Below, in pieces: positions 1 to 64,000 of a DNA stretch of 64,000 bases. The notes under the pieces are model-generated. The model had not been told where the DNA came from and made no database searches. It saw only the letters and a program-made list of their open reading frames with translations. The translations under genes and the position numbers were made by a program. The stretch is taken from contig CAZMSH010000006.1 of NCBI GenBank assembly GCA_964568875.1, positions 2,905 through 66,904 on the forward strand. The letters are read 5' to 3'. Source of the stretch: an uncultured Rikenellaceae bacterium. GTDB taxonomy: Bacteria > Bacteroidota > Bacteroidia > Bacteroidales > VadinHA17. Numbering within the stretch: the first letter of the stretch is position 1; each line of letters begins with the position of its first letter.

Positions 1-53
1 AGGCGGTGCTGAAGATGGCAGTTCAGGCTTCAGTAGAAGAGCAGGTGAATTGA
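1..53 (+). CDS. 3' end (partial) of a 91-aa-family small protein, paralog of 1798..2073 and 3858..4133
   Basis: Nucleotides 1..59 are identical to 4081..4139. Reads ...AVLKMAVQASVEEQVN then TGA at 51..53. Confidence 0.7.
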   Translation, partial: AVLKMAVQASVEEQVN

Positions 54-56
54 TGA

Positions 57-277
57 AGCGGTGTGAGGTATGAGGTATGAGGCGTGCGGTGTGGGGTATG
101 GGGTATGGGTAAAGGGCATAGCGGCGTAATGTCATATTGACATAACGGCATGGGGCATGGAAAAAGGGTAATCGGTAAACGGTAAAAGAGGTAATCGGTG
201 AACGGCAATGGAGCATGGAGCATGGGGCATGGAGCATGGGGACAAAGGTATAAAGGTTCAGCGTTCAGCGTTTAGAC
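57..277. repeat. Mosaic intergenic repeat locus L1 (heptamer arrays plus hairpin module M3)
   Basis: Tandem 7-mers GAGGTAT/GGGGTAT, GCATGGG/GCATGGA, GGTAATC/GGTAAAC and GTTCAGC. M3 module at 107..160 contains the hairpin ATGTCA-TAT-TGACAT. Confidence 0.85.
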
Positions 278-319
278 TAGTTTTTGTTTATCTTTAGTCA
301 TTCCTTGAAAATCAATGCT

Positions 320-559
320 ATGGAAAAAAGTGATGATGAGATGAATGATGCTGAGGGCAGGCAGGAGCCTGATGGGCAGGCCGAAAGTGCTTTTGCCAAA
401 ATACTGCGGCACTGGGAAAGTAAAACGCCGGAGGAAAGAAAGGAGCACTTAGACAAACTTAATCAAAGACGTGTTGAGGAGAAGCTGAAGGAGATTGCAA
501 GAGAAGATGAGGAGGAGAAGAGGGCGGAGGAGAAGAAGAGGGAGGAGGAGGATTTATGA
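320..559 (+). CDS. Hypothetical highly charged (Glu/Lys-rich) small protein
   Basis: ATG at 320 inside ORF 284..559 (which begins with TTG). Sequence MEKSDDEMND...EEKKREEEDL is low-complexity and coiled-coil-like. No recognisable family. Confidence 0.35.
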   Translation: MEKSDDEMNDAEGRQEPDGQAESAFAKILRHWESKTPEERKEHLDKLNQRRVEEKLKEIAREDEEEKRAEEKKREEEDL

Positions 560-819
560 TCTGACCGGTATGATCTTCCTGCGGTTGGGCGAGGGAAGAT
601 AACTCAGATTATAGAAGAGGATTGTTATCCGGTTGCCGACAGTGTCAACTTTCTGGTTTACTGGCGAAATACGGATACCAATAGTGAATTGGTAATCATA
701 TTGCCTGAGCTGCCGTTTGTAAGACAGTTGAGTCCAGTTTAGCTGTCGTAACCGGAAAATAGTGGCTCTATTCATTAATATGCCGGTTTCTGCTTTCGGA
801 AGATTGCATTGGAGTTCTT

Positions 820-1446
820 TCAAATCACAGGGCTACCCGGCAGCAAATTCAGTATCCTCTCCCAGATAATTACTGATTCCGGCGTGGCGGCATTCTGGTT
901 AGAAAGGTCATTCTCCCGGAAAATATCCTCAAGGTAATCTTCAAAATGGCTTGACAGACGCCAGTTAATATGGTTATAATTGTAATTCTGCCTGGAAATG
1001 GTTCTGTCCGGCTGCTGAGGCAGGGTACCCTTCAAATCGAATTTTTGAATGAATTCCGGTCCTGCCAGGGGGAGCATCTGAAGAAGCAGGGATTCCAGTT
1101 CAGGATTTGAAATATTCTTTCTCAGGCCCAGAAGTATCTCAATAATGCGTTCAATAATTGCAGAGTCGGTAAGGCTAAGGGTAGCTATGGAATACTCCGG
1201 ATCATCATAATAGTACAGTCCGGACCTACGACTTATGGGTGCGTTAAAGCCCAGAATGTCACTCCTCATTATTCTGATATCATTTTGAAGGGTTCTTTCA
1301 GAAACCTTTCCGCTTCTGTCAGTTGCTGCTGACAATGCTGCTGTGCACTCATCGATCAGTTCATTAATACTGTAGCCCCTTCTTCCTCCATAAAGGCAGG
1401 TGTCAATGGTTTTGTACCTGATAAGAGAATTGTAAGTTGCCGGCAT
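820..1446 (-). CDS. Winged-HTH transcriptional regulator (YafY/BrxR-type N-terminal HTH, no obvious WYL domain), paralog 1
   Basis: First ATG at 1446 gives MPATYNSLIRYKTIDTCLYGG...SERTLQNDIRIMRSD, the typical N-terminus of Bacteroidota HTH_11/WYL-family regulators. Paralog at 9323..9934. Confidence 0.7.
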   Translation of the reverse strand: MPATYNSLIRYKTIDTCLYGGRRGYSINELIDECTAALSAATDRSGKVSERTLQNDIRIMRSDILGFNAPISRRSGLYYYDDPEYSIATLSLTDSAIIERIIEILLGLRKNISNPELESLLLQMLPLAGPEFIQKFDLKGTLPQQPDRTISRQNYNYNHINWRLSSHFEDYLEDIFRENDLSNQNAATPESVIIWERILNLLPGSPVI

Positions 1447-1526
1447 AATTGAAGTTTCATGGTACAGGAGGACTGCAAAGGGGTCCACAAAATTGCACCA
1501 GGGTATTACTTTGTCTGTAACAAACC

Positions 1527-1534
1527 CAAAAATA
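1527..1534 (-). promoter_or_regulatory. Candidate Bacteroidota -7 box (TATTTTTG) for the wHTH gene
   Basis: Minus strand reads TATTTTTG, matching TAnnTTTG. It lies in a block conserved with 10016..10023 upstream of the paralog. Confidence 0.4.
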
Positions 1535-1797
1535 CAAAAATATGAATACAGAAGGGGCCAGCTTATAACAACCAAAGGCAGTTAGTATGGCAAAAACGCG
1601 CTACCTGAAAAGAGATACTATTAAAGTTGTTTTTGAAATCCATAAAGAAAAAAATATGGATTTTTTTACATAGCCTAACCACATGACTGTCTGCCTGTTC
1701 CGTTGTGCAGTAAAAAATATTTTAATAAAATTTCGAATTTTGCCTCTATAAAATATCCTTTTCTGCCTTTAATAGGTAGATATAAACTATTACATAC

Positions 1798-2073
1798 ATG
1801 AAAAAGGATACTATCAGATTGTTTCTTCTATCCGGAGAACTGGCCGATCAGTTATTATGGGTTGAACTTTACCCCTTTATAAGCAAGATGCCGGAAACAA
1901 AAGACAGCTTTGGTAACACTGAGGTTATTGCTGATGAGGATGGCTGTTTCTACGCTCGACGGTTTCGCTTTGGCGGATGGACATTCAACGAAAAAGCGTG
2001 TTCAAATTGCCATACCTATCAGGCGGTACTGAAGATTGCCGTTCAGGCTTCAGTAGAAGAGCAGGTGAATTGA
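1798..2073 (+). CDS. 91-aa protein of unknown function, family copy A1
   Basis: Complete ORF. 58/91 residues are identical to 3858..4133 in an ungapped hand alignment. About 95 nt of upstream leader is conserved. A short GCATGGGG remnant follows the stop. Confidence 0.75.
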   Translation: MKKDTIRLFLLSGELADQLLWVELYPFISKMPETKDSFGNTEVIADEDGCFYARRFRFGGWTFNEKACSNCHTYQAVLKIAVQASVEEQVN

Positions 2074-2171
2074 TAAAGCATGGGGTGCGGGTTTGGTCTT
2101 GTGGTTCGCTTCCAGCCACTTTCTGAACTCATTTTGATCTGCAAAGAAAACAGGGGTCATTCAGTTTGGTG

Positions 2172-3116
2172 TTATACTAAGTTGAGTTGCATGTATCTGG
2201 ATTCCAGTATTTTTATGTATCCAGATTTCATTTCGTCGGACAAGAAAGATTTTTCAATCCACTCAAAAGCTTTTGGTTTGTTTGCTACCAGCCTTTTGAA
2301 GACACCATCAGTCTGCCTGTCGGTCAGATCAAGATTCTGTGCCAGGCTGACAAAGTTTTTCCGGGTGAGCTTTATCTTCTTACCATCGAGTGTAAGGGCT
2401 GTCTCTTCAGTATCTTCGGGTAATACTATTGCGACGTTTAATAAATCGTAAGCCGGAGCCAGAACCCATCCGGAGCTGCCCCTGATCATCGAGAAATTCT
2501 TAAGATGCATATCGTTATTGCCCGTTAAGAAACAGAACAACACCAACTCGAAATAGAGGATCTTATCAAGCAGCGTATTCTCTGAATAGCTGTGTAAAGC
2601 CTTTCCCACCTTTTCCAGTGAGCTTCTGTACTTATCGAAGGCTTCAGTGGTCTGGAACATATCAAGCATATGAATTTTGTAGCCCGTTTCGGTTCTGTCA
2701 ACACGTTTTGCTATGTATGACAATTCACCTGAAGCCAGTCTTATCAGACTCGAAGGGACAACAGAAATATTGAATGCTTCTGCTATGCGCATGGTTAAAT
2801 GCTCATTTTGCGGGACTTCGGGATATCTTTCAGTAGGGGGTTTTAATATATAGTTACCACCCAGAGCTCCGACCACAGTTAATCGTGGTCCGGAATTATT
2901 CATAGCTGCTTTAACCAACGACATTGATAATTTGGCCTGTACCCCCGGAATTGTAACACTGCGTTCAACTACATCCCTTGCCAGCTCTGACATCTGATCG
3001 ATCGAATATGGAATTACTGGAGGTATTGCGGTTCCAAAGAAAGCCTGCGAACATCTCTTATGCAGATCATTTTCGCCGTTAAGAGGTTCATAACAATATA
3101 AACACCTATCCGACAT
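2172..3116 (-). CDS. hipT: HipT-like Ser/Thr kinase toxin (HipA C-terminal kinase domain only)
   Basis: Gly-rich loop IPGVQAKLS, catalytic GNNDMHLKNFS (DxHxKN) and APAYDLLN are present. The N-terminus has CxxC-x10-HxxC. An alternative upstream ATG at 3140 also exists. The gene overlaps hipS. Confidence 0.85.
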   Translation of the reverse strand: MSDRCLYCYEPLNGENDLHKRCSQAFFGTAIPPVIPYSIDQMSELARDVVERSVTIPGVQAKLSMSLVKAAMNNSGPRLTVVGALGGNYILKPPTERYPEVPQNEHLTMRIAEAFNISVVPSSLIRLASGELSYIAKRVDRTETGYKIHMLDMFQTTEAFDKYRSSLEKVGKALHSYSENTLLDKILYFELVLFCFLTGNNDMHLKNFSMIRGSSGWVLAPAYDLLNVAIVLPEDTEETALTLDGKKIKLTRKNFVSLAQNLDLTDRQTDGVFKRLVANKPKAFEWIEKSFLSDEMKSGYIKILESRYMQLNLV

Positions 3117-3441
3117 CGTTTTCGTGAATTGGTACAACACTTACCGCTCCGATGCAATTCCGGCAGCAAGCCAGAAGCAATCCCATACGGTCATTCTTAC
3201 TAATCTTCCAGGTTTCTGATGCTATATCCAGCAGCCATCCTTCGGGTATCAACCCTTCAAAAAAGGGGAATAAACGTTTATCGGTGTACGGTTCTGAGGT
3301 AACCGGCATAGTAAACGTTATGAAGTCGTCTGGATTTTCTTCTGCATACTTTGCGTCGTACTGAAAGACATACTCACCCTCATTGGTTTCAATAAGTAAC
3401 CCGGCAAGGTGCTCGTTATAATATACTTTCGCCTGTCTCAT
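3106..3441 (-). CDS. hipS: HipS-like protein (stand-alone HipA N-terminal subdomain)
   Basis: 111 aa, MRQAKVYYNEHLAGLL...FFEGLIPEGW, typical of the HipA N-terminal (couple_hipA) domain. ATGA overlap with hipB at 3438..3441. Confidence 0.8.
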   Translation of the reverse strand: MRQAKVYYNEHLAGLLIETNEGEYVFQYDAKYAEENPDDFITFTMPVTSEPYTDKRLFPFFEGLIPEGWLLDIASETWKISKNDRMGLLLACCRNCIGAVSVVPIHENDVG

Positions 3442-3647
3442 TTGTCAAGTTCCTTACTGTTAACCGGGGCCAACTCGTGTCCGAACATCTTCAGCACCAG
3501 ATTGACTTTATCCAGATTGAGGTTCGTCTGTCCCTGCTCTATTTTTCGTACCACCGTTAAGGCGACACCAGTCCGTTCAGCAAATTGCTCCTGTGTGAGT
3601 CCTGCTTCTTTTCTGCGTTCCTTAACAAATTCCGCCAATCGTCTCAT
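3438..3647 (-). CDS. hipB: XRE-family HTH protein, HipB-like
   Basis: 69 aa with LTQEQFAERTGVALTVVRKIEQG, an HTH_3 motif. It is the first gene of the three-gene operon. Confidence 0.85.
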   Translation of the reverse strand: MRRLAEFVKERRKEAGLTQEQFAERTGVALTVVRKIEQGQTNLNLDKVNLVLKMFGHELAPVNSKELDK

Positions 3648-3745
3648 TATATGCCTTTAAATATAATTATGAGCAAATATAATCATTTATATGTAATTAG
3701 ATATATTTTTAGTACATTTTATTATTTTATATGCTTTTAGATATA
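3648..3745. promoter_or_regulatory. Three candidate HipB operators, TATAT-N8-ATATA, at 40-bp spacing
   Basis: TATATGCCTTTAAATATA at 3648..3665, TATATGTAATTAGATATA at 3688..3705, TATATGCTTTTAGATATA at 3728..3745. The first abuts the hipB ATG. Confidence 0.55.
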
Positions 3746-3857
3746 ATTTGCCAGGGCATTAGGTATGAGTAAAAAAATATTTTAAAAGTATTTCAAGTTT
3801 TGGTTCTATTAAATGCCCTTTTCTGTCATTAATAGGTGGATTTAAACTCTTACGGAC

Positions 3858-4133
3858 ATGAAAAAGGATAATATCAGATTATTTCATCTTTGCGGTGTGC
3901 TGGCTGACCAGTTATTATGGGGTGATTTTTTCAACTGTGTAGCCCAGGAGGCAGAAGACGATGATTTACTCGGCAACAACGAGGTAATAACTGATGCGGA
4001 TGGCTGTATCTATGCTCAGCGGAGTCGCTTTGGCGGATGGACATTCAGTGATAATGCACGTGCAAATTGTCAGATCTACCAGGCGGTGCTGAAGATGGCA
4101 GTTCAGGCTTCAGTAGAAGAGCAGGTGAATTGA
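3858..4133 (+). CDS. 91-aa protein of unknown function, family copy A2
   Basis: Complete ORF, paralog of 1798..2073. Its 3' end is identical to window positions 1..53. Confidence 0.75.
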   Translation: MKKDNIRLFHLCGVLADQLLWGDFFNCVAQEAEDDDLLGNNEVITDADGCIYAQRSRFGGWTFSDNARANCQIYQAVLKMAVQASVEEQVN

Positions 4134-4136
4134 TGA

Positions 4137-4197
4137 AGCATGGGGCCAGCCTTCGCCGAGGCTCCGGCTGACAAAGCATGGGGTATGGAAAATGGAA
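4137..4197. repeat. Mosaic repeat locus L3 (module M1 short form plus GCATGGG units)
   Basis: CATGGGGCCAGCCTTCGCCGAGGCTCCGGCTGACAAAG at 4139..4176, then GCATGGGGTATGG. Confidence 0.8.
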
Positions 4198-4242
4198 TAT
4201 CCTATTTTACTATATTTGCTATTATCAATAACTCATTGAATA

Positions 4243-4770
4243 ATGCTGTCAAAAAAACTACCATTGTTGACCTGCATCATCTTCCTGTTTATTATGCCGC
4301 TGGTATCACAGGAACAGAATGATGTTTTTACCATATATCTGGTAAGGCATGCCGAGAGGGATGATGTGGGTGCTAAAACGTCCGATCCGGGGCTCTCAGA
4401 GGCTGGAATACTGAGGAGTGAAAAACTGTCGGTAATTCTTAAAGAGACAGATATTAAGCGTATTTACAGCACCAACTATGTGCGAACAATATCAACTGCG
4501 ACTCCTGTTGCGGAAAGTAAGTCGATTGAACCAGAAATATATAATGCGCGTGATCTTGATATGTTTTGTTCACTGTTGCTATCGCGCAAGGAGGATGCCC
4601 TGGTTGTCGGTCACAGCAATACGACAAGTGTGCTGGCCGGCCTGCTGGCCGGGAAAGAACTACCACCTATGGATGAGACAGTCTATGACCGGTTATATGT
4701 TGTTGTGGTATTCGAGGGAGGAGCCAAAATACATCTGCTGAACCAGGGGTACTCACCGGCGCTGCATTAA
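4243..4770 (+). CDS. Histidine phosphatase family protein (SixA/PGAM-like), secreted
   Basis: Signal peptide, IYLVRHAERDD (RHxE motif) and VVGHSNT. Confidence 0.75.
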   Translation: MLSKKLPLLTCIIFLFIMPLVSQEQNDVFTIYLVRHAERDDVGAKTSDPGLSEAGILRSEKLSVILKETDIKRIYSTNYVRTISTATPVAESKSIEPEIYNARDLDMFCSLLLSRKEDALVVGHSNTTSVLAGLLAGKELPPMDETVYDRLYVVVVFEGGAKIHLLNQGYSPALH

Positions 4771-4954
4771 CGGGCAGCTCTATTACTTGTCCACCAATTT
4801 ACTTTTGCTAATATTTTCGCAGACAAATAAGTCGGCCGAAAGTCCCCCCCTCTTTTCCCCTCTCCCAAAATAATCTTATATTGTAAGTTTAAATAACCTC
4901 GCCAGCGCAACTTTCTGTGTTCGCTTCTGTTATCATTTAAAAATATATCTACCG

Positions 4955-7900
4955 ATGAGAAAATCCGGGTACATCATATTCGCAGCCATCACCAGCCTCA
5001 GCCTTGCAATGGCCACAGCATTAAACGCTCAGATAGTTGAGGCCGGAAGTGGCAGTTATACCACAGCGTTTCCCGGCACCGATGCCGCGGGCAGAAACTC
5101 CTATCCTTCGGGTACGCCGCAACTTAGCGGCAACGCTGTGGGCAAGCCGGTTCCCACAAATGACTGGTGGTCGAAACTTATCAAGGAGGACCATGCCTCC
5201 AACCTTTTCAACTATCCCTTCACCATGCGCACCATGAACAATGGCCTGGTGGTCAGCTACATTCCCTGGGGTGTGATAAGCGACCTGATTCCTGTCACCG
5301 TAGGAGTTACCGGTCTTAACACCTCACAAGCCACCGTCTCCGACTACTCTGACTGGACAGTCACAATGAACTGGAACGATGGGGTGCGCAATTTCGAAAC
5401 CACCGCCGGCATCGCCATGCCATTTCTCTATTTTACAAAGGGTTCGTCAGATGTGGCACAAATCACAGTTGCCTCAGGAACAGTAACAATATCGGCTGAA
5501 ATGCTTATCATCACCAATGCCATAAACGGAGCCGATTTTGCCGTGTACGCCCCCGTGGGAAGCACCTGGGTCCAGAATGGCAACACCTACACCTCTACCC
5601 TCAACGGCAAAAATTACTGGTCGCTGGCTTTTATCCCCCTCACCGCTGCCAACGTCACCACCGTGGCCAACGAGTATAAGAAGTATGCCTACGTTTTCCC
5701 CGCCAATACAACCACGTCGTGGAATTACAATGAAAGCACCTCTGTGGTGAGAACCGATTTTACAGTTATTACAGATATTAAGGAGGGAACCGGGACTAAC
5801 ATGCTGATTGGATTGCTTCCGCACCAGTGGGCGAACCTGGCAACCGACTCGCCGGTACCCGATAAATACAGCTACGCTTCAGTCCGCGGCGAAATAAAAA
5901 CGATGGAGGGCAACAGCTTCAGCGTCGAAAACACCTTTCACGGTATCCTGCCTACCCTGCCCAATTTAGATAACTACAGCGACGGCTTTACCCCCACCGC
6001 GCTGGCAGAGAAAATCGAAAACATCGAAAACGATGTGCTGGCACTATGGACAGACTCATACAACGAGGGGCAGGTGATGAACCGCCTCGTTCAGACAGCC
6101 CGCATAGCCCACGAAATGGGTAATACCACTGCCCGTGACAAGATGCTGGCAACCATTAAGGACCGGCTAGAAAACTGGCTCACCGCCACCCTCGGCGAGG
6201 TGGCCTTCCTCTTCTATTACAACACCACATGGTCAGCCATGATCGGCTACCCTGCGGGTCACGGTCAGGACAGCAACCTGAACGATCACCACTTCCACTG
6301 GGGTTATTTTATTCATGCTGCAGCTTTCCTGGAGCAGTTTGAACCCGGATGGGCTGCAGGCTGGGGTGATATGGTGAACCTCCTGGTGCGCGATGCCGCC
6401 AGTCCTGACCGCGGAGACCTGCTGTTTCCCTGGCTGAGAAATTTCAGTCCCTATGCCGGCCATTGCTGGGCCAACGGCTTTGCAACCTTCCCACAGGGCA
6501 ACGACCAGGAATCGACCTCGGAAAGTATGCAGTTCAATTCGTCTCTCATCCATTGGGGAACCATCACCGGCAACGATGAGATCCGCGATCTGGGTATTTA
6601 CCTGTACACCACCGAGCAAACCGCCATTGAAGAGTACTGGTTTGACATGTACGACCGCAACTTTCTCCCCACGCAGCAATACAGCCTGGTGTCGCGTGTA
6701 TGGGGCAACAGTTACGACAACGGCACCTTCTGGACCAACGATATTGCTGCTTCCTACGGCATTGAACTCTATCCCATACATGGAGGCTCACTTTATCTGG
6801 GTCACAACACGGCCTATGCAACCAAACTCTGGAACGAAATAAAGGCCAATACAGGCATTATGAGCAACGAGGCCAACGTCAACCTGTGGCACGATGTGAT
6901 GTGGTCGTACCTGGCCTTTACTGACCCTCCTGCGGCCATCGCATTGTATGACTCCTATCCCGACAGGTCGCTCAAGTTTGGTATTTCAGATGCGCAGACC
7001 TACCACTGGCTGCATGCCATGAATGCCCTCGGACGGGTAGATGCCACCATCACGGCAAACTATCCCATTGCCACAGCATTTAATTCAGACGGAACCATTA
7101 CCTACGTAGCACACAACTATTCAGATACGCCTGTAACGGTTACCTTCTCCACCGGCTATGAGCTTGCGGTACCAGCCCGCACCATGCGCACAAGCAGGGA
7201 CATTGACATTTCCGGGGTTCTTTCTTCATCATTCAGCAGTGCCTATCCCGGCGGAAGCGTCGAGCTTACCCTCACAGCAGATGGGGGAACACCAACCAAA
7301 GTGGAGTTTATGGATGGAACCATTTCGCTTGGAACCGTCACCACGTCACCATTTGTCTGGAAAGCCACCAGTCTGACACCCGGCAGGCATAACTTCTACG
7401 CCAGGGTGTTCGATGGTGAAAGATTCAATACGTCCAATATCGTTAAGGTGCTGGTTGGCAGCCAGGTGCCTTATGGAGGAACACCCTGGCCGGTTCCCGG
7501 CATTATTGAAGCCGGAAAATACGATCTGTTTGAAGGAGGCAGAGGCCAGAACATCGCTTATCTGGATCTATCCGTCAACAATGAGGGCGATTTCAGGACG
7601 GATGAATATGTTGACGCTGTAACCTCGGTGGCCGAAGGAGCCTATGTTGGGTGGATATCGGCCGGTGAATGGCTCGAATACACTGTTAACGTCACCCAGG
7701 CCGGATTGTATTCATTTGCTTTCCGCTATGCATCGGGTAATCCTGCCGGAGGAGGGCCCTTCCATCTTGAACTGGACGGTAGCCAGGTTTCGGGACCTAT
7801 AGCTGTGCCATCGACAGCAATAAATAATTGGGATGTATGGGCGACGAAAACAGTCACCGACATACCACTTACACCCGGTACTCATGTGTTGCGTGTCTAC

Positions 7901-9100
7901 TTTGAGGGTGGTGAATTCAACCTGGGCAGGATGACCTTTGCACGCACCGGAGACATACCGTTCAGCTACCCCACAGCGAATGCCGGCCAGTTTGTGAAAG
8001 TTGTTCTACCGGCCAGCACGGCGCAGCTTGATGGCTCGGCAAGTACAGAATCGACCGGTCAGCCATTGACATATTCCTGGACACAAATCAACGGACCTTC
8101 TGTGGCTCAATTCACCGAAACATCAGTGGTAAATCCTGTCATCAGCAACCTTGTTGAAGGTGTGTACAGCTTCAGGCTCACCGTTACCAACAGCGACCTG
8201 CGAACCTCCACCGACGATCTTTTAGTAATTGTAAGCAGCACCGAGAATCTGTCGCCCATGGTGACTCTGATGGAGCCGGCCGATAATTCGGTCTATCCTG
8301 AAGGAACAGAGATTACAATCACCGCCAGCGCAAGCGACTTTGACGGAACCATCCAGAAAGTGGATTTCTACAGAGACGGGCAGCTTATCTATTCTGACAA
8401 TGAGGCTCCATACAGCGCTGTCTGGACTCCATCGGCAGGCAGCTATGCCCTGACTGCCGTAGCTACCGACAATCAGGGCGCTGAAAGTACTTCACAATCC
8501 GTTAACGTCACCATAATGCCGGTGCAAAGATGTACAGGCACCTCAACAGGCGCCATAAACGGCTCATTTACACTGGGCTACAACTACTCATTCGAAACTA
8601 TTGGCACTGACGTTGTCATCACCCTTGAGCTGCTCGACGACAAGGCAGGGGTTATAGCGTATCTGTGGAACAAGGACCCTTTCTGGGAAAAGAGCATGAC
8701 AAACATTGGCGGTAAGGTATTTACGACAACCTTAACCGGACTGGCGTTGAACGAGACCATTGAAGTAGCCTGCAAGTTTGCCTTTGCAGGGGGGATGGCC
8801 GTTACCAGCTATCTGACCTACAGGGTAGGCGAAAATTGCGTTCCCACGTCTGTGGAGATATCACCCATAGCCAGGGTTAATCTATACCCGAATCCGTTTA
8901 CCGATATTTTGCAAATAGATTCAGAAAGCGAAATAGAGGAGGTAGAGGTTCGTAATTTAGCGGGACAACTTGTTACAATAGTTCAGGCACACAGCAACAG
9001 GGTTTCACTCAATTTAAGTTCTGTCGCAGCTGGTATTTACTTTATAGTTGTAAAACAAGCCGATGGAAGCATCTCCGTTCACAGGGTGATTAAGATGTAG
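4955..9100 (+). CDS. Multidomain GH81 endo-beta-1,3-glucanase with CBM6-like, PKD/Ig-like modules and a T9SS C-terminal sorting domain
   Basis: GH81 signatures NLNDHHFHWGYFIHAAAF, AGHCWANGF and NDQESTSES. CBM6-like GWISAGEWLEYTVNV...FRYASG. C-terminus NLYPNPFTD...AGIYFIVVKQ...VIKM. Confidence 0.85.
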   Translation: MRKSGYIIFAAITSLSLAMATALNAQIVEAGSGSYTTAFPGTDAAGRNSYPSGTPQLSGNAVGKPVPTNDWWSKLIKEDHASNLFNYPFTMRTMNNGLVVSYIPWGVISDLIPVTVGVTGLNTSQATVSDYSDWTVTMNWNDGVRNFETTAGIAMPFLYFTKGSSDVAQITVASGTVTISAEMLIITNAINGADFAVYAPVGSTWVQNGNTYTSTLNGKNYWSLAFIPLTAANVTTVANEYKKYAYVFPANTTTSWNYNESTSVVRTDFTVITDIKEGTGTNMLIGLLPHQWANLATDSPVPDKYSYASVRGEIKTMEGNSFSVENTFHGILPTLPNLDNYSDGFTPTALAEKIENIENDVLALWTDSYNEGQVMNRLVQTARIAHEMGNTTARDKMLATIKDRLENWLTATLGEVAFLFYYNTTWSAMIGYPAGHGQDSNLNDHHFHWGYFIHAAAFLEQFEPGWAAGWGDMVNLLVRDAASPDRGDLLFPWLRNFSPYAGHCWANGFATFPQGNDQESTSESMQFNSSLIHWGTITGNDEIRDLGIYLYTTEQTAIEEYWFDMYDRNFLPTQQYSLVSRVWGNSYDNGTFWTNDIAASYGIELYPIHGGSLYLGHNTAYATKLWNEIKANTGIMSNEANVNLWHDVMWSYLAFTDPPAAIALYDSYPDRSLKFGISDAQTYHWLHAMNALGRVDATITANYPIATAFNSDGTITYVAHNYSDTPVTVTFSTGYELAVPARTMRTSRDIDISGVLSSSFSSAYPGGSVELTLTADGGTPTKVEFMDGTISLGTVTTSPFVWKATSLTPGRHNFYARVFDGERFNTSNIVKVLVGSQVPYGGTPWPVPGIIEAGKYDLFEGGRGQNIAYLDLSVNNEGDFRTDEYVDAVTSVAEGAYVGWISAGEWLEYTVNVTQAGLYSFAFRYASGNPAGGGPFHLELDGSQVSGPIAVPSTAINNWDVWATKTVTDIPLTPGTHVLRVYFEGGEFNLGRMTFARTGDIPFSYPTANAGQFVKVVLPASTAQLDGSASTESTGQPLTYSWTQINGPSVAQFTETSVVNPVISNLVEGVYSFRLTVTNSDLRTSTDDLLVIVSSTENLSPMVTLMEPADNSVYPEGTEITITASASDFDGTIQKVDFYRDGQLIYSDNEAPYSAVWTPSAGSYALTAVATDNQGAESTSQSVNVTIMPVQRCTGTSTGAINGSFTLGYNYSFETIGTDVVITLELLDDKAGVIAYLWNKDPFWEKSMTNIGGKVFTTTLTGLALNETIEVACKFAFAGGMAVTSYLTYRVGENCVPTSVEISPIARVNLYPNPFTDILQIDSESEIEEVEVRNLAGQLVTIVQAHSNRVSLNLSSVAAGIYFIVVKQADGSISVHRVIKM

Positions 9101-9322
9101 GGGTGTAAGGGTAAAGGGCATAGCGGCGTAATGTCATATTGACATAATGGCATGGGGCTTGGTGCATGGGTAAGGGGCATAGCGGCATAGCGGCGTAATG
9201 TCATATTGACATAACGGCATGGGGCATGGGGTTTTGGGAAAGGGTTGCGGGTTGCGGGGGATTTCAGATTTCAGATTTGCGTTGTGCTCTCATTCGGTCG
9301 AGTGGTCAGCCAAGGCTTCGGT
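9101..9322. repeat. Mosaic repeat locus L4 (two M3 modules, G-run block, GATTTCA array, M2 module)
   Basis: M3 at 9109..9157 and 9168..9231. G-runs at 9221..9260. GATTTCAGATTTCAGATTTGCG. M2 at 9285..9323, abutting the stop of the wHTH paralog. Confidence 0.85.
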
Positions 9323-9934
9323 TTATGATATCAGATCCAAGACTCTGCCCCAGGTAATGACTGATCCGGGCTGGCCGTCATCTTGTTTATAAGAATCATT
9401 TTCCGGGTTTATATCCTCAAGGTAATCTTCAAAATGGCCAGACAAACGCCAATTAACATGGTAATAATTATAATTCTGCCTGGGCATGGTTCTGTCCGGC
9501 TGCTGAGGCAGGGTACCCTTCAAGTCGAATTTTTTAATGAATTCCGGTCCTGTAAGGGGAAGCATTTGAAGCAGTAATGATTCCAGTTCAGGCTTGGTAA
9601 TCTTCTTTCTCAGGTTTAGAAGTATTTTAAGAATGCGCTCAATAATGGTCGGGTCGGTAAGGCCAATTGTGGCAATGGAGAACTCCGGATCATCATAATA
9701 ATATAGTCCGTCCCTACGGCTGACAGGTGCGTAAAAGCCCAGAATGTCACTACGCATTATTCTGATATCATTTTGAAGGGTTCTTTCGGATACTCTTCTG
9801 CTACTACCGGCGGATGCTGACAGTGCCGCTGTGCACTTATCTGCCAGTTCATTAATACTGCAGCCCCTTTTGCCTCCATACAGGCTGGAGTTAATGGTTT
9901 TGTATCTGATAAGAGATTTGTAAGTCGCCGGCAT
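9323..9934 (-). CDS. Winged-HTH transcriptional regulator, paralog 2
   Basis: ATG at 9934 gives MPATYKSLIRYKTINSSLYGG..., alignable over its full length with 820..1446. The upstream leader is conserved. Confidence 0.7.
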   Translation of the reverse strand: MPATYKSLIRYKTINSSLYGGKRGCSINELADKCTAALSASAGSSRRVSERTLQNDIRIMRSDILGFYAPVSRRDGLYYYDDPEFSIATIGLTDPTIIERILKILLNLRKKITKPELESLLLQMLPLTGPEFIKKFDLKGTLPQQPDRTMPRQNYNYYHVNWRLSGHFEDYLEDINPENDSYKQDDGQPGSVITWGRVLDLIS

Positions 9935-10015
9935 ATTCGAAGTTTCATAATTCAGAAGGAATGCAAGGAGGATCACTATAATTATACCCGTGTATTCCGT
10001 TAACTGAATCAAACC

Positions 10016-10023
10016 CAAAAATA
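10016..10023 (-). promoter_or_regulatory. Candidate -7 box (TATTTTTG) for wHTH paralog 2
   Basis: Same motif in the same conserved block as 1527..1534. Confidence 0.4.
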
Positions 10024-10082
10024 CAAAATTATGAATACAGAACGGGGCATGTTATAACAGCCAAAGGCAGCAATTGCTGCGC

Positions 10083-10173
10083 AGGGCAAAGGGCATGGGG
10101 CCAGCCTTCGCCAAGGACCTTCGCCAGGGCTACGGTCCTCGGAGAGCTTCGGCTGACAAAGAAGGGGGTGTAG
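10083..10173. repeat. Mosaic repeat locus L5 (module M1 long form)
   Basis: CATGGGGCCAGCCTTCGCCAAGGACCTTCGCCAGGGCTACGGTCCTCGGAGAGCTTCGGCTGACAAAG at 10094..10161. Confidence 0.8.
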
Positions 10174-10188
10174 TCCGTCTTTGCCTGA

Positions 10189-11379
10189 TTAGTAAAGGAA
10201 TCCAAACAGCCAGAGTGGGATTTCATTGCTGTAACCGGTTTCAATCCCGTCAACAACCAGGAAGGAATCGGGGATTCCCGCAATCTGTTTTCTGGTCTTG
10301 CTTCTTCCTCCAACCTCAAAGATGTAGCGGTTATTAACCAGGAAATCTCCCTGTTTTGGATAGTGAACTGAGTTATATGGTACAAGCTGACTCAGGAAGA
10401 ATGTCTCCCTAAGATTTCCCTTGTCCGGCCTGGTTCCTGCAAGGGTATACATGAGATTCGGATTCTGAAGATAAATCTTATCAGGCTTGGTAAGCAATCC
10501 TATACCCTTGCTGTCAGAATAGAGCAGACTTATAAGATTTGCTTCACCCATATAACGGAGATAATCTTTCAGGGTATTCCTGGCAATACCAATTCTTTCG
10601 CTCAGCTTATCAATATTAGGGGTAAAGGGGGCGCTTCCGGAGATTATGTACAGCAACTGCTTTATCTTATGAATATTCGACATACTGATACCGGCTGTGA
10701 AGGGCAGATCGTTTTCCAGGACAGACAGGATCACCTCATTCAGTTTCCTGTGATAGTTGTCGGTTCCCTCAAGAAAAAAAGGATAATATCCATGTTCAAG
10801 ATAGAGGTTCAGCCACTTTATCGGCTTTATCTCTTTCCAGATGTCCGGGGCAATTGTCTGATGTGAGCCCAGAATAGCTTCAAGAGTAACTACCGGAAAA
10901 TTTTTGTTATCGGCAATATTGATAAATTCCCTGAGCGACAGACCCGGAAGGTCATATGTTACACTCCTTCTCGACAAGTCAGCCCTGCCCGCTGTCAGAT
11001 GCAATAGCGAAGAGCCGGTATAGACAACCTTAAGGTCAGGCATTGAATCGTAAATATTCTTCAGTTCCTGCGACCATCGCGGATAATGATGCACCTCATC
11101 GATGAGTAAATATTTACCGCCATTCTTGGAAAATGAATCGGCAAATGAGAGGAGACTATTCTCAGAGAAGTAAAGATTGTCAAGGCTTACATATACATAT
11201 TGCTGATTTTTTAAGATTGTCTTCGCGTACTGCAGCAGCAATGTGGTTTTCCCAACACCTCTGCTTCCCTTAATACCGATCAGTCTTTCTTTCTGTTTAA
11301 GCCATTCGATCTGCGGACGAATATGTGTTTCGCTAACCATTTCGACAGATCTTGCAGATGTTTCAAATATGGCGTTCAT
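10189..11379 (-). CDS. P-loop ATPase, AAA_14/DUF4143-like, paralog 1
   Basis: Walker A GSRGVGKTT, Walker B LLIDEVH, C-terminal GDFLV...IFEVGG. Confidence 0.8.
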   Translation of the reverse strand: MNAIFETSARSVEMVSETHIRPQIEWLKQKERLIGIKGSRGVGKTTLLLQYAKTILKNQQYVYVSLDNLYFSENSLLSFADSFSKNGGKYLLIDEVHHYPRWSQELKNIYDSMPDLKVVYTGSSLLHLTAGRADLSRRSVTYDLPGLSLREFINIADNKNFPVVTLEAILGSHQTIAPDIWKEIKPIKWLNLYLEHGYYPFFLEGTDNYHRKLNEVILSVLENDLPFTAGISMSNIHKIKQLLYIISGSAPFTPNIDKLSERIGIARNTLKDYLRYMGEANLISLLYSDSKGIGLLTKPDKIYLQNPNLMYTLAGTRPDKGNLRETFFLSQLVPYNSVHYPKQGDFLVNNRYIFEVGGRSKTRKQIAGIPDSFLVVDGIETGYSNEIPLWLFGFLY

Positions 11380-11456
11380 TGCAAAGTGATTTATGGACTG
11401 ACCAAATATAGTATTTTTTTGGTTAATGCGTTAACCAATATTGATCTTTTTATGCA

Positions 11457-11745
11457 GGAAGGCGGGGGGAGGATGTCAGATATCTGAAATCAGATGTGCT
11501 CCCGCTGGTCGCGAGCCCGGCTGCGGCTCGGTTGCTCCCCTTCGGTCGAGGGGTCGCTGGGCCTGGAGCGGGATTGCTACGAAGGGCATGGGGCCAGCCT
11601 ACGCCAAGGACCTTCGCCAGGGCTACGGTCCTCGGGGAGCTTCGGCTGACAGGGCATGGGGCCAGCCTACGCCGAGGCTTCGGCTGACAGGGCATGGGGC
11701 ATGGAGCAAGGGGCAAGGGGTTGCTGGTTAAGTAGGAGGTGACGG
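11457..11745. repeat. Mosaic repeat locus L6 (M2 plus partial M2, M1 long, M1 short, GCATGGG/GCAAGGG units)
   Basis: M2 at 11497..11533, partial M2 at 11534..11557, M1 at 11587..11652 and 11655..11691. It fills the divergent spacer between two ATPase genes. Confidence 0.85.
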
Positions 11746-11817
11746 GCAATTTCTTACCACAATAATTGTTTTTGATAGCTGTATTGAGTAATTTTGCTCA
11801 GCACACTGAGTAATAAC

Positions 11818-13008
11818 ATGAAAGAGTACAGAAGACCTCACTACAGTAATCTTAAATCGCGGCTCGCGGAAAAGAGGAACTTTATACAGGTGATTGCCGG
11901 TCCGAGGCAGGTTGGCAAGACAACACTTATAAGGCAACTCCTGGAAAACAGAGTTGATTCAAGCAGTTATGTTTCGGCAGATTCGTACGAAGGTTCCGGC
12001 AGCAACTGGATAGAAAAGCACTGGGAGGCTGCCAGAATATTGTCACGGCAAAGAAATGCTTCTCACATACTTGCAATAGATGAGATTCAGAGAATTCCCG
12101 ATTGGAGTACCACGGTAAAAAAGCTGTGGGATGAGGATACTTTCAGTGGAAGTGAATTAAAGGTTATTATTTCCGGGTCATCAAATCTGCTGATAGCGGA
12201 AGGACTTACCGAGTCACTTGCCGGGCGCTACGAGATTACAACCCTCAGCCACTGGAGTCTTGCTGAAATGCATGAAGCTTTCGGATGGTCAGCAGAACAG
12301 TATACATGGTTCGGGGGTTACCCCGGGTCGGCAATCCTTGTAGGTAATGAACAAAGGTGGAAGCAGTATGTAAGAGATTCTCTTATTGAGCCAACGATAG
12401 CAAAAGACATTCTTATGATGACCCGCATTGACAAACCTGTCTTATTGAGACAGCTATTCAATCTCGGGTGCTCCTATTCAGGCCAGATACTCTCATACAA
12501 TAAGATGCTGGGGCAGTTGCAGGATGCCGGTAATACCGTAACCCTGGCCGGGTATCTCAATCTTCTAGACAGTGCAGGATTGCTGACAGGCATTGAGAAA
12601 TACTCGGGCAGCACAGTCAGACAGAAGCTCTCTAGTCCGAAACTGATGGTAAGGAACACAGCGCTGCTCTCATCATCATTCCAGGAGGGATTCGAACAGA
12701 TAAGGAACAGGCCGGAGTTATGGGGAAGAGTTGTTGAATCGGCCATTGGAGCACACCTGGTTAACAGATGCAGGGAGAATGACTGCAGGGTATGGTACTG
12801 GCGTGAAGGGAACGATGAGGTAGACTTCATTATACAAAACAGGAACGTCATTGCCGCTGTTGAGATCAAATCGGGGCCAACCATCAGAAAAAAGGGGTTT
12901 GACAGGTTCAGAAAACTATATCCCGATTCCAAAACTATTCTGGTTGGCGATGCAGGAATTCCATGGCAGGAATTTTTACTGATGGAACCGCAGGATATAG
13001 TGAGTTAG
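11818..13008 (+). CDS. P-loop ATPase, AAA_14/DUF4143-like, paralog 2
   Basis: First ATG at 11818 (the ORF-track start at 11794 is TTG). GPRQVGKTT, LAIDEIQ, C-terminal EVDFII...AAVEIKSG (D...ExK). Confidence 0.8.
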   Translation: MKEYRRPHYSNLKSRLAEKRNFIQVIAGPRQVGKTTLIRQLLENRVDSSSYVSADSYEGSGSNWIEKHWEAARILSRQRNASHILAIDEIQRIPDWSTTVKKLWDEDTFSGSELKVIISGSSNLLIAEGLTESLAGRYEITTLSHWSLAEMHEAFGWSAEQYTWFGGYPGSAILVGNEQRWKQYVRDSLIEPTIAKDILMMTRIDKPVLLRQLFNLGCSYSGQILSYNKMLGQLQDAGNTVTLAGYLNLLDSAGLLTGIEKYSGSTVRQKLSSPKLMVRNTALLSSSFQEGFEQIRNRPELWGRVVESAIGAHLVNRCRENDCRVWYWREGNDEVDFIIQNRNVIAAVEIKSGPTIRKKGFDRFRKLYPDSKTILVGDAGIPWQEFLLMEPQDIVS

Positions 13009-13246
13009 GTTGGTTATCAATGTAACTTTTTTGTTTGTAACGAATTTGTTACATGTATAAAAATCAAGAAGCAAACCAACAAAGAAAGAAAACAGATAGA
13101 CAACAGATTGGTAAGTCATTCAAGCAGAAGAAAAATTATGGGGTGCATTGGTTGGCGCTGTGGCCTTAGAACCGGAAGATAATGATGTGAAATTTCGAAA
13201 AACCTTCTGGAATATTAGTTTTACAAGAGGGAGGAGGGCTCAGGGC

Positions 13247-14833
13247 TCAGGTATTCATTTTCAGGTTTGCTTCGATCTGTTTTGCTGCGGGGGTGAGTGA
13301 GAGGCCGACTTTGCCGGTGCAGCATAGTTCATCGCAGAGCGCGTGGCCGATACTGTCCATCGCACCGATTACCTCGTCGAGGGGTATAAGGGTGTCAAAT
13401 CCGGCCATCGTAATATTGGCAGCAGTAATGGCATTGGTGGAGCCGAGGATATTCTTGCCAAGGCAGGGAACCTCAACCCTGCAGGCAACAGGATCGCAGA
13501 CCAGTCCGAGCAGATTTTGCAGGGCAAAGGAGGCTGCATTCAATGCTTCCTGAGCGGTACCCCCGAGCAATTGCACTACCCCGGAAGCGGCCATGGCGCT
13601 GGCAGCACCACATTCTGCCTGGCATCCTGCAACCTCAGCGGAGAAGGTGCTGCGGGTAGCAATGAAGACACCTGTGATACCGGCGGCCAGAAGGGCTTTG
13701 ATGCTCTCCTCTTCGCTAAATCCATACAAGTCGGCACAACTGAGCAGAGTGCCCGGAATGACGGCACAAGAGCCGGCCGTGGGTGCTGCCACAATTGGTT
13801 GAAAGGAGCTCTTCGACTCCATGACAGCGGCTGTATTGCGAATGACGGTATTCACCAGGGGAGAGTCAAGGATCTTCCGGTTTTCGACAGCCTGATCGAT
13901 AAGATGGCTCTGCCTTCCGAGAATCCTGTCGCTGTAGGAAGTACCTGCCAGTCCGGTTACCAGCGAGGCACGCATAACCTTAAGAATATCTGAGGCCAGT
14001 GCCCACACCTCATCCTTGCTGATATTTCCCCGTTGCGACTCATACAACAGAGCCATTTCCCAGAGTTGGGTCTGCGCATCAGGAAGGCTTTTAATCAGAT
14101 CAGAAGCACTTGTAAAAGGAACCACACAGTCAGCGCGCGACAGGACAGGCACGACAGGTCCGGCAGCCTGGGTTTTGTGTGCATTTAGAGAAGCAGACAT
14201 CTGGCTGAGGAGATTGCTGTCGATGGCTTCTGAAGCTTTTATGTTGATGAGAAAAGATTCACCTGTTGAGGCGATATCAATCAGTTCGATATTGCATTTA
14301 GAGTATTCCCTGAGGATAAATTCTTTCGTTTTGGCCGTATCCCCTTCGTAAAGTTTACCGGCGTAGAAGAAGTATTCGTAGTATCCTCCAAAAACGTTAA
14401 TCCGAAAGCCATTCAGTTCCTTCAGCCGTATCATTCCACCGCCGGTGGAGACAGCCACTATTTCTGTTGTTGCTCCGGTGACAGAGGTTACTGATATCCT
14501 GTAGGTATTGGGGTGATCGTTTTCATAGTCGGTAATACGGAACCGGAGGTCGACACCCTTTTCCCTGACCATACTTATTGAGTCAATTATAGTGTCAGAT
14601 TCCATGTCACAGCCAAGAATACCACCGGCGATTCCTATACCTGATCCCTGTCCGTCCCACGTCGTAGCCAGCGACCCGTCGGTACTGAAATCGACCGTGA
14701 AGGCTGCAATTTTTTCACCGGCAAGCTGTGAGGCGATCGAGCTGATGCGGTATGCTGCTGCGGTGTGCGAGCTTGATGGTCCCCGCATAACCGGACCAAG
14801 CACGTCGTTAAAGATACTGACAGGAGTGTTCAT
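13247..14833 (-). CDS. sdaA: Iron-sulfur-dependent L-serine dehydratase (fused beta+alpha)
   Basis: N-terminus SIFNDVLGPVMRGPSSSHTAAA. C-terminal half AAPTAGSCAVIPG...AEVAGCQAECG...DPV...VEVPC. Confidence 0.85.
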   Translation of the reverse strand: MNTPVSIFNDVLGPVMRGPSSSHTAAAYRISSIASQLAGEKIAAFTVDFSTDGSLATTWDGQGSGIGIAGGILGCDMESDTIIDSISMVREKGVDLRFRITDYENDHPNTYRISVTSVTGATTEIVAVSTGGGMIRLKELNGFRINVFGGYYEYFFYAGKLYEGDTAKTKEFILREYSKCNIELIDIASTGESFLINIKASEAIDSNLLSQMSASLNAHKTQAAGPVVPVLSRADCVVPFTSASDLIKSLPDAQTQLWEMALLYESQRGNISKDEVWALASDILKVMRASLVTGLAGTSYSDRILGRQSHLIDQAVENRKILDSPLVNTVIRNTAAVMESKSSFQPIVAAPTAGSCAVIPGTLLSCADLYGFSEEESIKALLAAGITGVFIATRSTFSAEVAGCQAECGAASAMAASGVVQLLGGTAQEALNAASFALQNLLGLVCDPVACRVEVPCLGKNILGSTNAITAANITMAGFDTLIPLDEVIGAMDSIGHALCDELCCTGKVGLSLTPAAKQIEANLKMNT

Positions 14834-14839
14834 GGTTCC

Positions 14840-15829
14840 TTAAAATTGAAAATCGTTACCATAATTAAGCTCTGTGGCTTTGGCGTAGACAAACTCAGCA
14901 ATTGCATGATCCTGCACGGCGGTACCTACAGTTTTGAAGAGGGTGATTTCGTGTGGGGAAGTGCGGCCGATGGTTTCTGCGGCCAGCAGGTTGCCGATTT
15001 CTCCACGGTAGTTATCCATATTCAGCACGCCTTTCTTCAGGGGATTGATAATATCACCGCTTTCGCTGAAGCACGACTCCTCGTGGTCGACAAACAGCAA
15101 TGCGCTTGTGAACAGGTCGTCGGGCAGTTCCTGCATCTGTGGATTGTATGATCCGACGGCGTTGATATGGACTCCTGTTTTCAGCGATTCTGTTGTGAAG
15201 AGAGGTTTGCCAGAGGGTGTGGCGGTGCAGATGATATCGGCACGGGGCAGGAATGAGAGATCTTCGGCGACGGTGATATTGCAAGAGAATTTGCCTTTGA
15301 AGTGCCTGGCGAGGCGTTCGGCGTTGTCGCGTGTCCTGTCGAAAATATATGCTTCTGTGATCTCTCTTACGCTGCAGACGGCTTCGAACTGAGTATAGCC
15401 TTGTGTTCCCGCACCAAAGAGAGCAAGGACTGAGGAGTCTTCGCGGGCCAGGAGCCTTGTTGCGACGCCTGAGGCGGCGCCTGTGCGGATAGCCGTGAGG
15501 GTTGTGCCGTCGAGGATGGCTTTGATGCTGTTGGTTTCTATATCGGTGAGGATTATCAGGCCGCTGATGGTTGGGATATGCTTTGGGTGGCTCTTTTTGA
15601 GCTGGCTGAGGAGTTTTACGCTGAGGGTCTGTCCGGAAGGGAGCCAGCAGGGTTTATAGAATGAGGAGATTTCTCCGGGGCCGATGTCGTTGACGGTTCG
15701 CAGGGGCATGACGTAGAGGCCGCGGGATAGCTCTTCGAAGGCTTTGGCGATTACGTCGATGGCCTCCTTCATGGTGATGAGGGTGAGGATGTCGCGGGCG
15801 GAGAGGATTTTGGTTGGTGTGGGGGGCAT
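14840..15829 (-). CDS. Ornithine cyclodeaminase/mu-crystallin family protein
   Basis: 329 aa with LTAIRTGAASGVATRLLA and ALFGAGTQG (Rossmann), the family-typical layout. Confidence 0.85.
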   Translation of the reverse strand: MPPTPTKILSARDILTLITMKEAIDVIAKAFEELSRGLYVMPLRTVNDIGPGEISSFYKPCWLPSGQTLSVKLLSQLKKSHPKHIPTISGLIILTDIETNSIKAILDGTTLTAIRTGAASGVATRLLAREDSSVLALFGAGTQGYTQFEAVCSVREITEAYIFDRTRDNAERLARHFKGKFSCNITVAEDLSFLPRADIICTATPSGKPLFTTESLKTGVHINAVGSYNPQMQELPDDLFTSALLFVDHEESCFSESGDIINPLKKGVLNMDNYRGEIGNLLAAETIGRTSPHEITLFKTVGTAVQDHAIAEFVYAKATELNYGNDFQF

Positions 15830-15831
15830 GG

Positions 15832-16914
15832 TTAAACGAGTTTCAGCAGTGGGCCGATTATACTCCTGAACATGAACTGCAGGGCTTTGCCGCGGTATGA
15901 GAAGTCATTGAATGTTCCGATAATAAAGGCCTCGGTTCCGGGATGATAAAACATGAAGGCTCCGGTTACCCCGACACAACCCCAGCTGTTGAGGGATGCG
16001 GGCATAAGCAGCGGAATCTGTTTGGGTTTCCATATTGAATAACCATATCTGAAGCCGATGGTCGGAAAGCCCATATCGATATCATCATTTATCATAAGAT
16101 TGAGGGCTTCGCTGCTGACGAGGCGATGTGAGGTCAGGGCCTTCATGAAGAGAAGGAATTCATCGAGCGGTGCGGTTATACTTCCCCCGGAATAGTCAAT
16201 CTGATGCACGCCGGGCATTTTTGTCAGGTCAACATCTTTTATATAAAGACCTGCTGGTGGTACCGATGGCCTGTTTTTTGGCTCTGAGAATCCGAACATA
16301 TATGCATTATTCATTCCCAGAGGTTCGAAGATCATCTCATGCATTACCTGGTGGAAAGGCTTACCGGTAACCTTTTCGATAATCAGACCCAGGAGGTAGT
16401 AGTTCGTGTCTGTGTAGAAGAGTTTTCTGCCCGGTTCGGCAACAGGTTTAAGGTTCTCCTTACACCAGAGGACAGCCTCCCGCGGTGTTATGGCGAATGA
16501 CGGGTCTGCCAGCATTTTCTCCCACAGAAGATAGAACACGTCATTCAGTCCGGATGTCTGCATCAGCAGGTGCCTTATGGTAATTTCACGCGAGTAGTCT
16601 GTACCCTTGAAAAGATGCAGGCCATCGATTAGCTCATCGTCGAGATACCGGCAGATGGCATCATTGAAACTGAGTTTTCCGGCTTCATGGAGCATGCCTG
16701 TTATGGTTGCGGTGAACAGCTTGCCGACACTTGCAAGGTGATTGGCCTGACTGGTTGTTGCCTGCACGTCTCCTGTCATTCCTTCGGCAATATTCATGTG
16801 AATATTGAGTTTATCGGAGCTTACCAGCAGGTATGCATTCCTGACATTCTTGTCATTGCGGACCTTTTTCCTGAAGACCGATTCGATCTTTTCCTGTACT
16901 TTTTGTTCCTTCAT
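15832..16914 (-). CDS. Serine hydrolase, beta-lactamase (class C/DD-peptidase-like) fold
   Basis: SxxK motif SVGKLFTA. 360 aa. Tightly packed upstream of the OCD gene. Confidence 0.8.
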   Translation of the reverse strand: MKEQKVQEKIESVFRKKVRNDKNVRNAYLLVSSDKLNIHMNIAEGMTGDVQATTSQANHLASVGKLFTATITGMLHEAGKLSFNDAICRYLDDELIDGLHLFKGTDYSREITIRHLLMQTSGLNDVFYLLWEKMLADPSFAITPREAVLWCKENLKPVAEPGRKLFYTDTNYYLLGLIIEKVTGKPFHQVMHEMIFEPLGMNNAYMFGFSEPKNRPSVPPAGLYIKDVDLTKMPGVHQIDYSGGSITAPLDEFLLFMKALTSHRLVSSEALNLMINDDIDMGFPTIGFRYGYSIWKPKQIPLLMPASLNSWGCVGVTGAFMFYHPGTEAFIIGTFNDFSYRGKALQFMFRSIIGPLLKLV

Positions 16915-17115
16915 AACATTAAATCCTTTTGTAAATTGAACCTGATATACCTGATGATGCGGCTACGATCATTGCCCTTTTCATATGCTTATATAAACAG
17001 CCCCAAAGTTATACATTGGGTTATTTCTTCCAAATTTTTCGTCATTCGCTTGCCAAAAGCACACATTCGTCGACTTTTTCTTTCAGGGTGTTCTTCCCAT
17101 GGGTAGTTTTGCCGA

Positions 17116-18249
17116 ATGAAACTGACTCTTATGATAATCACACTGACAGTTACACTGGCCTGTATTACTGCCTGCGGAAAGGGGAAGCCAGCTTTTTACC
17201 GCGATGCTGACGGCAGCGTTGCCCCGGGAAGCATAGCTGAGAAGATACTCGTGCCCATAGGAGGAGTCGATCAGGGGATGATAATCCGCACCAGGGATAT
17301 AAATAATCCGGTGCTGCTTTTTGTACATGGGGGCCCGGGGTTCCCTACATATTTCCTTGTTGAAAAGTACAATCCCGGCCTCGAGGAGCATTTCACGGTT
17401 TGCTACTGGGAGCAGCGGTGCGGAGGCCTCTCCTGGTCGCCCGGCATGACCCCTGAGAGCATAACCCTTGAAAAGCTTACGGCCGATGCCATTGAGGTGA
17501 CCAACTACCTGCGCCAGCGATTTAAGAAGGAGAAAATTTACATACTGGCTCATTCCGGTGGAACCACTATTGCGCTGCCGGCAGTTACACAGGCTCCGGA
17601 GCTTTACCATGCCTACATTGCCATGGCGCAGCTGACCAGGCAGCAGGAGTCGGAAAAGATAGCCTATGACTATATGCTGGAGTTGTATCATGAGAGGGAT
17701 GACCGCCGTATGGTAAAAAGGCTGGTAAAATACAGAGGGCTCGAGAGCGACGAGGATGTTCTCGCCTTTTACAATTCCGGACTACGTGACATGACGATGC
17801 ATGAATTGGGTATCGGGACCATGCGCACCATGCGGTCGGTATTCAAAGATATCTTTGTGGAGTCCTGGAAGTGCAGGGCGTATACTTTTCGCGAGAAGAT
17901 AAATCTCTGGAGGGCGAAGATGGGGTTCCTGCCAAAGACAAACCTGAGGCAGGAGACACTGTTTGCCGACTTTGCTGAGGAGTATCCTGAGGTGGAGATT
18001 CCGGTATATTTTGTTTGCGGACGGCACGACCTGACTGTAAATACCGCGTTAACGAGGGAGTACTACGACAAATTGAAGGCACCGGTAAAGCGCTTCTTCC
18101 TGTTCGAGAACTCGGCACATAGTCCGCTATTCGAGGAACCGGAGCGGTTCAGGGAGGTGGTGATGGGCCTGATGCCCGCATGGAGCATGGAGCATGGGGC
18201 ATGGAGCATGGGGTATGGGGTATGGCAAAAGGTAATCGGTAAATGGTAA
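17116..18249 (+). CDS. Alpha/beta hydrolase (proline iminopeptidase-like) lipoprotein
   Basis: Lipobox LACITAC, VHGGPGFP, nucleophile elbow AHSGG. The last ~24 codons lie in repeat locus L7. Confidence 0.8.
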   Translation: MKLTLMIITLTVTLACITACGKGKPAFYRDADGSVAPGSIAEKILVPIGGVDQGMIIRTRDINNPVLLFVHGGPGFPTYFLVEKYNPGLEEHFTVCYWEQRCGGLSWSPGMTPESITLEKLTADAIEVTNYLRQRFKKEKIYILAHSGGTTIALPAVTQAPELYHAYIAMAQLTRQQESEKIAYDYMLELYHERDDRRMVKRLVKYRGLESDEDVLAFYNSGLRDMTMHELGIGTMRTMRSVFKDIFVESWKCRAYTFREKINLWRAKMGFLPKTNLRQETLFADFAEEYPEVEIPVYFVCGRHDLTVNTALTREYYDKLKAPVKRFFLFENSAHSPLFEEPERFREVVMGLMPAWSMEHGAWSMGYGVWQKVIGKW

Positions 18250-18367
18250 ATGAGGTAAACGGAAAAGGTGATGGGCTCAAGGCATGGGCATGGGCATGGG
18301 GCCAGCCTTCGCTGATGGCTACGGCTGACAAAGCATGGGGCATGGGGCATGGGGTTGCGGATTTTGG
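18177..18367. repeat. Mosaic repeat locus L7 (GCATGGA/GCATGGG, GGTAATC/GGTAAAT units, M1 short form)
   Basis: Heptamer runs. M1 at 18295..18333. Positions 18292..18355 are identical to 20365..20428. Confidence 0.85.
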
Positions 18368-18409
18368 TCTTTTTTCTATATTTGCTTATTACCTAACCTA
18401 ATTTTTTTC

Positions 18410-20353
18410 ATGAACAAGATTCTGTATGTTACTGCTCTTTTGCTGGCTCTTTCCCTGCCGGCAACAACTCAAATCCCCACTTCAGGTCTCGTAAGTTTCT
18501 GGCCTTTTTCGGGCAACGCCAATGATGCCGGCCCGGGGTCAAACGACGGTACGGTAAACGGAGCAACACTGGTTGCCGACAGGCATGGCAGACCGGGCTC
18601 TGCCTATTACTTTGACGGTAACGACAATATCACGGTGCCGCATCACAGTTCTCTTGATATGGACGGTGCTCTGACCATTTCCTTCTGGGTTAAACCCGAC
18701 GAGTTACAGACCTCGGGAAACAGGATGATACTGGGCAAATCGAACTATATTAACAAAACCAATTTTCTTGTACGGGCACGCCCCAATGGCTATTTTCAGT
18801 GGGAGTATAACGGCTACACAGAGAATAATAACACAGCGATTACCACAACTGCATGGTACCACGTTACCGTCACAGCAGCCGGACCGGGCACCGGCAAGAA
18901 GATATACATAAACGGAGTTCCCGACATTGAGGATGAGTCTTCTTCTGGTCCCTACGGCCAGATAACCAATCCGCTTACCTTCGGTTATGCCAGCTACGGA
19001 TCGGAATACTTTAAAGGGGCTATCGACGACATCAGAATTTACAGCCGGGAGCTCAGTCAGGCAGAGGTCACAGCTCTCTACACTGAGGGTAACTGCAGCA
19101 CTTACAATGGTATATACGGGGTAAAGGAGAGTGATCTTACTTTTCTTATCAACGATGATTTTGAAGAAGGGGTTGTGGGTCAGTTACCGGAGGGATGGGT
19201 CATAAAACACAACGGCACTGCCACTGCCGATCAGAAGGTTACCGATCAGGTGGCCAGGAATGGAACCAAGTCGTTTGAGACATCGGGTCAGTCGGGATGG
19301 TCGGCCACCATCACCAAAACACCCGCATCAATGCCATCGCAGGTTGTTTTTGAATCGTGGGTTCGTCCCGAACTGGTGCTGACAGGTTATAGCGGTCGTA
19401 TATTGCTGGGTGATATGAGTGTTGGCACCTGGGGAACCCTGTGTGCGTCAGTCGATTTCCGGAACGGCCGTATTGAGGCAAGCTGTACAGGAGGTTCAGT
19501 GTATGACATAATGCCTTTCACCGCCGGTGAATGGTATCATATAAAGATCATAGCCGACAATGTATCGAAAACCTTCATGGTTCACATAAACGGCCTGCCG
19601 ATGTCAGGTACCTACTCATCGACCACTACTGCACGGTTCCCGATGCATGCCACGGTAAAACCGAGACAGGCAATTGTTTCTGCAGGCAACGGAGGGACGG
19701 TTAAGATGTGGTTTGACGACGTAAAGTTGTATGGCATTCCTGATCATCAGGTATGTCAGACAGAGGTGCCGTTTATATTCGGAACCCAGAGTATCACTGA
19801 GGAGGGTATCTATTCAGAGCTATTCACCAGTGTGAGGGGGTGTGACAGCACTCTGACGGTAAATATTAAGATTTCAACGATGCCCGATAACACAGTCACC
19901 GATAACAATCCGGTATTTACGGCAAATGAGAGTAATGCCACATACCAGTGGATTAACTGCAATACCGGAATGGCACTTGAGGGTGAGACGGGGCAGAGCT
20001 TCACGGCGACCTCGAACGGGAGTTACGCCGTGGTAGTGACCCGGGGTGCATGTGCCGACACATCGGCATGCTATTCTGTGACCACGCTTGATTTACATAA
20101 TGAGACAGCCGGGGATGAGCTAAGGGTTTATCCGAATCCGACTACAGGACAGGTAACGATTCCGGGTATTGACGACATGGCTGGCAGTGTGACAATTGAT
20201 GTCTTCAATGCATCCGGTACTCATGTCGCATCGCGAACGGTGGTTTCAGGCCGGGTTACTATAGACATTTCAAAGCATCCGGCGGGGGTTTACTTCTTGC
20301 GAGTAACTCAGGGGGATGTCATGAGAAAGGTAAGAGTTGTGAAGAAGGGATGA
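18410..20353 (+). CDS. LamG (concanavalin A-like lectin) domain protein with T9SS C-terminal sorting domain
   Basis: ATG at 18410 gives the signal peptide MNKILYVTALLLALSLPATTQ. LamG-type FDGNDNITVP...FKGAIDDIRIYSRELS. C-terminus RVYPNPTTGQ...AGVYFLRV. Confidence 0.85.
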   Translation: MNKILYVTALLLALSLPATTQIPTSGLVSFWPFSGNANDAGPGSNDGTVNGATLVADRHGRPGSAYYFDGNDNITVPHHSSLDMDGALTISFWVKPDELQTSGNRMILGKSNYINKTNFLVRARPNGYFQWEYNGYTENNNTAITTTAWYHVTVTAAGPGTGKKIYINGVPDIEDESSSGPYGQITNPLTFGYASYGSEYFKGAIDDIRIYSRELSQAEVTALYTEGNCSTYNGIYGVKESDLTFLINDDFEEGVVGQLPEGWVIKHNGTATADQKVTDQVARNGTKSFETSGQSGWSATITKTPASMPSQVVFESWVRPELVLTGYSGRILLGDMSVGTWGTLCASVDFRNGRIEASCTGGSVYDIMPFTAGEWYHIKIIADNVSKTFMVHINGLPMSGTYSSTTTARFPMHATVKPRQAIVSAGNGGTVKMWFDDVKLYGIPDHQVCQTEVPFIFGTQSITEEGIYSELFTSVRGCDSTLTVNIKISTMPDNTVTDNNPVFTANESNATYQWINCNTGMALEGETGQSFTATSNGSYAVVVTRGACADTSACYSVTTLDLHNETAGDELRVYPNPTTGQVTIPGIDDMAGSVTIDVFNASGTHVASRTVVSGRVTIDISKHPAGVYFLRVTQGDVMRKVRVVKKG

Positions 20354-20361
20354 GAAAGGAC

Positions 20362-20434
20362 TCAGGGCATGGGGCCAGCCTTCGCTGATGGCTACGGCTG
20401 ACAAAGCATGGGGCATGGGGCATGGGGTGCAGGT
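20362..20434. repeat. Mosaic repeat locus L8 (M1 short form plus GCATGGG x3)
   Basis: 20365..20428 is a perfect copy of 18292..18355. Confidence 0.85.
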
Positions 20435-20452
20435 ATATAAAATTTTTGCGAA

Positions 20453-21709
20453 ATGATGACAAAAACTGATAGTGTAAAATACAGTCCTGTTAAGCAGACA
20501 GAGAGGATTGAGATTATTGATTCTCTGAGAGGATTTGCGTTATTCGGTATCCTGATGGTGAATCTGCCATATATGTATGAACCGATGTCGCAGGTAATGA
20601 TTGGAGCAAAGCCAGATACTTCTGCAGCTCAAATTATTGCGGAATCATTCATTAAGTTCTTTTTTGAGGGGAAATTCTATGTGATCTTCTCAATGCTGTT
20701 TGGTTTCGGATTCTGGCTGTTCATGAATAAAAGCGCTGATAACGAGGCTTCTCCCCTGCCGCTTTTCAGGAGACGCCTTTTCTTTCTGCTTCTATTCGGA
20801 ATAGCGCATATTGCTCTCCTCTGGGCCGGTGATATACTGCTTTTATATGCCCTTATCGGGTTTTTACTGATACTGTTCAGAAAGAGTTCAGACCGCAGGA
20901 TTGTGAGGTGGGCTGTGGTCATGGCATTAATACCAACAATACTGACTTCAGTAATGTTTGTATTTATGTCACTGGCTTCACGGGTACCTGAGGCTAAAGA
21001 AGCAATTGATGCACAGATGCAGGGAAATGCCGATGTTATCACTGACTTAATAGAAAGGGCTGCACTGGCCTATTCAACCGGTAGTTTCGGTGAGATTATT
21101 TCGGTAAGGACCGAAGAGTATCTGACGCTGATTAGCGGAAGCCTGTTGTTCTTCAGTCCGGTTATCCTGGCGATGTTCCTGGCAGGGTTTCTTATTGCAC
21201 GTACCGGAATTGTAAAAAGGTACATGGAGAACCTGGATCTTTTTCGAAGGTTGTTCTGGTGGAGCCTGGCAGCAGGTGTTGTTACAAATGCGCTTTATGC
21301 CATCGCTTACCGTAATGCTGTTATGAGCGTTCCGGGCGGATGGTCGCTTTTATCTTCAACCATGCACACTTTCGGTGGCCTTTCACTCGGGTTATGTTAC
21401 ATATCGGGTATTGTTATTCTCTTCATTAAGGGACGATCAGGCTGGCTGACAAGGAACCTGGCTCCGGTAGGGCGGATGGCTCTTACGAATTATCTGATGC
21501 AATCAATCATTTGTGCTCTGCTTTTCCATTCGTATGGTTTTGGTTTATACGGAGAGTTGGAGATATGGCATGGTATTGTTCTGACATTTGTGATTTTCGC
21601 ATTACAGATAGTCTTCAGCCGCTGGTGGCTGAACCGTTTTCAGTTCGGACTCTTTGAATGGTTATGGCGAAGCCTGACTTATATGAGAGTTCAGCCACTA
21701 AGGAAATAA
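20453..21709 (+). CDS. DUF418/YeiB-like multi-pass membrane protein
   Basis: RIEIIDSLRGFALFGILMVN start and C-terminal FGLFEWLWRSLTY, typical of the family. Confidence 0.7.
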   Translation: MMTKTDSVKYSPVKQTERIEIIDSLRGFALFGILMVNLPYMYEPMSQVMIGAKPDTSAAQIIAESFIKFFFEGKFYVIFSMLFGFGFWLFMNKSADNEASPLPLFRRRLFFLLLFGIAHIALLWAGDILLLYALIGFLLILFRKSSDRRIVRWAVVMALIPTILTSVMFVFMSLASRVPEAKEAIDAQMQGNADVITDLIERAALAYSTGSFGEIISVRTEEYLTLISGSLLFFSPVILAMFLAGFLIARTGIVKRYMENLDLFRRLFWWSLAAGVVTNALYAIAYRNAVMSVPGGWSLLSSTMHTFGGLSLGLCYISGIVILFIKGRSGWLTRNLAPVGRMALTNYLMQSIICALLFHSYGFGLYGELEIWHGIVLTFVIFALQIVFSRWWLNRFQFGLFEWLWRSLTYMRVQPLRK

Positions 21710-21786
21710 GATGATCATATTATGCTCACGGGTTGGTTCGGGTACCGTGTCTGAAGTGCAGCATTAGATTCAAAAGGCTGATTTGG

Positions 21787-22734
21787 TCACTCCATTGTAA
21801 CCACAATCTTTCCGCGGAAGCCTCCTTTTTCAGCCAGGGCGAATGCTGAGCGCACTGAATCGAATGTGAAAGGGTATTCGATTACGGGGGTGAGCTTTCC
21901 ATTGGCAATCAGGCTTTCGAGCTCTGCGAAATCTTCAGGCATAGCGCGCATATTTGCTGAAGTGAGTTTAATACCAAATAGCAACCGCATCGGCAATGAC
22001 ATGAAGAACCGTGCGGGCGAAGGAATCGTGGAAGCATAAACACCCCCTCTTCGCAGGAGTCTCCTTATGGTTCCCAGGGGCATTGTACCGTATGCATCAA
22101 ATATTGCATCAAATTTTTGTGTAGGGCCTGATAGTAGTGCTTCACCGTACCCTGCTGTTTCATCTGCTCCAAGGTTCCTGACAAAATCGTTGTTTTCAGG
22201 CCTGCAGGTTGCAGTGACCACAGCGTCCCTGGCTCTGGCAATCTGAACTGCGAAATGCCCTACCCCACCTGTTGAACCATTTATCAAAACCGGGGTTCCT
22301 GCCTTAACCCTGCACCTTCTGATGCCGTTAAGTGCGGTAAGAGCGGCGACGGGCAGAGAAGCCGCCTCACTGAAGGAGAGACCGTCAGGGATCTTGCTCA
22401 CCCTGTTTGCTTCAACGGCCACCAGTCCGGCCAGGGTTCCCTGTTTACCGAAGAGAACACTTACCACACCGTACACCCTGTCTCCCGGGGCAAGGTGAAC
22501 AACGCCCTCAGGTACAGATTTTACTATGCCGGCGAAGTCTGATCCAACGATTTTCGGGAACTTCGATCCGGACAGGAATTTCAGGTCGCCCCGCTTAACC
22601 TTGTAGTCGACAGGGTTGATTGATGCTGCCCTGACTTCAACGAGAAGCTGGTTCTTTCCGGGAACAGGGTCGGGCAGGTCGCCGAGGAGTGATTTGTCGG
22701 GTCCGCCATAAGCCATTGAAAAGTATGCTTTCAT
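21787..22734 (-). CDS. NAD(P)H-dependent quinone oxidoreductase / MDR-family zinc-type dehydrogenase-like
   Basis: VLINGSTGGVGHFAVQIAR nucleotide-binding motif and a GroES-like N-terminus. Confidence 0.8.
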   Translation of the reverse strand: MKAYFSMAYGGPDKSLLGDLPDPVPGKNQLLVEVRAASINPVDYKVKRGDLKFLSGSKFPKIVGSDFAGIVKSVPEGVVHLAPGDRVYGVVSVLFGKQGTLAGLVAVEANRVSKIPDGLSFSEAASLPVAALTALNGIRRCRVKAGTPVLINGSTGGVGHFAVQIARARDAVVTATCRPENNDFVRNLGADETAGYGEALLSGPTQKFDAIFDAYGTMPLGTIRRLLRRGGVYASTIPSPARFFMSLPMRLLFGIKLTSANMRAMPEDFAELESLIANGKLTPVIEYPFTFDSVRSAFALAEKGGFRGKIVVTME

Positions 22735-22772
22735 AGGATCTGGGTTTTTTACAAATATACAGTATAACAGTT

Positions 22773-22826
22773 GAATGGGGGGTATGGTTTAAATGGGCGG
22801 TGTGGGGTATGCGGTGTCAGGTGAGG
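22773..22826. repeat. Short mosaic repeat locus L9
   Basis: GGGGGTATGG...GGTGTGGGGTATGCGGTGTCAGGTGAGG, 7-nt periodic units related to L1. Confidence 0.5.
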
Positions 22827-22830
22827 AGAA

Positions 22831-22858
22831 AGCCCGGGCTTTTCAGTCCGGGCCTTCC
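22831..22858 (-). terminator. Candidate rho-independent terminator of the OMP gene
   Basis: Stem GCCCGG/CCGGGC (22832..22837 and 22848..22853). The minus strand continues TTTCTCC. Confidence 0.45.
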
Positions 22859-22880
22859 ATCTGATACAATTAGCTTATTA

Positions 22881-23465
22881 TCAGAAATTCTTCAGAATAC
22901 CGATCCTGACTGAGAGGTAGTTGTAATTCAGGTTCATGCCTTCGCCGGCTTCATCGAGATATCTTGAGAGGTTATTGTATTTGACAACCGGGGTGAGACT
23001 CCATGACCTTCCCAGGTCGACATCGATACCTGCTGCGAACTGAAAGCCGAAACCATGGCCGCTGTCAGCCAGTATTTCTCCATTATCATTTTCAACCTCT
23101 ATATGGTTCCAGATTGCACCTCCCCTGAGAAACCAGCTGTTGGCTGATCGGTAGAACAGATGCTTGTACTGCAGGCCAAGCACATAACCGGTTTCTTCAT
23201 AGTCCCGGTCGGTTACTGATGACCCTGTAGATGTGCTGAACCAGTTATATCCCCATCCACCATAGATTCCGGTGCGGGGCAATACCCTCAGATGAAAAGC
23301 TCCATCATACCCGAAACCGGTCTTCAGTCCGTCAACAAAATTGCGTGTTGCAATTGAGGGACCCGCGCTGATTTCGAATCCGAATCTTTTACCGGTATCC
23401 TGAGCGCTGGATGAAAAGGAAAGAAATGTCATAACTGCTGATACAAATAATAGTCGCGTTTTCAT
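22881..23465 (-). CDS. Outer-membrane beta-barrel protein (porin/OmpW-like)
   Basis: Signal peptide, alternating beta-strand pattern, C-terminal ...RIGILKNF. Confidence 0.6.
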   Translation of the reverse strand: MKTRLLFVSAVMTFLSFSSSAQDTGKRFGFEISAGPSIATRNFVDGLKTGFGYDGAFHLRVLPRTGIYGGWGYNWFSTSTGSSVTDRDYEETGYVLGLQYKHLFYRSANSWFLRGGAIWNHIEVENDNGEILADSGHGFGFQFAAGIDVDLGRSWSLTPVVKYNNLSRYLDEAGEGMNLNYNYLSVRIGILKNF

Positions 23466-23766
23466 GTCTAATTGTTTTTAAGTGGTTTAAGTGTTTGATG
23501 GAACGAAGGTATCGTTGTTGTCACGGGAAGGAAACTTTATCTGTATGAAGGCGATGATCTGGATGCTGACCGGGTGGCCTGGTCATCCAAATGCAAGAAT
23601 ACCCTGATATTTGAGAGAAAAACGGTCATTTCGTATTGAGCAACCCTTTTATCGCTTTCAGCGGATGAAACAACAGATCCGGCAATTATAATTTGGGAAG
23701 GTTTCCGTACCACCATAGTTTTGGAGACAGAATCAACAATCACAAATTCCTATTAAATGAATAGTC

Positions 23767-24144
23767 ATGAATAAAACACTATTTCTGATTACTGTGGGAG
23801 TACTACTTTTATCAGGCTCATGTTTCAAAGATCCTGACATCAGGTTTGGATTCGACACTCTCTTCGGTAAGAATTCGCAAGGCGTCTCAATAATGAATGT
23901 CAGCAGCAGCGTAAGCACAATCACACTGAAAGGAGACATTGTCTTAACCAGTGGCGAGGTCTCTGTCGAGCTAACCGGGCCGGGCGACGAACCCATCTTC
24001 ACCCGCAGCCTGAAATCACCAGCCAGCATTCATATAGATGAATCTTATCAAGCTGCCCCGGGGAATTGGAAGCTTAGGTACAATAGTAATGAAGGAACCG
24101 GAACTCTTAAGCTGCACCTTGCCACCGGAAAACAGAAAACATAA
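23767..24144 (+). CDS. Hypothetical lipoprotein
   Basis: Lipobox LLLSGSC. No recognised family. Confidence 0.55.
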   Translation: MNKTLFLITVGVLLLSGSCFKDPDIRFGFDTLFGKNSQGVSIMNVSSSVSTITLKGDIVLTSGEVSVELTGPGDEPIFTRSLKSPASIHIDESYQAAPGNWKLRYNSNEGTGTLKLHLATGKQKT

Positions 24145-24265
24145 TCTGCGCTGTTTGATGTGCGCCAATGATATAGTGCGATGCTTTGAGCAGTCTATTG
24201 GAAAGGCCGGAAGGGCGATAAAAATGAATTATATTTGAAGACGACAGAAAGACAGGAGAAGAGTG

Positions 24266-25870
24266 ATGAGAGACAGACCGGCCGTAATTGAATTTCCTTT
24301 TTCGAAAGCAGTGAAGGTCCTTATATTCCTTTCACTGGGCTTGCAGCTTATAGTGATTTCACAGATGTACTTCTTCAGGCCCGATATTTTCGGCGACCTG
24401 ACACAGGTTGTGATACGCCTCTTCAGGGGTTTTATTCTGACATTCTCTGCCGGTCTTTTTCTGGTATATCCCTGCATATATTTCATAAGAGTATTGAACA
24501 ACAGGTTGCCATGGAAAGGCAATGCGGGAAAAAGGTTTCTTCTGCAGTTTCCTTTGACGGTGCTGGCAGGTGTTCTTATAACTCCGGTAATACTGTTGCC
24601 CGCTAGTCTGATATTTGGCCTTGAAATCAATCCCGAGCTGATACTCAACAATGCCTATTACCTGGTGCTAATGAATCTCTTCCTGATGCTGATACTTGAG
24701 GGGTTGATATATTTCGAAGAGAATGCCAGGTCGAGGTCTGAAACAGAAAGGCTTCAGCAGGAGCTTCTTAACAAGGCAGAGTTGTCGGTGGCAGAGAGCG
24801 AAAGAAGGTACAGGGAGCTTATGGACTTCCTGCCACAGCCAATTTTTGAGCTTGATATTATGGGCCACATTCTTCTGATCAATAAGGCGGGAAAAGAGTT
24901 TTTAGGTATTACCATACCTGAAGATCCACGTGAAAAGGTCTCCGCGCTTAAGTATATGGCCGATGAGGATGTTCCCAGGGTTATTGAGAACCTGAAGCAA
25001 TCGAACCAGGGATTCAACACCCCGCCAAATGAGTATCATGTTAAGAGGCCTGACGGGTCTCTTTGTCCGGTGCTAATTTACGGTTCCCCCATAATAGCCA
25101 GCAATGAGGTTGTGGGTCGCCGCGGGATAATAATTGACATTTCGGAGAGAAAGAAGCAGGAATTGAAGATAATCAGCGCTAATGAGGAGTTGGAACGGAT
25201 TAACAACAGCCTCGAACAGATAGTTGACGAACGCACCAGGCAGCTAACCGAGGCGAACACCCGGCTGCTCCAGATGCAGAAGGAGAATCTGCAATCGCAG
25301 TTTGAGGTACTTAAGCAACAGGTTAATCCTCATTTCCTGTTCAACAGTCTTAATGTTTTGTCAGGCCTTATAGAAAAAGACCCACTGAAAGCGCAATTAT
25401 TTATCGATGAGTTCTCACAGATATACAGGTATGTGCTTGAGACAATCGAAAAGCCTGTGGTAACCTTGGGCATGGAGCTGGGTTTTGTCCGTTCATACAT
25501 ATTCCTTCAGCAAATAAGGTATGGCGAGAATCTGACTTTTGCAGTGAACCTGGTCTCTGACCTGCTGAAACGTTACATGCCTCCTCTCTCACTGCAGGTG
25601 GTTCTTGAAAATGCAATCAAGCATAATATTGTTAATGAGAGTCAGCCTCTGCACATAAATATTTTTCATGAAGATGATTGTCTCAGGGTCAGCAATAATC
25701 TGCAGCCGAAGATTTCGATGGGAAAAACTACCGGTCTGGGCCAGCAAAATATGATAAAGCGGTATGCTATGATTTCAGAAAAAGTCCCATCTTTCAAGGT
25801 AGTAAATGACCAGTATATTGTTCAACTTCCACTGTTAAATGTCGAAATAGATGAACGCGCTGATAATTGA
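24266..25870 (+). CDS. LytS/YehU-type sensor histidine kinase with PAS domain
   Basis: TM segments, PAS region, and LKQQVNPHFLFNSLN (His_kinase PF06580 signature). ATG at 24266, immediately after GTG at 24263. Confidence 0.85.
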   Translation: MRDRPAVIEFPFSKAVKVLIFLSLGLQLIVISQMYFFRPDIFGDLTQVVIRLFRGFILTFSAGLFLVYPCIYFIRVLNNRLPWKGNAGKRFLLQFPLTVLAGVLITPVILLPASLIFGLEINPELILNNAYYLVLMNLFLMLILEGLIYFEENARSRSETERLQQELLNKAELSVAESERRYRELMDFLPQPIFELDIMGHILLINKAGKEFLGITIPEDPREKVSALKYMADEDVPRVIENLKQSNQGFNTPPNEYHVKRPDGSLCPVLIYGSPIIASNEVVGRRGIIIDISERKKQELKIISANEELERINNSLEQIVDERTRQLTEANTRLLQMQKENLQSQFEVLKQQVNPHFLFNSLNVLSGLIEKDPLKAQLFIDEFSQIYRYVLETIEKPVVTLGMELGFVRSYIFLQQIRYGENLTFAVNLVSDLLKRYMPPLSLQVVLENAIKHNIVNESQPLHINIFHEDDCLRVSNNLQPKISMGKTTGLGQQNMIKRYAMISEKVPSFKVVNDQYIVQLPLLNVEIDERADN

Positions 25871-26606
25871 AGATGAACCCCTGGCAGCCGAGAGACTTGA
25901 GATTCTGCTTGAGGATGTCGATCCGACCATAAAGGTAGTTGCCAAGCCTGGCTCGGTGCGGGAAGCAGTAAAGTGGCTGATGCAGTATCAGGCCGATTTG
26001 ATTTTCCTTGATATTCAGCTTTCAGACGGTATCAGTTTCAGCATATTCGAACAGGTATCGGTATCAACTCCCGTCATTCTGACAACAGCCTACGACCAAT
26101 ATGCCATAAAGGCCTTCCAGGTAAACAGCATTGCCTATCTTCTCAAGCCTGTCAGAAAAAACGACCTTGCAGAGAGCCTGCTTAAACTGCGAAACCTCAA
26201 ATCGGCTTTCGCCATTGACTTTGAAGCATTGCTGTCACAGATACAGGGCAGACAACCTGAATACAAGAAGAGGTTTCTGATTCAGATCGGTGAGAAGATG
26301 AGGAAGATAGAAGTCTCTGACATCGCCTATTTTCACATCTTCGAAAAAGGATGTTACCTGCGCACATTCCAGGGCAATGACTACCCGGTTGAATTCTCAC
26401 TGGACAAGCTGGAATCACTTGTTGATCCGGCACAGTTTTTCAGAATCAACCGCAGGTATCTTGTTAACATGAGTGCTATTTCGAACATGGTTTTATGGTC
26501 TCGAAGCCGTATAAAGCTTGAGCTGAAGCCAAAAGCTGACGATGAATATGATACAATTGTGAGTATCGACCGGTCGTCAGATTTCAGGAAGTGGATGAAC
26601 AGATAG
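25851..26606 (+). CDS. LytTR-family response regulator
   Basis: Receiver domain ALIIEDEPL...DLIFLDIQL. LytTR domain FFRINRRYLVNMSAI. Confidence 0.9.
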   Translation: MNALIIEDEPLAAERLEILLEDVDPTIKVVAKPGSVREAVKWLMQYQADLIFLDIQLSDGISFSIFEQVSVSTPVILTTAYDQYAIKAFQVNSIAYLLKPVRKNDLAESLLKLRNLKSAFAIDFEALLSQIQGRQPEYKKRFLIQIGEKMRKIEVSDIAYFHIFEKGCYLRTFQGNDYPVEFSLDKLESLVDPAQFFRINRRYLVNMSAISNMVLWSRSRIKLELKPKADDEYDTIVSIDRSSDFRKWMNR

Positions 26607-27107
26607 ATGACGATAACTAATTATTTTTCAGGTTTACTACTGGCTGCAATAGTGGTGTCATGCAATGTTGGTGACAATTCTGTGCAGAAACTTGAAGGAG
26701 AAGCAAAAGAGAGCGAGCCACGTTCTTCGGGTACATCGCTTATTGTACTGGGAACTATCCAGGATGCCGGATCGCCTCATATAGGTTGTGACAAGGATTG
26801 CTGCAGGGATCTGTTTGAGAATCCCGATGCGGGACGCAGGGTAGTATCCCTCGGTGTGTACGATGCTCTGACAGGAAAGAAATATCTCTTTGAAGCGACC
26901 CCCGATAAGCCTGAACAGATGAAGGCGCTGAAACGGTTCGGTGCAGAGAGCGGGAGTGGTACCAATAACGAGCTGGCCGACGGTATTTTTATTACACATG
27001 CCCATATTGGTCATTACACCGGATTGATGTACCTGAGTAAGGAGGCAAAGCATGTACTGGAGCTGGGGTTCAGGCTGGCCGGAATAAATGAGGTATTCGG
27101 ATTGTAG
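26607..27107 (+). pseudogene. Half-length, in-frame internally deleted copy of the MBL-fold gene at 28539..29537
   Basis: Residues 1-~143 align with the N-terminus and the last ~20 residues with the C-terminus of the 332-aa paralog. 166 codons are missing. The same AGGCACTCGCTT follows both stop codons. Confidence 0.7.
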
Positions 27108-27150
27108 AGGCACTCGCTTCGCTCATGCCGCACAGAGCGCTGGGTGAACT

Positions 27151-28266
27151 CTATGTCTCAGACAGAAGATTAAACAGGTCGATATTCAGGTAGACTATCT
27201 CCTTACCAATCTTCTGGGATGTCAGAATTCCAATGGCTTCCATTTGACCCATGTATTTCTTTGCTGTGTTAAGGCTCTTAATATCATAACCTATTAGCTT
27301 TTTAGGGCTTATATAGGGCTGTTCGAATATTTTTTCAACTGTCTCCTTACTAATATGTGGCAATTTCTTCCTGACCAGATCACAAGTCCTGTTAAACAAA
27401 TTATCTATTTCTGTGACTCTTTTAATTGTGTAGATTGATGTCTCCTCTACAGCCTTCAACATGTAAAGAATCCACTCTCTCCATCTTCCCAAAGTTGTTA
27501 CATTATTCAGCAGATAATAATAGTCGTCCTTATTCTCAATAATGTAGGCACTTAAGTATAGTATAGGCAAATCCAGCAGGTTCTTTTGAATCAGGAGCAG
27601 CAGGCTCAATATCCTTCCTGCTCTGCCATTGCCATCCCTGAATGGATGAATTGCCTCAAACTGGTAATGGGAAACTGCCAGTTTTATCAATGGGTCATAA
27701 GAGAACTTTGAATCATCATTTATATAGGAGACGAGATTGATCAGCTTGTCCTGAATCACAGTCTCACCACGAGGAGGGGTATAAACCACAGTTCCTCCAA
27801 GAATCCCACTACCTCTCTTCTTTATTACGGTTTCTGTATGGGGGGGGCGTATGCCATCTCTAACATCTATAATATTCTGATATATTGTGACAAACAGATC
27901 TATATTGAAATCTCTGGTTGATTTTACCTCGTTGAAGCCTGACCACAGCGCCTGCCGATATCTTAATACTTCCTTTGCATTACCCTTTAATTCATTTTCC
28001 TCACCAGAAAGGGCCTTATATAGCTCATCATCTGTAGTGAAAATATTTTCGATACCTGTACTCGCCTTGGCTTCCCTAAGGCTAATTGTATTGACAAGCA
28101 TCGATTGATTTGGTAGTGTTTTAGCCAGGCCTTTTAGCTCTGCCAAAGCCCTGTTTGCAGTAATGGCTGCATTAAGAATCTCTACAGTCATTACCTTCCC
28201 GTCCGGAGGAGGAAGAAGAGGTAGCTCATTGTAAGGTCGGTTACGATCGTATGGTGGTTTTGACAT
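27151..28266 (-). CDS. Fic/DOC family protein (AMPylase-type)
   Basis: Fic motif HPFRDGNGRAGR. 371 aa with an N-terminal Fic_N-like region and a C-terminal extension. Confidence 0.9.
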   Translation of the reverse strand: MSKPPYDRNRPYNELPLLPPPDGKVMTVEILNAAITANRALAELKGLAKTLPNQSMLVNTISLREAKASTGIENIFTTDDELYKALSGEENELKGNAKEVLRYRQALWSGFNEVKSTRDFNIDLFVTIYQNIIDVRDGIRPPHTETVIKKRGSGILGGTVVYTPPRGETVIQDKLINLVSYINDDSKFSYDPLIKLAVSHYQFEAIHPFRDGNGRAGRILSLLLLIQKNLLDLPILYLSAYIIENKDDYYYLLNNVTTLGRWREWILYMLKAVEETSIYTIKRVTEIDNLFNRTCDLVRKKLPHISKETVEKIFEQPYISPKKLIGYDIKSLNTAKKYMGQMEAIGILTSQKIGKEIVYLNIDLFNLLSET

Positions 28267-28279
28267 TTAAAATAACTTT

Positions 28280-28413
28280 TGTCAAATATAGCTATTATTT
28301 GACACTTATAATCAATTTCTATCAATTTTTGCACAATTCTGACACCTTATTGCAATATATCTATGATTTGACAGAAAACCCAACAAGTGTCAAAATATTG
28401 TATTTTTTGACAC
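28280..28413. promoter_or_regulatory. Array of TTTGACA(C)/GTGTCAAA inverted repeats upstream of fic
   Basis: Near-palindrome TGTCAAATATAGCTATTATTTGACA at 28280..28304. TTTGACA at 28367..28373. TGTCAAA at 28388..28394. TTTGACA at 28406..28412. Confidence 0.5.
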
Positions 28414-28538
28414 TTACTAAAGAGAAGCGAATTGGATGTTGGGATGGAAGGGTTCAGCACTTTGTCAGTCTGATTGGGGGCAATGGTATCGCTATATTTT
28501 GTTCTTTTGTATGTCAATAATGTTAAAAGAACAGATTT

Positions 28539-29537
28539 ATGACAAAATGGGGTTCCATTGTTAGTTTGATTGTTGCTGCAATAGTGGTGTCATGCAATGT
28601 TGGTGACAAGTCAGTGCAGACTGACGCTGCTGAAGGAAAGGGGAAGAAGGTCAGCTTATCGGGCACTTCGCTTATTGTACTGGGAACTATCCAGGATGCC
28701 GGATCGCCTCATATAGGCTGCAGCAAGGAGTGTTGTGCCGATCTCTTTGAGAATCCCGATCCGGGACGCAGGGTAGTATCCCTCGGTGTGTATGATGCGA
28801 AAACAGGGAAAAAATACCTCTTTGAAGCGACCCCCGATATGCCTGAACAGATGAAGGCGCTGAAACGGTTCGCAGCGGAGAGCGGGAGTGGTACCAATAA
28901 CGAGCTGGCTGATGGCATCTTTATTACCCATGCCCATATCGGTCATTATACAGGACTGATGTACCTGGGCAAGGAGGCGATTAACTCACGCGGCGTGCCT
29001 GTGTTCGCCATGCCGGGCATGCACGGTTTTCTGGAGGCCAATGCACCCTGGAGCGAGCTTGTCAAAAACGGCAATATCAGTCAGGTTATGCTTGAGGAAG
29101 ATGTTCCGCTCAGGCTCTCCGACAGCCTGACAGTAACGCCGTTCCTGGTTCCCCACAGGGATGAACTTTCAGAGACGGTCGGTTTTATAATAGAAGGCCC
29201 CCGCAAGAAGGTGCTTTTCATTACCGACATAGATAAATGGCACCATTGGGACAGGAGCATAATTGATGAAATACGCAAGGTTGACTATGCATTTCTTGAT
29301 GCAACCTTCTACAGCGGAGAGGAGATCAACCGTTCTGATATTTCGCAGATACCCCACCCTTTTATTGTTGAGAGCCTGGAGTTATTCAGTGAGCTCAACA
29401 TGGAAGAGAGGAAAAAAGTATACTTCATCCATTTCAACCATACCAATCCGGTTCTCGACAGCAGCAGCAAGGAGTACAGCCATGTGCTTAAGCAGGGATT
29501 CCGGATAGCAGCAATTAACGACGTCTTCGGGCTGTAG
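28539..29537 (+). CDS. MBL-fold metallo-hydrolase (PqqB-like), lipoprotein
   Basis: Lipobox VVSC, ITHAHIGHYTG metal motif, 332 aa. Confidence 0.75.
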   Translation: MTKWGSIVSLIVAAIVVSCNVGDKSVQTDAAEGKGKKVSLSGTSLIVLGTIQDAGSPHIGCSKECCADLFENPDPGRRVVSLGVYDAKTGKKYLFEATPDMPEQMKALKRFAAESGSGTNNELADGIFITHAHIGHYTGLMYLGKEAINSRGVPVFAMPGMHGFLEANAPWSELVKNGNISQVMLEEDVPLRLSDSLTVTPFLVPHRDELSETVGFIIEGPRKKVLFITDIDKWHHWDRSIIDEIRKVDYAFLDATFYSGEEINRSDISQIPHPFIVESLELFSELNMEERKKVYFIHFNHTNPVLDSSSKEYSHVLKQGFRIAAINDVFGL

Positions 29538-29724
29538 AGGCACTCGCTTGGCTTTGTGGCGAAGAGTAAAGCAGATTTCCGATATCATCTTCGCGTTGAT
29601 TATCTCCCTGCCGGTCGAAAGCTGATGTTTGGGCAGGGCACTGGGGATTTCATTCCTATAATATTATAATATTTCGGGATTTAGTTCCTTATAATTGCTA
29701 TATTTGTAAAAATACTACACAATA

Positions 29725-30846
29725 ATGATAGAAAGAGTTCTGTTAAGTCAAATTTCGGAAGCTTTATTCAAGGGCAAGGTTATTCTGTTGTTTGGGCCTC
29801 GCCAGACTGGAAAAACCACAATAATCCGTGAGTTGTTGAAAGATTATCCTGACTCATCGCTCCTTTTGAATGCTGATGATCCTACTGTCAGACGGATTTT
29901 GGATACACCAAATACTCAGCAACTACGTCAGATTATCGGAGGCTATAAGATTGTATTTGTTGATGAGGCTCAACAGATTAACTCGATAGGCAAAACGGCA
30001 AAGTTATTGGTTGACACCTTCAGTGGAGTTCAACTGATTTTGAGCGGCTCTTCCTCTTTCGATCTTGCCTCCGCGACGCAGGAGCCACTTACAGGCAGAA
30101 AACGAACCTTCTTTATGTTTCCGGTTTCGTGGATGGAATGGCAAAATCATACAGGGTTTGTCAGGGCAGAGCAGGATCTGGAAAACAGGCTGGTATTCGG
30201 CATGTATCCCGATGTGCTTAACAATCCTGAACAACAGGAGGTTGTTCTACGGGAAATCGCCGACAGCTATCTGTACAAGGATGTACTGCTTTATGGAAAT
30301 CTGAAGAAACCTGATGAAATAAGGAATCTGTTGCAAGCTATTGCTTTTCAGGTCGGCAATGAAGTTTCATATAGTGAACTGGGCCAGATTACCGGTCTTG
30401 ATCCTAAAACTACAGAGCGATACATCAGTATATTGGAAAAGGCCTTCATCGTTTTTCGGTTAGGCTCATTCAGCCGGAATCTTAGAAACGAAATCAGGAC
30501 AGGCAGAAAAATCTACTTCTACGACAATGGAATACGGAATGCTGTAATTGGTCAGTTTCAGCCTTTATCTGTCAGGCAGGATACAGGTGCATTATGGGAG
30601 AATTTCATCATCTGTGAACGAAAAAAACGGAATGCTTACCAGCTTCATTTTGCCAATACGTTCTTCTGGAGAACCACACAACAACAAGAAGTTGATTACA
30701 TTGAAGAGTATAACGGTCAGCTGGCAGCTTATGAAATAAAACATAATGAAAAACGAAAAATCAAGATTCCAAAGACCTTTACCAATACATATAATGCTAA
30801 TATAGGTGTTGTTAACAGAATGAATTTCAGGGATTTTCTCCTTTAG
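29725..30846 (+). CDS. P-loop ATPase, AAA_14/DUF4143-like, paralog 3
   Basis: GPRQTGKTT, VFVDEAQ, C-terminal EVDYIE...AAYEIKHN (D...ExK). Confidence 0.8.
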   Translation: MIERVLLSQISEALFKGKVILLFGPRQTGKTTIIRELLKDYPDSSLLLNADDPTVRRILDTPNTQQLRQIIGGYKIVFVDEAQQINSIGKTAKLLVDTFSGVQLILSGSSSFDLASATQEPLTGRKRTFFMFPVSWMEWQNHTGFVRAEQDLENRLVFGMYPDVLNNPEQQEVVLREIADSYLYKDVLLYGNLKKPDEIRNLLQAIAFQVGNEVSYSELGQITGLDPKTTERYISILEKAFIVFRLGSFSRNLRNEIRTGRKIYFYDNGIRNAVIGQFQPLSVRQDTGALWENFIICERKKRNAYQLHFANTFFWRTTQQQEVDYIEEYNGQLAAYEIKHNEKRKIKIPKTFTNTYNANIGVVNRMNFRDFLL

Positions 30847-30917
30847 AAAATTGTTAACAAACCCGAATTCTATGATTCTGCCATGCTGCTCTACGCGGAT
30901 GCCTCAGGGCACCGGGC

Positions 30918-31691
30918 TCAACGCTTCCTTCCTATAAAGAAGGTGTAGCCGTAGTGTTCACCGTACCGCGAGAACAAGTCTGCCTCGTGGCGCATGTTGG
31001 CAATGAAATCCTCAGCTGTCTTATTGCCATGATGTTTTGCCAGGAACCGTTCCTGTACAGGCGGCTGTGGTGCGAAGTACTCTTCGCTCCAGCACTCCGG
31101 TGGCAGAATAAATGCAGCAACCGGAATATATCCGCAATGCTGCAGTTTTGCCATCTGATTAGGAACTGTATCGATATCAGGGTACTCCGAATTCCAGAAA
31201 TCCTCTGCCTCCTTTGGCCTCTCATCAGTAAACCATGAAGCCTCTGAGACGGCGATGTAACCACCGGGTTTCAGAAAACGCCGCCATTCTGTAAGTCCGC
31301 GCTCAAAGCCGATGTTGTAGATGGCCCCCTCTGACCAGATAAGGTCGAGCGACTCATTGTCGAATGTTAGCTTCGCCATGTCGCCTGTAATACCCTTAAC
31401 CCTGTCGCCAAGACCCAGTTGCTCAGCGTTCCGGTTGAAGATTTTTATAAAATCGGGAAAGAGGTCGACCCCGGTTATTTGTCCGGGTGCGTTCTGTGCC
31501 AGCACCATCGTCTGACCCCCGGTTCCGCAGCCAATGTCGGCTATGCTTGACTTTTCAGAGAGGTTGTCAATGAAGCTCAGCGCCCGAAGAGTTGATTCGC
31601 GGCTGCCAGGGCCCTGTCGTTCAAGCATTGAGAAATATTCGCAGATAAGAGAAAAATCGAATTCGTGTATTGATTTAGTTTCGTCGTTCAT
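30918..31691 (-). CDS. Class I SAM-dependent methyltransferase
   Basis: Motif [11 protein letters not shown]. 257 aa. Confidence 0.85.
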
Positions 31692-31861
31692 GATGTTTAT
31701 TATTAAATTATTATGGTATATAAGTAACTAAAAGGCTCCGGCGGTATTGCCGGGCCCTGGCGGGATACAACCTGTAGCCTGGCCACGGGTTGCTTACATT
31801 ACAAGATCCGAAACGTTAATAAACATCCAAAAGTGTTAGCGGGACAAAGATAGGAAAAAAA

Positions 31862-32072
31862 AGGTAACGGGGATGCTCCCACTCGGTCGCGAGCTCGACC
31901 GTCAGGCCGGTCTCGGTTCAGGTATCGGGTAAAGGAGAACTGGGAACGGGAAAAGGGGTGCATGTGGCAAAAGGGTAATCGGTGATCGGTAATCGGTACC
32001 AATTCGCAGCGCAGGCGAAGCGAAGCGTAGTACCGTACCGAAGGTCGGGAGTAAAGGGTCGCGGGTGTTGTG
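31862..32072. repeat. Mosaic repeat locus L10 (M2, GGTAATC units, M5 module)
   Basis: M2 at 31874..31918. GGTAATCGGTGATCGGTAATCGG. M5 GCGAAGCGTAGTACCGTACCGAAGGTCGGGAG at 32020..32051. Confidence 0.85.
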
Positions 32073-32269
32073 GAACATATTCTGAATACAGTTTTGTGAT
32101 GCCAACATGGCACAAGAATTGTTTACCCGACAATGAAGGGCCCATAAGCATCTGAGGATGCATAATTCAATGTGTTAAACAATAAAACTCATGAAGTTTA
32201 ACTAAATGTATTTTGAATTCTCAGGGAGTGTTTCAATTAATACTTGTATAAAGTCAAAAAATAAGAGTT

Positions 32270-32890
32270 ATGAAAGCATTTAAAACCTTAATATCAATTG
32301 CAGTCCTGGCAATTAGCATTACCGGATGCACAACGATAAAGCAACTGGGTTACTTTCAGGTAGATCCCTATGCAAAGCCCCTTGACACAAAAATTGAAGT
32401 TCCAATCACAATCGTCTTAATGGACGATGTCAAAGACAGCCTTACCGTATGGGGTGTTGGAGTAAAGTCAATGGATGTCAGCGATTTCAGGCGCTCTGTA
32501 GCTGTAAGTATTGAGAACACCGTAGGCAGGAATTTTGACAATGTCATTATTGCGGATAAAAAACCGGATAACGGATTAGTTCTGGTCATATACCGTGTCA
32601 GACCATTTTGGTTTATTAACAGCCGGTCGTCTTCGACTCAAGGCACAGGGGATAACGTCTATTCCACAACAAAAGCCTTAATCGCTGCGGCCTTTCAATA
32701 TGAAACCAGCCTGTTTTACAACGGCGAAAAGCTCTCTGATGCAGATTCGACAATACATAGTGATGATCAGATGTCTGTAATCGGCCAGGCTCATTATGTA
32801 TTTAAGAGCGGTGTTACCAAAATGTGTGAAACCATATATCGGGATCTTTTTACCAACGATGTGATAAGAAAGATTACGATGACAAGATAG
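32270..32890 (+). CDS. Hypothetical lipoprotein
   Basis: Lipobox ISITGC. No recognised family. Confidence 0.6.
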   Translation: MKAFKTLISIAVLAISITGCTTIKQLGYFQVDPYAKPLDTKIEVPITIVLMDDVKDSLTVWGVGVKSMDVSDFRRSVAVSIENTVGRNFDNVIIADKKPDNGLVLVIYRVRPFWFINSRSSSTQGTGDNVYSTTKALIAAAFQYETSLFYNGEKLSDADSTIHSDDQMSVIGQAHYVFKSGVTKMCETIYRDLFTNDVIRKITMTR

Positions 32891-33107
32891 TTTCACTAAT
32901 CAGCTCCAATTATAAAGGTTTAGCCATAGAAGCAGCCGCTCGCAAATTGTCCTTTTTCTTACGTCAAAACAAAGGAAAGCAATAAGCATGTCAAGAACCG
33001 TGGTGTGAACCTTGGGCGCGATGCAGCGGGTTCGCGCCCTATTCTATTATAAACATTGATTGTTTTACATGGTCTGCTGTTATATTTTTGCAGGAAACTT
33101 CTGAATC

Positions 33108-33983
33108 ATGACTGCAAAGACGATTATTGACACTGCCAGGCCTTATCTGACAATTGCCTTCGGGCTATTGGTATTTTCTATTGCCTGGACTGCCTTCCTG
33201 CTGCCACATCAGATTTCGGGCAGCGGCGTCTCAGGTATCGGAGCTATAGTCTACTACGCCACGGGAATACCAATGGGTTACACTTATTTCGCCATCAATG
33301 CCATATTCCTGGCTGTGGCTATGAAGATTCTCGGTACCGGCTTCGGCATTAAGACCATATACGGTATTGCCCTGGGGGCAGCAATGTTGTCGGTATTACA
33401 ACCGCTAATTCCTGATCAGGTGGTAGGCGAAAAGTTTATGTCGGCAATTATAGGGGGTAGTTTATGCGGAGTTGGCGTGGGAATAATTTTTACCCAGGGC
33501 GGCAGCGCCGGGGGAACGGACATCATAGCCATGATAGTAACAAAATACCGAAATATCAGTCCGGGCAGGGTGATACTTTTATGTGACGTGGTGATAATAA
33601 GCTCTTCGTATGTTATCCTTACTCACCTGGAAACCGCACAGCGGATTGAGACCATGGTCTACGGCTTTGTGACCATGGCAATACAGGCATATACCATTGA
33701 TGCTGTGCTATCTGGCAACAGACAATCGGTTCAGATTTTTATTTTCTCACAGCTATACGAACAGATCGCTGACCAGATAACCACAAAAATAAGACGAGGA
33801 GTTACCGTTATTGAAGGTACGGGATGGTATACCCGCGAAAAACAAAAAGTAATTGTAACACTTGTAAGAAAACAGGAGGCGAGTGACCTGTACAGGATAG
33901 TAAAGAACATCGACAGAGATGCCTTTATCACAGTTGCCAACGTAATGGGGGTCTATGGTAAAGGGTTCGAGGAGATAAAATAG
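33108..33983 (+). CDS. YitT-family membrane protein (DUF2179 C-terminal domain)
   Basis: Five TM segments plus a C-terminal soluble domain ...GVTVIEGTGWYT...ITVANVMGVYGKGF. Confidence 0.8.
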   Translation: MTAKTIIDTARPYLTIAFGLLVFSIAWTAFLLPHQISGSGVSGIGAIVYYATGIPMGYTYFAINAIFLAVAMKILGTGFGIKTIYGIALGAAMLSVLQPLIPDQVVGEKFMSAIIGGSLCGVGVGIIFTQGGSAGGTDIIAMIVTKYRNISPGRVILLCDVVIISSSYVILTHLETAQRIETMVYGFVTMAIQAYTIDAVLSGNRQSVQIFIFSQLYEQIADQITTKIRRGVTVIEGTGWYTREKQKVIVTLVRKQEASDLYRIVKNIDRDAFITVANVMGVYGKGFEEIK

Positions 33984-34061
33984 CAGGTTACCATACAAAA
34001 ATAATGCTGTCAACAATAAAAAAAGCTTTACGGATGACCCCCCACGGGGTATATAAGTATC

Positions 34062-34097
34062 AAAAAAAACTCCCTGAATAAACCAGGGAGCTTTTTA
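34062..34097. terminator. Bidirectional rho-independent terminator
   Basis: A-run, CTCCCTG-aataaac-CAGGGAG, then a T-run. It lies between convergent yitT-like and fasciclin genes. Confidence 0.7.
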
Positions 34098-34116
34098 AGA
34101 TTAGTACACCGGGAAT

Positions 34117-34623
34117 TTACCTGGGAAGTACTACTGAATCAATAACATGTATTACACCATTTGAACCTTTCAGGTCTGCTGCAACAACGTAAGCCGAGTT
34201 GCCTGATTCGTCAGTAAGTTTAACCTTGCCCATATCGAGAGTAACCGTAAGCTTACCTCCGCTGACGGTAGTGACAACAGCCTTTCCGTTTCCTGCATTT
34301 ACTGCAGCAATAACAGCAGCAGCATCAAGATTACCACTTACCACATGATAGGTAAGGATCTTTGCCAACTGTGACTTGTTCTCGGGCTTAAGAAGACCCT
34401 CAACAGTTCCTTCAGGAAGTTTTGCAAATGCTGCATTTGTCGGAGCAAAAACGGTAAATGGCCCTTCACTCTTAAGTGTGGCTACCAAATCAGCTGCCTT
34501 AACCGCAGCTACCAAAGTTGTATGATCTGCCGATCCAACAGCTATATCAACAACATCTTTATCCTGGCCGAAAGCACTCATCGTGAACACCGAGGCAATC
34601 ATAATAGCGAATAACTTTTTCAT
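34117..34623 (-). CDS. Fasciclin (FAS1) domain protein, single domain
   Basis: [17 protein letters not shown] and YHVVSG motifs. Signal peptide. Confidence 0.85.
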
Positions 34624-34719
34624 AATGTTTGTTTTTTATGTTTGTCTAACATTTTATATATTGTATTAAACATTTTGCTTGTAATATTGTTCATTATTTA
34701 AGAACATATATTAGTCATT

Positions 34720-35310
34720 ATGAAAAAGTACATTAACAAATACCGAATATTACTGACAACATTATTAATAAGCACCACGGCTATGGCATCAGGAAAGACA
34801 GAAGAGCAGAAGTATACCGTTGTTTCTTCAAACAAAGAGTTTGAAATAAGGTTCTATCCGTCAGCCACTTTGGCTACGGTATATTCTACAGCAACCTCCT
34901 ACAGGGAACTTTCCGGTCCGGGATTCAGGGCACTTGCAGGCTATATTTTTGGTGGCAATGAGAGTGAAACAAAAATATCCATGACTTCACCGGTTCACAT
35001 GAATATTTCCGGAGACCGCTCTGCGATGAGTTTTGTAATGCCTTCATCATACAACACAGAGAACCTTCCGAAGCCAGACAACTCAAGAGTGATTATAGAG
35101 GATAGTCGTGATGAGTATGTAGCGGTAATAAGGTTTTCAGGTTACGCATCTGATGATGCAATAAGGAAGCAGTCAGAAAAGCTCCGTAAATTGCTGATAG
35201 AAAACAATATAGAATACTATGGCAACTTCCGTTATCTTGGATACAATCCGCCCTACCAGTTTATAAACAGAAGGAATGAGGTTATTGTATCGGTGAAGTG
35301 GGAGAAATAG
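34720..35310 (+). CDS. SOUL heme-binding family protein
   Basis: GFRALAGYIFGGN, ISMTSPV, and C-terminal YNPPYQFINRRNEV. Confidence 0.8.
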   Translation: MKKYINKYRILLTTLLISTTAMASGKTEEQKYTVVSSNKEFEIRFYPSATLATVYSTATSYRELSGPGFRALAGYIFGGNESETKISMTSPVHMNISGDRSAMSFVMPSSYNTENLPKPDNSRVIIEDSRDEYVAVIRFSGYASDDAIRKQSEKLRKLLIENNIEYYGNFRYLGYNPPYQFINRRNEVIVSVKWEK

Positions 35311-35464
35311 GCAATTTTCTGTTATTGGCTTTCGCCGGGCCTCCACCAGGTCGTGGGTTTGCTGCATATGTTTTCAAATAGTTATATTTGTAAACATAAC
35401 ATCCAGAGCTATGACAGTTGCATAATGTATGTGAAATTTATCAAGCTCTGAAATTGGCAACCAG

Positions 35465-36493
35465 ATGATTATGGCTTCAAAAAACCTTATCCCCGTCATA
35501 CTCTTCAGCATTCTTCTTTTATTAGCATCATGCAGTAAAGAAGAACCACCAAACGGTCCTCCTGTTGCTGATTTTACTGTGAAGGAGCTTGTTGATGAGA
35601 TTGTCCTTACAGACAACTCAACCGACCCTGAAGGAGATTCCCTAAGACTAAGCTGGTCAGTATCCTCACCCGGTTTCACTCTTTCAGGCACAAACCAACG
35701 AGAGGTCTTTTTCAATATACCTCTGCTTGATAACCCCACCGATATCACTGTTGAACTTAAGGTTAGTGACCTGCTCCATGAGACAGTTATACAGAAGGAC
35801 ATTACCATTCCTGTACTTACAGATATCAGGTTGATGGGTCTGGGTATAACAGAACAATCTAAGAAGAGTAATGAAGCAGGATATGAGTGGTACATTGACC
35901 AGGCTAACACAGGTGCCCACAGCGGTGTAAACTGTGGTCCCGCATCGGTGACCATGGCAATAAAATGGGCCAACAGTCTCTTCACAGGAACAGCTGAAGA
36001 TGCAAGGAATATGTACCGCCCGGGTGGAGGATGGTGGTATACGAGTGACATAATCAACTACCTGAATCATCATGAGGTAAATAACTATGTTGTATCCCTT
36101 GGCAGCATAAATAAAATAAAAGAGGAACTGGATAATGGCAACGTCGTCATCCTCTGCCTCGACATGCATTACATCAGGAATGAAAGCAAGATCAAATGGC
36201 ATATTGACAGATTCTATAATGCACAAAATCCGGGATGGGGTCACTTTATAGTTGTCAAAGGCTACAGAGTGGTTGACAACAATCTGCACTTCGAAGTATA
36301 TGATCCATATGGCTATGGTAAAACCTACACCACCGGCCAGCCAAAAGGTAAAAACAGGTACTACAGAAGTGAAGATATTGATTATTCAACAGGAATCTGG
36401 TGGGACTACGCCATAGTCGTATCCCGCACATCCGGCAAGGGCGATGATGCTCTTGATCCTGCAACCATACCGCACAAATGGGGCGGTCGGTAG
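35465..36493 (+). CDS. Lipoprotein with PKD-like domain and papain-like (peptidase C39-like) domain
   Basis: Lipobox LLASC. PKD-like NSTDPEGDSL. GVNCGPASVTMAIKW candidate catalytic Cys region and a later GWGHF. Confidence 0.55.
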   Translation: MIMASKNLIPVILFSILLLLASCSKEEPPNGPPVADFTVKELVDEIVLTDNSTDPEGDSLRLSWSVSSPGFTLSGTNQREVFFNIPLLDNPTDITVELKVSDLLHETVIQKDITIPVLTDIRLMGLGITEQSKKSNEAGYEWYIDQANTGAHSGVNCGPASVTMAIKWANSLFTGTAEDARNMYRPGGGWWYTSDIINYLNHHEVNNYVVSLGSINKIKEELDNGNVVILCLDMHYIRNESKIKWHIDRFYNAQNPGWGHFIVVKGYRVVDNNLHFEVYDPYGYGKTYTTGQPKGKNRYYRSEDIDYSTGIWWDYAIVVSRTSGKGDDALDPATIPHKWGGR

Positions 36494-36571
36494 ATTGCCG
36501 CGTTTCTCAATAAGCAAAGCCGATACAGCAGCAACAGAATCTATCCTATACCTCATCACAGTAAAATAACC

Positions 36572-36949
36572 ATGGAGATTAAGATTAAAGCCATTGGGTA
36601 CGTAAAGAACGATTTCGACAGGGCTGAACGCAACCAGGCCGACAGCATAATGCGATCAGTATCAACCATCGAGGTCCTCGACGAATTCGCTGACGGTCTC
36701 TACAAGATTGAAAATTACAAAGAGCTTAACATCCTCTTCCACTTCAACAGGTCAGAGGGCTTCGACCTCCAGACCACCACCCACTCAGGCGACTTCCGCG
36801 GGGTATTCGCATGCTGCTCACCACGGCGCCCGAACGGAATAGGGCTTACCCGTGTAGTATTGCTGGAACGCAGGGGCAACATACTCAAAGTGACAGGTCT
36901 CGACGCTCTTAATAACACCCCGGTGATAGATATAAAGCCGGTGATATGA
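36572..36949 (+). CDS. TrmO/TsaA-like (YaeB family) domain protein
   Basis: RRPNGIGLTRVVLLERRGNILKVTGLDALNNTPVIDIKP. Confidence 0.7.
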   Translation: MEIKIKAIGYVKNDFDRAERNQADSIMRSVSTIEVLDEFADGLYKIENYKELNILFHFNRSEGFDLQTTTHSGDFRGVFACCSPRRPNGIGLTRVVLLERRGNILKVTGLDALNNTPVIDIKPVI

Positions 36950-37320
36950 GGGGAAGGGCGTAGGATGGCGTAGGATGGCGTAAAGGGCGTAGGATGGCGT
37001 AAAGGGCGTAGGATGGCGTAAATGGCGTAAAAGGCGTATAATGGCGTAGCAGGGGAGAAGGGCGTAAATGGCGTAAAAGGCGTAAAGGGCGTAGAAGGGC
37101 GTAAAAGGCAGGATGGCGTAGGATGCCGTAGCTGGGCAGGGGATTTCAGATATCAGGTTAACGATTTCAGATTTGCGTTGATGATTTCACTGCGGTCAAA
37201 CAGAGTTGTGGACGAAAAGGGAAATTAGCGGAGTGAAGGGTGCAGGTTGCAGGTTGCAGGGTGCAGGTTGCAGGTTACAGGTTGCAAGTTACAGGTTGCA
37301 GGTTACTGGTTTTTATTTTA
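36950..37320. repeat. Mosaic repeat locus L11, the largest array (~370 bp)
   Basis: About 16 GGCGTA-based 9-10-nt units (36957..37130), a GATTTCA block (37141..37190), a degenerate M2-like segment, then 10 tandem TTGCAGG-type heptamers (37240..37309). Confidence 0.9.
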
Positions 37321-37379
37321 TCGGGGGAAATATTACTTTTAGGCGTTCAGCCAATATCGTCAGCTCTTAATAACAGAAT

Positions 37380-37853
37380 ATGGAGAATGTTAACTATGAT
37401 ACGGACCTGACCTCAGACGACATTATCTTAACTGCTGAATCGGTCAGGGAGTTATGGTCAAAAACCTATAACACCGAAGGAAAGCCCGACTGGTCACACA
37501 TACTTCCTTACTACGACAAGGATATAGTTTTCAGGGACAGCATCCAGGAATTGCACGGCATCGAAGCCTTCACCGAGATGACCGAAAGGCTTGCAAAGCG
37601 ATCGAAAGACCTGAAGATGAGGATCGTCAGTGCTGTTCAGCACGGAAGCCTCATTTTCCTCGAATGGGAAATGACCATCAGCTACAAGAAGAATCCGAGT
37701 TCGATACTATACGGCTGCAGCAGAATTACAATCAACGATAAAGGTAAAATAGCGGAACAGAGAGACTATTACGATCTGTGGGGTGATATATTCGACAATA
37801 TTCCAAGGTTCGGAAAGGCCTACCGCAGGTTTATGAGGAAGAAGTTCGGATGA
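37380..37853 (+). CDS. NTF2-like (SnoaL-type) domain protein
   Basis: 157 aa with a size and pattern typical of the SnoaL-like fold. Weak call. Confidence 0.5.
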   Translation: MENVNYDTDLTSDDIILTAESVRELWSKTYNTEGKPDWSHILPYYDKDIVFRDSIQELHGIEAFTEMTERLAKRSKDLKMRIVSAVQHGSLIFLEWEMTISYKKNPSSILYGCSRITINDKGKIAEQRDYYDLWGDIFDNIPRFGKAYRRFMRKKFG

Positions 37854-37968
37854 CAAGAGTTGCCGGAAAAGGGTATCTGATAACAGTCGGTGGAAGAGGA
37901 GACCTGGTAACAGGCAAAAGAAAACAGGTGCAGAAAAGCAGTCAGGAGGTTCTGAAAAATAATACGCG

Positions 37969-38982
37969 ATGAGGAAGAGCAAATTCAGAAAATACTTCAG
38001 CGAGTACAGGTGGTCGAACATAGCCGCAATGATAAGGAACGGCCGTTCAGAGCCGGCGACCTGCGATGAGTCCTTCACCAACAAGCTCGTCGTTATTACA
38101 GGTGCCACATCGGGCATCGGCTACCATACAGCCCGTAAATATGCCTCACAAGGCGCCAACCTGCTCTGCATAAACCGCAATCCGGAGAAATCAGAAGCAC
38201 TGAAGCATGAAATCGAATCAGAATTCAGCGTATCATGCGACTATAAAATCGCAGACCTGAGCATCCTAAACGACATTTTCAGGGTTTCGCAAGAGTTGGC
38301 TAAACTGACCGTCCCCATTGACGTGCTGATCCACAACGCAGGCATCTATCTGACAAAGAGAGACATAACCGACGATGGTCTCGAAAAGGTCCTGGTGGTC
38401 CATTACCTCTCCTCCTTCATCATCAATTATACCCTGATGCAAAAGCTGAAAACACAGCAAAAAGCCCGCATCATCATGGTAGGCTCTGAGGCGCACCGCT
38501 TTGTGGCGTGGGGCCTGAGGCTTGATGACCTGAGCTGGGAAAAGCGAAGGTATTCAGGCATAGGCAGTTATGGAGCAGCGAAGACAGCCCAGCTGTTGTC
38601 GATGATAGTTTTCAATGATATCTTCAGGAACTCAGGGGTTACAATAAACACCATGCATCCCGGCGCAGTAAAGACCGACACCGGCCAGGAGAACGGTCCG
38701 GTATACAAGTGGTTCAAGAAGAATTTCATGGACAGGGGCTTGCGTTCGCCTGAGGTTTCTGCCGAAGCGCTCTACTTTCTAGGAGCAGCAAAAGAGGTTG
38801 AAAATGTCAGCGGCAAGTTTTTCAGCCTGACCACACAGGAGGAACCTGCCCCACCCTCCCTCGACAGGGAGGTGGCATATGAACTTTGGGATATTACCAT
38901 TAATTTAGCAGGACTGGAGAAGCCAGATACTTTAAATTTAATGGCAGCAGGAGAATCAACAGAAAAACCACAAAACCAATAG
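37969..38982 (+). CDS. Short-chain dehydrogenase/reductase (SDR)
   Basis: VVITGATSGIG, NNAG-type HNAGI, YGAAK (YxxxK). Confidence 0.85.
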   Translation: MRKSKFRKYFSEYRWSNIAAMIRNGRSEPATCDESFTNKLVVITGATSGIGYHTARKYASQGANLLCINRNPEKSEALKHEIESEFSVSCDYKIADLSILNDIFRVSQELAKLTVPIDVLIHNAGIYLTKRDITDDGLEKVLVVHYLSSFIINYTLMQKLKTQQKARIIMVGSEAHRFVAWGLRLDDLSWEKRRYSGIGSYGAAKTAQLLSMIVFNDIFRNSGVTINTMHPGAVKTDTGQENGPVYKWFKKNFMDRGLRSPEVSAEALYFLGAAKEVENVSGKFFSLTTQEEPAPPSLDREVAYELWDITINLAGLEKPDTLNLMAAGESTEKPQNQ

Positions 38983-39022
38983 CAGAATAATCAACTAAAA
39001 GCAGTCTGAGAGCTCAAAATGA

Positions 39023-40624
39023 ATGAATATGGCTGATAACAGATACGATACAATCGTCGTTGGTGGTGGCATTGCAGGTCTGACCGCGACTGTTTATCTG
39101 GCCCGGGCCGGAAGGAAGGTGTTGCTTGTCGAGAAAAACAAGGAGTGCGGTGGACTGGTTAACACATTCTCTCACAACGGTTTTCATTTTGATGCCGGGG
39201 TAAGGGCCCTGCTTGATGCAGGCATCATTTTCACCATGCTGAAGGATCTTAACATTGAGCTTGACGTGGTTAAGAGTCCTGTTTCTCTCGGCATCGGTAA
39301 TGAGATTATCCATATCAGGGATATCAGCAACCTGGAAGATTACCGCAACCTGCTGAAGAAATTCTATCCGGCAAGCTCAGAGGAGATCGATGAAGTTCTC
39401 AGGATCATCAGGAAGATAATGAAGCACATGGATGTACTCTATGGTATTGAGAATCCGGTCTTCAAGGACCTGAAGCGCGATGTAGGGTTTATATTCAAAA
39501 AGATACTGCCGTGGTTTCCGAGATTTCTGTTTACCGTCAGGAAGATAAACCATATGAATGCCCCTGTTGAGGAGTATCTGAAAGATATCGTCACCGATCC
39601 TTCCCTGAGGGATATGATAGCCCAGCACTTCTTTAAGAACACCCCTTCATTCTTTGCCCTCAGTTACTTTTCGCTCTACCTCGACTATTTCTATCCCCTC
39701 GGCGGAGTGGGCAGGCTGGCGGAGGTATTGCAGGAGAAGCTTAATGAATTTGGAGGGGAAATAAAGACAGAAACCACTATTACCGAGGTATTTCCTGATA
39801 AACATATAGCTAAGGACGACAAGGGAGTAAGCTATGAGTACAAAGACCTTATCTGGGCTGCCGACCTGAAAATGCTTTACCGGATCACCAATACGGCGAA
39901 TCTGGCAGATGATACAAGGGCAGCAATTGAGCAGGTTCAGGCCGGTTATATGAAAAACAGGGGTGGTGACTCTGTGTTTACCCTCTTCGTTGAGGTTGAT
40001 GAGCCTCTTGAAAGCTTCAGTAAGATTGGTCACGGACATTTCTTCTACACACCTTCGCCACAGGGCCTCGGCGAAACGCATCGCAGTGACCTCGACGATC
40101 TGCTGAACAGATTTGCTGAGGCCGGAAAGGAGGAGGTACTGGCCTGGCTCGACAGGTTTACCGCCCTGAACACCTACGAGATTTCGATTCCCGGCCTCAA
40201 GGACCCGGCCCTGGTTCCCCCGGGAAAAACAGGAGTGATAATAAGCCTGCTGGCCGAGTACGACTTGTTCAAAAAAGTTGAGGAAGCCGGGTGGCTTGAG
40301 GAATTTATTCGCGAATTGGAGGAGCGGATTGTGAAGGTGGTTTCGGATTCTGTATACCCGATGCTGAAGGATAAGGTAATTGATCGCTTTTCATTTACTC
40401 CGCTGAGCATTGAAAAGAGGATCAACAGCTCTGAGGGGGGTATAACGGGCTGGGCTTTCACCGATTCAATGCCTGTCATCAACAAGATACAGATAGCCGA
40501 CCGGTCGGTGTTTACTCCGATACCGTCGGTTTACCAGGCCGGACAGTGGGTTTACAGTCCGGGCGGCGTGCCCATGTCGATACTCACAGGCAAGCTGGCC
40601 GCCGACAGGGCGCTTAAAAAGTAA
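39023..40624 (+). CDS. FAD/NAD(P)-dependent oxidoreductase, phytoene desaturase (CrtI)-like family
   Basis: YDTIVVGGGIAGLTATVYLARAGRKVLLVEK dinucleotide-binding motif. 533 aa. Confidence 0.8.
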   Translation: MNMADNRYDTIVVGGGIAGLTATVYLARAGRKVLLVEKNKECGGLVNTFSHNGFHFDAGVRALLDAGIIFTMLKDLNIELDVVKSPVSLGIGNEIIHIRDISNLEDYRNLLKKFYPASSEEIDEVLRIIRKIMKHMDVLYGIENPVFKDLKRDVGFIFKKILPWFPRFLFTVRKINHMNAPVEEYLKDIVTDPSLRDMIAQHFFKNTPSFFALSYFSLYLDYFYPLGGVGRLAEVLQEKLNEFGGEIKTETTITEVFPDKHIAKDDKGVSYEYKDLIWAADLKMLYRITNTANLADDTRAAIEQVQAGYMKNRGGDSVFTLFVEVDEPLESFSKIGHGHFFYTPSPQGLGETHRSDLDDLLNRFAEAGKEEVLAWLDRFTALNTYEISIPGLKDPALVPPGKTGVIISLLAEYDLFKKVEEAGWLEEFIRELEERIVKVVSDSVYPMLKDKVIDRFSFTPLSIEKRINSSEGGITGWAFTDSMPVINKIQIADRSVFTPIPSVYQAGQWVYSPGGVPMSILTGKLAADRALKK

Positions 40625-40802
40625 TGAGCCCGTTCGAAGTGTTCTGCACAAAGAACAATTAGCAACAGTATTGCAGCATTACTTCTGTAACAAACAGGAT
40701 TGTTACAGCCGGTACAGCTACTAAACTCATTACATAGATATCTGAAATATATTTTACAATTATTTCACTATTTTTACTGATGCAATACATAATCAGAACC
40801 GC

Positions 40803-41768
40803 ATGAAAAGATTTCTACTACTTCATTTGCTGGTAATTATGACAGTCTTGTCAGAGGGGCAAACGATCAGATATTTCACGGAAGATAACAAGATAACAAA
40901 GAAAGAATCCAAGGCAAGTTACTACCTCCTCATCGAGGAAAGAAACAATGATAACTATTATCCCGTGCGCCAGTACGACAAAAAAGGGACACTCATATCA
41001 GAGGGTTTGTTCGCCGATCCGGATATAACAATCCGCATAGGAACGCATACCTGGTATTACTCTGATGGTACCATAAAAGAAATGTCAGAATTCCTGAACG
41101 GGATAAGAGATGGTATTACGAGGCACTATAGCCAACAGGGTAACCTGCTTAGTATCATAGAGTATATCAGTGGGCAGAATAAAGGTTATCAGAGGCACTA
41201 TTGGCCGGGAACAGATAAGCTAAAAATTTTGGTTATAGTTAGTGACAACAAGGAGCAAACACTAAGAAGGGAGTGGCTTGAGGACGGGACACTGGTATCG
41301 GAGGTAAGAATGAATAAAAACCTGTTGGATGGATTGGTGCAATTGTACTGGGAAGATGGATCCCTTAAAAGGAGAGATGTCTACAATATGGAGGTGCTTG
41401 AAGCAGGCAGTTGCTTAACCAGAGATGGTCTTGACACCACATGGTTTCCCTATCGCATACTACCAACCTTCAATGGTAAAAGTAATCCTGACGAAGCGGC
41501 CATCGAGTTCTCCAGATGGCTATCAAGAAAGGTAATCTATCCTACTTCAGCTTCAGAAAAAAAAATAGAAGGCAAAGTCCTGGTGGAATTCTTAGTTAAT
41601 GGTCAAGGAGAAGTTGTCAATCCCAGGGTGCTTTCACCAACCCATTCAACACTCAACAGGGCAGCAGTAAGAACTCTGCTGAAGAGTCCGCCATGGACAC
41701 CCGGTACTATTGAAGGAAAACCATCCACCTTCAGATATTTAGTGAGCGTTAATTTTTCCCTTAACTAA
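40803..41768 (+). CDS. MORN-variant repeat protein with TonB C-terminal domain
   Basis: Repeated G.....Y..G motifs. C-terminal GKVLVEFLVNGQGEVVNPRV...PPWTPG, TonB_C-like. Confidence 0.6.
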   Translation: MKRFLLLHLLVIMTVLSEGQTIRYFTEDNKITKKESKASYYLLIEERNNDNYYPVRQYDKKGTLISEGLFADPDITIRIGTHTWYYSDGTIKEMSEFLNGIRDGITRHYSQQGNLLSIIEYISGQNKGYQRHYWPGTDKLKILVIVSDNKEQTLRREWLEDGTLVSEVRMNKNLLDGLVQLYWEDGSLKRRDVYNMEVLEAGSCLTRDGLDTTWFPYRILPTFNGKSNPDEAAIEFSRWLSRKVIYPTSASEKKIEGKVLVEFLVNGQGEVVNPRVLSPTHSTLNRAAVRTLLKSPPWTPGTIEGKPSTFRYLVSVNFSLN

Positions 41769-41835
41769 TAATGATCCTGGTTTTAATATTGACCATTACC
41801 GTCTAAGCCAGAGGCAACTAACGTGGCACCGTTAC

Positions 41836-42273
41836 TTATCTCTGTATCGTTAAAACATTACCCGATCTTGTAACCGGATAAACAGCCAGGGGCTGGGTTG
41901 CAGGACCGTTGACGACTGCTCCGCCTATGGTGAACAATGATCCGTGGCAGGCACAGGGAAGATTGTTTGAGGCCGCACTGTACGACACTGTACAGCCGGC
42001 ATGGGTGCACAAGGCAGAGAGTGCAGTGAAATTACCGCCTCCTGTGTTTATCACTATGACGCCACTCACAACAACGTAACCTCCGTCGTTACTCAGAGCC
42101 GAGTATGCAGGCAGGGTGAGGTCTACCTGCAGTGATGTACCGCCGCTGCTACCGTTTCCGCCGGTATTATTCACGGGATCGGGTTCCTTTTCGCACGAAG
42201 CGAGCACTGAAGGAAGGACAACCAGCGTGGTGCCTCCCAGTGCAACCTTTCGAATTACTTCTCTTCTGTTCAT
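41836..42273 (-). CDS. Rieske [2Fe-2S] domain protein with Tat-type signal
   Basis: NRREVIRKVALGG. CTHAGC...CACHGS. Confidence 0.85.
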   Translation of the reverse strand: MNRREVIRKVALGGTTLVVLPSVLASCEKEPDPVNNTGGNGSSGGTSLQVDLTLPAYSALSNDGGYVVVSGVIVINTGGGNFTALSALCTHAGCTVSYSAASNNLPCACHGSLFTIGGAVVNGPATQPLAVYPVTRSGNVLTIQR

Positions 42274-42296
42274 ATTTATTCAGTTTTTAGATTTTA

Positions 42297-43148
42297 CTAT
42301 TTGAGATAAAAAACACGTACCAGGTTAAAACCAAAGTAGATATTGCCATCGAGCCATTTACCCTGAGTATCGGTAAGCACCGCCTTTTCGAACATGCCGG
42401 TTGAGTTGCTGAACATCAGCTGGAACTGGTGTCCGCCGGTGTCGATGTCAAATCCGAGTGAAAGGGGGTTCTCCCCAAAGAAAAATGGCTGATTAAAAAC
42501 AGGTATATACTGTACTGTGAAAGCCGTTCTGCGGGTAAATTTCAGGCTTGCCGTCACCGGCAGGGTAAACAGAGCAAGGTCATCGTTGAGCCTGGTCTCT
42601 AGATTATTTATGAAAAGGATTGGAGAGAGCTGCGCCGACAGTGCTCCCTGTTTGCGGGCCACGGCAACCTGTATAAAATAAGAACTGCGGGGCCACAGCC
42701 CACTGTTACCGGCTGGATAGATGCCCCTGAGGGTGTTCAGCGAATAACCAGTCACTCCGCTTATCGCAACAGGAAATCCTTCCTCCTTCTGACTTGCAAT
42801 GGCGACCTTGACAAACGCATCGTATGTTTTCCCGAAAGAACTGCGGCCCACCCCTGCTGCCAGCCGGTCGCTGAACCCGTAATCGAAGCCCAGTCTAATG
42901 GTTGCAAGGTCGAGGCCAAACACATCGTATAAACCCCCTCTTATATCTCCAAACCGGTGTCCGATTACAAACTGCAGCTCACCGGGCAACGGTAGTGCCG
43001 TTGAGTGCGTCATGCCCACGCGTGGCGAAATGAAAACACGTTCGGCATCCTGTGAATAGGTTTTTCCGGAACCGGCGAGTAACATTAGCAGAGCCAGTAA
43101 ACCCGCAAAAAAAGAATTGTTAATGCTGATGAAGAGTTTCTTTTTCAT
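42297..43148 (-). CDS. Beta-barrel protein, DUF5777-like
   Basis: Signal peptide. IGHRFGDIRGG...FGLD...IRLGFDYG. ATGA overlap with the upstream YceI gene. Confidence 0.65.
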   Translation of the reverse strand: MKKKLFISINNSFFAGLLALLMLLAGSGKTYSQDAERVFISPRVGMTHSTALPLPGELQFVIGHRFGDIRGGLYDVFGLDLATIRLGFDYGFSDRLAAGVGRSSFGKTYDAFVKVAIASQKEEGFPVAISGVTGYSLNTLRGIYPAGNSGLWPRSSYFIQVAVARKQGALSAQLSPILFINNLETRLNDDLALFTLPVTASLKFTRRTAFTVQYIPVFNQPFFFGENPLSLGFDIDTGGHQFQLMFSNSTGMFEKAVLTDTQGKWLDGNIYFGFNLVRVFYLK

Positions 43149-43726
43149 TTTTCTGAATTAATTGAATATAATACGCTTATGGTAACCTTTATCTCCTCGG
43201 CTATATTCTTTATAAGCATCCTCGGGATTTTAATACCGAAGTCTGCCGGTCTGACAATGAATTCTGCCAGGGCATCCATTTCATCTGATGATCTCGTTAT
43301 TTCTACCACCTCATCTATTTCACGGGTAATGTCACGAATAGTCAGTTCGCCGGTTACGCGGGTGCGAAAGGTGGTTAGCGTTCCGTCATAAGGAGGGATC
43401 GGCTGAGCAAGCTTACCCCTGAAGGTAGCCACGGGAAACTTTTTGCTCTCCATGTACTGATCATTGAAATGCTGCTGCATAAGCCTCTTTCTGAACTCAA
43501 ATCCTGTAACAGGAACCGTGAACACAACCGTTGAATCGGCCGGATTGATGGAAGAGGTGAAAGAGCTGTTTTCGGCTTTGATATCCTCAACAGGAGTGGA
43601 TGAGAAAAACGATATCGATCCAGACTTCTGTGTGATGGCAGGCTGGGCACAGATATGGCTGAGGCTTCCTGCTGCAGTAAGCAGAAGCATCAGAGTCGTC
43701 AGTCGCAAAAAGTCTTTAAAAGCCAT
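43145..43726 (-). CDS. YceI-family periplasmic protein
   Basis: Signal peptide. SISFFSSTPVEDIKAENS, YceI-like pattern. Confidence 0.7.
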   Translation of the reverse strand: MAFKDFLRLTTLMLLLTAAGSLSHICAQPAITQKSGSISFFSSTPVEDIKAENSSFTSSINPADSTVVFTVPVTGFEFRKRLMQQHFNDQYMESKKFPVATFRGKLAQPIPPYDGTLTTFRTRVTGELTIRDITREIDEVVEITRSSDEMDALAEFIVRPADFGIKIPRMLIKNIAEEIKVTISVLYSINSEK

Positions 43727-43938
43727 CTTTTTACCTTTTGGGGTTTGTAAATGTCTTCACCGGATGACAATCATCAAACCTGATTTCATATATAACAATG
43801 ATATCAGAGAAAGGTTTGATTCTCAGTGAAATTAGCAGTGATACTTCTATATCTCCACAGAAAACCACCGCATCATCGTTTGTGAAATAATTGTTACTTT
43901 TAGACCCGTTCAGGTTTAATTCATAAATAAGACATAAA

Positions 43939-44901
43939 ATGACAAAAGAGATCCCTGCAGAGATGTTGAACACCGATGCGTTCATCGGGGAAAAAGTAAA
44001 TGAGATAAGGCATGCCGTTGGCGACGGCACAGCTATAAACGCCCTTTCGGGAGGCGTTGATTCATCGGTGGTAACACTGCTCGGGCACCGGGCACTTGGC
44101 AATAAGCTAAGGACAGTCTTCATACAGAACGGCCTTATGCGTGAAGAAGAACCCGAGAGGGTCCGGTCTTTTTTCAGGGAACTTGGTGTTGAAGTTGAAA
44201 TAGTGGATGCCGAAGAGGCATTTCTGTCGGCACTCAGCGGAATTACCGATCCGGAAGAGAAGAGAGAAGCCATAACCCAGGCATTCTACAAGGATGTATT
44301 CGGCAGGCTGGTTAGGGAGAGCAATGCCAGGCACCTGCTACAGGGAACTATACTGACCGACATTGACGAAACCGTGGCAGGCATCAAGCGTCAGCACAAT
44401 GTGTTTGAGCAGCTGGGAATCGATCCGCAGCAGGCTTTCGGATACAAGATAATCGAGCCCCTGATTCAGTTGCGAAAAGACGGGGTAAGGAAGGCTGGCA
44501 GGGCACTTGGCCTTACAGAGGAGTTCTATGCCCGTATTCCCTTCCCCGGTCCGGCCCTGGCTGCACGTATAATCGGTGAAGTTACTCGTGAGAAACTTGA
44601 TATCGTCAGGAAGGCAACTGTCATTACCGAAAAATGGCTGCGCGACAGCAAGGCGTTTCAATACCTGGCTATACTGCATGAAGACCGTGTTACCGGTATG
44701 CGTGACGGGAAACGCGATTTTGGCCGGCAGATAGAGGTAAGGTGCTGGGACAGCGTTGATGCCCGCACCGCCACACCAACAAACTTATCGTATGACACCC
44801 TGACGGGACTGGCGAACGAGATACTGGCCAAAGTACCGGGCGTTGTCAGCGTAACATACAACATCGCCAGCAAGCCACCATCGACTATAGAAGCGGTCTG
44901 A
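43939..44901 (+). CDS. Stand-alone GMP synthase-like ATP pyrophosphatase (PP-loop) subunit, no GATase domain
   Basis: PP-loop LSGGVDSSV, DPEEKR, QGTILTD, IKRQHNV, PFPGPALAARI, C-terminal SKPPSTIE. Confidence 0.75.
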   Translation: MTKEIPAEMLNTDAFIGEKVNEIRHAVGDGTAINALSGGVDSSVVTLLGHRALGNKLRTVFIQNGLMREEEPERVRSFFRELGVEVEIVDAEEAFLSALSGITDPEEKREAITQAFYKDVFGRLVRESNARHLLQGTILTDIDETVAGIKRQHNVFEQLGIDPQQAFGYKIIEPLIQLRKDGVRKAGRALGLTEEFYARIPFPGPALAARIIGEVTREKLDIVRKATVITEKWLRDSKAFQYLAILHEDRVTGMRDGKRDFGRQIEVRCWDSVDARTATPTNLSYDTLTGLANEILAKVPGVVSVTYNIASKPPSTIEAV

Positions 44902-45012
44902 GGATTTCTGAAATCAGATATCAGATATCAGATATACGATTTAAGATTGCTCCCGCTGGTCGCGAGCTCGGCCAAGGCCTCGGTTTACGATTTACGATTT
45001 GAGATTTGAGAA
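44902..45012. repeat. Mosaic repeat locus L13
   Basis: CAGATAT x3, M2 at 44948..44985, then TACGATT x2 and TGAGATT x2 heptamers. Confidence 0.85.
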
Positions 45013-45159
45013 TACCTTATTGGTTTTTTCAGGCATTGCCTTCACCAATTTTGAATCGGTGATGGTAAAAGCTGTTGCGGTTACCGCTATTATCGGCGCT
45101 GCCTTCTGGGCGTTCTACATATTAAGAATCAAAAGAGAAGACTGGATATTAATCGAACC

Positions 45160-45780
45160 TCATTTGTAAAGATACAAAGCGGTGTCGGCCAGGAACTCCT
45201 TAAGGGTTATAACCCGGGCATAGCGGCCGGCCATCAGGGTGGTTAGTGTACTGGCATGCACCATCTCAGCCGGTATGTTTATGTCTCCGTACTGCAGGTC
45301 GCGTGAAGCACAGGCATCGGCCACCACAATGCAATCAAAACCAAAGTCGGAGGCGGCCCGCACTGTAGCCTCGACGCACATGTGGGTTTGCATGCCTATT
45401 ATTACCAGCCTGTTCACACCACTGTACCTAAGAAAATCGTAGAGGTCGGTTCCGAGAAAACTGTTAATTGCCTGCTTGGTAATTATCTTTTCGCCTGCAA
45501 CGGGTGTGACGTTATTGTGAATCTCCTCCCCGCGCTGGGCGCTGTGCTTGACATGTACCACCGGAAGCTTAGCTTCGCGGAATGCCATTAATACGTCGCG
45601 GGCAGCCAGACTGGCCTCAACCGCCCCAACCGGACCCGACCCGTCGGCAGGAAAATAAAACTCCTGTATATCTACTATCACGAGGGCGGTTTTTACAGTG
45701 CCTGGCGTCTGAGCGGTAAGGTCCGCCAGATTCGTACCGGCAATTATCAACAACAGAAAAAGGGAGGCTATCGTTTTCAT
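45160..45780 (-). CDS. Isochorismatase-family cysteine hydrolase, secreted
   Basis: ATG at 45780 (MKTIASLF..., signal peptide). ALVIVDIQ. GMQTHMCVEATVR. Confidence 0.8.
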   Translation of the reverse strand: MKTIASLFLLLIIAGTNLADLTAQTPGTVKTALVIVDIQEFYFPADGSGPVGAVEASLAARDVLMAFREAKLPVVHVKHSAQRGEEIHNNVTPVAGEKIITKQAINSFLGTDLYDFLRYSGVNRLVIIGMQTHMCVEATVRAASDFGFDCIVVADACASRDLQYGDINIPAEMVHASTLTTLMAGRYARVITLKEFLADTALYLYK

Positions 45781-45942
45781 CTCTTTCGGTTTATGGTGAT
45801 ACATCAACAAACATACATAATAATTTTACGTAACCGATTGAATGTCTAAACCTATAACCCCAAAAATAATTTCTTCAACAGCAGAAATGAGCTTAGGGTT
45901 ACCATATGAATTTATTACCTTTAGGCAACAATAGCCAAGAAA

Positions 45943-46755
45943 ATGAAAGAATTCAAAGGAAAACAGGTGCTGATAACCGGCGGTGCTTCAGGGATAGGCA
46001 AGCTAATGGGTGAGGCGTTGCTTAAGAAAGGCGCCGAACTCATTATATGGGATATCAGCGAAAGCAACATGGCTACAGCAGTTGCCGAACTTAGACCACT
46101 GGGTAAGGTAACGGGCATGCGCGTTGACGTGTCAGACACTGCAGCCGTACTAAAGGCTGCCGGTGAGGTAAAGGCTTCCGGGGGAACACCAGACCTCATA
46201 ATCAACAATGCCGGCATCGTCGCCGGAAACAGGTACTTCCAGGAGCATTCACATGACGACATCGACCGTACCATGGTCATAAATGCCCTCGCCCCCATGC
46301 ATGTTACCCTTGCGTTCCTGCCTGACATGGTTGCAAGAAATTCAGGTCATATATGTAATATTGCCTCCTCGGCAGGACTGGTTTCCAATCCGAGAATGTC
46401 GGTTTACGTTGCGAGCAAGTGGTCGGCCACAGGCTGGAGTGACAGTCTTCGCCTGGAAATGGAGCAGCAGAAGCTAAACATCAATGTCACCACCGTAACT
46501 CCCTACTTCATAGATACAGGCATGTTTGAAGGAGTAAGGTCTCCGCTGATACCTATACTGAAGCCGGAAAAGGCGGTAAGAAAGATTATCCGCGGCATAG
46601 AGCGAAACAGGTTGTTTGTCAGCATGCCGTGGAGCATGCACTTTGTAAGGCTTTGTCAGGGAGTGCTGCCGATACACCTCTTCGACTGGGTAATGGGCAA
46701 GGTGCTGGGTGTGCATAATTCAATGGATAATTTTACCGGACGTAAAGACCAATAA
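45943..46755 (+). CDS. Short-chain dehydrogenase/reductase (SDR)
   Basis: VLITGGASGIG, NNAGI, YVASK. Confidence 0.85.
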   Translation: MKEFKGKQVLITGGASGIGKLMGEALLKKGAELIIWDISESNMATAVAELRPLGKVTGMRVDVSDTAAVLKAAGEVKASGGTPDLIINNAGIVAGNRYFQEHSHDDIDRTMVINALAPMHVTLAFLPDMVARNSGHICNIASSAGLVSNPRMSVYVASKWSATGWSDSLRLEMEQQKLNINVTTVTPYFIDTGMFEGVRSPLIPILKPEKAVRKIIRGIERNRLFVSMPWSMHFVRLCQGVLPIHLFDWVMGKVLGVHNSMDNFTGRKDQ

Positions 46756-46757
46756 TC

Positions 46758-48134
46758 ATGGAAAAGACAGAAGAAAAGAGAACATTGGAGATAATAGAGG
46801 CGCAGAGGAGCTATTTTGCCACAGGCGAGACCAGAACCGTTGCATTCAGGAAGGAGATGCTGCGGAAGTTTCGTGATGCTATAATAAAGAACGAAAAACG
46901 GATAACCGATGCCGTCTACCACGATCTGCGGAAGTCGTACCAGGAAGCTTACCTGACAGAGATAAGCCTGGTGCTTGCCGAGATAAAATATCACCTTAAG
47001 AAAGTGGGCAGGTGGAGCAGGCCGAAGAGGGTCCCCACACCTGTATATCTGCTTCCCTCTTCAAGCAGGCTGCTGCACGAACCGCTTGGGGTATCGCTGA
47101 TTATAGCACCCTGGAATTACCCCTTCCAGCTTCTGATGAACCCCCTTGTCGGAGCTATATCGGCAGGTTGTACCGCAGTGCTTAAGCCTTCGCCCTACAC
47201 ACCGGCGATAGCGAAGGTGATGGAAGAGATGATTGCAGGAATCTTTCCTCCGGAATATGTTACAACCTTTCAGGGCGGTCGTGATGTGAACGGCTTCCTG
47301 CTCGAACAACGCTGGGATATGATATTCTTTACCGGTAGTCCGGCTCTCGGAAAAATCGTAATGGAAGCAGCCTCGAAGCACCTTACCCCGGTAGTTCTTG
47401 AACTGGGGGGCAAGAGTCCATGCATAGTCGATAAAGGAGCAAATATATGGATTGCAGCAAGGCGGATTGCATGGGGTAAGACAATCAACGCCGGACAGAC
47501 ATGTATTGCACCCGACTACATTCTGGCACACAAATCAGTTAAAGAACAACTGATTGAGGCCATTGGCAATGAGGTCAGGAAAACCTTCGGTGATGATCCC
47601 TCTGCCAGCGAATGGTACCCGCGTATAGTCAACAAACAGGCCTTCGCACGTATTACCGGCTACCTTCAGAATGGTAAAATAAGGTTCGGAGGGCGGTTCA
47701 ACGAGGAAGACCGGTATATAGAACCCACGATTCTTGATGATATAGACCTCTCATCTCCCGTTATGCAGGATGAAATCTTCGGTCCGGTACTTCCGGTGAT
47801 CTCATTTGACAAGATTGATGAGGCGGTTGAATTTGTCAGCAAACGTGAGAAGCCCCTTGCTTTCTATTACTTCGGGAAAAACAGCAGGGCAAAGGAGGTT
47901 CTGTCACGCACCACTTCAGGCGGCGGCTGCATAAACGACACGCTGATGCATATTACAAATCATCATATGCCCTTCGGCGGGGTTGGCAACAGCGGAATGG
48001 GAAGCTATCACGGCAAGGACAGTTTTCTGGCCTTCAGCAATGCAAGGGCAATTGTCAGGACTCCAACATGGATAGACATGCCATTCAAGTATGTGCCATT
48101 CAGGTTTTTCAACATCGTAAAAAAGATAATGTAA
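46758..48134 (+). CDS. Aldehyde dehydrogenase (ALDH3-like)
   Basis: ELGGKSPCIVD and GQTCIAPDY catalytic motifs. Confidence 0.9.
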   Translation: MEKTEEKRTLEIIEAQRSYFATGETRTVAFRKEMLRKFRDAIIKNEKRITDAVYHDLRKSYQEAYLTEISLVLAEIKYHLKKVGRWSRPKRVPTPVYLLPSSSRLLHEPLGVSLIIAPWNYPFQLLMNPLVGAISAGCTAVLKPSPYTPAIAKVMEEMIAGIFPPEYVTTFQGGRDVNGFLLEQRWDMIFFTGSPALGKIVMEAASKHLTPVVLELGGKSPCIVDKGANIWIAARRIAWGKTINAGQTCIAPDYILAHKSVKEQLIEAIGNEVRKTFGDDPSASEWYPRIVNKQAFARITGYLQNGKIRFGGRFNEEDRYIEPTILDDIDLSSPVMQDEIFGPVLPVISFDKIDEAVEFVSKREKPLAFYYFGKNSRAKEVLSRTTSGGGCINDTLMHITNHHMPFGGVGNSGMGSYHGKDSFLAFSNARAIVRTPTWIDMPFKYVPFRFFNIVKKIM

Positions 48135-48161
48135 GTGGCAGGCTGCAGGGGATTGTTCTTG

Positions 48162-48818
48162 TTAGTCTGATTGCGGTGATGAGCCGGCAGACCTTGCAAT
48201 TATCCACCAGATAACCATGCTGATGAAGGCCGCGAAGAAACACCATACTGAGGTGAGATATTCTCGGTAGAAAATACCTGTCACCAGGCATGAGAGAGTG
48301 ACCAGGATGCCGAAAAGATACATTTTTCTCACAGAGGAGAAATAGAGAGGCAAAAGGGTAGCAACAAGGTACAGGATAAAAGCAGGCAATCTGAAAAGAA
48401 CAGGATAGTCGTTTTCGTAGTATATGTGATGTTCCCTTATCATAGGTTCTACCCTGTGCATCAGCAGTCCTGATCCATAGTACAGAGAGGTAACTATTCC
48501 TGCCACAAGAAAGGCTTTTAATGCCTTTCTGCGCCAGCCGGGCTTTTCCATACGAAGCACTGCCAGCGGAATCATTGCAGGCCAGACTACTACTGCTGCC
48601 ACCAGGAAGATATAGGATGAGATTTTAAGCATCAGGTCATTACCCGGGTTCTGAAGAGCTATCCATACAAATCCTTCGCTGATCTGCTGCACCCCGAAGA
48701 CAAGGGGTATAGATGCAAACATTTTCTGCTGAGGTTTTCTGACTTTGGAGAGGGTTGCAATTCCGACAGCAGTGATCACTGCACCGCCTGCAAAACTGGC
48801 TCCGGCTGAAAAACACAT
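48162..48818 (-). CDS. Multi-pass membrane protein (DUF6629-like)
   Basis: MCFSAGASFAGG start. About six hydrophobic segments. Confidence 0.55.
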   Translation of the reverse strand: MCFSAGASFAGGAVITAVGIATLSKVRKPQQKMFASIPLVFGVQQISEGFVWIALQNPGNDLMLKISSYIFLVAAVVVWPAMIPLAVLRMEKPGWRRKALKAFLVAGIVTSLYYGSGLLMHRVEPMIREHHIYYENDYPVLFRLPAFILYLVATLLPLYFSSVRKMYLFGILVTLSCLVTGIFYREYLTSVWCFFAAFISMVIWWIIARSAGSSPQSD

Positions 48819-48939
48819 GACGCGTGGTTTTTAGTTAGAAAAAAGAATATTCAATAGTATGAACTTTTTTGGTGAAAGTCAAGAACAGAATTCTGGCTCA
48901 GCGCGGGGGGCGGCATACAATCGCAACCCAGAGGGGTGC

Positions 48940-49025
48940 AATAATAATGGAACCGAGAGCCCCCCTCAATTGTTGTGCGGGCGGAGCGAAGCGTAGTCCC
49001 GCACCGAAGGTCGGTAGCACGGAGG
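48940..49025. repeat. Mosaic repeat locus L12 (M5 module)
   Basis: GCGAAGCGTAGTCCCGCACCGAAGGTCGGTAG at 48986..49017, 29/32 identical to 32020..32051. Confidence 0.65.
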
Positions 49026-50573
49026 TCAAAGTTCAGGACGGGGTACCGGGGGTGGTTTTCTGTGTTTTGTGGCCTGCTCGTAGGAATAGGTCAGCTTAAT
49101 AAGCGTTGGTTCGTCATACATCCTCCCAAGAAACTGAATGCCTGCCGGCAGGTTTCCCTCTGTAAACCCCATCGGAACCGTAAATGCCGGCTGCCCGGTA
49201 TGCGGGGCTATTACCTGGCTGTTGTCTCCACGGTATTCCTCTTCGTAGTGCTCAATTCTGGCAGGCCGGTTATTCCATGACGGATAGACGATGGCGTCTA
49301 ATTGGAGGCTGTCCATCACACTTTCAATTGCTTCCCGGAAAGCAACTCTCAGTGGGTCAGTATATGCATCAAGACAATTATATTCACCGCCCTCTACTGC
49401 ATTGCTTCGGGCAAACATCTGCAGCCTGTTATTGATATAATCACTGCTTGCTCCTACCCTTATGATATCATCTATGGTCTGCATGGTGTCGCGTCTGACG
49501 TATTCCGCCAGAAATGCCTCCACATCTTCACGGAATACAGCACACCACTGGTTCTGTCTCAGCTTTTTAATGCCGGGTATTTCAACAGGGTCAACCAGCT
49601 CTGCACCAAGTACCTCCATGTCATGCAGCGCCTGCTCAAACAATGCTTTTACCTCAGCATCGGGACTGTTTTCGCTCAATGTCCTCAGTACCCCTATCCG
49701 GGCTCCTTTAAGACCATCGGCCTGCAGGAACTGAGTATAAGAATCAGGTATCTTTCCTTCTGAATATAGGGTAACAGGGTCATCCGCATCATAGCCTGCA
49801 ATTATTTCGAGAGTACGTGTTGCATCTTCTACTGTCCTGCACATCGGTCCGGCTACATCATTTCGCAGATATAAAGGCACTATTGCACTACGGCTGACAA
49901 GTCCGAGTGTAGTGCGGAATCCCACCAGAGAGCAATGCGAAGAGGGTCCCCTGATTGAGTTGCCGGTATCGGTTCCCAGTCCGATTACGCCCAGATTTGC
50001 AGCTATAGAAGCCGCGGTTCCACCACTTGAACCAGCCGGAACATAATCGGTATTGTAAGGGTTACGGGTTATTCCTGCGGTTGAACTTTCGGTATGCATC
50101 GGACTGAATGCCCACTCAGCCATATTCGATTTTGCTATTATTATGGCACCGGCGTCGAGCAGTTTTTTTACAATAAATGCATCTTCATCAGGAATATAGT
50201 CATGCAGTGCGAGTGATCCGGCCGTTGTAGGCATTCCTTTGGTGTTTATATTGTCCTTGACAATAAGAGGGATGCCGTGCAGGGGACGCAGTACGCCTGT
50301 TTTGCGGAATTCCCTGTCTAGTTCTTTTGCACGGCGCCGGGCATCTGAATTGATCACTGTCAGTGCATTGGTTTCAGGGTTATGCTTTTCTATTTCGGCA
50401 AGGTATGCCGTTACCAGGTCATAACTGGTAAAGAGTCCTTTTGAATAGGCGTCATGGATTTCAGCAATTGTAAGCTCCGAAAGAGCTTCATGGTCGGGTT
50501 GCCGGGGTGATTGGCAGCCTGAAGCGGCCAGCAGAATCAACACCGCTGCGATTAGAGGAAAATTTCTGTTCAT
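49026..50573 (-). CDS. Amidase-signature family amidase, lipoprotein
   Basis: Lipobox LAASGC. GGSSGGTAASIAA. Confidence 0.9.
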   Translation of the reverse strand: MNRNFPLIAAVLILLAASGCQSPRQPDHEALSELTIAEIHDAYSKGLFTSYDLVTAYLAEIEKHNPETNALTVINSDARRRAKELDREFRKTGVLRPLHGIPLIVKDNINTKGMPTTAGSLALHDYIPDEDAFIVKKLLDAGAIIIAKSNMAEWAFSPMHTESSTAGITRNPYNTDYVPAGSSGGTAASIAANLGVIGLGTDTGNSIRGPSSHCSLVGFRTTLGLVSRSAIVPLYLRNDVAGPMCRTVEDATRTLEIIAGYDADDPVTLYSEGKIPDSYTQFLQADGLKGARIGVLRTLSENSPDAEVKALFEQALHDMEVLGAELVDPVEIPGIKKLRQNQWCAVFREDVEAFLAEYVRRDTMQTIDDIIRVGASSDYINNRLQMFARSNAVEGGEYNCLDAYTDPLRVAFREAIESVMDSLQLDAIVYPSWNNRPARIEHYEEEYRGDNSQVIAPHTGQPAFTVPMGFTEGNLPAGIQFLGRMYDEPTLIKLTYSYEQATKHRKPPPVPRPEL

Positions 50574-50619
50574 ATTCCTGAATATGATTTATTTACTAAA
50601 GACAAATATATACAAAAAG

Positions 50620-50652
50620 AAAAGAAGGCCGACTTTTCAGGTACGGCCTTCT
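50620..50652 (-). terminator. Rho-independent terminator of the fasciclin gene
   Basis: Minus strand: GAAGGCCG-loop-CGGCCTTC followed by TTTTCTTTTTT. Confidence 0.7.
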
Positions 50653-50691
50653 GGTGAATATAACGGATGCCTGCGGCTTATAGCTGAAGCA

Positions 50692-51699
50692 TTACTTAGA
50701 GAGATCGGGAAGTATAACCCTATCAATGACATGAACAACACCATTGGTTGCCTGAACGTTGAGGAGTCCGGGCACCAGCGAAGCTTCGCGTCCGTTGGCA
50801 TCGGTTATACCAAGAGTCTCAAGAGAGAGCTCAAAAGTTCCGTTAAGAGTTGTTACTGATCCGCTTGAAAGATCACTCGAAAATGCTCTTCCATCAACAA
50901 CATGATAGAGGAGTACCTTGGTGAGCAGATCTACAGGTATGTCATCCAGGCTGGCAAAACCTTGCTCTCCAAGCAGAGCAATGAAAGCTGCATTAGACGG
51001 AGCAAATACTGTGAAGGGACCACCGCTTGCAAGTACATCTGTAAGACCAGCTTTAATGACAGCCTGAACAAGTATTGAAAACTCCGGATCAAGACTTAAA
51101 GCAAGTTCAACCAGGTTGAGCGTGGGAGGAAACAACACCTTGTCGATTACGTGTATGACGCCATTGCGGGCTTTAATGTCAGCAATGAAGATATTGGCAT
51201 CATTGATTGAAGGATTAAGGGCGTTGATCTCTACAAATGAACCACCGGCTGTTTCAAAGAAGCCGTTAGTCAGCTGATTGCTGTAAATCATTCCGTTGAA
51301 TACGTGATACAAAAGTATTTCCTGCAGGTTGGGAACCGAGGCAATATTTTTCGGAGTAAGACCCAGTTGTGCGAAAGCAACATCTGTCGGAGCAAATATT
51401 GTCATCTGATTTCTTGACACTAAACCAGCCAGACCAGCGCGGGCCAGAGCAGAGTTAAGAGTACCGAAAGTTGGATTGGCTTTCGGATCGAACTTTGAAG
51501 GATCTTCCTCAATATTGAAATAATCCGGCTCTCCAAAAGAAGCAAGAACCTGAACAATATCATCAGCTGTTTCCAATTCGGGACCATCAGGACGAATATC
51601 CTCTTTTGAACAAGAAGCAGCAAAAACTGCAAAGGCGGATACCAGGGCAATCTGGAGAATCCGTGTGCGACCAATATTCTTTAATGTTTCTGTTTTCAT
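50692..51699 (-). CDS. Two-domain fasciclin (FAS1) lipoprotein, paralog A
   Basis: The ATG at 51699 (MKTETLKNIGRTRI...) matches the paralog start. Lipobox AASC. Two copies of the TVFAP(T/S)N..F and YHVV motifs. Confidence 0.85.
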   Translation of the reverse strand: MKTETLKNIGRTRILQIALVSAFAVFAASCSKEDIRPDGPELETADDIVQVLASFGEPDYFNIEEDPSKFDPKANPTFGTLNSALARAGLAGLVSRNQMTIFAPTDVAFAQLGLTPKNIASVPNLQEILLYHVFNGMIYSNQLTNGFFETAGGSFVEINALNPSINDANIFIADIKARNGVIHVIDKVLFPPTLNLVELALSLDPEFSILVQAVIKAGLTDVLASGGPFTVFAPSNAAFIALLGEQGFASLDDIPVDLLTKVLLYHVVDGRAFSSDLSSGSVTTLNGTFELSLETLGITDANGREASLVPGLLNVQATNGVVHVIDRVILPDLSK

Positions 51700-51952
51700 G
51701 GTTATCATTTTTTGTTGTTGTTATTAATTCATGTCAAACAATAAACATAAAAGATACCGTTTTTGTTCATATTTATGCTACATTTATTATTCATTTATTT
51801 TTATCTGCCTCTTTTTCTGTTTTTTAGAAACGTGCATAAAATTATCCTTGCCACCTTTATTCTAACTGCTATTTTTTTGCCTTACCAGAACCGGTTATTT
51901 AATTTCAGCATCTTTACGGGCTGCTTACTCTCTTAAAACTACAATAAGCCCT

Positions 51953-52642
51953 TTACTGCAGTCTGAAGGATATTGGTAAGAAGAACCTGACCCTTACCGG
52001 CCTGGCATTATGCCTTCCGGGAGTCCAGGCAGGTGACGAAGAGACAACCCTCAGTGCTTCTTCATCGAGATAGTGGTCCACTCCTTTAATGACCTTGACG
52101 TTTGATACTGATCCATCAGGTTCTATCATGAAACCTATGACAACACGGCCCTGTATTCCGTTCTGTTTTGGTATCTCAGGATACCTGATCCTTTCGTTTA
52201 CCCACTGATTAAACTTATTCAGGTCACCTCCCCTGAATTCAGGCATCTCTTCAACAGATACAAAATGATCAGGTTCCAGGGGTGTTGTGTCGCGCGGAAC
52301 CGGGTTATAGATGAAAATAGAAAGATCAGGAAGATTTCCCGGGTCGCCTGAGAAGAGATCAAAAACATTTGTAGCCAGAGATGAGTCATCAATTATGTTA
52401 ATAAGCTCTGCAAATACCGGCATCTGTATCGGTTCCGGCTCAGGCTCCTTTTCTATTGTCTGCGGAATCTCTTCAACATCAAATGATTCCCATCCAGAAT
52501 TCAGGAAAGGATTATCTTTCAATTCATTTGTTGACCATTCAAATGCTATAAGTACAAAGCTCAGCACTATAGCTGTTCCCAATAGGAAGAAAGTACTCTT
52601 CTGCTTTTCCATATTGGCCTGCGGGGTTTTCTTGATTGTCAT
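51953..52642 (-). CDS. Energy transducer TonB
   Basis: N-terminal TM anchor, Pro/Glu-rich linker, C-terminal GIQGRVVIGFMIEPDGSV...PAWTPG. Confidence 0.85.
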   Translation of the reverse strand: MTIKKTPQANMEKQKSTFFLLGTAIVLSFVLIAFEWSTNELKDNPFLNSGWESFDVEEIPQTIEKEPEPEPIQMPVFAELINIIDDSSLATNVFDLFSGDPGNLPDLSIFIYNPVPRDTTPLEPDHFVSVEEMPEFRGGDLNKFNQWVNERIRYPEIPKQNGIQGRVVIGFMIEPDGSVSNVKVIKGVDHYLDEEALRVVSSSPAWTPGRHNARPVRVRFFLPISFRLQ

Positions 52643-52754
52643 GATTTTCAGGTTTTAGTTAAAAACAAGGTTGTTTTAACTTTTTTTAACAAACATCATA
52701 CCAGTTTAATCCGCACCAGGTCGGAAAAGAAATATTAAGCCTTGTTCCAAAAAG

Positions 52755-52787
52755 AAAGAAGGCCGGACTGATTAAGTCGGCCTTCTT
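52755..52787 (-). terminator. Rho-independent terminator of fasciclin paralog B
   Basis: Minus strand: GAAGGCCGAC-loop-GTCCGGCCTTC followed by TTTCTTTTT. Confidence 0.7.
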
Positions 52788-52824
52788 TGAACATAACAAA
52801 TGCCAGCGGCTTATACCTGAAGCA

Positions 52825-53829
52825 TTATTTTGAGAGATCGGGAAGTATTACCCTGTTGATAACATGTACGACACCGTTTGATGCCTGAACGTTTAGCAGA
52901 CCGGGCAACAATGAAGCCTCACGACCATTGGCGTCTGTTATAGTGAGAGTCTCAAGAGAGAGATCGAATGTACCGTTGAGAGTTTCTACCTGACCGCTTG
53001 AAAGATCACTCGAGAAAGCATAACCTCCTACTACATGGTAGAGAAGCACATTAGTCAGCAAATCTACAGGAATAGCATCCAGGCTCGCGAAGCCTAACTC
53101 ATCCAGGAGAGCAACGAAAGCTTCATTAGTCGGAGCAAACACAGTAAACGGACCTTCATTTGCAAGCACATCGGTCAAACCAGCCTTAATAACAGCCTGC
53201 ACCAGTATTGAGAATTCAGGATCGAAGCTTAAAGCCAGCTGAACCAGGTTCATTGAAGGCGGGAACATTACCTTATCAATTATGTGAATCACACCATTAC
53301 GAGCCTGTATGTCAGTGCTTATAATATCTGATTCATTCACTTTCGGACCATCAGCCAGAGTAATTTCAACATATGATCCGCCAACTGTCGGAAACCATGC
53401 CTCACTTAGCTGATTACTGAAAACCTTACCATTAATAACATGGTAAAGAAGAATCTCCTGAAGGTTGGGAACCGAAGCAATATTTGCGGGACTCAGACCC
53501 AACTCAGCAAAAGCAGCATCTGTCGGTGCAAAAATTGTAAGCTGATTTCTTGCAACAACGCTAGCCAGACCACTACGGCCCAGTGCAGCATTAAGAGTAC
53601 TGAAAGTAGGCTTCAAACCCTTGTTTCCCTTAACCTCTTCACCATCAAAGAAATCAGGTTCTCCATAAGACTCAAGAATGTCAATAATAGTACCTTCATT
53701 CTCTACTACTGAAATATCAGGAGCAATATCATCCTTTGAACAGGATGCCAAAGAAACCACGAGAGCAGATACCAAAGCAATCTGGAAAATTCGTGTTCTG
53801 CCTAGATTTTTAACTATCTCTTTTTTCAT
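52825..53829 (-). CDS. Two-domain fasciclin (FAS1) lipoprotein, paralog B
   Basis: Collinear with 50692..51699, including the identical C-terminus NGVVHVI(D/N)RVILPDLSK. Confidence 0.85.
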   Translation of the reverse strand: MKKEIVKNLGRTRIFQIALVSALVVSLASCSKDDIAPDISVVENEGTIIDILESYGEPDFFDGEEVKGNKGLKPTFSTLNAALGRSGLASVVARNQLTIFAPTDAAFAELGLSPANIASVPNLQEILLYHVINGKVFSNQLSEAWFPTVGGSYVEITLADGPKVNESDIISTDIQARNGVIHIIDKVMFPPSMNLVQLALSFDPEFSILVQAVIKAGLTDVLANEGPFTVFAPTNEAFVALLDELGFASLDAIPVDLLTNVLLYHVVGGYAFSSDLSSGQVETLNGTFDLSLETLTITDANGREASLLPGLLNVQASNGVVHVINRVILPDLSK

Positions 53830-54170
53830 TTTAATGTATTTTTAAGTTAGTATTTTTGTCATGTCATTCAATAAACATAAACGATCCGGTTTTTGTTCAT
53901 ATTTTATCTATTTATTTTATTCATTTATTTGTTATAGTCTCATTATCTGTGTTTTGTAAGAAATATATTTTTTGGATAAAATTTGAATAGTACTATGCAA
54001 CTGGCAGAGATAATACCTGTTTTCTACTCATAAAAGACCCTGTTTACAGCTTAAAGAGCTAAGAAAAGAGTCATAGCAGTATGCGTGAGTGATGAGAAGG
54101 GGTAAAATGGATTAGCCGGCTCCCTGATCGGTTACCGGCTATTCAAAAATCTCTTCGTGGACACTCTTTT

Positions 54171-55055
54171 CTATCTCAGCACCAGCTCTCTTCCTTTGAA
54201 CCTGAGATTCATCCATGCAATAATTACCCCTGCGGTTGCAAACATGATCAGACTGTATATGGCCGGAGAGATTGTCATGGTAGGATTGTGCAACAGGGTT
54301 GCGGCAATGGCAATTCCCAGAGTGCCGTTCTGAATCCCCGACTCAATCGATATTGTTATACTCTGGTCTATTCTCAGCCTGAAGAGTCTGGCTGAAAAAT
54401 AGCCCACCAGCAACATAGCCAGGTTCAGCGAAAGAGCCACCGGTCCGGCCTGCTGAAAAAAGTTAACGAAGTTTTCCTTATCTGCGAGGATTGCTGCAAG
54501 GATTATCACAAAAAGCAACACGCCCGATGCAATCTTAACCGGTTTGCTCATTTTCTCTGCAAACGACTGTGCTTTGGCCCGGATGAACATTCCGATTGTT
54601 ACCGGAACAAGTGTTATTATTATAACGCTTATCATTGTCTTCAATACCGGGAGTGGGACATATTCACCAACCTCGAGGAAGTGGGAAAGAGAAAAGTTGA
54701 CTATCAGGGGTATGGTTATAACCACTATCAGGCTTGAGATGGCCGTAAGGGTAATTGATAGAGCCGTGTCTCCCCGTGATATGTGTGTGATCAGATTCGA
54801 GGTCGGTCCACCCGGGCATGCAGCCAGTATCATAATACCTACCGCCAGCTCTGGTGTGCGCATCGGTATCAGCATCAGAAGACCGAATCCGACCAGGGGT
54901 AGGATAATAATCTGGTTTATTATTCCGATAGCTGCTGCTTTGGGATAAACAGCCACTCTCCTGAAGTCAGCAGGAGTAAGCGACAATCCCATTCCCAGCA
55001 TAATAATACCAAGCGAGATTGGAAGCATAAGATCTGTAAGGAAGTTGGTTTCCAT
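54171..55055 (-). CDS. Bile acid:sodium symporter (BASS) family transporter
   Basis: 294 aa, multi-TM, GMGLSLTPADFRRV start typical of the family. Confidence 0.8.
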   Translation of the reverse strand: METNFLTDLMLPISLGIIMLGMGLSLTPADFRRVAVYPKAAAIGIINQIIILPLVGFGLLMLIPMRTPELAVGIMILAACPGGPTSNLITHISRGDTALSITLTAISSLIVVITIPLIVNFSLSHFLEVGEYVPLPVLKTMISVIIITLVPVTIGMFIRAKAQSFAEKMSKPVKIASGVLLFVIILAAILADKENFVNFFQQAGPVALSLNLAMLLVGYFSARLFRLRIDQSITISIESGIQNGTLGIAIAATLLHNPTMTISPAIYSLIMFATAGVIIAWMNLRFKGRELVLR

Positions 55056-55230
55056 AGTCGTGTGGTTTTTTGTTTCAGGTTAACACGTGAATGGTTCTTC
55101 AGTCATTGGTTGACAGGCAAATATAAACTAATATTGGAAATCCGCAATCCCTGCCTATTATAACATACCGGCCCCCGGACCGGTTCTGTTGACAGACAGA
55201 CAGAAATTAGGATTGACCGTTTATTATCAG

Positions 55231-55238
55231 TATCTTTG
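55231..55238 (+). promoter_or_regulatory. Candidate -7 box TATCTTTG upstream of the cold-shock-domain gene
   Basis: Matches TAnnTTTG, about 40 nt upstream of the ATG at 55277. Confidence 0.35.
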
Positions 55239-55276
55239 CCCGAAATCTGAGTAATAATCAAACCGGGACAAAATAT

Positions 55277-55729
55277 ATGGGAAGATCACAGGAGTCATTC
55301 AACAAGAAGGAAGTAAGGAACAAAAAGGCCAAAAAGAGGAAAGAGAAAGAAGAGAAGAGACTTGCAAAAAAAGAACAGGGAAAGAACTCCTTCGAAGATA
55401 TGATTGCCTATGTTGACGAATTTGGAAACATTACAGATACCCCACCCGATCCCACCAGAAAAAAATCAACCATAAATCCCGATGATATTGTACTGGGAGC
55501 GACAGCCCGGGAACCGGGGCCGGAAAATGACAGGGAAAGAACAGGCATTGTTTCCCACTATAATGATTCCAAGGGTTACGGTTTTATCAGGGACCTTATA
55601 ACAGGAGAAAGCGTTTTCGTACATGCAAACAACTTGTCGGAGCCAATTGCAGAAGGCAACAAGGTTTCATTCGAGATTGGTGCGGGACAGAAGGGCCCGG
55701 CTGCCAATAATGTAAAGATTATCAAATAA
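55277..55729 (+). CDS. Cold-shock domain protein with Lys-rich N-terminal extension
   Basis: GIVSHYNDSKGYGFIRD...VFVHANN (CSD RNP motifs). Confidence 0.85.
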   Translation: MGRSQESFNKKEVRNKKAKKRKEKEEKRLAKKEQGKNSFEDMIAYVDEFGNITDTPPDPTRKKSTINPDDIVLGATAREPGPENDRERTGIVSHYNDSKGYGFIRDLITGESVFVHANNLSEPIAEGNKVSFEIGAGQKGPAANNVKIIK

Positions 55730-55784
55730 GCTCAGATCACAGGTATCAGAGCTACTGATCCCTGAACCAGGCAAACCGGGCTCA

Positions 55785-55900
55785 CTCACGATACCCGAAC
55801 CGAGACCGGCCTGACGGTCGAGCTCGCGACCGAATGGGAGCATACCCGATACCCGATACCTGGCACCCCACACCCGGTACCCGACACCCGATACCCCAAA
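55785..55900. repeat. Mosaic repeat locus L14 (inverted orientation)
   Basis: M2 in reverse at 55798..55842, 44/45 identical to 31874..31918. C-run heptamers ATACCCG etc. at 55843..55897. Confidence 0.85.
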
Positions 55901-57445
55901 TTACATATACAGCGGTCCGTCAGGGCCAAGAGGAATACCCAGTATCATCCAGATTACCAATAACAGTATCCACCCGACCGTAAGCACAACAGTATAAGGC
56001 AGCATTGTTGAGATGATGGTTCCTATTCCGTATTTTTCATCATACTTCTGGGCGAATGTAACAATAAGAGCAAAATAGCTCATCATGGGAGTAATAAGAT
56101 TTGTCACCGAATCGCCGATACGGAAGGCAGCCTGTGTTAAGCCGGGATGGTATGGCGGATCGATAAGCATGAGCATGGGAATAAACACCGGAGCCATGAT
56201 TGCCCATTTAGCAGAAGCACTTCCCATGAACATGTTTATGAATGCCGACAGAAGCACAAATGCTACTATAAGGGTTATGCCTGTAAGTCCTATTGCCTGC
56301 AATCCGTGAGCACCTTTTATTGCAAAGATGATGCCCAGATTGCTGTAGTTGAAAAAGTATACAAACTGTGCAGCAAAGAACACCAGCACGATATATCCTC
56401 CCATACCGCTCATCGACTGACCTATATATTTGGCCACATGTTTGTCATTCTTTATTGTCCCTACGATAATGCCATATACGAGACCAGGGATAAAGAACAT
56501 CAACAGTATTCCGATGATTATACCGTTAAAGAACGGAGAGTGCAGTACCGAGCCGGTATCAGGATCACGGAAAATACCATTCTGTGGTATCACGGTAAAG
56601 GCCAGAGCAGCCACTGTAACCAGAAGAGCTACACCTGCCCAGCGGAGTCCCTTTTTTTCCTCTGCAGTCAACTGCACTATTGGAAGTCGTTCAGCCGAAC
56701 CTCCATATTTACCCAGACGGGGCTCTACGATTCTTTCTGTTACCCATGTACCTGCCAGGACTACCACAAATCCTGACACAAACATAAAATAGTAGTTAAC
56801 TGCAGGATTTACAACAATTTCAGGATCTATCATCTGTGCCGCCGACTGTGAAATACCCGCCAGTATCGGGTCGATGGAGCCAATAAAAAAATTAGCCCCG
56901 AAACCACCGCTGACACCACAGAATGCAGCAGCCAGTCCCGCCATCGGATGGCGTCCCAGGGCATGGAAGATCATTGCACCGAGCGGGATAAGGATCACAT
57001 ATCCGGCCTCAGAGGCAAGGTGAGAAAGAATACCGGCCATCACTATTGCACCTGTCACCAGCCTGGGCGGAGCGCTAAGCACCAGCGACCTTATCATGGT
57101 GGTAAAGAGGCCTGAACCCTCTGCAACTCCTATTCCTACCATAACAACAAGTACATAACCCAGTGGCGGGAACTTTAGAAAGTTATTGATCAGATTTGTG
57201 TACATCCAGCGTATCCCGTCACCACTAAGCAGGTTTTTTGCAACGATTATTGTACCGTCGACAGGGTGTTCGGCCTGGGCTCCCAGAGCATGCCCTATCC
57301 ATGACATAACAACAACGAATAGTGCCAGAAGCGCAAACAGCGTTGCAGGATGAGGCAGCTTATTGCCTATTATCTCAACATAATCAAGCGAACGTGCAAA
57401 TATTTTCCCTGATTTTGTACGTATCCAACTAAAGAACCTTTTCAT
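55901..57445 (-). CDS. abgT: AbgT-family (p-aminobenzoyl-glutamate) transporter
   Basis: LDYVEIIGNKLPHPATLFA N-terminus. 514 aa, multi-TM. Confidence 0.85.
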   Translation of the reverse strand: MKRFFSWIRTKSGKIFARSLDYVEIIGNKLPHPATLFALLALFVVVMSWIGHALGAQAEHPVDGTIIVAKNLLSGDGIRWMYTNLINNFLKFPPLGYVLVVMVGIGVAEGSGLFTTMIRSLVLSAPPRLVTGAIVMAGILSHLASEAGYVILIPLGAMIFHALGRHPMAGLAAAFCGVSGGFGANFFIGSIDPILAGISQSAAQMIDPEIVVNPAVNYYFMFVSGFVVVLAGTWVTERIVEPRLGKYGGSAERLPIVQLTAEEKKGLRWAGVALLVTVAALAFTVIPQNGIFRDPDTGSVLHSPFFNGIIIGILLMFFIPGLVYGIIVGTIKNDKHVAKYIGQSMSGMGGYIVLVFFAAQFVYFFNYSNLGIIFAIKGAHGLQAIGLTGITLIVAFVLLSAFINMFMGSASAKWAIMAPVFIPMLMLIDPPYHPGLTQAAFRIGDSVTNLITPMMSYFALIVTFAQKYDEKYGIGTIISTMLPYTVVLTVGWILLLVIWMILGIPLGPDGPLYM

Positions 57446-57717
57446 ATTTATCTAGCTTTTCTGTTTCTTCTTTGCCATGTCCGCCACTTTTATGAAAGAG
57501 ATGACGGTAAGCGGCAAAGATAGAATTATCTGTCAAACAGGAAAGCCCAACTATCAACATGCTACAGAACTAATAGCCATTCTGCCAAAAAGATAAAGTT
57601 AATATTTTGTTAAACGACTGAGTAAAAACAGATATCATATATTAATAATCTATCTTTGTGTCCTGATTTCAGGACAGCTGTCCTGTAAGGAAAACCTGAT
57701 ACAACTAAAAACATCCG

Positions 57718-59013
57718 ATGAAGTTTATATCCTTATTTTTCAGATTACTGATTATCCTTTGCCTTACAGGTATTTCAATCTCCCTTTACAGTCAAACCAC
57801 TCTTTCCCAATCCGATACTACCAGAAAGAACGCTATCAGACTCTTTCTTGACTGTCATATGTGTGATATGGATTACATGCGTAAAGAGATACCATATATT
57901 AATTATGTCAGGGAGGTTAGGGAAGCCCAGCTATACCTGATGGTTACAACTCAACAGACAGGAAGCGGAGGCAGGGAATACTCTCTGTTTTTTACAGGAC
58001 AAAATGAATTTGCAGGCATGCGTGACACCCTTAAGTATATCAGCAAGCCAGATGACACGCGAGACATTACCAGAACAGGCCTCACAAATACAATTGCTGC
58101 CGGCCTGATGAGATATGTTGTGAAGACTCCCATTATCAACAGTGTCAAAATAAGCTATACCGGAGAACCCCAGGAGGAACCTGAACAGGTTGCTGACAGG
58201 TGGAATTTCTGGGTGTTTGAAATAGAGACAGAACCTGAACTTAATCTCGAGAAAAGCAGGCATGAGCTTAACTGGCAGAACGATTTTTCTGCCGACAGGA
58301 TTACTACGGACTGGAAACTTGAGAACCGATTCAGTCACGAATACCGGCTTAATATATTCTTCCGTGAAGTTGAGGATGAAATAACAGGTGAGATTTCGGA
58401 GGAGAGATCGGAAGCCGTAAGACGTTCATGGGACTACACCAACCTGACTGTCAAAAGCTTAACAGACCACTGGTCAGCCGGACTCAGATCCGAGATTCTC
58501 TCCTCATCATACCGGAACCTCGATTTCAGTTTCAGGACCATCCCCTCTGTTGAGTACAACATTTTCCCCTATTCGCAGGCTAACCGGAAACAGCTGAGGT
58601 TTCTTTACGGAATAGGTTTCATTCATAATAACTATACTGACACCACCATATATAACAAGACGGAAGAGAACCTGGCAGAACAGTCTCTTGATGTTGCTTT
58701 TGAAGTACAGGAAAGATGGGGTTCGGTACACCTCTCCCTGGAAGCTTCACATTACCTGCATGATTTCAGTAAGAACAGGGTTGAACTTGACGGTTATGTA
58801 AGAATAAGGATACTCAAAGGCCTTTCTCTAAGCATAAATGGCGGGATTGAAATACTGCACAACCAGATTGAGCTGGCTAAGGGTGGTCGTTCACAGGAGG
58901 ATGTTTACCTCCGCTTGCGCGAACTGGAAACCAACTACAGGGTTGATGGCGGGGTTGGCCTGGTTTATACCTTCGGCTCGATATTCAACAATGTCGTGAA
59001 CCCAAGGTTCTGA
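57718..59013 (+). CDS. Hypothetical outer-membrane protein (probable beta-barrel)
   Basis: Signal peptide, beta-strand-rich C-terminal half, terminal ...VVNPRF aromatic residue. No family recognised. Confidence 0.55.
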   Translation: MKFISLFFRLLIILCLTGISISLYSQTTLSQSDTTRKNAIRLFLDCHMCDMDYMRKEIPYINYVREVREAQLYLMVTTQQTGSGGREYSLFFTGQNEFAGMRDTLKYISKPDDTRDITRTGLTNTIAAGLMRYVVKTPIINSVKISYTGEPQEEPEQVADRWNFWVFEIETEPELNLEKSRHELNWQNDFSADRITTDWKLENRFSHEYRLNIFFREVEDEITGEISEERSEAVRRSWDYTNLTVKSLTDHWSAGLRSEILSSSYRNLDFSFRTIPSVEYNIFPYSQANRKQLRFLYGIGFIHNNYTDTTIYNKTEENLAEQSLDVAFEVQERWGSVHLSLEASHYLHDFSKNRVELDGYVRIRILKGLSLSINGGIEILHNQIELAKGGRSQEDVYLRLRELETNYRVDGGVGLVYTFGSIFNNVVNPRF

Positions 59014-59063
59014 TAATAATTAATAACTATTCTTCACTCGCAGAAGCAGCCTGCCTTTTACAT

Positions 59064-60416
59064 TTAGTCAAAACCGCCTGTTCCCCGGTAAAGCTTCAGC
59101 GGTTTGTCCAGGTCAAGCCTCAGCACTGTCATATAGAGGTCGTTTACACTCACCGGAACGTCAATGTACACCAGTCCGGGTACATGGCTCCATGATATCT
59201 TGCCCACAATCTTATGCTTAAGCTCCGAGCCCTCTCCCACCACTGTTATCTTCTTAATACGATTATCCAAACCCTTTACGACAATTTCACCCGAAACCCT
59301 TCCCGGCAGAAACAGGAAGAGTGCAGTGGAATCCTTCGACAATGTCGACGGTCCGTAGAAATGTCCCTGCGGGAGACCGGCCCTGGTTCCGAAAATAGCC
59401 TCTTCATGTTTAGTGGTCCATTTTCCCAGTTCGTTGAGAATATTGACCTGTTCGGATGGTATTGTACCGTCGGCACGCGGACCGATGTCGAGGAGCAGGT
59501 TGCCGCCCATGCTGATGGCGTCGGCAAAGATGGTGATGACCTCGTAGGGTGTTTTATAAAGGGTGTCGCGCTTCAGGTAACCCCACGAATTATTCATGGT
59601 CATGCAGAGCTCCCAGATGTCGGTCCGCGGCCGTGTTATCGGAAAATTCTGCTCAGGAGTGGCATAATCGCCATACCCTGCAAGGCGTCCGTTGATAATT
59701 GCCTCAGGGTTTTGCTCAAGTATCTTTGCCCGCACCTCCGCCGCCTTCCACTCCTCAGCGCTGTGCTCCCAGTCGCCGTCAAACCATACCAGATCGGGAC
59801 TGTAAGCCTTCATCAGCTCATCGATCTGGCCGTGGCAAAACTGGAGGAACCGCGCCCAGCGTTCAGGGTCATCAGTAATTTTATATTTAGCCGAATCTGT
59901 CAGAAAGCCGGGGTAATCGGGATGGGTCCAGTCTATAAGTGAGTAATAGAGCCCCACTTTCAGATTGTTCCGCCGCAGCTCCTCAACGAAAGGGGTAAGA
60001 ACATCGCTCGCCGCAGGGGTTCTGCGGGTGGTGCTGAGGTCGTTCATCTTCGTATCCCACAGAGCCACCCCATCGTGGTGCTTCGAGGTTATTACCGAAT
60101 AGCGGGCGCCGCTCTTCTTTATCAGATCAACCCAGTATACCGGATCATAGTTTACAGCCGTAAAACTGTTGAGCTGTGCCATGTAATCTGTATGACTGAT
60201 CTCCTTGTTGAAGAAAGCCCACGACTCAGTGGTATTACCCGTGCTGTAGATCCCCCAGTGAATGAAAATGCCCAGCTTCGCACCGGCAAACCACTCCATT
60301 TTGGATTGACCAGACCTGACGGTATCATCAACCGTAACCCTGTCTGAAATACATGATTCCTGAGTAAATAACGACAGTGCAATGATGAAATATATAATAC
60401 TCTTGTTCGCTTTCAT
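59064..60416 (-). CDS. Alpha-L-fucosidase, GH29
   Basis: ATG at 60416 (MKANKSIIYF..., signal peptide). KLGIFIHWGIYS. TSKHHDGVALWDT. Confidence 0.9.
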   Translation of the reverse strand: MKANKSIIYFIIALSLFTQESCISDRVTVDDTVRSGQSKMEWFAGAKLGIFIHWGIYSTGNTTESWAFFNKEISHTDYMAQLNSFTAVNYDPVYWVDLIKKSGARYSVITSKHHDGVALWDTKMNDLSTTRRTPAASDVLTPFVEELRRNNLKVGLYYSLIDWTHPDYPGFLTDSAKYKITDDPERWARFLQFCHGQIDELMKAYSPDLVWFDGDWEHSAEEWKAAEVRAKILEQNPEAIINGRLAGYGDYATPEQNFPITRPRTDIWELCMTMNNSWGYLKRDTLYKTPYEVITIFADAISMGGNLLLDIGPRADGTIPSEQVNILNELGKWTTKHEEAIFGTRAGLPQGHFYGPSTLSKDSTALFLFLPGRVSGEIVVKGLDNRIKKITVVGEGSELKHKIVGKISWSHVPGLVYIDVPVSVNDLYMTVLRLDLDKPLKLYRGTGGFD

Positions 60417-60578
60417 AATAGGGAAGTTTAAGCTCCAAAATAAGTCTATATTATGACAAAAATCCGGAATTTGTACATGATTTTGTAGAATTGAATCTGC
60501 AGATAACACATTTTTTTTACAACTTACAGATAAATATATTTTCGATTTGTTCCTAACAGTATTAGACCAGACCCCCTG

Positions 60579-62804
60579 ATGAAAAAATTAATTTATCTTC
60601 TGGCCCTTTTATGTACCGCAACCGGCTGTTCAACGAAAAAGGAAGAGGTTATTAAGCTTGTAACCAATGGCGAAAGCAGCTATACAATTGTAATCCCTCC
60701 TGATGCAACACCAGTGGAGGTACGGGCTGCCTCCTTCCTGCACGACCATATACTGAAAATCTCAGGGGCTGACCTGCCGGTCGTCTCTTTCGGCGAGACA
60801 TTACCGGAACAGTGTATCTATATCTCTTCAGACCCGCAAATTGTAACGGGCGACGGATTTTCAATAGCAACAGCCGGGAGCAGTCTCATCATAAAAGGAG
60901 GCATTGAGAGAGGCTGCATCTACGCTGTTTCAGAACTGCTTGAGAGATACCTGGGCGTCCGCTGGTACAGTCCCGACTATGCCGTAATCCCGCAACAGAA
61001 TTCAATATCACTGCCGGCAATTGACATCACCGGCTCGTCGCCGAACAGTTACCGCAATGTAAACGGAGCCTTCACACTGAACACTGACTATAAGGACTTT
61101 AACCGGCTGCATCATATCAGCGACATGTTCGCTGACAGGTATTTTGTACACACCTTCAACAGGCTTGTCCCCTGGGAGACATGGTTCGCCGGCAATCCGG
61201 AGTATTTCTCATTCATGAACGGCAAGCGGATCATCGACCAGCTCTGTCTGACAAATCCGGATGTTTTAAGGCTGACAATTGAAAAACTGAAGGAAGAGAT
61301 GGCCCTGCAGCCGGAAAAGGTATTCTGGTCGGTAAGCCAGGGCGATAACTTCTCATACTGCCAGTGTGAAGAGTGTTCAAAAATCATCGGGGAAGAGGGC
61401 AGTCCGGCCGGTCCGATAATCCACTTTGTCAACAGGATTGCAGAGGAGTTCCCCGACAAGGTTATCTCAACCCTTGCCTACCAGTACAGCCGGAAGGCCC
61501 CGGAAAAAGTAAAACCACGCGAGAATGTCCAGATCATGCTCTGCACCATTGAGCTTAACCGAAGCATTCCGATAGCCAACGACCCGGGCAGCAAATCGTT
61601 TATAACAGACCTTCAGGACTGGGGCCGAATCAGTAACCACATATTCCTTTGGGACTATACCGTCGATTTTGCTCACAGCATCAGTCCGTTTCCCAACCTT
61701 CACACCCTGCAGCCCAATATAAATCTTTTCGTTCAGAACAATGTAAGGGAACACTTTCAGCAGACCAATACCGGCACCGGGCATGAATTTGCAGAACTAA
61801 AAGCGTATCTGCTGTCAAAACTTCTGTGGAACCCCGAGGCTGATGCGAAGGAGATCATCAGGGAGTTCACAGACGGGTACTATGGAAAGGGAGGCAAATG
61901 GATAAGGAAGTATATCGCCTCGCTGGAGAGGGAGCTGAAAGAATCGGGTGAAAGGCTCGACATTTATGGTCCCCCTACTAACCACCAGAACACCTTCCTT
62001 TCTGAAAAAAACATAAAAAGATACAGCAGGTTTCTTGAAAAGGCTGAGAAGGCCGCTTCAGGCGACCGGCATCACCATCTGCATGTCAGAACCGCGATGA
62101 TGCCCCTGCAGTATGCCATAATGGAGATAGGAAAGAATGATATGTTCGGGCCGCGGGGATGGTACCGGGAAGTTGATGGCGATTTTATCTCGCGTCCGGA
62201 GATGACATCTATGCTGGAGTCCTTCTACCAGACCAGTATTGACTGCAACTCAGCCCCTGTCAATGAATCGGGATTATCCCCTGAACAGTATTATACCTCA
62301 ACCAAACGGTTCATTGATGTACAGGTTAAAGGGAACCTTGCCTTCAGAAAGAAGGTGATTGCCGATCCGCCACCGGCCGAAAAATACAGCGGAGGCGACC
62401 TATCCTACCTTACCAACGGCGTACGCGGAGCCAGCGACTTCAAGGTACACTGGCTGGGATGGGAGGCACAGAACTTTACCCTGATACTCGACCTGGAGGA
62501 GGTGACCGAAGCAAAATCGATCGAGATAAGCACACTGTGGGAACAGAAAAGCTGGATACTTCATCCCGCTTCAGTGGCCTGCCTGGTTTCAGAGGATGGC
62601 ACTGACTACTCATTATTAGGTAAGCAGGTCGTGGAGGGCGATCAGAGGCAAGAAGATGTAACCCGCCTCTTTTCATTTGATGCATGGGGTAAGTCTTACA
62701 AGTATGTTAAATTTGAAGTTGAAGGAACGCTCAGGCTCTTCGACTGGCACCCGTCGGCAGGTGGAGGTTCGTGGGTTTTTGTTGACGAAATTGTTGTACG
62801 ATGA
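60579..62804 (+). CDS. DUF4838-like glycoside-hydrolase-related lipoprotein with C-terminal F5/8 type C (discoidin) domain
   Basis: Lipobox TATGC. N-terminal region typical of DUF4838. C-terminal ~150 aa discoidin-like. Confidence 0.65.
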   Translation: MKKLIYLLALLCTATGCSTKKEEVIKLVTNGESSYTIVIPPDATPVEVRAASFLHDHILKISGADLPVVSFGETLPEQCIYISSDPQIVTGDGFSIATAGSSLIIKGGIERGCIYAVSELLERYLGVRWYSPDYAVIPQQNSISLPAIDITGSSPNSYRNVNGAFTLNTDYKDFNRLHHISDMFADRYFVHTFNRLVPWETWFAGNPEYFSFMNGKRIIDQLCLTNPDVLRLTIEKLKEEMALQPEKVFWSVSQGDNFSYCQCEECSKIIGEEGSPAGPIIHFVNRIAEEFPDKVISTLAYQYSRKAPEKVKPRENVQIMLCTIELNRSIPIANDPGSKSFITDLQDWGRISNHIFLWDYTVDFAHSISPFPNLHTLQPNINLFVQNNVREHFQQTNTGTGHEFAELKAYLLSKLLWNPEADAKEIIREFTDGYYGKGGKWIRKYIASLERELKESGERLDIYGPPTNHQNTFLSEKNIKRYSRFLEKAEKAASGDRHHHLHVRTAMMPLQYAIMEIGKNDMFGPRGWYREVDGDFISRPEMTSMLESFYQTSIDCNSAPVNESGLSPEQYYTSTKRFIDVQVKGNLAFRKKVIADPPPAEKYSGGDLSYLTNGVRGASDFKVHWLGWEAQNFTLILDLEEVTEAKSIEISTLWEQKSWILHPASVACLVSEDGTDYSLLGKQVVEGDQRQEDVTRLFSFDAWGKSYKYVKFEVEGTLRLFDWHPSAGGGSWVFVDEIVVR

Positions 62805-64000
62805 GAATAACTCTATCAATCATTGAAAGGGCTTTGTTTTTTAACAGCCCGGTAAGAAACGTTCTGATTATTATTACATTAGCGATTGCAGTTTCAGGCT
62901 GCAACGGAACAATTCCAGGAGAGGAACATCCCTATATCCGGCCTGAAGACCCGGCAGTGAGCAGTAAGCTTGAAGAGTGGCAGGACTGGAAATTCGGAGT
63001 GATAATTCATTGGGGACCCTACAGCCAGTGGGGGGTTGTCGAGAGCTGGAGTCTCTGTCCGGAAGATGAGCCGTGGTGTGTAAGGCGCGGACCTTATTCC
63101 CATGACTACTACCTGTACACCCGTGAATATGAAAAGCTGCCTGAGACATTCAATCCCACCGGGTTTGATCCCGGCCGCTGGGCAGAGGCCTGCAGTAAGG
63201 CAGGGATGAAGTACGTAGTGTTTACCACGAAGCACCACGACGGCTTCGCCATGTTCGACACGAAACAGAGTGACTACAGGATAACAGGTCCCGGTTCCGC
63301 CTTTGCAAAAGACCCACGGAGCAATATTACTGGGGAAGTTTTCAGGGAATTCCGAAGCAGGGGCATGGGCATAGGGGCATATTTCAGCAAGCCCGACTGG
63401 CATAACGATGATTACTGGTGGCCGTACTTTCCTGTTTTCGACCGCAATGTAAACTACAACCCTGAGAAGTATCCCGACAGGTGGAGCAGATTTAAGCAGT
63501 TCACCTACAACCAGATAGAAGAGCTGATGACCGGATATGGCAGTATCGACATTCTATGGCTCGACGGCGGATGGGTAAGGCCGGAAGGAACTCTTACCGA
63601 CGAGAGCCGTCCATGGCTTGGCAAGAACCAGTGGGTGCAGGATGTTGACATTCCGTCCATAGCTTCTATGGCACGAAGTCACCAGCCCGGCCTTCTGGTA
63701 GTTGACCGGTCAGTACACAACGAATATGAGAACTACCGTACTCCCGAACAGCAGGTTCCTGAGGTAATGCCGGACTATCCATGGGAGAGCTGCATTACAC
63801 TTGGTGACAGCTGGTACTCAACCGGCCCCGGCGAAACCTACAAATCAGCCACATGGGCCATACACACCCTGATAAAGATTGTCGCCAAAGGAGGCAATTT
63901 CCTGCTGGGGATCGGTCCCGACCACAGCGGTGAGATGGTTCCTGAAGTATATGAAAGACTGGAGGCTATCGGTAATTGGATGAACGTCAATTCACACGCC
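62801..64000 (+). CDS. Alpha-L-fucosidase, GH29 (5' part; continues beyond the window)
   Basis: Not in the ORF track because it is open at the window end. The ATG at 62801 overlaps the preceding TGA (ATGA). MRITLS...VSGC lipobox. KFGVIIHWGPYS. TTKHHDGFAMFDT. Confidence 0.85.
   Translation, partial: MRITLSIIERALFFNSPVRNVLIIITLAIAVSGCNGTIPGEEHPYIRPEDPAVSSKLEEWQDWKFGVIIHWGPYSQWGVVESWSLCPEDEPWCVRRGPYSHDYYLYTREYEKLPETFNPTGFDPGRWAEACSKAGMKYVVFTTKHHDGFAMFDTKQSDYRITGPGSAFAKDPRSNITGEVFREFRSRGMGIGAYFSKPDWHNDDYWWPYFPVFDRNVNYNPEKYPDRWSRFKQFTYNQIEELMTGYGSIDILWLDGGWVRPEGTLTDESRPWLGKNQWVQDVDIPSIASMARSHQPGLLVVDRSVHNEYENYRTPEQQVPEVMPDYPWESCITLGDSWYSTGPGETYKSATWAIHTLIKIVAKGGNFLLGIGPDHSGEMVPEVYERLEAIGNWMNVNSHA

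Follow-up and report, generated by a model that had tools for sequence, protein, structure and literature searches.

At its start, the window (the whole 64,000-nt stretch of DNA that was analyzed) carries two complete copies and one partial copy of a gene for a 91-aa protein, all on the plus strand, as an earlier sequence-only reading had described; the ORF coordinates 1798-2073 and 3858-4133 were reproduced. Toxin-antitoxin (TA) and helix-turn-helix (HTH) genes, gene remnants and repeats lie around them:

1..53, plus: 3' end of copy 1 of the 91-aa gene (last 16 codons and stop; protein P0006), 100% identical to 4081-4133
54..286, plus: G-rich heptamer and REP-like repeats downstream of copy 1 (TRF arrays 60-111, 162-205 and 208-239)
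320..559, plus: doubtful ORF of 79 aa, rich in Glu/Lys and annotated as a gene in public assemblies; no family match
596..724, plus: remnant (pseudogene fragment) of a RecQ/UvrD-like helicase C terminus (tblastn against the helicase of L016)
820..1488, minus: putative wHTH/WYL-like regulator, 222 aa, monocistronic, divergent from copy 2
1712..1797, plus: conserved promoter and leader of copy 2 (sequence comparison)
1798..2073, plus: copy 2 of the 91-aa gene (P0009; ORF and paralogy); unit homology continues to 2085
2096..2160, minus: OmdA/DUF8412 gene remnant, about the first 21-24 codons (L016 comparison and direct reading)
2172..3140, minus: hipT, HipA C-terminal kinase domain (PF07804 HipA_C, 1.5e-39)
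3106..3441, minus: hipS, HipA N-terminal domain protein (PF13657 Couple_hipA, 4.8e-26; TIGR03071, 1.3e-27)
3438..3647, minus: hipB, XRE-type HTH antitoxin, divergent from copy 3 (PF01381 HTH_3, 2.1e-12; TIGR03070, 1.2e-19)
3647..3748, no strand: AT-rich tandem repeat, 40-nt period, 2.5 copies, between hipB and copy 3
3772..3857, plus: conserved promoter and leader of copy 3 (sequence comparison; an RNA-seq contig starts at 3799)
3858..4133, plus: copy 3 of the 91-aa gene (P0001; ORF, paralogy, AlphaFold model, RNA-seq contigs)
4138..4189, plus: REP-like 52-nt element, also at 11654-11705, 18294-18345 and 20367-20418

The three overlapping minus-strand genes at 2172-3647 constitute a HipBST tripartite TA system, and the AT-rich repeat beside hipB is a candidate HipB operator array. 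An HTH-led operon had been placed divergently to each complete copy. This holds for HipBST on the strength of its Pfam matches; the counterpart at copy 2 is a single gene with only sub-threshold matches (HTH_11, E 0.18; PADLOC WYL, E 0.0098) and a paralog at 9323-10018 (82% nucleotide identity). The 79-aa ORF is doubtful because it shares the reading frame of the helicase remnant and sits immediately 5' of it; the remnant aligns to residues 1030-1072 of the helicase in the related island L016 (58% identity, E 2.6e-9).

Copies 2 and 3 share 58 of 91 residues without gaps (alignment E 2e-43), the count previously obtained by hand, with low identity concentrated in the central patch noted then (nt 65-110, residues ~22-37). 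The 59-nt identity of copy 1 with copy 3 is likewise exact (window 1-59 and 4081-4139, 100%), and this stretch matches the end of copy 2 at 93%. The full copy 1 gene lies upstream on JGI contig L004, which overlaps window 1-2015 at 99.95%, and is also complete on the overlapping contig L001. At the DNA level, 1712-2085 and 3772-4145 are homologous over 374 nt (78%), from 86 nt 5' of the ATG to 12 nt beyond the stop, and each copy forms a monocistronic unit, self-contained within ~374 nt. The GCATGGGG repeats that had been linked to the copies are not specific to them: the window has 26 sites where 2.9 would be expected, and 20 of the 26 do not adjoin a 91-aa gene. These repeats belong to the intergenic regions of the window in general and are not a cassette signal; the 52-nt REP-like element is not specific to the gene either.

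A rare transcribed gene with a conserved leader

The 91-aa ORFs are genuine genes that are transcribed, and the protein family they encode is undescribed, very narrow and rare. Their dN/dS is 0.22-0.59, with pN approaching pS only within codons 22-40, and members that are only 29-42% identical still align over 91 aa without gaps. Sludge RNA-seq contigs, which are unstranded, of low depth and from a strain 95-99% identical, span 3799-4043, 3881-4031 and 4002-4139 of the copy 3-type gene; hipBST is likewise covered, and no such contig covers 3525-3798 or 4200-6000. The family amounts to 10-18 (roughly 20) clusters in 5.8 billion proteins and 6 representatives in 1.8e9 proteins, and no relative was found in phages or plasmids. 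As the sequence-only reading had suspected, no model in Pfam, NCBIfam, PADLOC or PHROG fits the protein, and a Pfam search with 16 family members found nothing even at E <= 10. The structural check suggested at the time gave a confident AlphaFold model (pLDDT 87, pTM 0.79), with a predicted order of beta1-alpha1-loop-beta2-beta3-beta4-alpha-alpha, and no fold match in Foldseek. By its sequence the protein is acidic (net charge -7) and has no membrane segment.

Several candidate identities were rejected. A weak Foldseek resemblance of the N-terminal half to GNAT acetyltransferases reaches a query-normalized TM-score of at most 0.51 with E >= 0.5 (best 50 of 186 PDB matches); GNATs are twice as large as this protein, and the acetyl-CoA motif Q/R-x-x-G-x-G/A is absent and not conserved in the alignment. 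No RelE/ParE (BECR-fold) toxin is present among the same best 50 of 186 matches; hhalign gives RelE a probability of 0.3%, and the net charge of -7 does not fit a basic RNA-binding surface. As for type II antitoxins (Phd/YefM and others in Pfam), hhalign against YefM gives 0.05%, there is no Pfam match, and the gene is monocistronic with no cognate toxin in the same operon.

The promoter and leader are conserved over 86 nt rather than the ~95 nt first estimated, and the view that the unit carries its own upstream signals is borne out by their retention in relatives at only 25-40% protein identity. Across ~270 kb searched, the leader was found solely upstream of genes of this family, including a divergent 88-aa tandem paralog, and its conservation exceeds that of the protein. 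In copy 3 the leader tract CCCTTTTCTGTC is able to pair with GACATGAAAAAGG at the start codon. In an alignment of only 10 sequences with little covariation, 84% of cells pair in this start-sequestering helix and three pairs are changed on both sides; among 500 shuffles, 3 matched or exceeded the observed value. The only Rfam covariance-model match to the leader is a chance one to a snoRNA (E 0.42). The gene may be translationally gated, and the helix could equally be a DNA operator; the spacer of the inverted repeat is ~13-21 nt. An orphan fold, with no detectable relative by sequence or structure, combined with possible translational gating, makes this protein a candidate new component of conflict systems.

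Units, islands and recombination

All relatives of the gene lie within TA/defense islands of sludge and sediment Bacteroidales, and their neighborhoods are always TA- or HTH-rich, so the association that the sequence-only reading had staked itself on is what we find. One such island (L032) carries one intact and three partial copies of the unit in 12.7 kb, compared with three copies in the window; another (L028) has one intact copy and a remnant, and a third (L027) a tandem paralog. All seven extra copies are co-oriented, and the units sit between AbiE, HipBST, XRE-M78 and OmdA modules. L016, L019 and L023 have many adjacent TA modules and a single copy of the unit, from which it follows that punctuation by the unit is not obligatory. 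With a GC content of 40-46% against 50-54% in the flanking genes, the island is a low-GC, decaying accessory region in which co-oriented units lie between minus-strand TA/defense modules. Among the Pfam domains listed within 10 kb in about 10 island contexts, none is a recombinase; the region 5' of the array in the window lies outside these contexts.

The copies exchange sequence with each other by gene conversion and mosaicism. Between copies 1 and 3, nt 215-282 form an identical tract (p = 0.0012 uncorrected; the gene-conversion p-values are modest once the 21 pairs are corrected for), these paralogs are 94% identical in their 3' segment as against 83% between copy 1 and its positional ortholog in L032, and the variants at residues 29-32 and 45-49 occur in all four combinations. 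Copies are also often truncated, and at the edges of units neighboring genes break off. The OmdA gene is truncated at 2096, right beside the end of the copy 2 unit, and the helicase remnant at 596-724 is a further sign of decay; L016 5727-7770 matches window 2096-4139 at 93.9%; a deletion in L031 takes out XRE-M78 together with codons 1-46 of the 91-aa gene, and L007 has an alternative join. Partial copies break off at varied places in the unit (positions 134, 144, 155, 207 and 230), a pattern that random deletion would produce and that shows no directed process.

TA and defense islands are modular, and the exchange of their modules without a dedicated recombinase is, to our knowledge, poorly understood. 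The 91-aa unit offers a concrete, tractable case: a rare, transcribed small gene whose units form direct repeats at module borders in several genomes, mark the end-points of deletions and rearrangements and show gene conversion. Taking these findings together, we propose, with about an even chance of being right, that it is a self-contained small-gene unit whose direct repeats serve as recombination substrates in a plastic island and whose product is a protein of the binding type. Each unit comprises a conserved AT-rich promoter region, a leader of ~55-60 nt and the ORF; the pyrimidine tract and inverted repeat of the leader can pair with the start-codon region and may thereby gate translation. 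Co-oriented units would act as portable homology blocks between TA/defense modules, and homologous recombination or deletion at them could allow modules to be gained, lost and reshuffled with no dedicated recombinase. If the repeats do drive such turnover, the plasticity of islands in uncultured Bacteroidales would have a simple source. The earlier suggestion of a passenger of a repeat-mediated cassette came near the mark, except that here the gene unit serves as the repeat. The least certain step concerns the protein, which, judging by composition and context, is probably a binding factor (a neutralizer or regulator) and not an enzyme; a protein-binding role is favored by its small, acidic character and by the conserved scaffold, which bears a helix-loop patch (residues ~22-40) that evolves fast. 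The suggestion of a dedicated antitoxin for HipT finds no support, since the HipBST, AbiEi/AbiEii, XRE-M78 and Panacea systems are complete without the 91-aa gene and the type of neighboring TA varies while the gene is constant. The protein is not the obligate partner of any single TA type.

A bolder version, which we think unlikely, is that the unit is a new gene-sized, self-expressed punctuation module by which TA and defense cassettes are organized: between co-oriented copies, unit plus module would loop out and reinsert by homologous recombination, as in an integron but integrase-free, and the protein, its translation switched by a start-sequestering leader, would influence, for instance, the stability, regulation or recombination of the cassettes. 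Much the same low probability applies to a solitary toxin or growth inhibitor under type I-like posttranscriptional control, with the leader as an antisense RNA target or translational lock and the copies as selfish addiction modules. The monocistronic gene, its confinement to TA islands, its frequent inactivation by truncation, and a leader that is more conserved than the protein and can sequester the start codon all fit, as does a beta-alpha-beta-beta-beta-alpha order that presumably resembles RelE-type toxins. However, a strongly acidic protein (net -7) lacking both a membrane segment and the basic surface typical of RNA-targeting toxins, with no RelE/BECR match by profile comparison or among the best 50 of 186 Foldseek PDB matches, is hard to reconcile with it. 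Small acidic proteins are typically antitoxins or anti-repressors, and the 91-aa gene is divergent from the first HTH gene of the module in 6 of ~9 contexts (HipB, AbiEi_2, XRE-M78 twice, Panacea-HTH and the wHTH gene); it could thus be a dedicated third component of the adjoining module (an anti-antitoxin, co-regulator or orphan antitoxin) controlled from the shared intergenic region. This appears distinctly unlikely: the same conserved promoter and leader adjoins five unrelated HTH families, which makes a shared operator improbable, HipBST, AbiE and XRE-M78 modules occur without the gene in L016, L019 and L032, the wHTH paralog at 9323-10018 has no adjoining copy, and there is no similarity to Phd/YefM.

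It is highly improbable that the ORF is a meaningless by-product of a noncoding DNA or RNA repeat element, or that the copies are decaying duplicates. Many copies are truncated, nucleotide conservation is unusually high at the 3' end, and the leader is more conserved than the protein; against this stand the dN/dS below 1 apart from one patch, the exact length with no indels at 30% identity, the confident predicted fold and the lack of an Rfam match. We assign a low probability, too, to units that are recombination sites of an integron- or rAID-like site-specific system, in which a recombinase encoded elsewhere moves circles of unit plus module. The repeats are indeed co-oriented and flank modules; the Megahit contig L001, 3428 nt long, begins and ends with the same 141 nt, L003 is a circularly permuted version of it, and the two together hold exactly one unit and the AbiE module. 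Further, rAID-1 arrays in Bacteroidales have repetitive intergenic sequences (10.1101/471110). Yet the loop of L001 is fully accounted for by an exact 141-nt repeat node (146-286), whose length equals the assembler's k. Moreover, no tyrosine or serine recombinase occurs in the ~10 island contexts, the remnant breakpoints are not at a single position, the modules have their own promoters and mixed orientations, and the repeat, far from being a short noncoding site, is a gene that is expressed and on which purifying selection acts.

Comparison with known systems

What defines the rAID-1 system of Bacteroidales and integrons is a neighboring recombinase (XerD-like or IntI), together with co-directional cassettes and short noncoding repeats (Ross et al., bioRxiv 10.1101/471110). 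Like the units described here, rAID-1 and chromosomal integrons present accessory conflict genes in arrays split by a recurring conserved sequence, with low GC and a strain-variable structure. They differ in that no recombinase is seen in the present island contexts within 10 kb, the modules are mostly antiparallel to the repeat, each with its own HTH protein and promoter, and the repeat is a 374-nt transcribed gene unit under selection.

The pdif (Xer) modules of Acinetobacter plasmids are bounded by 28-bp XerC/D sites in alternating orientation. There, too, discrete TA and accessory modules are delimited by a recurring sequence and are reshuffled between replicons; the present units, in contrast, are gene-sized, co-oriented and chromosomal, and the ~13-21-nt spacer of the leader inverted repeat is not Xer-like. 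Type I toxin mRNAs of the hok, tisB and symE class have a sequestered start codon and encode a hydrophobic peptide. The 91-aa gene shares with them its small size, monocistronic organization, TA-rich surroundings and a conserved 5' leader that can pair with the translation start, whereas its product is soluble and acidic. Finally, although it has no sequence or fold match to small acidic inhibitors (Phd/YefM, anti-repressors and anti-defense proteins), no same-operon toxin and no phage or plasmid relative, the 91-aa protein resembles them in size, acidity, alpha/beta build and the combination of a variable surface with a conserved scaffold.

The 91-aa gene family

The 91-aa gene is a new and rare small gene that is under selection, transcribed, and preceded by a private conserved leader. 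Its copies in the window lie among the following features.

1-53 (+): copy 1 of the gene, 3' end
596-724 (+): remnant of a RecQ/UvrD-like helicase C-terminus
820-1488 (-): wHTH gene, a putative 222-aa regulator
1798-2073 (+): copy 2
2096-2160 (-): truncated OmdA/DUF8412 gene
2172-3647 (-): HipBST
3647-3748: AT-rich tandem repeat separating hipB from copy 3 (2.5 copies of a 40-nt period), a candidate HipB operator array
3858-4133 (+): copy 3
4955-9100 (+): 1381-aa GH81 glucanase directly after the island, with CBM6 and PKD domains and a Por (T9SS) secretion tail
9323-10018 (-): paralog of the wHTH gene
10189-11379 (-) and 11794-13008 (+): divergent pair of ORFs of ~400 aa each, bordered by REP-like elements

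Both complete copies were recovered as 91-codon ORFs, and an ungapped alignment reproduces the 58 of 91 identical residues counted in the sequence-only reading (E 2e-43). The partial copy that it placed at the window start is likewise genuine: positions 1-59 match 4081-4139 exactly and the end of copy 2 at 93%, and a public contig matching window 1-2015 at 99.95% contains copy 1 in full, its protein (P0006) being 79% identical to that of copy 3. At the DNA level the repeated unit spans 374 nt (1712-2085 versus 3772-4145; 78% identity) and ends 12 nt after the stop codon. The shared upstream block is real but extends 86 nt before the ATG, not the ~95 nt first estimated. DNA comparison and a DNA profile of the unit revealed no further copies elsewhere in the 64-kb window.

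The protein has no match in Pfam, NCBIfam, PADLOC, or PHROGs; at E <= 10, 16 members returned only a chance match to AcrF31 from Pfam, and a sequence profile search of the PDB returned nothing. AlphaFold2 with 16 sequences gave a model with pLDDT 87 and pTM 0.79 (an earlier input of 10 close sequences reached a pLDDT of only 60), with the predicted order beta(8-12), helix(14-31), acidic loop, beta(41-46), beta(51-56), a short beta at ~61-63, helix(65-68), and helix(71-90). Foldseek searches of the better model against the PDB and BFVD found no match better than E 0.1-0.4, the sole recurring likeness being a weak one to the N-terminal half of GNAT folds. The family thus stays unrecognized, as the sequence-only reading had held. 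A relationship to YefM and RelE was rejected by hhalign, hits to the giant repeat proteins P0011 and P0014 are artifacts of summed weak repeats, and a lipoprotein or secreted product was rejected because Cys12 is not conserved.

In 5.8 billion proteins, searching with a single sequence found 10 clusters of the family, and a profile found 18; a set of 1.84 billion yielded six representatives, two of them repeat-protein artifacts. Every named member is annotated as a "hypothetical protein," and the sources are sludge, biofilm, and freshwater-sediment metagenomes with bins labeled Bacteroidales or Rikenellaceae. Two scans of JGI metagenome contigs were empty, and no relative was found among phages and plasmids (tblastn) or in one scan of IMG/VR viral contigs.

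Seven close members compared in pairs have dN/dS values of 0.22-0.59, and members at 29-42% identity align without gaps over exactly 91 residues. The central variable patch was also borne out, with pN approximating pS in codons 22-40 only; in the AlphaFold2 model, it takes in the last part of helix 1 together with the loop. A DGR-like origin of this patch was rejected: dN ~ dS is confined to the loop, and neither a reverse transcriptase nor a template repeat is present. RNA-seq contigs from sludge runs (strain 95-99% identical) cover 3799-4043, 3881-4031, and 4002-4139, as well as hipBST (2097-3524). The same runs show no coverage of intergenic 3525-3798 and 4200-6000, a pattern that speaks for RNA and against DNA contamination. 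Copy 2 was matched by no RNA run.

The upstream leader

The most conserved part of the unit is the 86-nt upstream block, with the consensus TTTTG(G/C)(T/C)TCTATAAAAT.CC....TG.CATTAATAGGT....AAAC.CTTA...ATG. It is retained in members with 35-42% protein identity and also precedes a very divergent 88-aa paralog in tandem after P0016 (L027:4041-4307). An nhmmer search over ~270 kb of the window and related loci found no instance away from family genes. The 88-aa paralog itself carries an 11-residue insertion and lacks the long C-terminal helix. The distant members (L019 and both L027 genes) have a two-codon mini-ORF (ATG-NNN-TGA) at the end of the leader, overlapping the main ATG.

In the minimum-energy fold of most members, (UUA..)GACAUGAAAAAGG is the partner of both the CAUUAAU repeat and the leader tract CC(C)UUUUCUGUC, and this predicted CCUUUUCUGUC / GACAUGAAAAAGG pairing masks the start codon together with codons 2-4. 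In a 10-sequence alignment, 84% of cells of the leader helix pair, three pairs show changes on both sides (e.g., UGUC/GACA to UGAC/GUUA and CCUUUUC/GAAAAGG to CCUC/GAGG), and the observed score was reached by 3 of 500 shuffles. These results support, though not strongly, a helix that would sequester the start codon, and the leader might thereby gate translation. It is also possible that the conserved leader is a DNA operator. The RNA contig beginning at 3799 is consistent with a transcription start just downstream of the AT-rich box, and the start is predicted to lie near 3790-3810. A weaker second conserved block (TTTGAAATCC..AAGAAGA.AAATATGG) lies ~130-190 nt upstream of some copies (window 1636-1670; L017:~2790-2830; L023:~7850-7900) and reads as the peptide (E)FEI.EE.KYGCF; it might be what is left of the end of an upstream ORF.

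Units at module borders

Every context of the gene elsewhere is a toxin-antitoxin (TA) or defense island, in line with the interleaving with HTH-led operons described in the sequence-only reading. The neighbors include AbiEi_2/AbiEii, HipBST, XRE-Peptidase_M78 (partnered by PIN or DUF3368), HTH-SocA_Panacea (whose partner has 117-120 aa), and OmdA/DUF8412, as well as HTH-pentapeptide, baeRF, SLFN/AlbA_2, SEC-C, MazG-like, DUF3024, GreA/B-like, and AAA_14/DUF4143 genes. In the window, Pfam and NCBIfam matches uphold the identities of HipB, HipS, and HipT. The proposed wHTH-led operon fared less well: HTH_11 and WYL signals are present but below threshold, and 820-1488 is a single gene. The ORF at 10189-11379 is an AAA_14/DUF4143 ATPase by Pfam, and its partner at 11794-13008 bears that label only in the gene list of an overlapping contig (L009). 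GC content is 40-46% in 1-5000, whereas the GH81 gene that comes next has 50-54%.

Searching with the whole unit as a DNA profile (nhmmer) brought out partial copies that had escaped the protein searches. One contig, L032, holds four copies or parts in 12.7 kb.

Intact copy: adjoins AbiEi_2
3' part, P0012 type: before a GreA/B-like gene
3' part from codon 21: upstream of XRE-M78
Promoter and codons 1-15: adjoins HipB

L028 has an additional 3' remnant, L027 a tandem paralog, and L031 only codons 47-91, the same deletion having taken XRE-M78. All seven extra copies or remnants are oriented as their reference copy (two in the window, three in L032, and one each in L028 and L027), for which the chance expectation is 1 in 128. 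Direct-repeat copies and remnants thus stand at module borders in several genomes.

The copies also exchange sequence. All four combinations of the variants at aa 29-32 and aa 45-49 occur; the tract nt 215-282 is the same in copies 1 and 3 (permutation p = 0.0012), each of which has nt 252-277 in common with copy 2 (p = 0.01-0.03). In the 3' segment, paralogous copies 1 and 3 are 94% identical versus 83% for copy 1 and the intact L032 copy, positional orthologs both adjoining AbiEi_2, which indicates homogenization within the genome.

Rearrangement end-points likewise fall at units. The OmdA/DUF8412 gene breaks off after its first ~21-24 codons, at the very point where the copy 2 unit stops; the syntenic locus in L016 has an intact OmdA and lacks copy 2. 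Beside copy 1 lies a truncated AbiEii gene (175 aa; E 0.031). The helicase remnant has a counterpart at L001:435-560 and, with a 79-aa ORF and repeats, is duplicated in the upstream AbiE segment at 93% identity; this Glu/Lys-rich ORF (66 aa in L001) is in frame with the remnant and so may be spurious. As it sits in a pseudogene remnant, the 79-aa ORF was rejected as a partner gene. On contig L007, copy 1 plus 171 nt is joined straight to window 9097-9448, so that L007 represents either a second locus or a variant with a deletion; the wHTH paralog in this part of the window (82% nt identity) has no adjoining 91-aa gene, and the G-rich repeats downstream of it (9097-9231) are the same as those at the wHTH gene. 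Clean cassette-deletion joints were absent among DNA-run contigs over the window (all k=31 unitigs). Contig L001 (megahit k141, 3428 nt) has ends identical over 141 nt, and L003 is its circular permutation; the 3287-bp loop holds the 91-aa gene, repeats, the 66-aa ORF, DUF3024, truncated AbiEii, and AbiEi_2. It could be an excised circle of unit and AbiE module or a tandem duplication. However, the overlap is exactly as long as the assembler's k and falls on a perfect repeat with two exits (window 146-286), at which L009 from the same sample also begins, so an assembly loop is the simpler reading.

The GCATGGGG-type repeats were rejected as cassette signals: they occur at 26 sites in the window (2.9 expected), 20 not adjoining the gene, and 23 are on the plus strand within the first 21 kb regardless of flanking gene direction. 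Tandem heptamers (GCATGGG, GGTATGA, GGTAATC, GGGCAAG, AGGTTGC, and others) lie between genes at 60-240, 9150-9231, 10093, 11586-11720, 18178-18354, 20367-20427, 31974, 36953-37311, and 55842-55896, and a 52-nt REP-like element has four intergenic occurrences. These arrays and elements are a feature of the genome region, not of the unit, and probably make deletions easier, the L031 junction being one example.

Alternative readings and known systems

The gene might be a dedicated partner of the adjacent HTH modules, beside which it recurs. Yet the neighbor type changes while the gene and its leader are constant, and each neighboring TA type is also found without the gene in other islands (L016, L019, and L032); hence, it is not a component of any one system. 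That the unit is a non-coding element would suit the strong conservation of the leader; against this stand the selection on the ORF and its ungapped length. A type-I-like solitary toxin might suit a monocistronic gene with a conserved leader that may sequester its start codon; the protein is acidic (14 Asp/Glu versus 7 Lys/Arg), and we favor a binding or neutralizing factor, which such a composition might suggest.

We propose that the units may act as portable homology, at which recombination would drive module gain, loss, and shuffling. They might instead be part of a site-specific cassette system, as the placement of units between modules might suggest. The closest analogues of the punctuated array are the integron and rAID-1 arrays (10.1101/471110) and Xer-bounded pdif modules. 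The hallmarks of these, namely a recombinase, short non-coding sites, and co-directional cassettes, are all absent here, and the array is therefore not a member of any of them. We rate it instead as a repeat-punctuated accessory array built around a new orphan protein family, with a unit anatomy that is unusual and recurs reproducibly across genomes.

Follow-up and report, generated by a model that had tools for sequence, protein, structure and literature searches.

Repeats similar in form to the one reported here are described from cyanobacteria. The small dispersed repeats SDR1-8 of Nostocaceae are reportedly non-coding and 21-27 nt long and lie both within runs of tandem heptamers and inside other repeats; some are said to have a predicted hairpin. 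Their mobility is reportedly deduced from comparative positions, and the mobilising enzyme is said not to be known. PMC5861425 cites Elhai et al. 2008 (Genome Res 18:1484) for the SDRs of Nostocaceae. Intergenic heptamer (STRR-type) arrays with the unit TAACTGA have been described in Cyanobacteria, Beggiatoaceae and a few Bacteroidetes (MacGregor 2015, PMC4679880). 'Atypical' repetitive extragenic palindromes (REPs) of the Bacteroidetes-specific subclass 2.6 lack GTAG and form weak structures (Quentin et al. 2018, PMC6006769), and BrickBuilt is a MITE of Porphyromonas gingivalis (PMC4596501). Here we describe M2, a real family of very small non-coding elements across Bacteroidales that is apparently new to description.

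The window, the whole 64-kb stretch of DNA that was analysed, contains four full M2 copies, one degenerate copy and one truncated tandem unit (five to six copies in 64 kb), all of them intergenic. The window host, which belongs to the Bacteroidota, has type IX secretion (T9SS) and has been encountered in metagenomes of sludge and sediment. All copies listed in the first-pass annotation are present in the window at the coordinates it gave, and its observation of the repeat is confirmed. The copy at 31874-31918, in a divergent intergenic region, reads T-GCTCCC-ACTC-GGTCGCGAGC-TCG-ACCGTCAGGCCGGT-CTCGGTT and scores 45.2 bits with our sequence model; metagenome contig L148 carries an identical copy. 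The copy at 55798-55842 (48.2 bits) is inverted and sits between convergent genes for a cold-shock-domain (CSD) protein and an AbgT transporter. These two near-identical copies, 24 kb apart and in opposite orientation, differ at 1 of 45 positions once the latter is reverse-complemented, exactly as first reported, and their similarity stretches over 65 nt at 94%. At the intergenic site syntenic to the 55798 copy in a related MAG (locus L015), a different M2 subfamily is found in the opposite orientation. The other full copies are 44948-44985 (36.1 bits; GCT-loop subfamily, centre TCGGCCAAGGC) and 11497-11533 (29.9 bits; centre CCGGCTGCGG). The latter opens a head-to-tail pair; the truncated second unit at 11534-11557 (+ strand; 7.2 bits, E=4.3) abuts it at GGTT/GCTCCC (slashes mark boundaries here and below), and only its 5' box is recognisable (GCTCCCCTTCGGTCG), the sequence being divergent beyond. 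Dispersal in both orientations was correctly recognised at the outset, with the 11497, 31874 and 44948 copies on the + strand and the 55798 copy on the - strand.

Two further sites are decayed. The copy at 9285-9323 (+ strand; TGCTCTC-ATTC-GGTCGAGTGG-TCAGCCAAGGCT-TCGGTT) has several mismatches in the boxes and is not recovered by the sequence model at E<=10. The degenerate version previously placed at about 37178 is at best a relic: a local alignment (37162-37197, + strand, score 41) covers an 18-nt flank, which the 9285 copy has in identical form, and then a decayed 5' box in which 12 of 16 aligned positions agree, but the 3' half is missing and the sequence model gives no match.

According to TRF, heptamer arrays adjoin the 9285, 44948 and 55798 copies, and another lies 56 nt downstream of the 31874 copy. 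Short arrays of GGCATGG, GGGTTGC and GATTTCA (9216-9284) directly precede the 9285 copy, and an array of ATACCCG (7.9 units, 55843-55896) adjoins the 5' end of the inverted 55798 copy. The 44948 copy is embedded in an acgattt/cagatat array, with ATCAGAT/ACGATTT units upstream (44913-44947; strain variants differ by +7 nt) and TTTACGA/GATTTGA units downstream (44986-45011; one strain variant is +21 nt). The two parts are in register with each other, and excision of the copy leaves the array in register.

Short GC-rich patterns often match by chance in high-GC genomes, and matches to M2 in high-GC sequences outside Bacteroidales are at chance level. The pattern TGCTCCCNNNNGGTCGNG, with up to two mismatches, occurs six times in the window against 0.98 expected, and none of 100 shuffles reached six; two of the six matches (42855 and 45635, with two mismatches each) are at chance level and are not M2 copies. 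Beyond the window, genome and metagenome scans identified about 95 strict copies and 149 model matches in Bacteroidales MAGs and metagenome contigs. The two-box pattern, with 23 specified bases, has 70+ occurrences, and nearly all of them are in low-GC contigs of Bacteroidales type that stem from many independent assemblies. Identical copies recur across independent samples, and identity of a 21-nt box spans environmental Bacteroidales to gut Muribaculaceae. We therefore rejected chance similarity or assembly artefact, to which we attach a negligible probability, as M2 is present in independent assemblies. Plasmid and phage sequences gave only chance-level matches and viral contigs gave none. 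A literature search with the box sequence returned no match, and none of the collections searched showed M2 as a piece of an IS terminal repeat.

The M2 unit has the layout T/GCTCCC-N3-4-GGTCGCGAGC-TCG-[variable centre]-CTCGGTT/C, is about 31-55 nt long and has no coding capacity. The boxes are essentially invariant, whereas the loop and the centre vary. A 5' stem-loop of invariant sequence (GCTC-CC-[loop N3-4]-GG-TCGC-GAGC) is separated from the centre by a conserved TCG linker, and the 3' tail is an invariant CTCGGTT, or GGTT in Muribaculaceae variants. Three subfamilies each travel with particular heptamers: the GCT loop and GGCCAAGGCC with acgattt, ATTC and GCCTTCGGC with ccgttta, and ATTC and CCGGC..GCCGGT with caggtat. 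The centres range in length from 4 to 27 nt and in form from TAAA to 8-bp hairpins. The claim that the centre always keeps an inverted repeat holds only in part. A hairpin is usual, and of the 29 distinct centres that are 8 nt or longer, 17 have a fold that beats 95% of shuffles, but the commonest metagenomic form has the centre TAAA and no hairpin; the central palindrome is therefore dispensable. GGCC-AA-GGCC and AGCC-AA-GGCT do exist as inverted repeats, but a 2-nt loop cannot close, which leaves effectively 3 bp and a tetraloop. The compensatory change proposed for this hairpin was not borne out: centres are swapped wholesale, with at least eight unrelated stems, and not stepwise.

Folding predictions give two stem-loops on either strand in most copies, and these could be the structure of an M2 RNA, either a structured small RNA or an element acting in cis (a stabiliser, terminator or processing site). 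The inner CC/GG pairs show one compensatory change (CT/AG in L068:7757), and several C>T changes are compatible with G-U pairing. The location of M2 is also consistent with such a role: the distance to a stop codon is at most 60 nt for many copies, and M2 prefers convergent over divergent regions (28 vs 12). We nevertheless consider an RNA function quite unlikely. The boxes are conserved as sequence and covariation there is uninformative, the central hairpin can be lost, and M2 is also nested in other non-coding repeats. Apart from a genuine tRNA, no Rfam family (tRNAs, ribozymes and CRISPR repeats included) reached its gathering score when the window and 10 loci were scanned, and nothing relevant appeared at E<=10; ARAGORN called no tRNA within the elements. 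The same goes for an intrinsic terminator: no T-tract follows CTCGGTT, the number of terminator-like sites around M2 copies is zero, and M2 shows no orientation bias towards genes that run in the same direction on both sides (20 sense, 16 antisense), which also counts against an RNA role in general.

Conservation of sequence rather than structure, together with independence of orientation, would fit a role at the DNA level. A host protein that acts as a dimer (of the nucleoid, regulatory or restriction-modification kind) might bind the core palindrome of 8-10 bp, (G)CGAGCTCG(C), which shares bases with TCGCGA and GAGCTC; selection would then hold the copies identical. Every full copy with the TCG linker does contain CGAGCTCG, and most contain GCGAGCTCGC. 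We regard such a double-stranded binding site as highly doubtful, because the palindrome partners do not covary (TCG is retained where GTGAGC occurs, and GCGAGC where TCA occurs), the asymmetry of the conserved region is strong (TGCTCCC vs CTCGGTT), and the second half of the palindrome is missing from Muribaculaceae variants (GAGC-TAAAGG). It also leaves unexplained the clean insertion with exact boundaries in hairpin loops and arrays.

These boundaries are identical in five unrelated contexts. The first comprises heptamer arrays of at least three unit types. The second is a hairpin repeat, CCCCCATG...CATGGGGG, for which empty paralogues exist: those in L152 and L141 read TTTTTTT/CATG, and the filled form reads TTTGTT[33 nt]CATG. 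The third is a MITE-like element of about 430 nt carrying one, two or four M2 units. The fourth is the T-loop of pseudo-tRNA units, GGAGGGA-TT-[M2]-CAAACC, where the true tRNA-Arg has GGAGGGA-CT-CAAACC, and the fifth is the loop of GTAG-type REP hairpins in Muribaculaceae. Eighteen copies (element lengths 35-47 nt) have a period-7 array on either side, and in every one of them the arrays are in register only after exact removal of GCTCCC...CTCGGTT. There is therefore no target-site duplication, a feature that the first-pass annotation had put forward for checking. Terminal inverted repeats are also absent, the ends TGCTCCC and CTCGGTT not being inverted repeats of each other. Of 71 flanking contexts, 69 have T at position -1, 51 have T at position -2 and 48 have C at position +1. 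Head-to-tail tandems with the junction GGTT/GCTCCC are frequent; copies are solo or head-to-tail, and inverted doublets are not the arrangement. Spread by insertion or recombination rather than by local duplication, as originally argued, is thus strongly supported by the five contexts, the filled and empty paralogues and the restored register. The earlier mobility and hairpin interpretation as a whole is partly supported.

M2 could instead be an enzyme-less, passive repeat that owes its spread and homogenisation to nothing but slippage, unequal crossing-over and gene conversion, acting between heptamer arrays of the same unit. The pairing of subfamilies with particular heptamers points this way, since homology-driven gene conversion would suffice to produce it without a dedicated enzyme. 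In the same direction point the similarity between the 31874 and 55798 copies, which reaches about 10 nt into the flanks, array differences between strains in multiples of 7, and the tandem unit duplications seen. However, the same exact boundaries occur where there are no heptamers (the hairpin loop, the tRNA T-loop, the REP loop and the MITE-like element), and the strong T/.../C junction preference and the 21-nt box identity across families are hard to obtain through homology-driven copying alone. On balance, we find a purely passive origin unlikely.

Because of the clean insertion in heptamer repeats and hairpin loops, M2 looks like miniature mobile DNA. The reading that we favour, and hold to be slightly better than an even bet, is a Bacteroidales-wide, very small, non-coding and non-autonomous insertion element moved in trans, with an enzyme of the HUH/Y1 type acting on single-stranded DNA as the candidate. 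The unit is inserted as a clean block directly after T (usually TT or AT) and usually before C. It favours three kinds of target: unit boundaries in heptamer arrays, loops belonging to other hairpins, and the 3' end of an existing copy, where insertion gives the head-to-tail tandems. Clean insertion is thus shown, as are the anatomy, distribution, exact boundaries, nesting and lack of orientation bias, and what is inferred is movement in trans, the single-strand mechanism and the type of enzyme. A trans-acting, sequence-specific enzyme would recognise the invariant stem-loop and the GGTT end; the first candidate would be an HUH/Y1 transposase of the IS200/IS605-RAYT kind. After insertion, slippage alters the number of heptamers, and the subfamilies are probably spread and made uniform in part by recombination between arrays.

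Several observations weigh against such a mini-element. No polymorphism between filled and empty orthologous sites was found among the compared strains, whose differences at M2 sites consist only of heptamer copy number or duplication of a 177-nt unit. The occurrence of both orientations within a few kb speaks against the strong replication-strand bias typical of IS200/IS605, and the invariance of the boxes across families could also reflect a host function. No candidate enzyme was identified: about 600 kb of M2 loci and flanking DNA showed no RAYT or HNH gene, none of the copies had a RAYT gene next to it, and neither these loci nor the window showed an ORF with an HUH...Y motif. That no transposase or other mobile gene lies near M2 copies is, on the other hand, in keeping with a non-autonomous unit.

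In comparison with known systems, M2 is analogous both to the cyanobacterial SDRs and to REPs. Like SDRs, it is far below MITE size, non-coding, embedded in heptamers and nested in other repeats; it differs in host (Bacteroidales), in length (31-55 vs 21-27 nt) and in its modular build of invariant boxes and a replaceable centre. The arrays that host M2 resemble those of the STRR type in being short intergenic 7-nt runs with different units side by side; PMC4679880, however, covers arrays and not an inserted module, and the units at M2 sites are different (caggtat, ccgttta, acgattt, gcatggg). Bacteroidales MITEs such as BrickBuilt, with their internal tandem repeats, are likewise non-autonomous intergenic repeats, but MITEs exceed 100 nt and have terminal inverted repeats and target duplications, of which M2 has neither.

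With REPs and REPINs, which are linked to RAYT (TnpA_REP, HUH Y1), M2 shares the character of a short, GC-rich extragenic hairpin repeat that is non-autonomous, high-copy, divided into many subfamilies and enriched at gene ends and in convergent regions. It lacks the GT[AG]G or CGTC foot, whereas neighbouring Muribaculaceae REPs do have GTAG. The absence of GTAG is shared with subclass 2.6 REPs; none of those tabulated in PMC6006769 resembles M2. A REP consists of one imperfect palindrome, 20-40 nt long, is often paired with an inverted partner (REPIN/BIME) and is usually species-specific; M2 combines two different stem-loops with an asymmetric tail, and its boxes are conserved across families. 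Finally, like IS200/IS605 elements and their miniature derivatives (PATEs), M2 has hairpins near its ends, lacks terminal inverted repeats and target-site duplication, inserts directly 3' of a short target and would share their affinity for single-stranded or hairpin DNA. Its target is only T or TT (1-2 nt) instead of a defined tetra- or pentanucleotide, it has no associated tnpA/tnpB and no evident replication-strand bias, and it is ten-fold smaller than PATEs.

The five copies of M2 reported in the window by the first-pass annotation are present in the sequence. M2 is a non-coding repeat of about 31-55 nt that runs from GCTCCC to CTCGGTT around a variable centre. Four full copies (11497-11533, 31874-31918, 44948-44985 and 55798-55842) score 30-48 bits with a sequence-only model; the copy at 9285 is degenerate, and the unit at 11534 is truncated and joined head-to-tail. 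A further degenerate version proposed at 37178 matches the 9285 copy in a flank and in a portion of the 5' box, and in nothing beyond these. A degenerate pattern for the 5' box matches the window six times (0.98 matches expected; 0/100 shuffles reach six). The reported near-identical pair was also recovered: once the 55798 copy is reverse-complemented, a single base out of 45 separates it from the 31874 copy, and their similarity extends to 65 nt at 94%. All copies of the window are intergenic, and 7-nt tandem arrays detected by TRF adjoin the 9285, 44948 and 55798 copies, and another lies downstream of the 31874 copy, at a distance of 56 nt.

A genome scan with the pattern TGCTCCC-N3-4-GGTCGCGAGC placed M2 in at least nine Bacteroidales MAGs among the matches listed, the remaining listed matches being chance occurrences in high-GC genomes. 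A two-box scan of metagenomes yielded 56 loci, and a scan of viral contigs gave 0 matches. The totals are at least 95 strict copies and at least 49 distinct full-length sequences, with 149 model matches within 603 kb. The consensus is T/GCTCCC-N3-4-GGTCGCGAGC-TCG-centre-CTCGGTT/C, where slashes mark the boundaries. The 5' box is predicted to fold as GCTC-CC-loop-GG-TCGC-GAGC, the loop being its sole variable part, and both this hairpin and a central one are recurrent predictions on both strands. One compensatory change (CC/GG to CT/AG) was found among the boxes, the others being single changes; because the boxes hardly vary, a covariation test of two alternative box helices was undecided. In Muribaculaceae, shorter variants keep the 21-nt box unchanged and continue with TAAAGGTT or ACTTCGTGGTT. 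A related module of the L044 type, composed of ACCTTCGCCTTTCAGGCTCCGGT and GAGCTCGCCTTCGGCTCGGTT, is found at L165 (e.g. L165:4275-4326), L121, L139 and L135. Only its 3' half, GAGCTCGCCTTCGGCTCGGTT, is common with M2. The module often lies directly 5' of M2 copies of the CTCCC...GGTCGTGAGC subfamily, an arrangement suggestive of module shuffling between families.

The centre of M2 is 4-27 nt long. Among centres of 8 nt or more, 29 are distinct, and 17 of them outperform 95% of shuffles in folding, so the central palindrome noticed earlier stands for the latter; the commonest metagenomic form (14 copies) has TAAA as its entire centre, which shows that the hairpin, though common, can be dispensed with. 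The compensatory change proposed for this hairpin is not supported: centres differ by replacement, without stepwise compensation, and their stems are of at least eight unrelated kinds. For the palindrome GCGAGCTCGC, compensation was likewise rejected, as its partner positions do not co-vary.

M2 is well supported as a discrete inserted unit. Five settings that are unrelated to one another show identical boundaries: heptamer arrays built from three or more unit types; a hairpin repeat, CCCCCATG...CATGGGGG, with M2 in its loop; a MITE-like element of about 430 nt with terminal inverted repeats, which holds 1, 2 or 4 M2 units; the T-loop of pseudo-tRNA units adjoining a genuine tRNA-Arg; and the loop of GTAG-type REP (repetitive extragenic palindrome) hairpins in Muribaculaceae. 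Empty paralogues of the hairpin repeat (TTTTTTT/CATG) occur on the same metagenome contigs as filled ones (TTTGTT/GCTCCC...CTCGGTT/CATG). The tRNA-Arg gene reads GGAGGGA-CT-CAAACC, whereas the pseudo-tRNA units read GGAGGGA-TT-M2-CAAACC. For the 18 copies flanked on each side by a period-7 array (element lengths 35, 37, 44, 46 or 47 nt), the register of the arrays was regained in 18/18 only on exact removal of GCTCCC...CTCGGTT. M2 has therefore been inserted cleanly at a unit boundary, and the target-site duplications considered in the first-pass annotation are not found; a TT duplication in caggtat arrays is excluded by the same test. A CTCG "duplication" on either side of the centre was also dismissed, the empty core GAGCTCGGTT being absent from the data. 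In 71 distinct contexts, T is found at -1 in 69 and at -2 in 51, and C at +1 in 48. Head-to-tail tandems with the junction GGTT/GCTCCC are frequent, which fits the GGTT end of M2 itself as a landing site. The five settings, the filled and empty paralogues and the register result all agree with the earlier proposal of spread by mobility or recombination rather than by local duplication.

Between conspecific strains, only the number of heptamers varies (+7, +21 or +70 nt), or a 177-nt unit is duplicated. No difference in presence or absence of M2 between strains was found in Logan contigs, in contigs encoding identical proteins or in an all-against-all locus comparison. The arrays at 44900-45010 of the window have 7 and 21 additional nt in another strain, and a GATACCC/GGTACCT array of about 330 nt (L123:3150-3480) differs by exactly 70 nt (10 units) from that of L158, the two contigs being 96% identical overall. 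The 177-nt pseudo-tRNA units (L124:4620-5060, L061, L127, L143 and L153) adjoin a tRNA-Arg(ACG) gene and open with a duplicate of the tRNA 3' end, broken up by M2; of the near-identical contigs, L061 and L127 carry one unit and L124 two. M2 subfamilies go with particular heptamers, and recombination between arrays therefore probably contributes to the spread of M2. At L015, a "Rikenellaceae" MAG locus syntenic with the window at 52.8-57.5 kb (about 82% DNA identity), the CSD/AbgT intergenic region has an M2 of another subfamily, in another heptamer and in the opposite orientation.

Could M2 act at the RNA level? Its preference for intergenic regions between convergent genes (28 versus 12 divergent) is predicted by avoidance of deleterious insertions. 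Between gene pairs of the same direction its orientation is unbiased (20 sense versus 16 antisense), it shows no terminator signature, and a search for a known RNA family in Rfam gave no match; an RNA-level function is thus unlikely. A search for RNA runs containing this organism retrieved none. A tRNA-derived origin was rejected as well. GCTC...TCGGT...GAGC resembles a D-arm and CTCGGTTC a T-stem, but neither ARAGORN nor the Rfam tRNA model detects anything, and loops in the centre have 3-6 nt instead of 7. The "GGTTCAAACCCC" look of L061 and L124 arises because M2 sits in the T-loop of the pseudo-tRNA.

The closest relatives of the window are Bacteroidales MAGs, and its DNA is present in sludge and sediment metagenomes. 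In Pfam scans, about 45 window proteins correspond to ordinary chromosomal genes, with no transposase, reverse transcriptase or HUH protein among them; several window proteins have a T9SS type A sorting domain. A cyanobacterial source of the window, which the heptamer arrays had suggested, was rejected on the sorting domains and the Bacteroidales relatives. Those domains, the sludge and sediment occurrence and the synteny with L015 together indicate an environmental member of Bacteroidales. A regular-expression search of the M2 loci (about 600 kb) in all six frames found no ORF with an HUH/Y1 motif. Housekeeping genes lie between clusters of M2 copies, and no recurrent neighbour family emerged from 491 clustered ORFs, which gave only spurious ORFs made by the repeats and housekeeping genes. 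In Muribaculaceae MAGs, one M2 A-box lies directly upstream of a YhcG/DUF1016 nuclease gene.

Other repeats and paralogous genes accompany M2. A second module family, probably the repeat M1 of the first-pass annotation, consists of GGGGCCAGCCTTCGC...GGCTGAC hairpins flanked by GCATGGG heptamers (4135-4198, 10089-10168, 11582-11714, 18292-18355 and 20365-20428); no difference separates the 18292 and 20365 copies across 64 nt, and those at 10089 and 11582 have a nested insertion, GACCTTCGCCAGGGCTACGGTC. Positions 1-4139 are a unit of about 2 kb duplicated in tandem, including a HipA-like kinase gene (2172-3140), with three 59-nt repeats spaced by 2020 and 2060 nt and 77-84% similarity of the DNA between them. 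At 36953-37311, a 9/19-nt tandem array (GGCGTAGAAT...) is followed by a 10-unit AGGTTGC heptamer array without M2. Metagenome contig depth rises here about 20-fold (220 and 329 versus about 10), which indicates that such repeats are numerous at other places in the communities. Three AAA_14/DUF4143 ATPase genes are paralogous (10189-11379, minus strand; 11794-13008 and 29725-30846, plus strand), two of them diverging from the intergenic region with the 11497 M2 pair. Another paralogous pair (820-1575 and 9323-10018; 81% DNA identity) encodes a protein of 231-251 aa of unassigned kind. Fasciclin-domain paralogues are found at 50692-51708, 52825-53829 and 34117-34623, and a similar GC-rich hairpin after each of them (AGAAGGCCG...CGGCCTTCT at 50621 and 52757) looks like an ordinary terminator. 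The M2-bearing element of about 430 nt (L129, e.g. L129:1240-1720, L150, L155, L159 and L161) has inverted ends (CTAACACGGACGG... and ...CCGCCGTGCCGTTAG) and a well conserved core of about 200 nt. Positioned 5' of genes for FISUMP-type lipoproteins, it carries 1-4 M2 units, gives rise to spurious 100-aa ORFs and has no Rfam match; candidate identities are a MITE and a structured RNA. Intergenic mosaics in Muribaculaceae MAGs (L040, L067, L110, L042 and L072) combine canonical GTAG REPs (GTAGGGGCGACAG...), 8-nt AACATAAG arrays and an A-box variant of M2.

The miniature insertion modules grouped as M2 are a real and widespread family in Bacteroidales that is apparently undescribed, with a 21-nt box kept from environmental members to gut Muribaculaceae. 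More tentatively, and we consider this rather doubtful, M2 might represent a new class of minimal mobile DNA. A single-stranded form of its core of about 33 nt, one invariant stem-loop plus the GGTT end, would move by cut-and-paste, with no duplication, to T-rich positions within hairpin loops and heptamer arrays. This would be the work of a conserved host-encoded enzyme, for example of a Y1/HUH subclass common to Bacteroidetes and Cyanobacteria (Quentin et al.). If so, the same machinery would also underlie the long-unexplained landscape of small dispersed repeats (SDRs) and heptamers in cyanobacteria. Which enzyme recognizes the M2 box becomes a testable question, the stem-loop and GGTT end offering a concrete substrate for candidate HUH/Y1 proteins. 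M2 units and variable heptamer arrays also break short-read assemblies, give rise to spurious ORFs and produce length differences between strains, in steps of 7 nt, close to where genes begin or end; this may affect expression.

On defining features, M2 fails as a REP, MITE, terminator, Rfam family or known IS; integron attC, CRISPR, dif/Xer sites and uptake sequences are dismissed by its anatomy. No match to the M2 box was found in the literature or in plasmid or phage records. The closest analogues are the cyanobacterial SDRs, very small repeats that, like M2, occur within heptamer arrays and also nest in other repeats; Elhai et al. (cited in PMC5861425) reportedly described such repeats in 2008. 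We know of no explanation of how SDRs spread. An SDR-like landscape is now seen in an unrelated phylum, with exact boundaries, clean insertion without duplication, and empty and filled paralogues. Next closest are the systems of REPs and their associated HUH/Y1 transposases (RAYTs). Y1 subclasses 1.2 and 2.4 are common to Cyanobacteria and Bacteroidetes, and the Bacteroidetes subclass 2.6 has atypical REPs without GTAG (Quentin et al., PMC6006769); no M2 match is found among the repeats tabulated there. Heptamer arrays have been described in a few Bacteroidetes (MacGregor, PMC4679880). The absence of inverted ends and of duplication, the hairpins and the fixed base 5' of the insertion point are features that M2 shares with single-strand transposition of the IS200/IS605 type, and from this insertion style we infer an HUH/Y1 enzyme as the first candidate.
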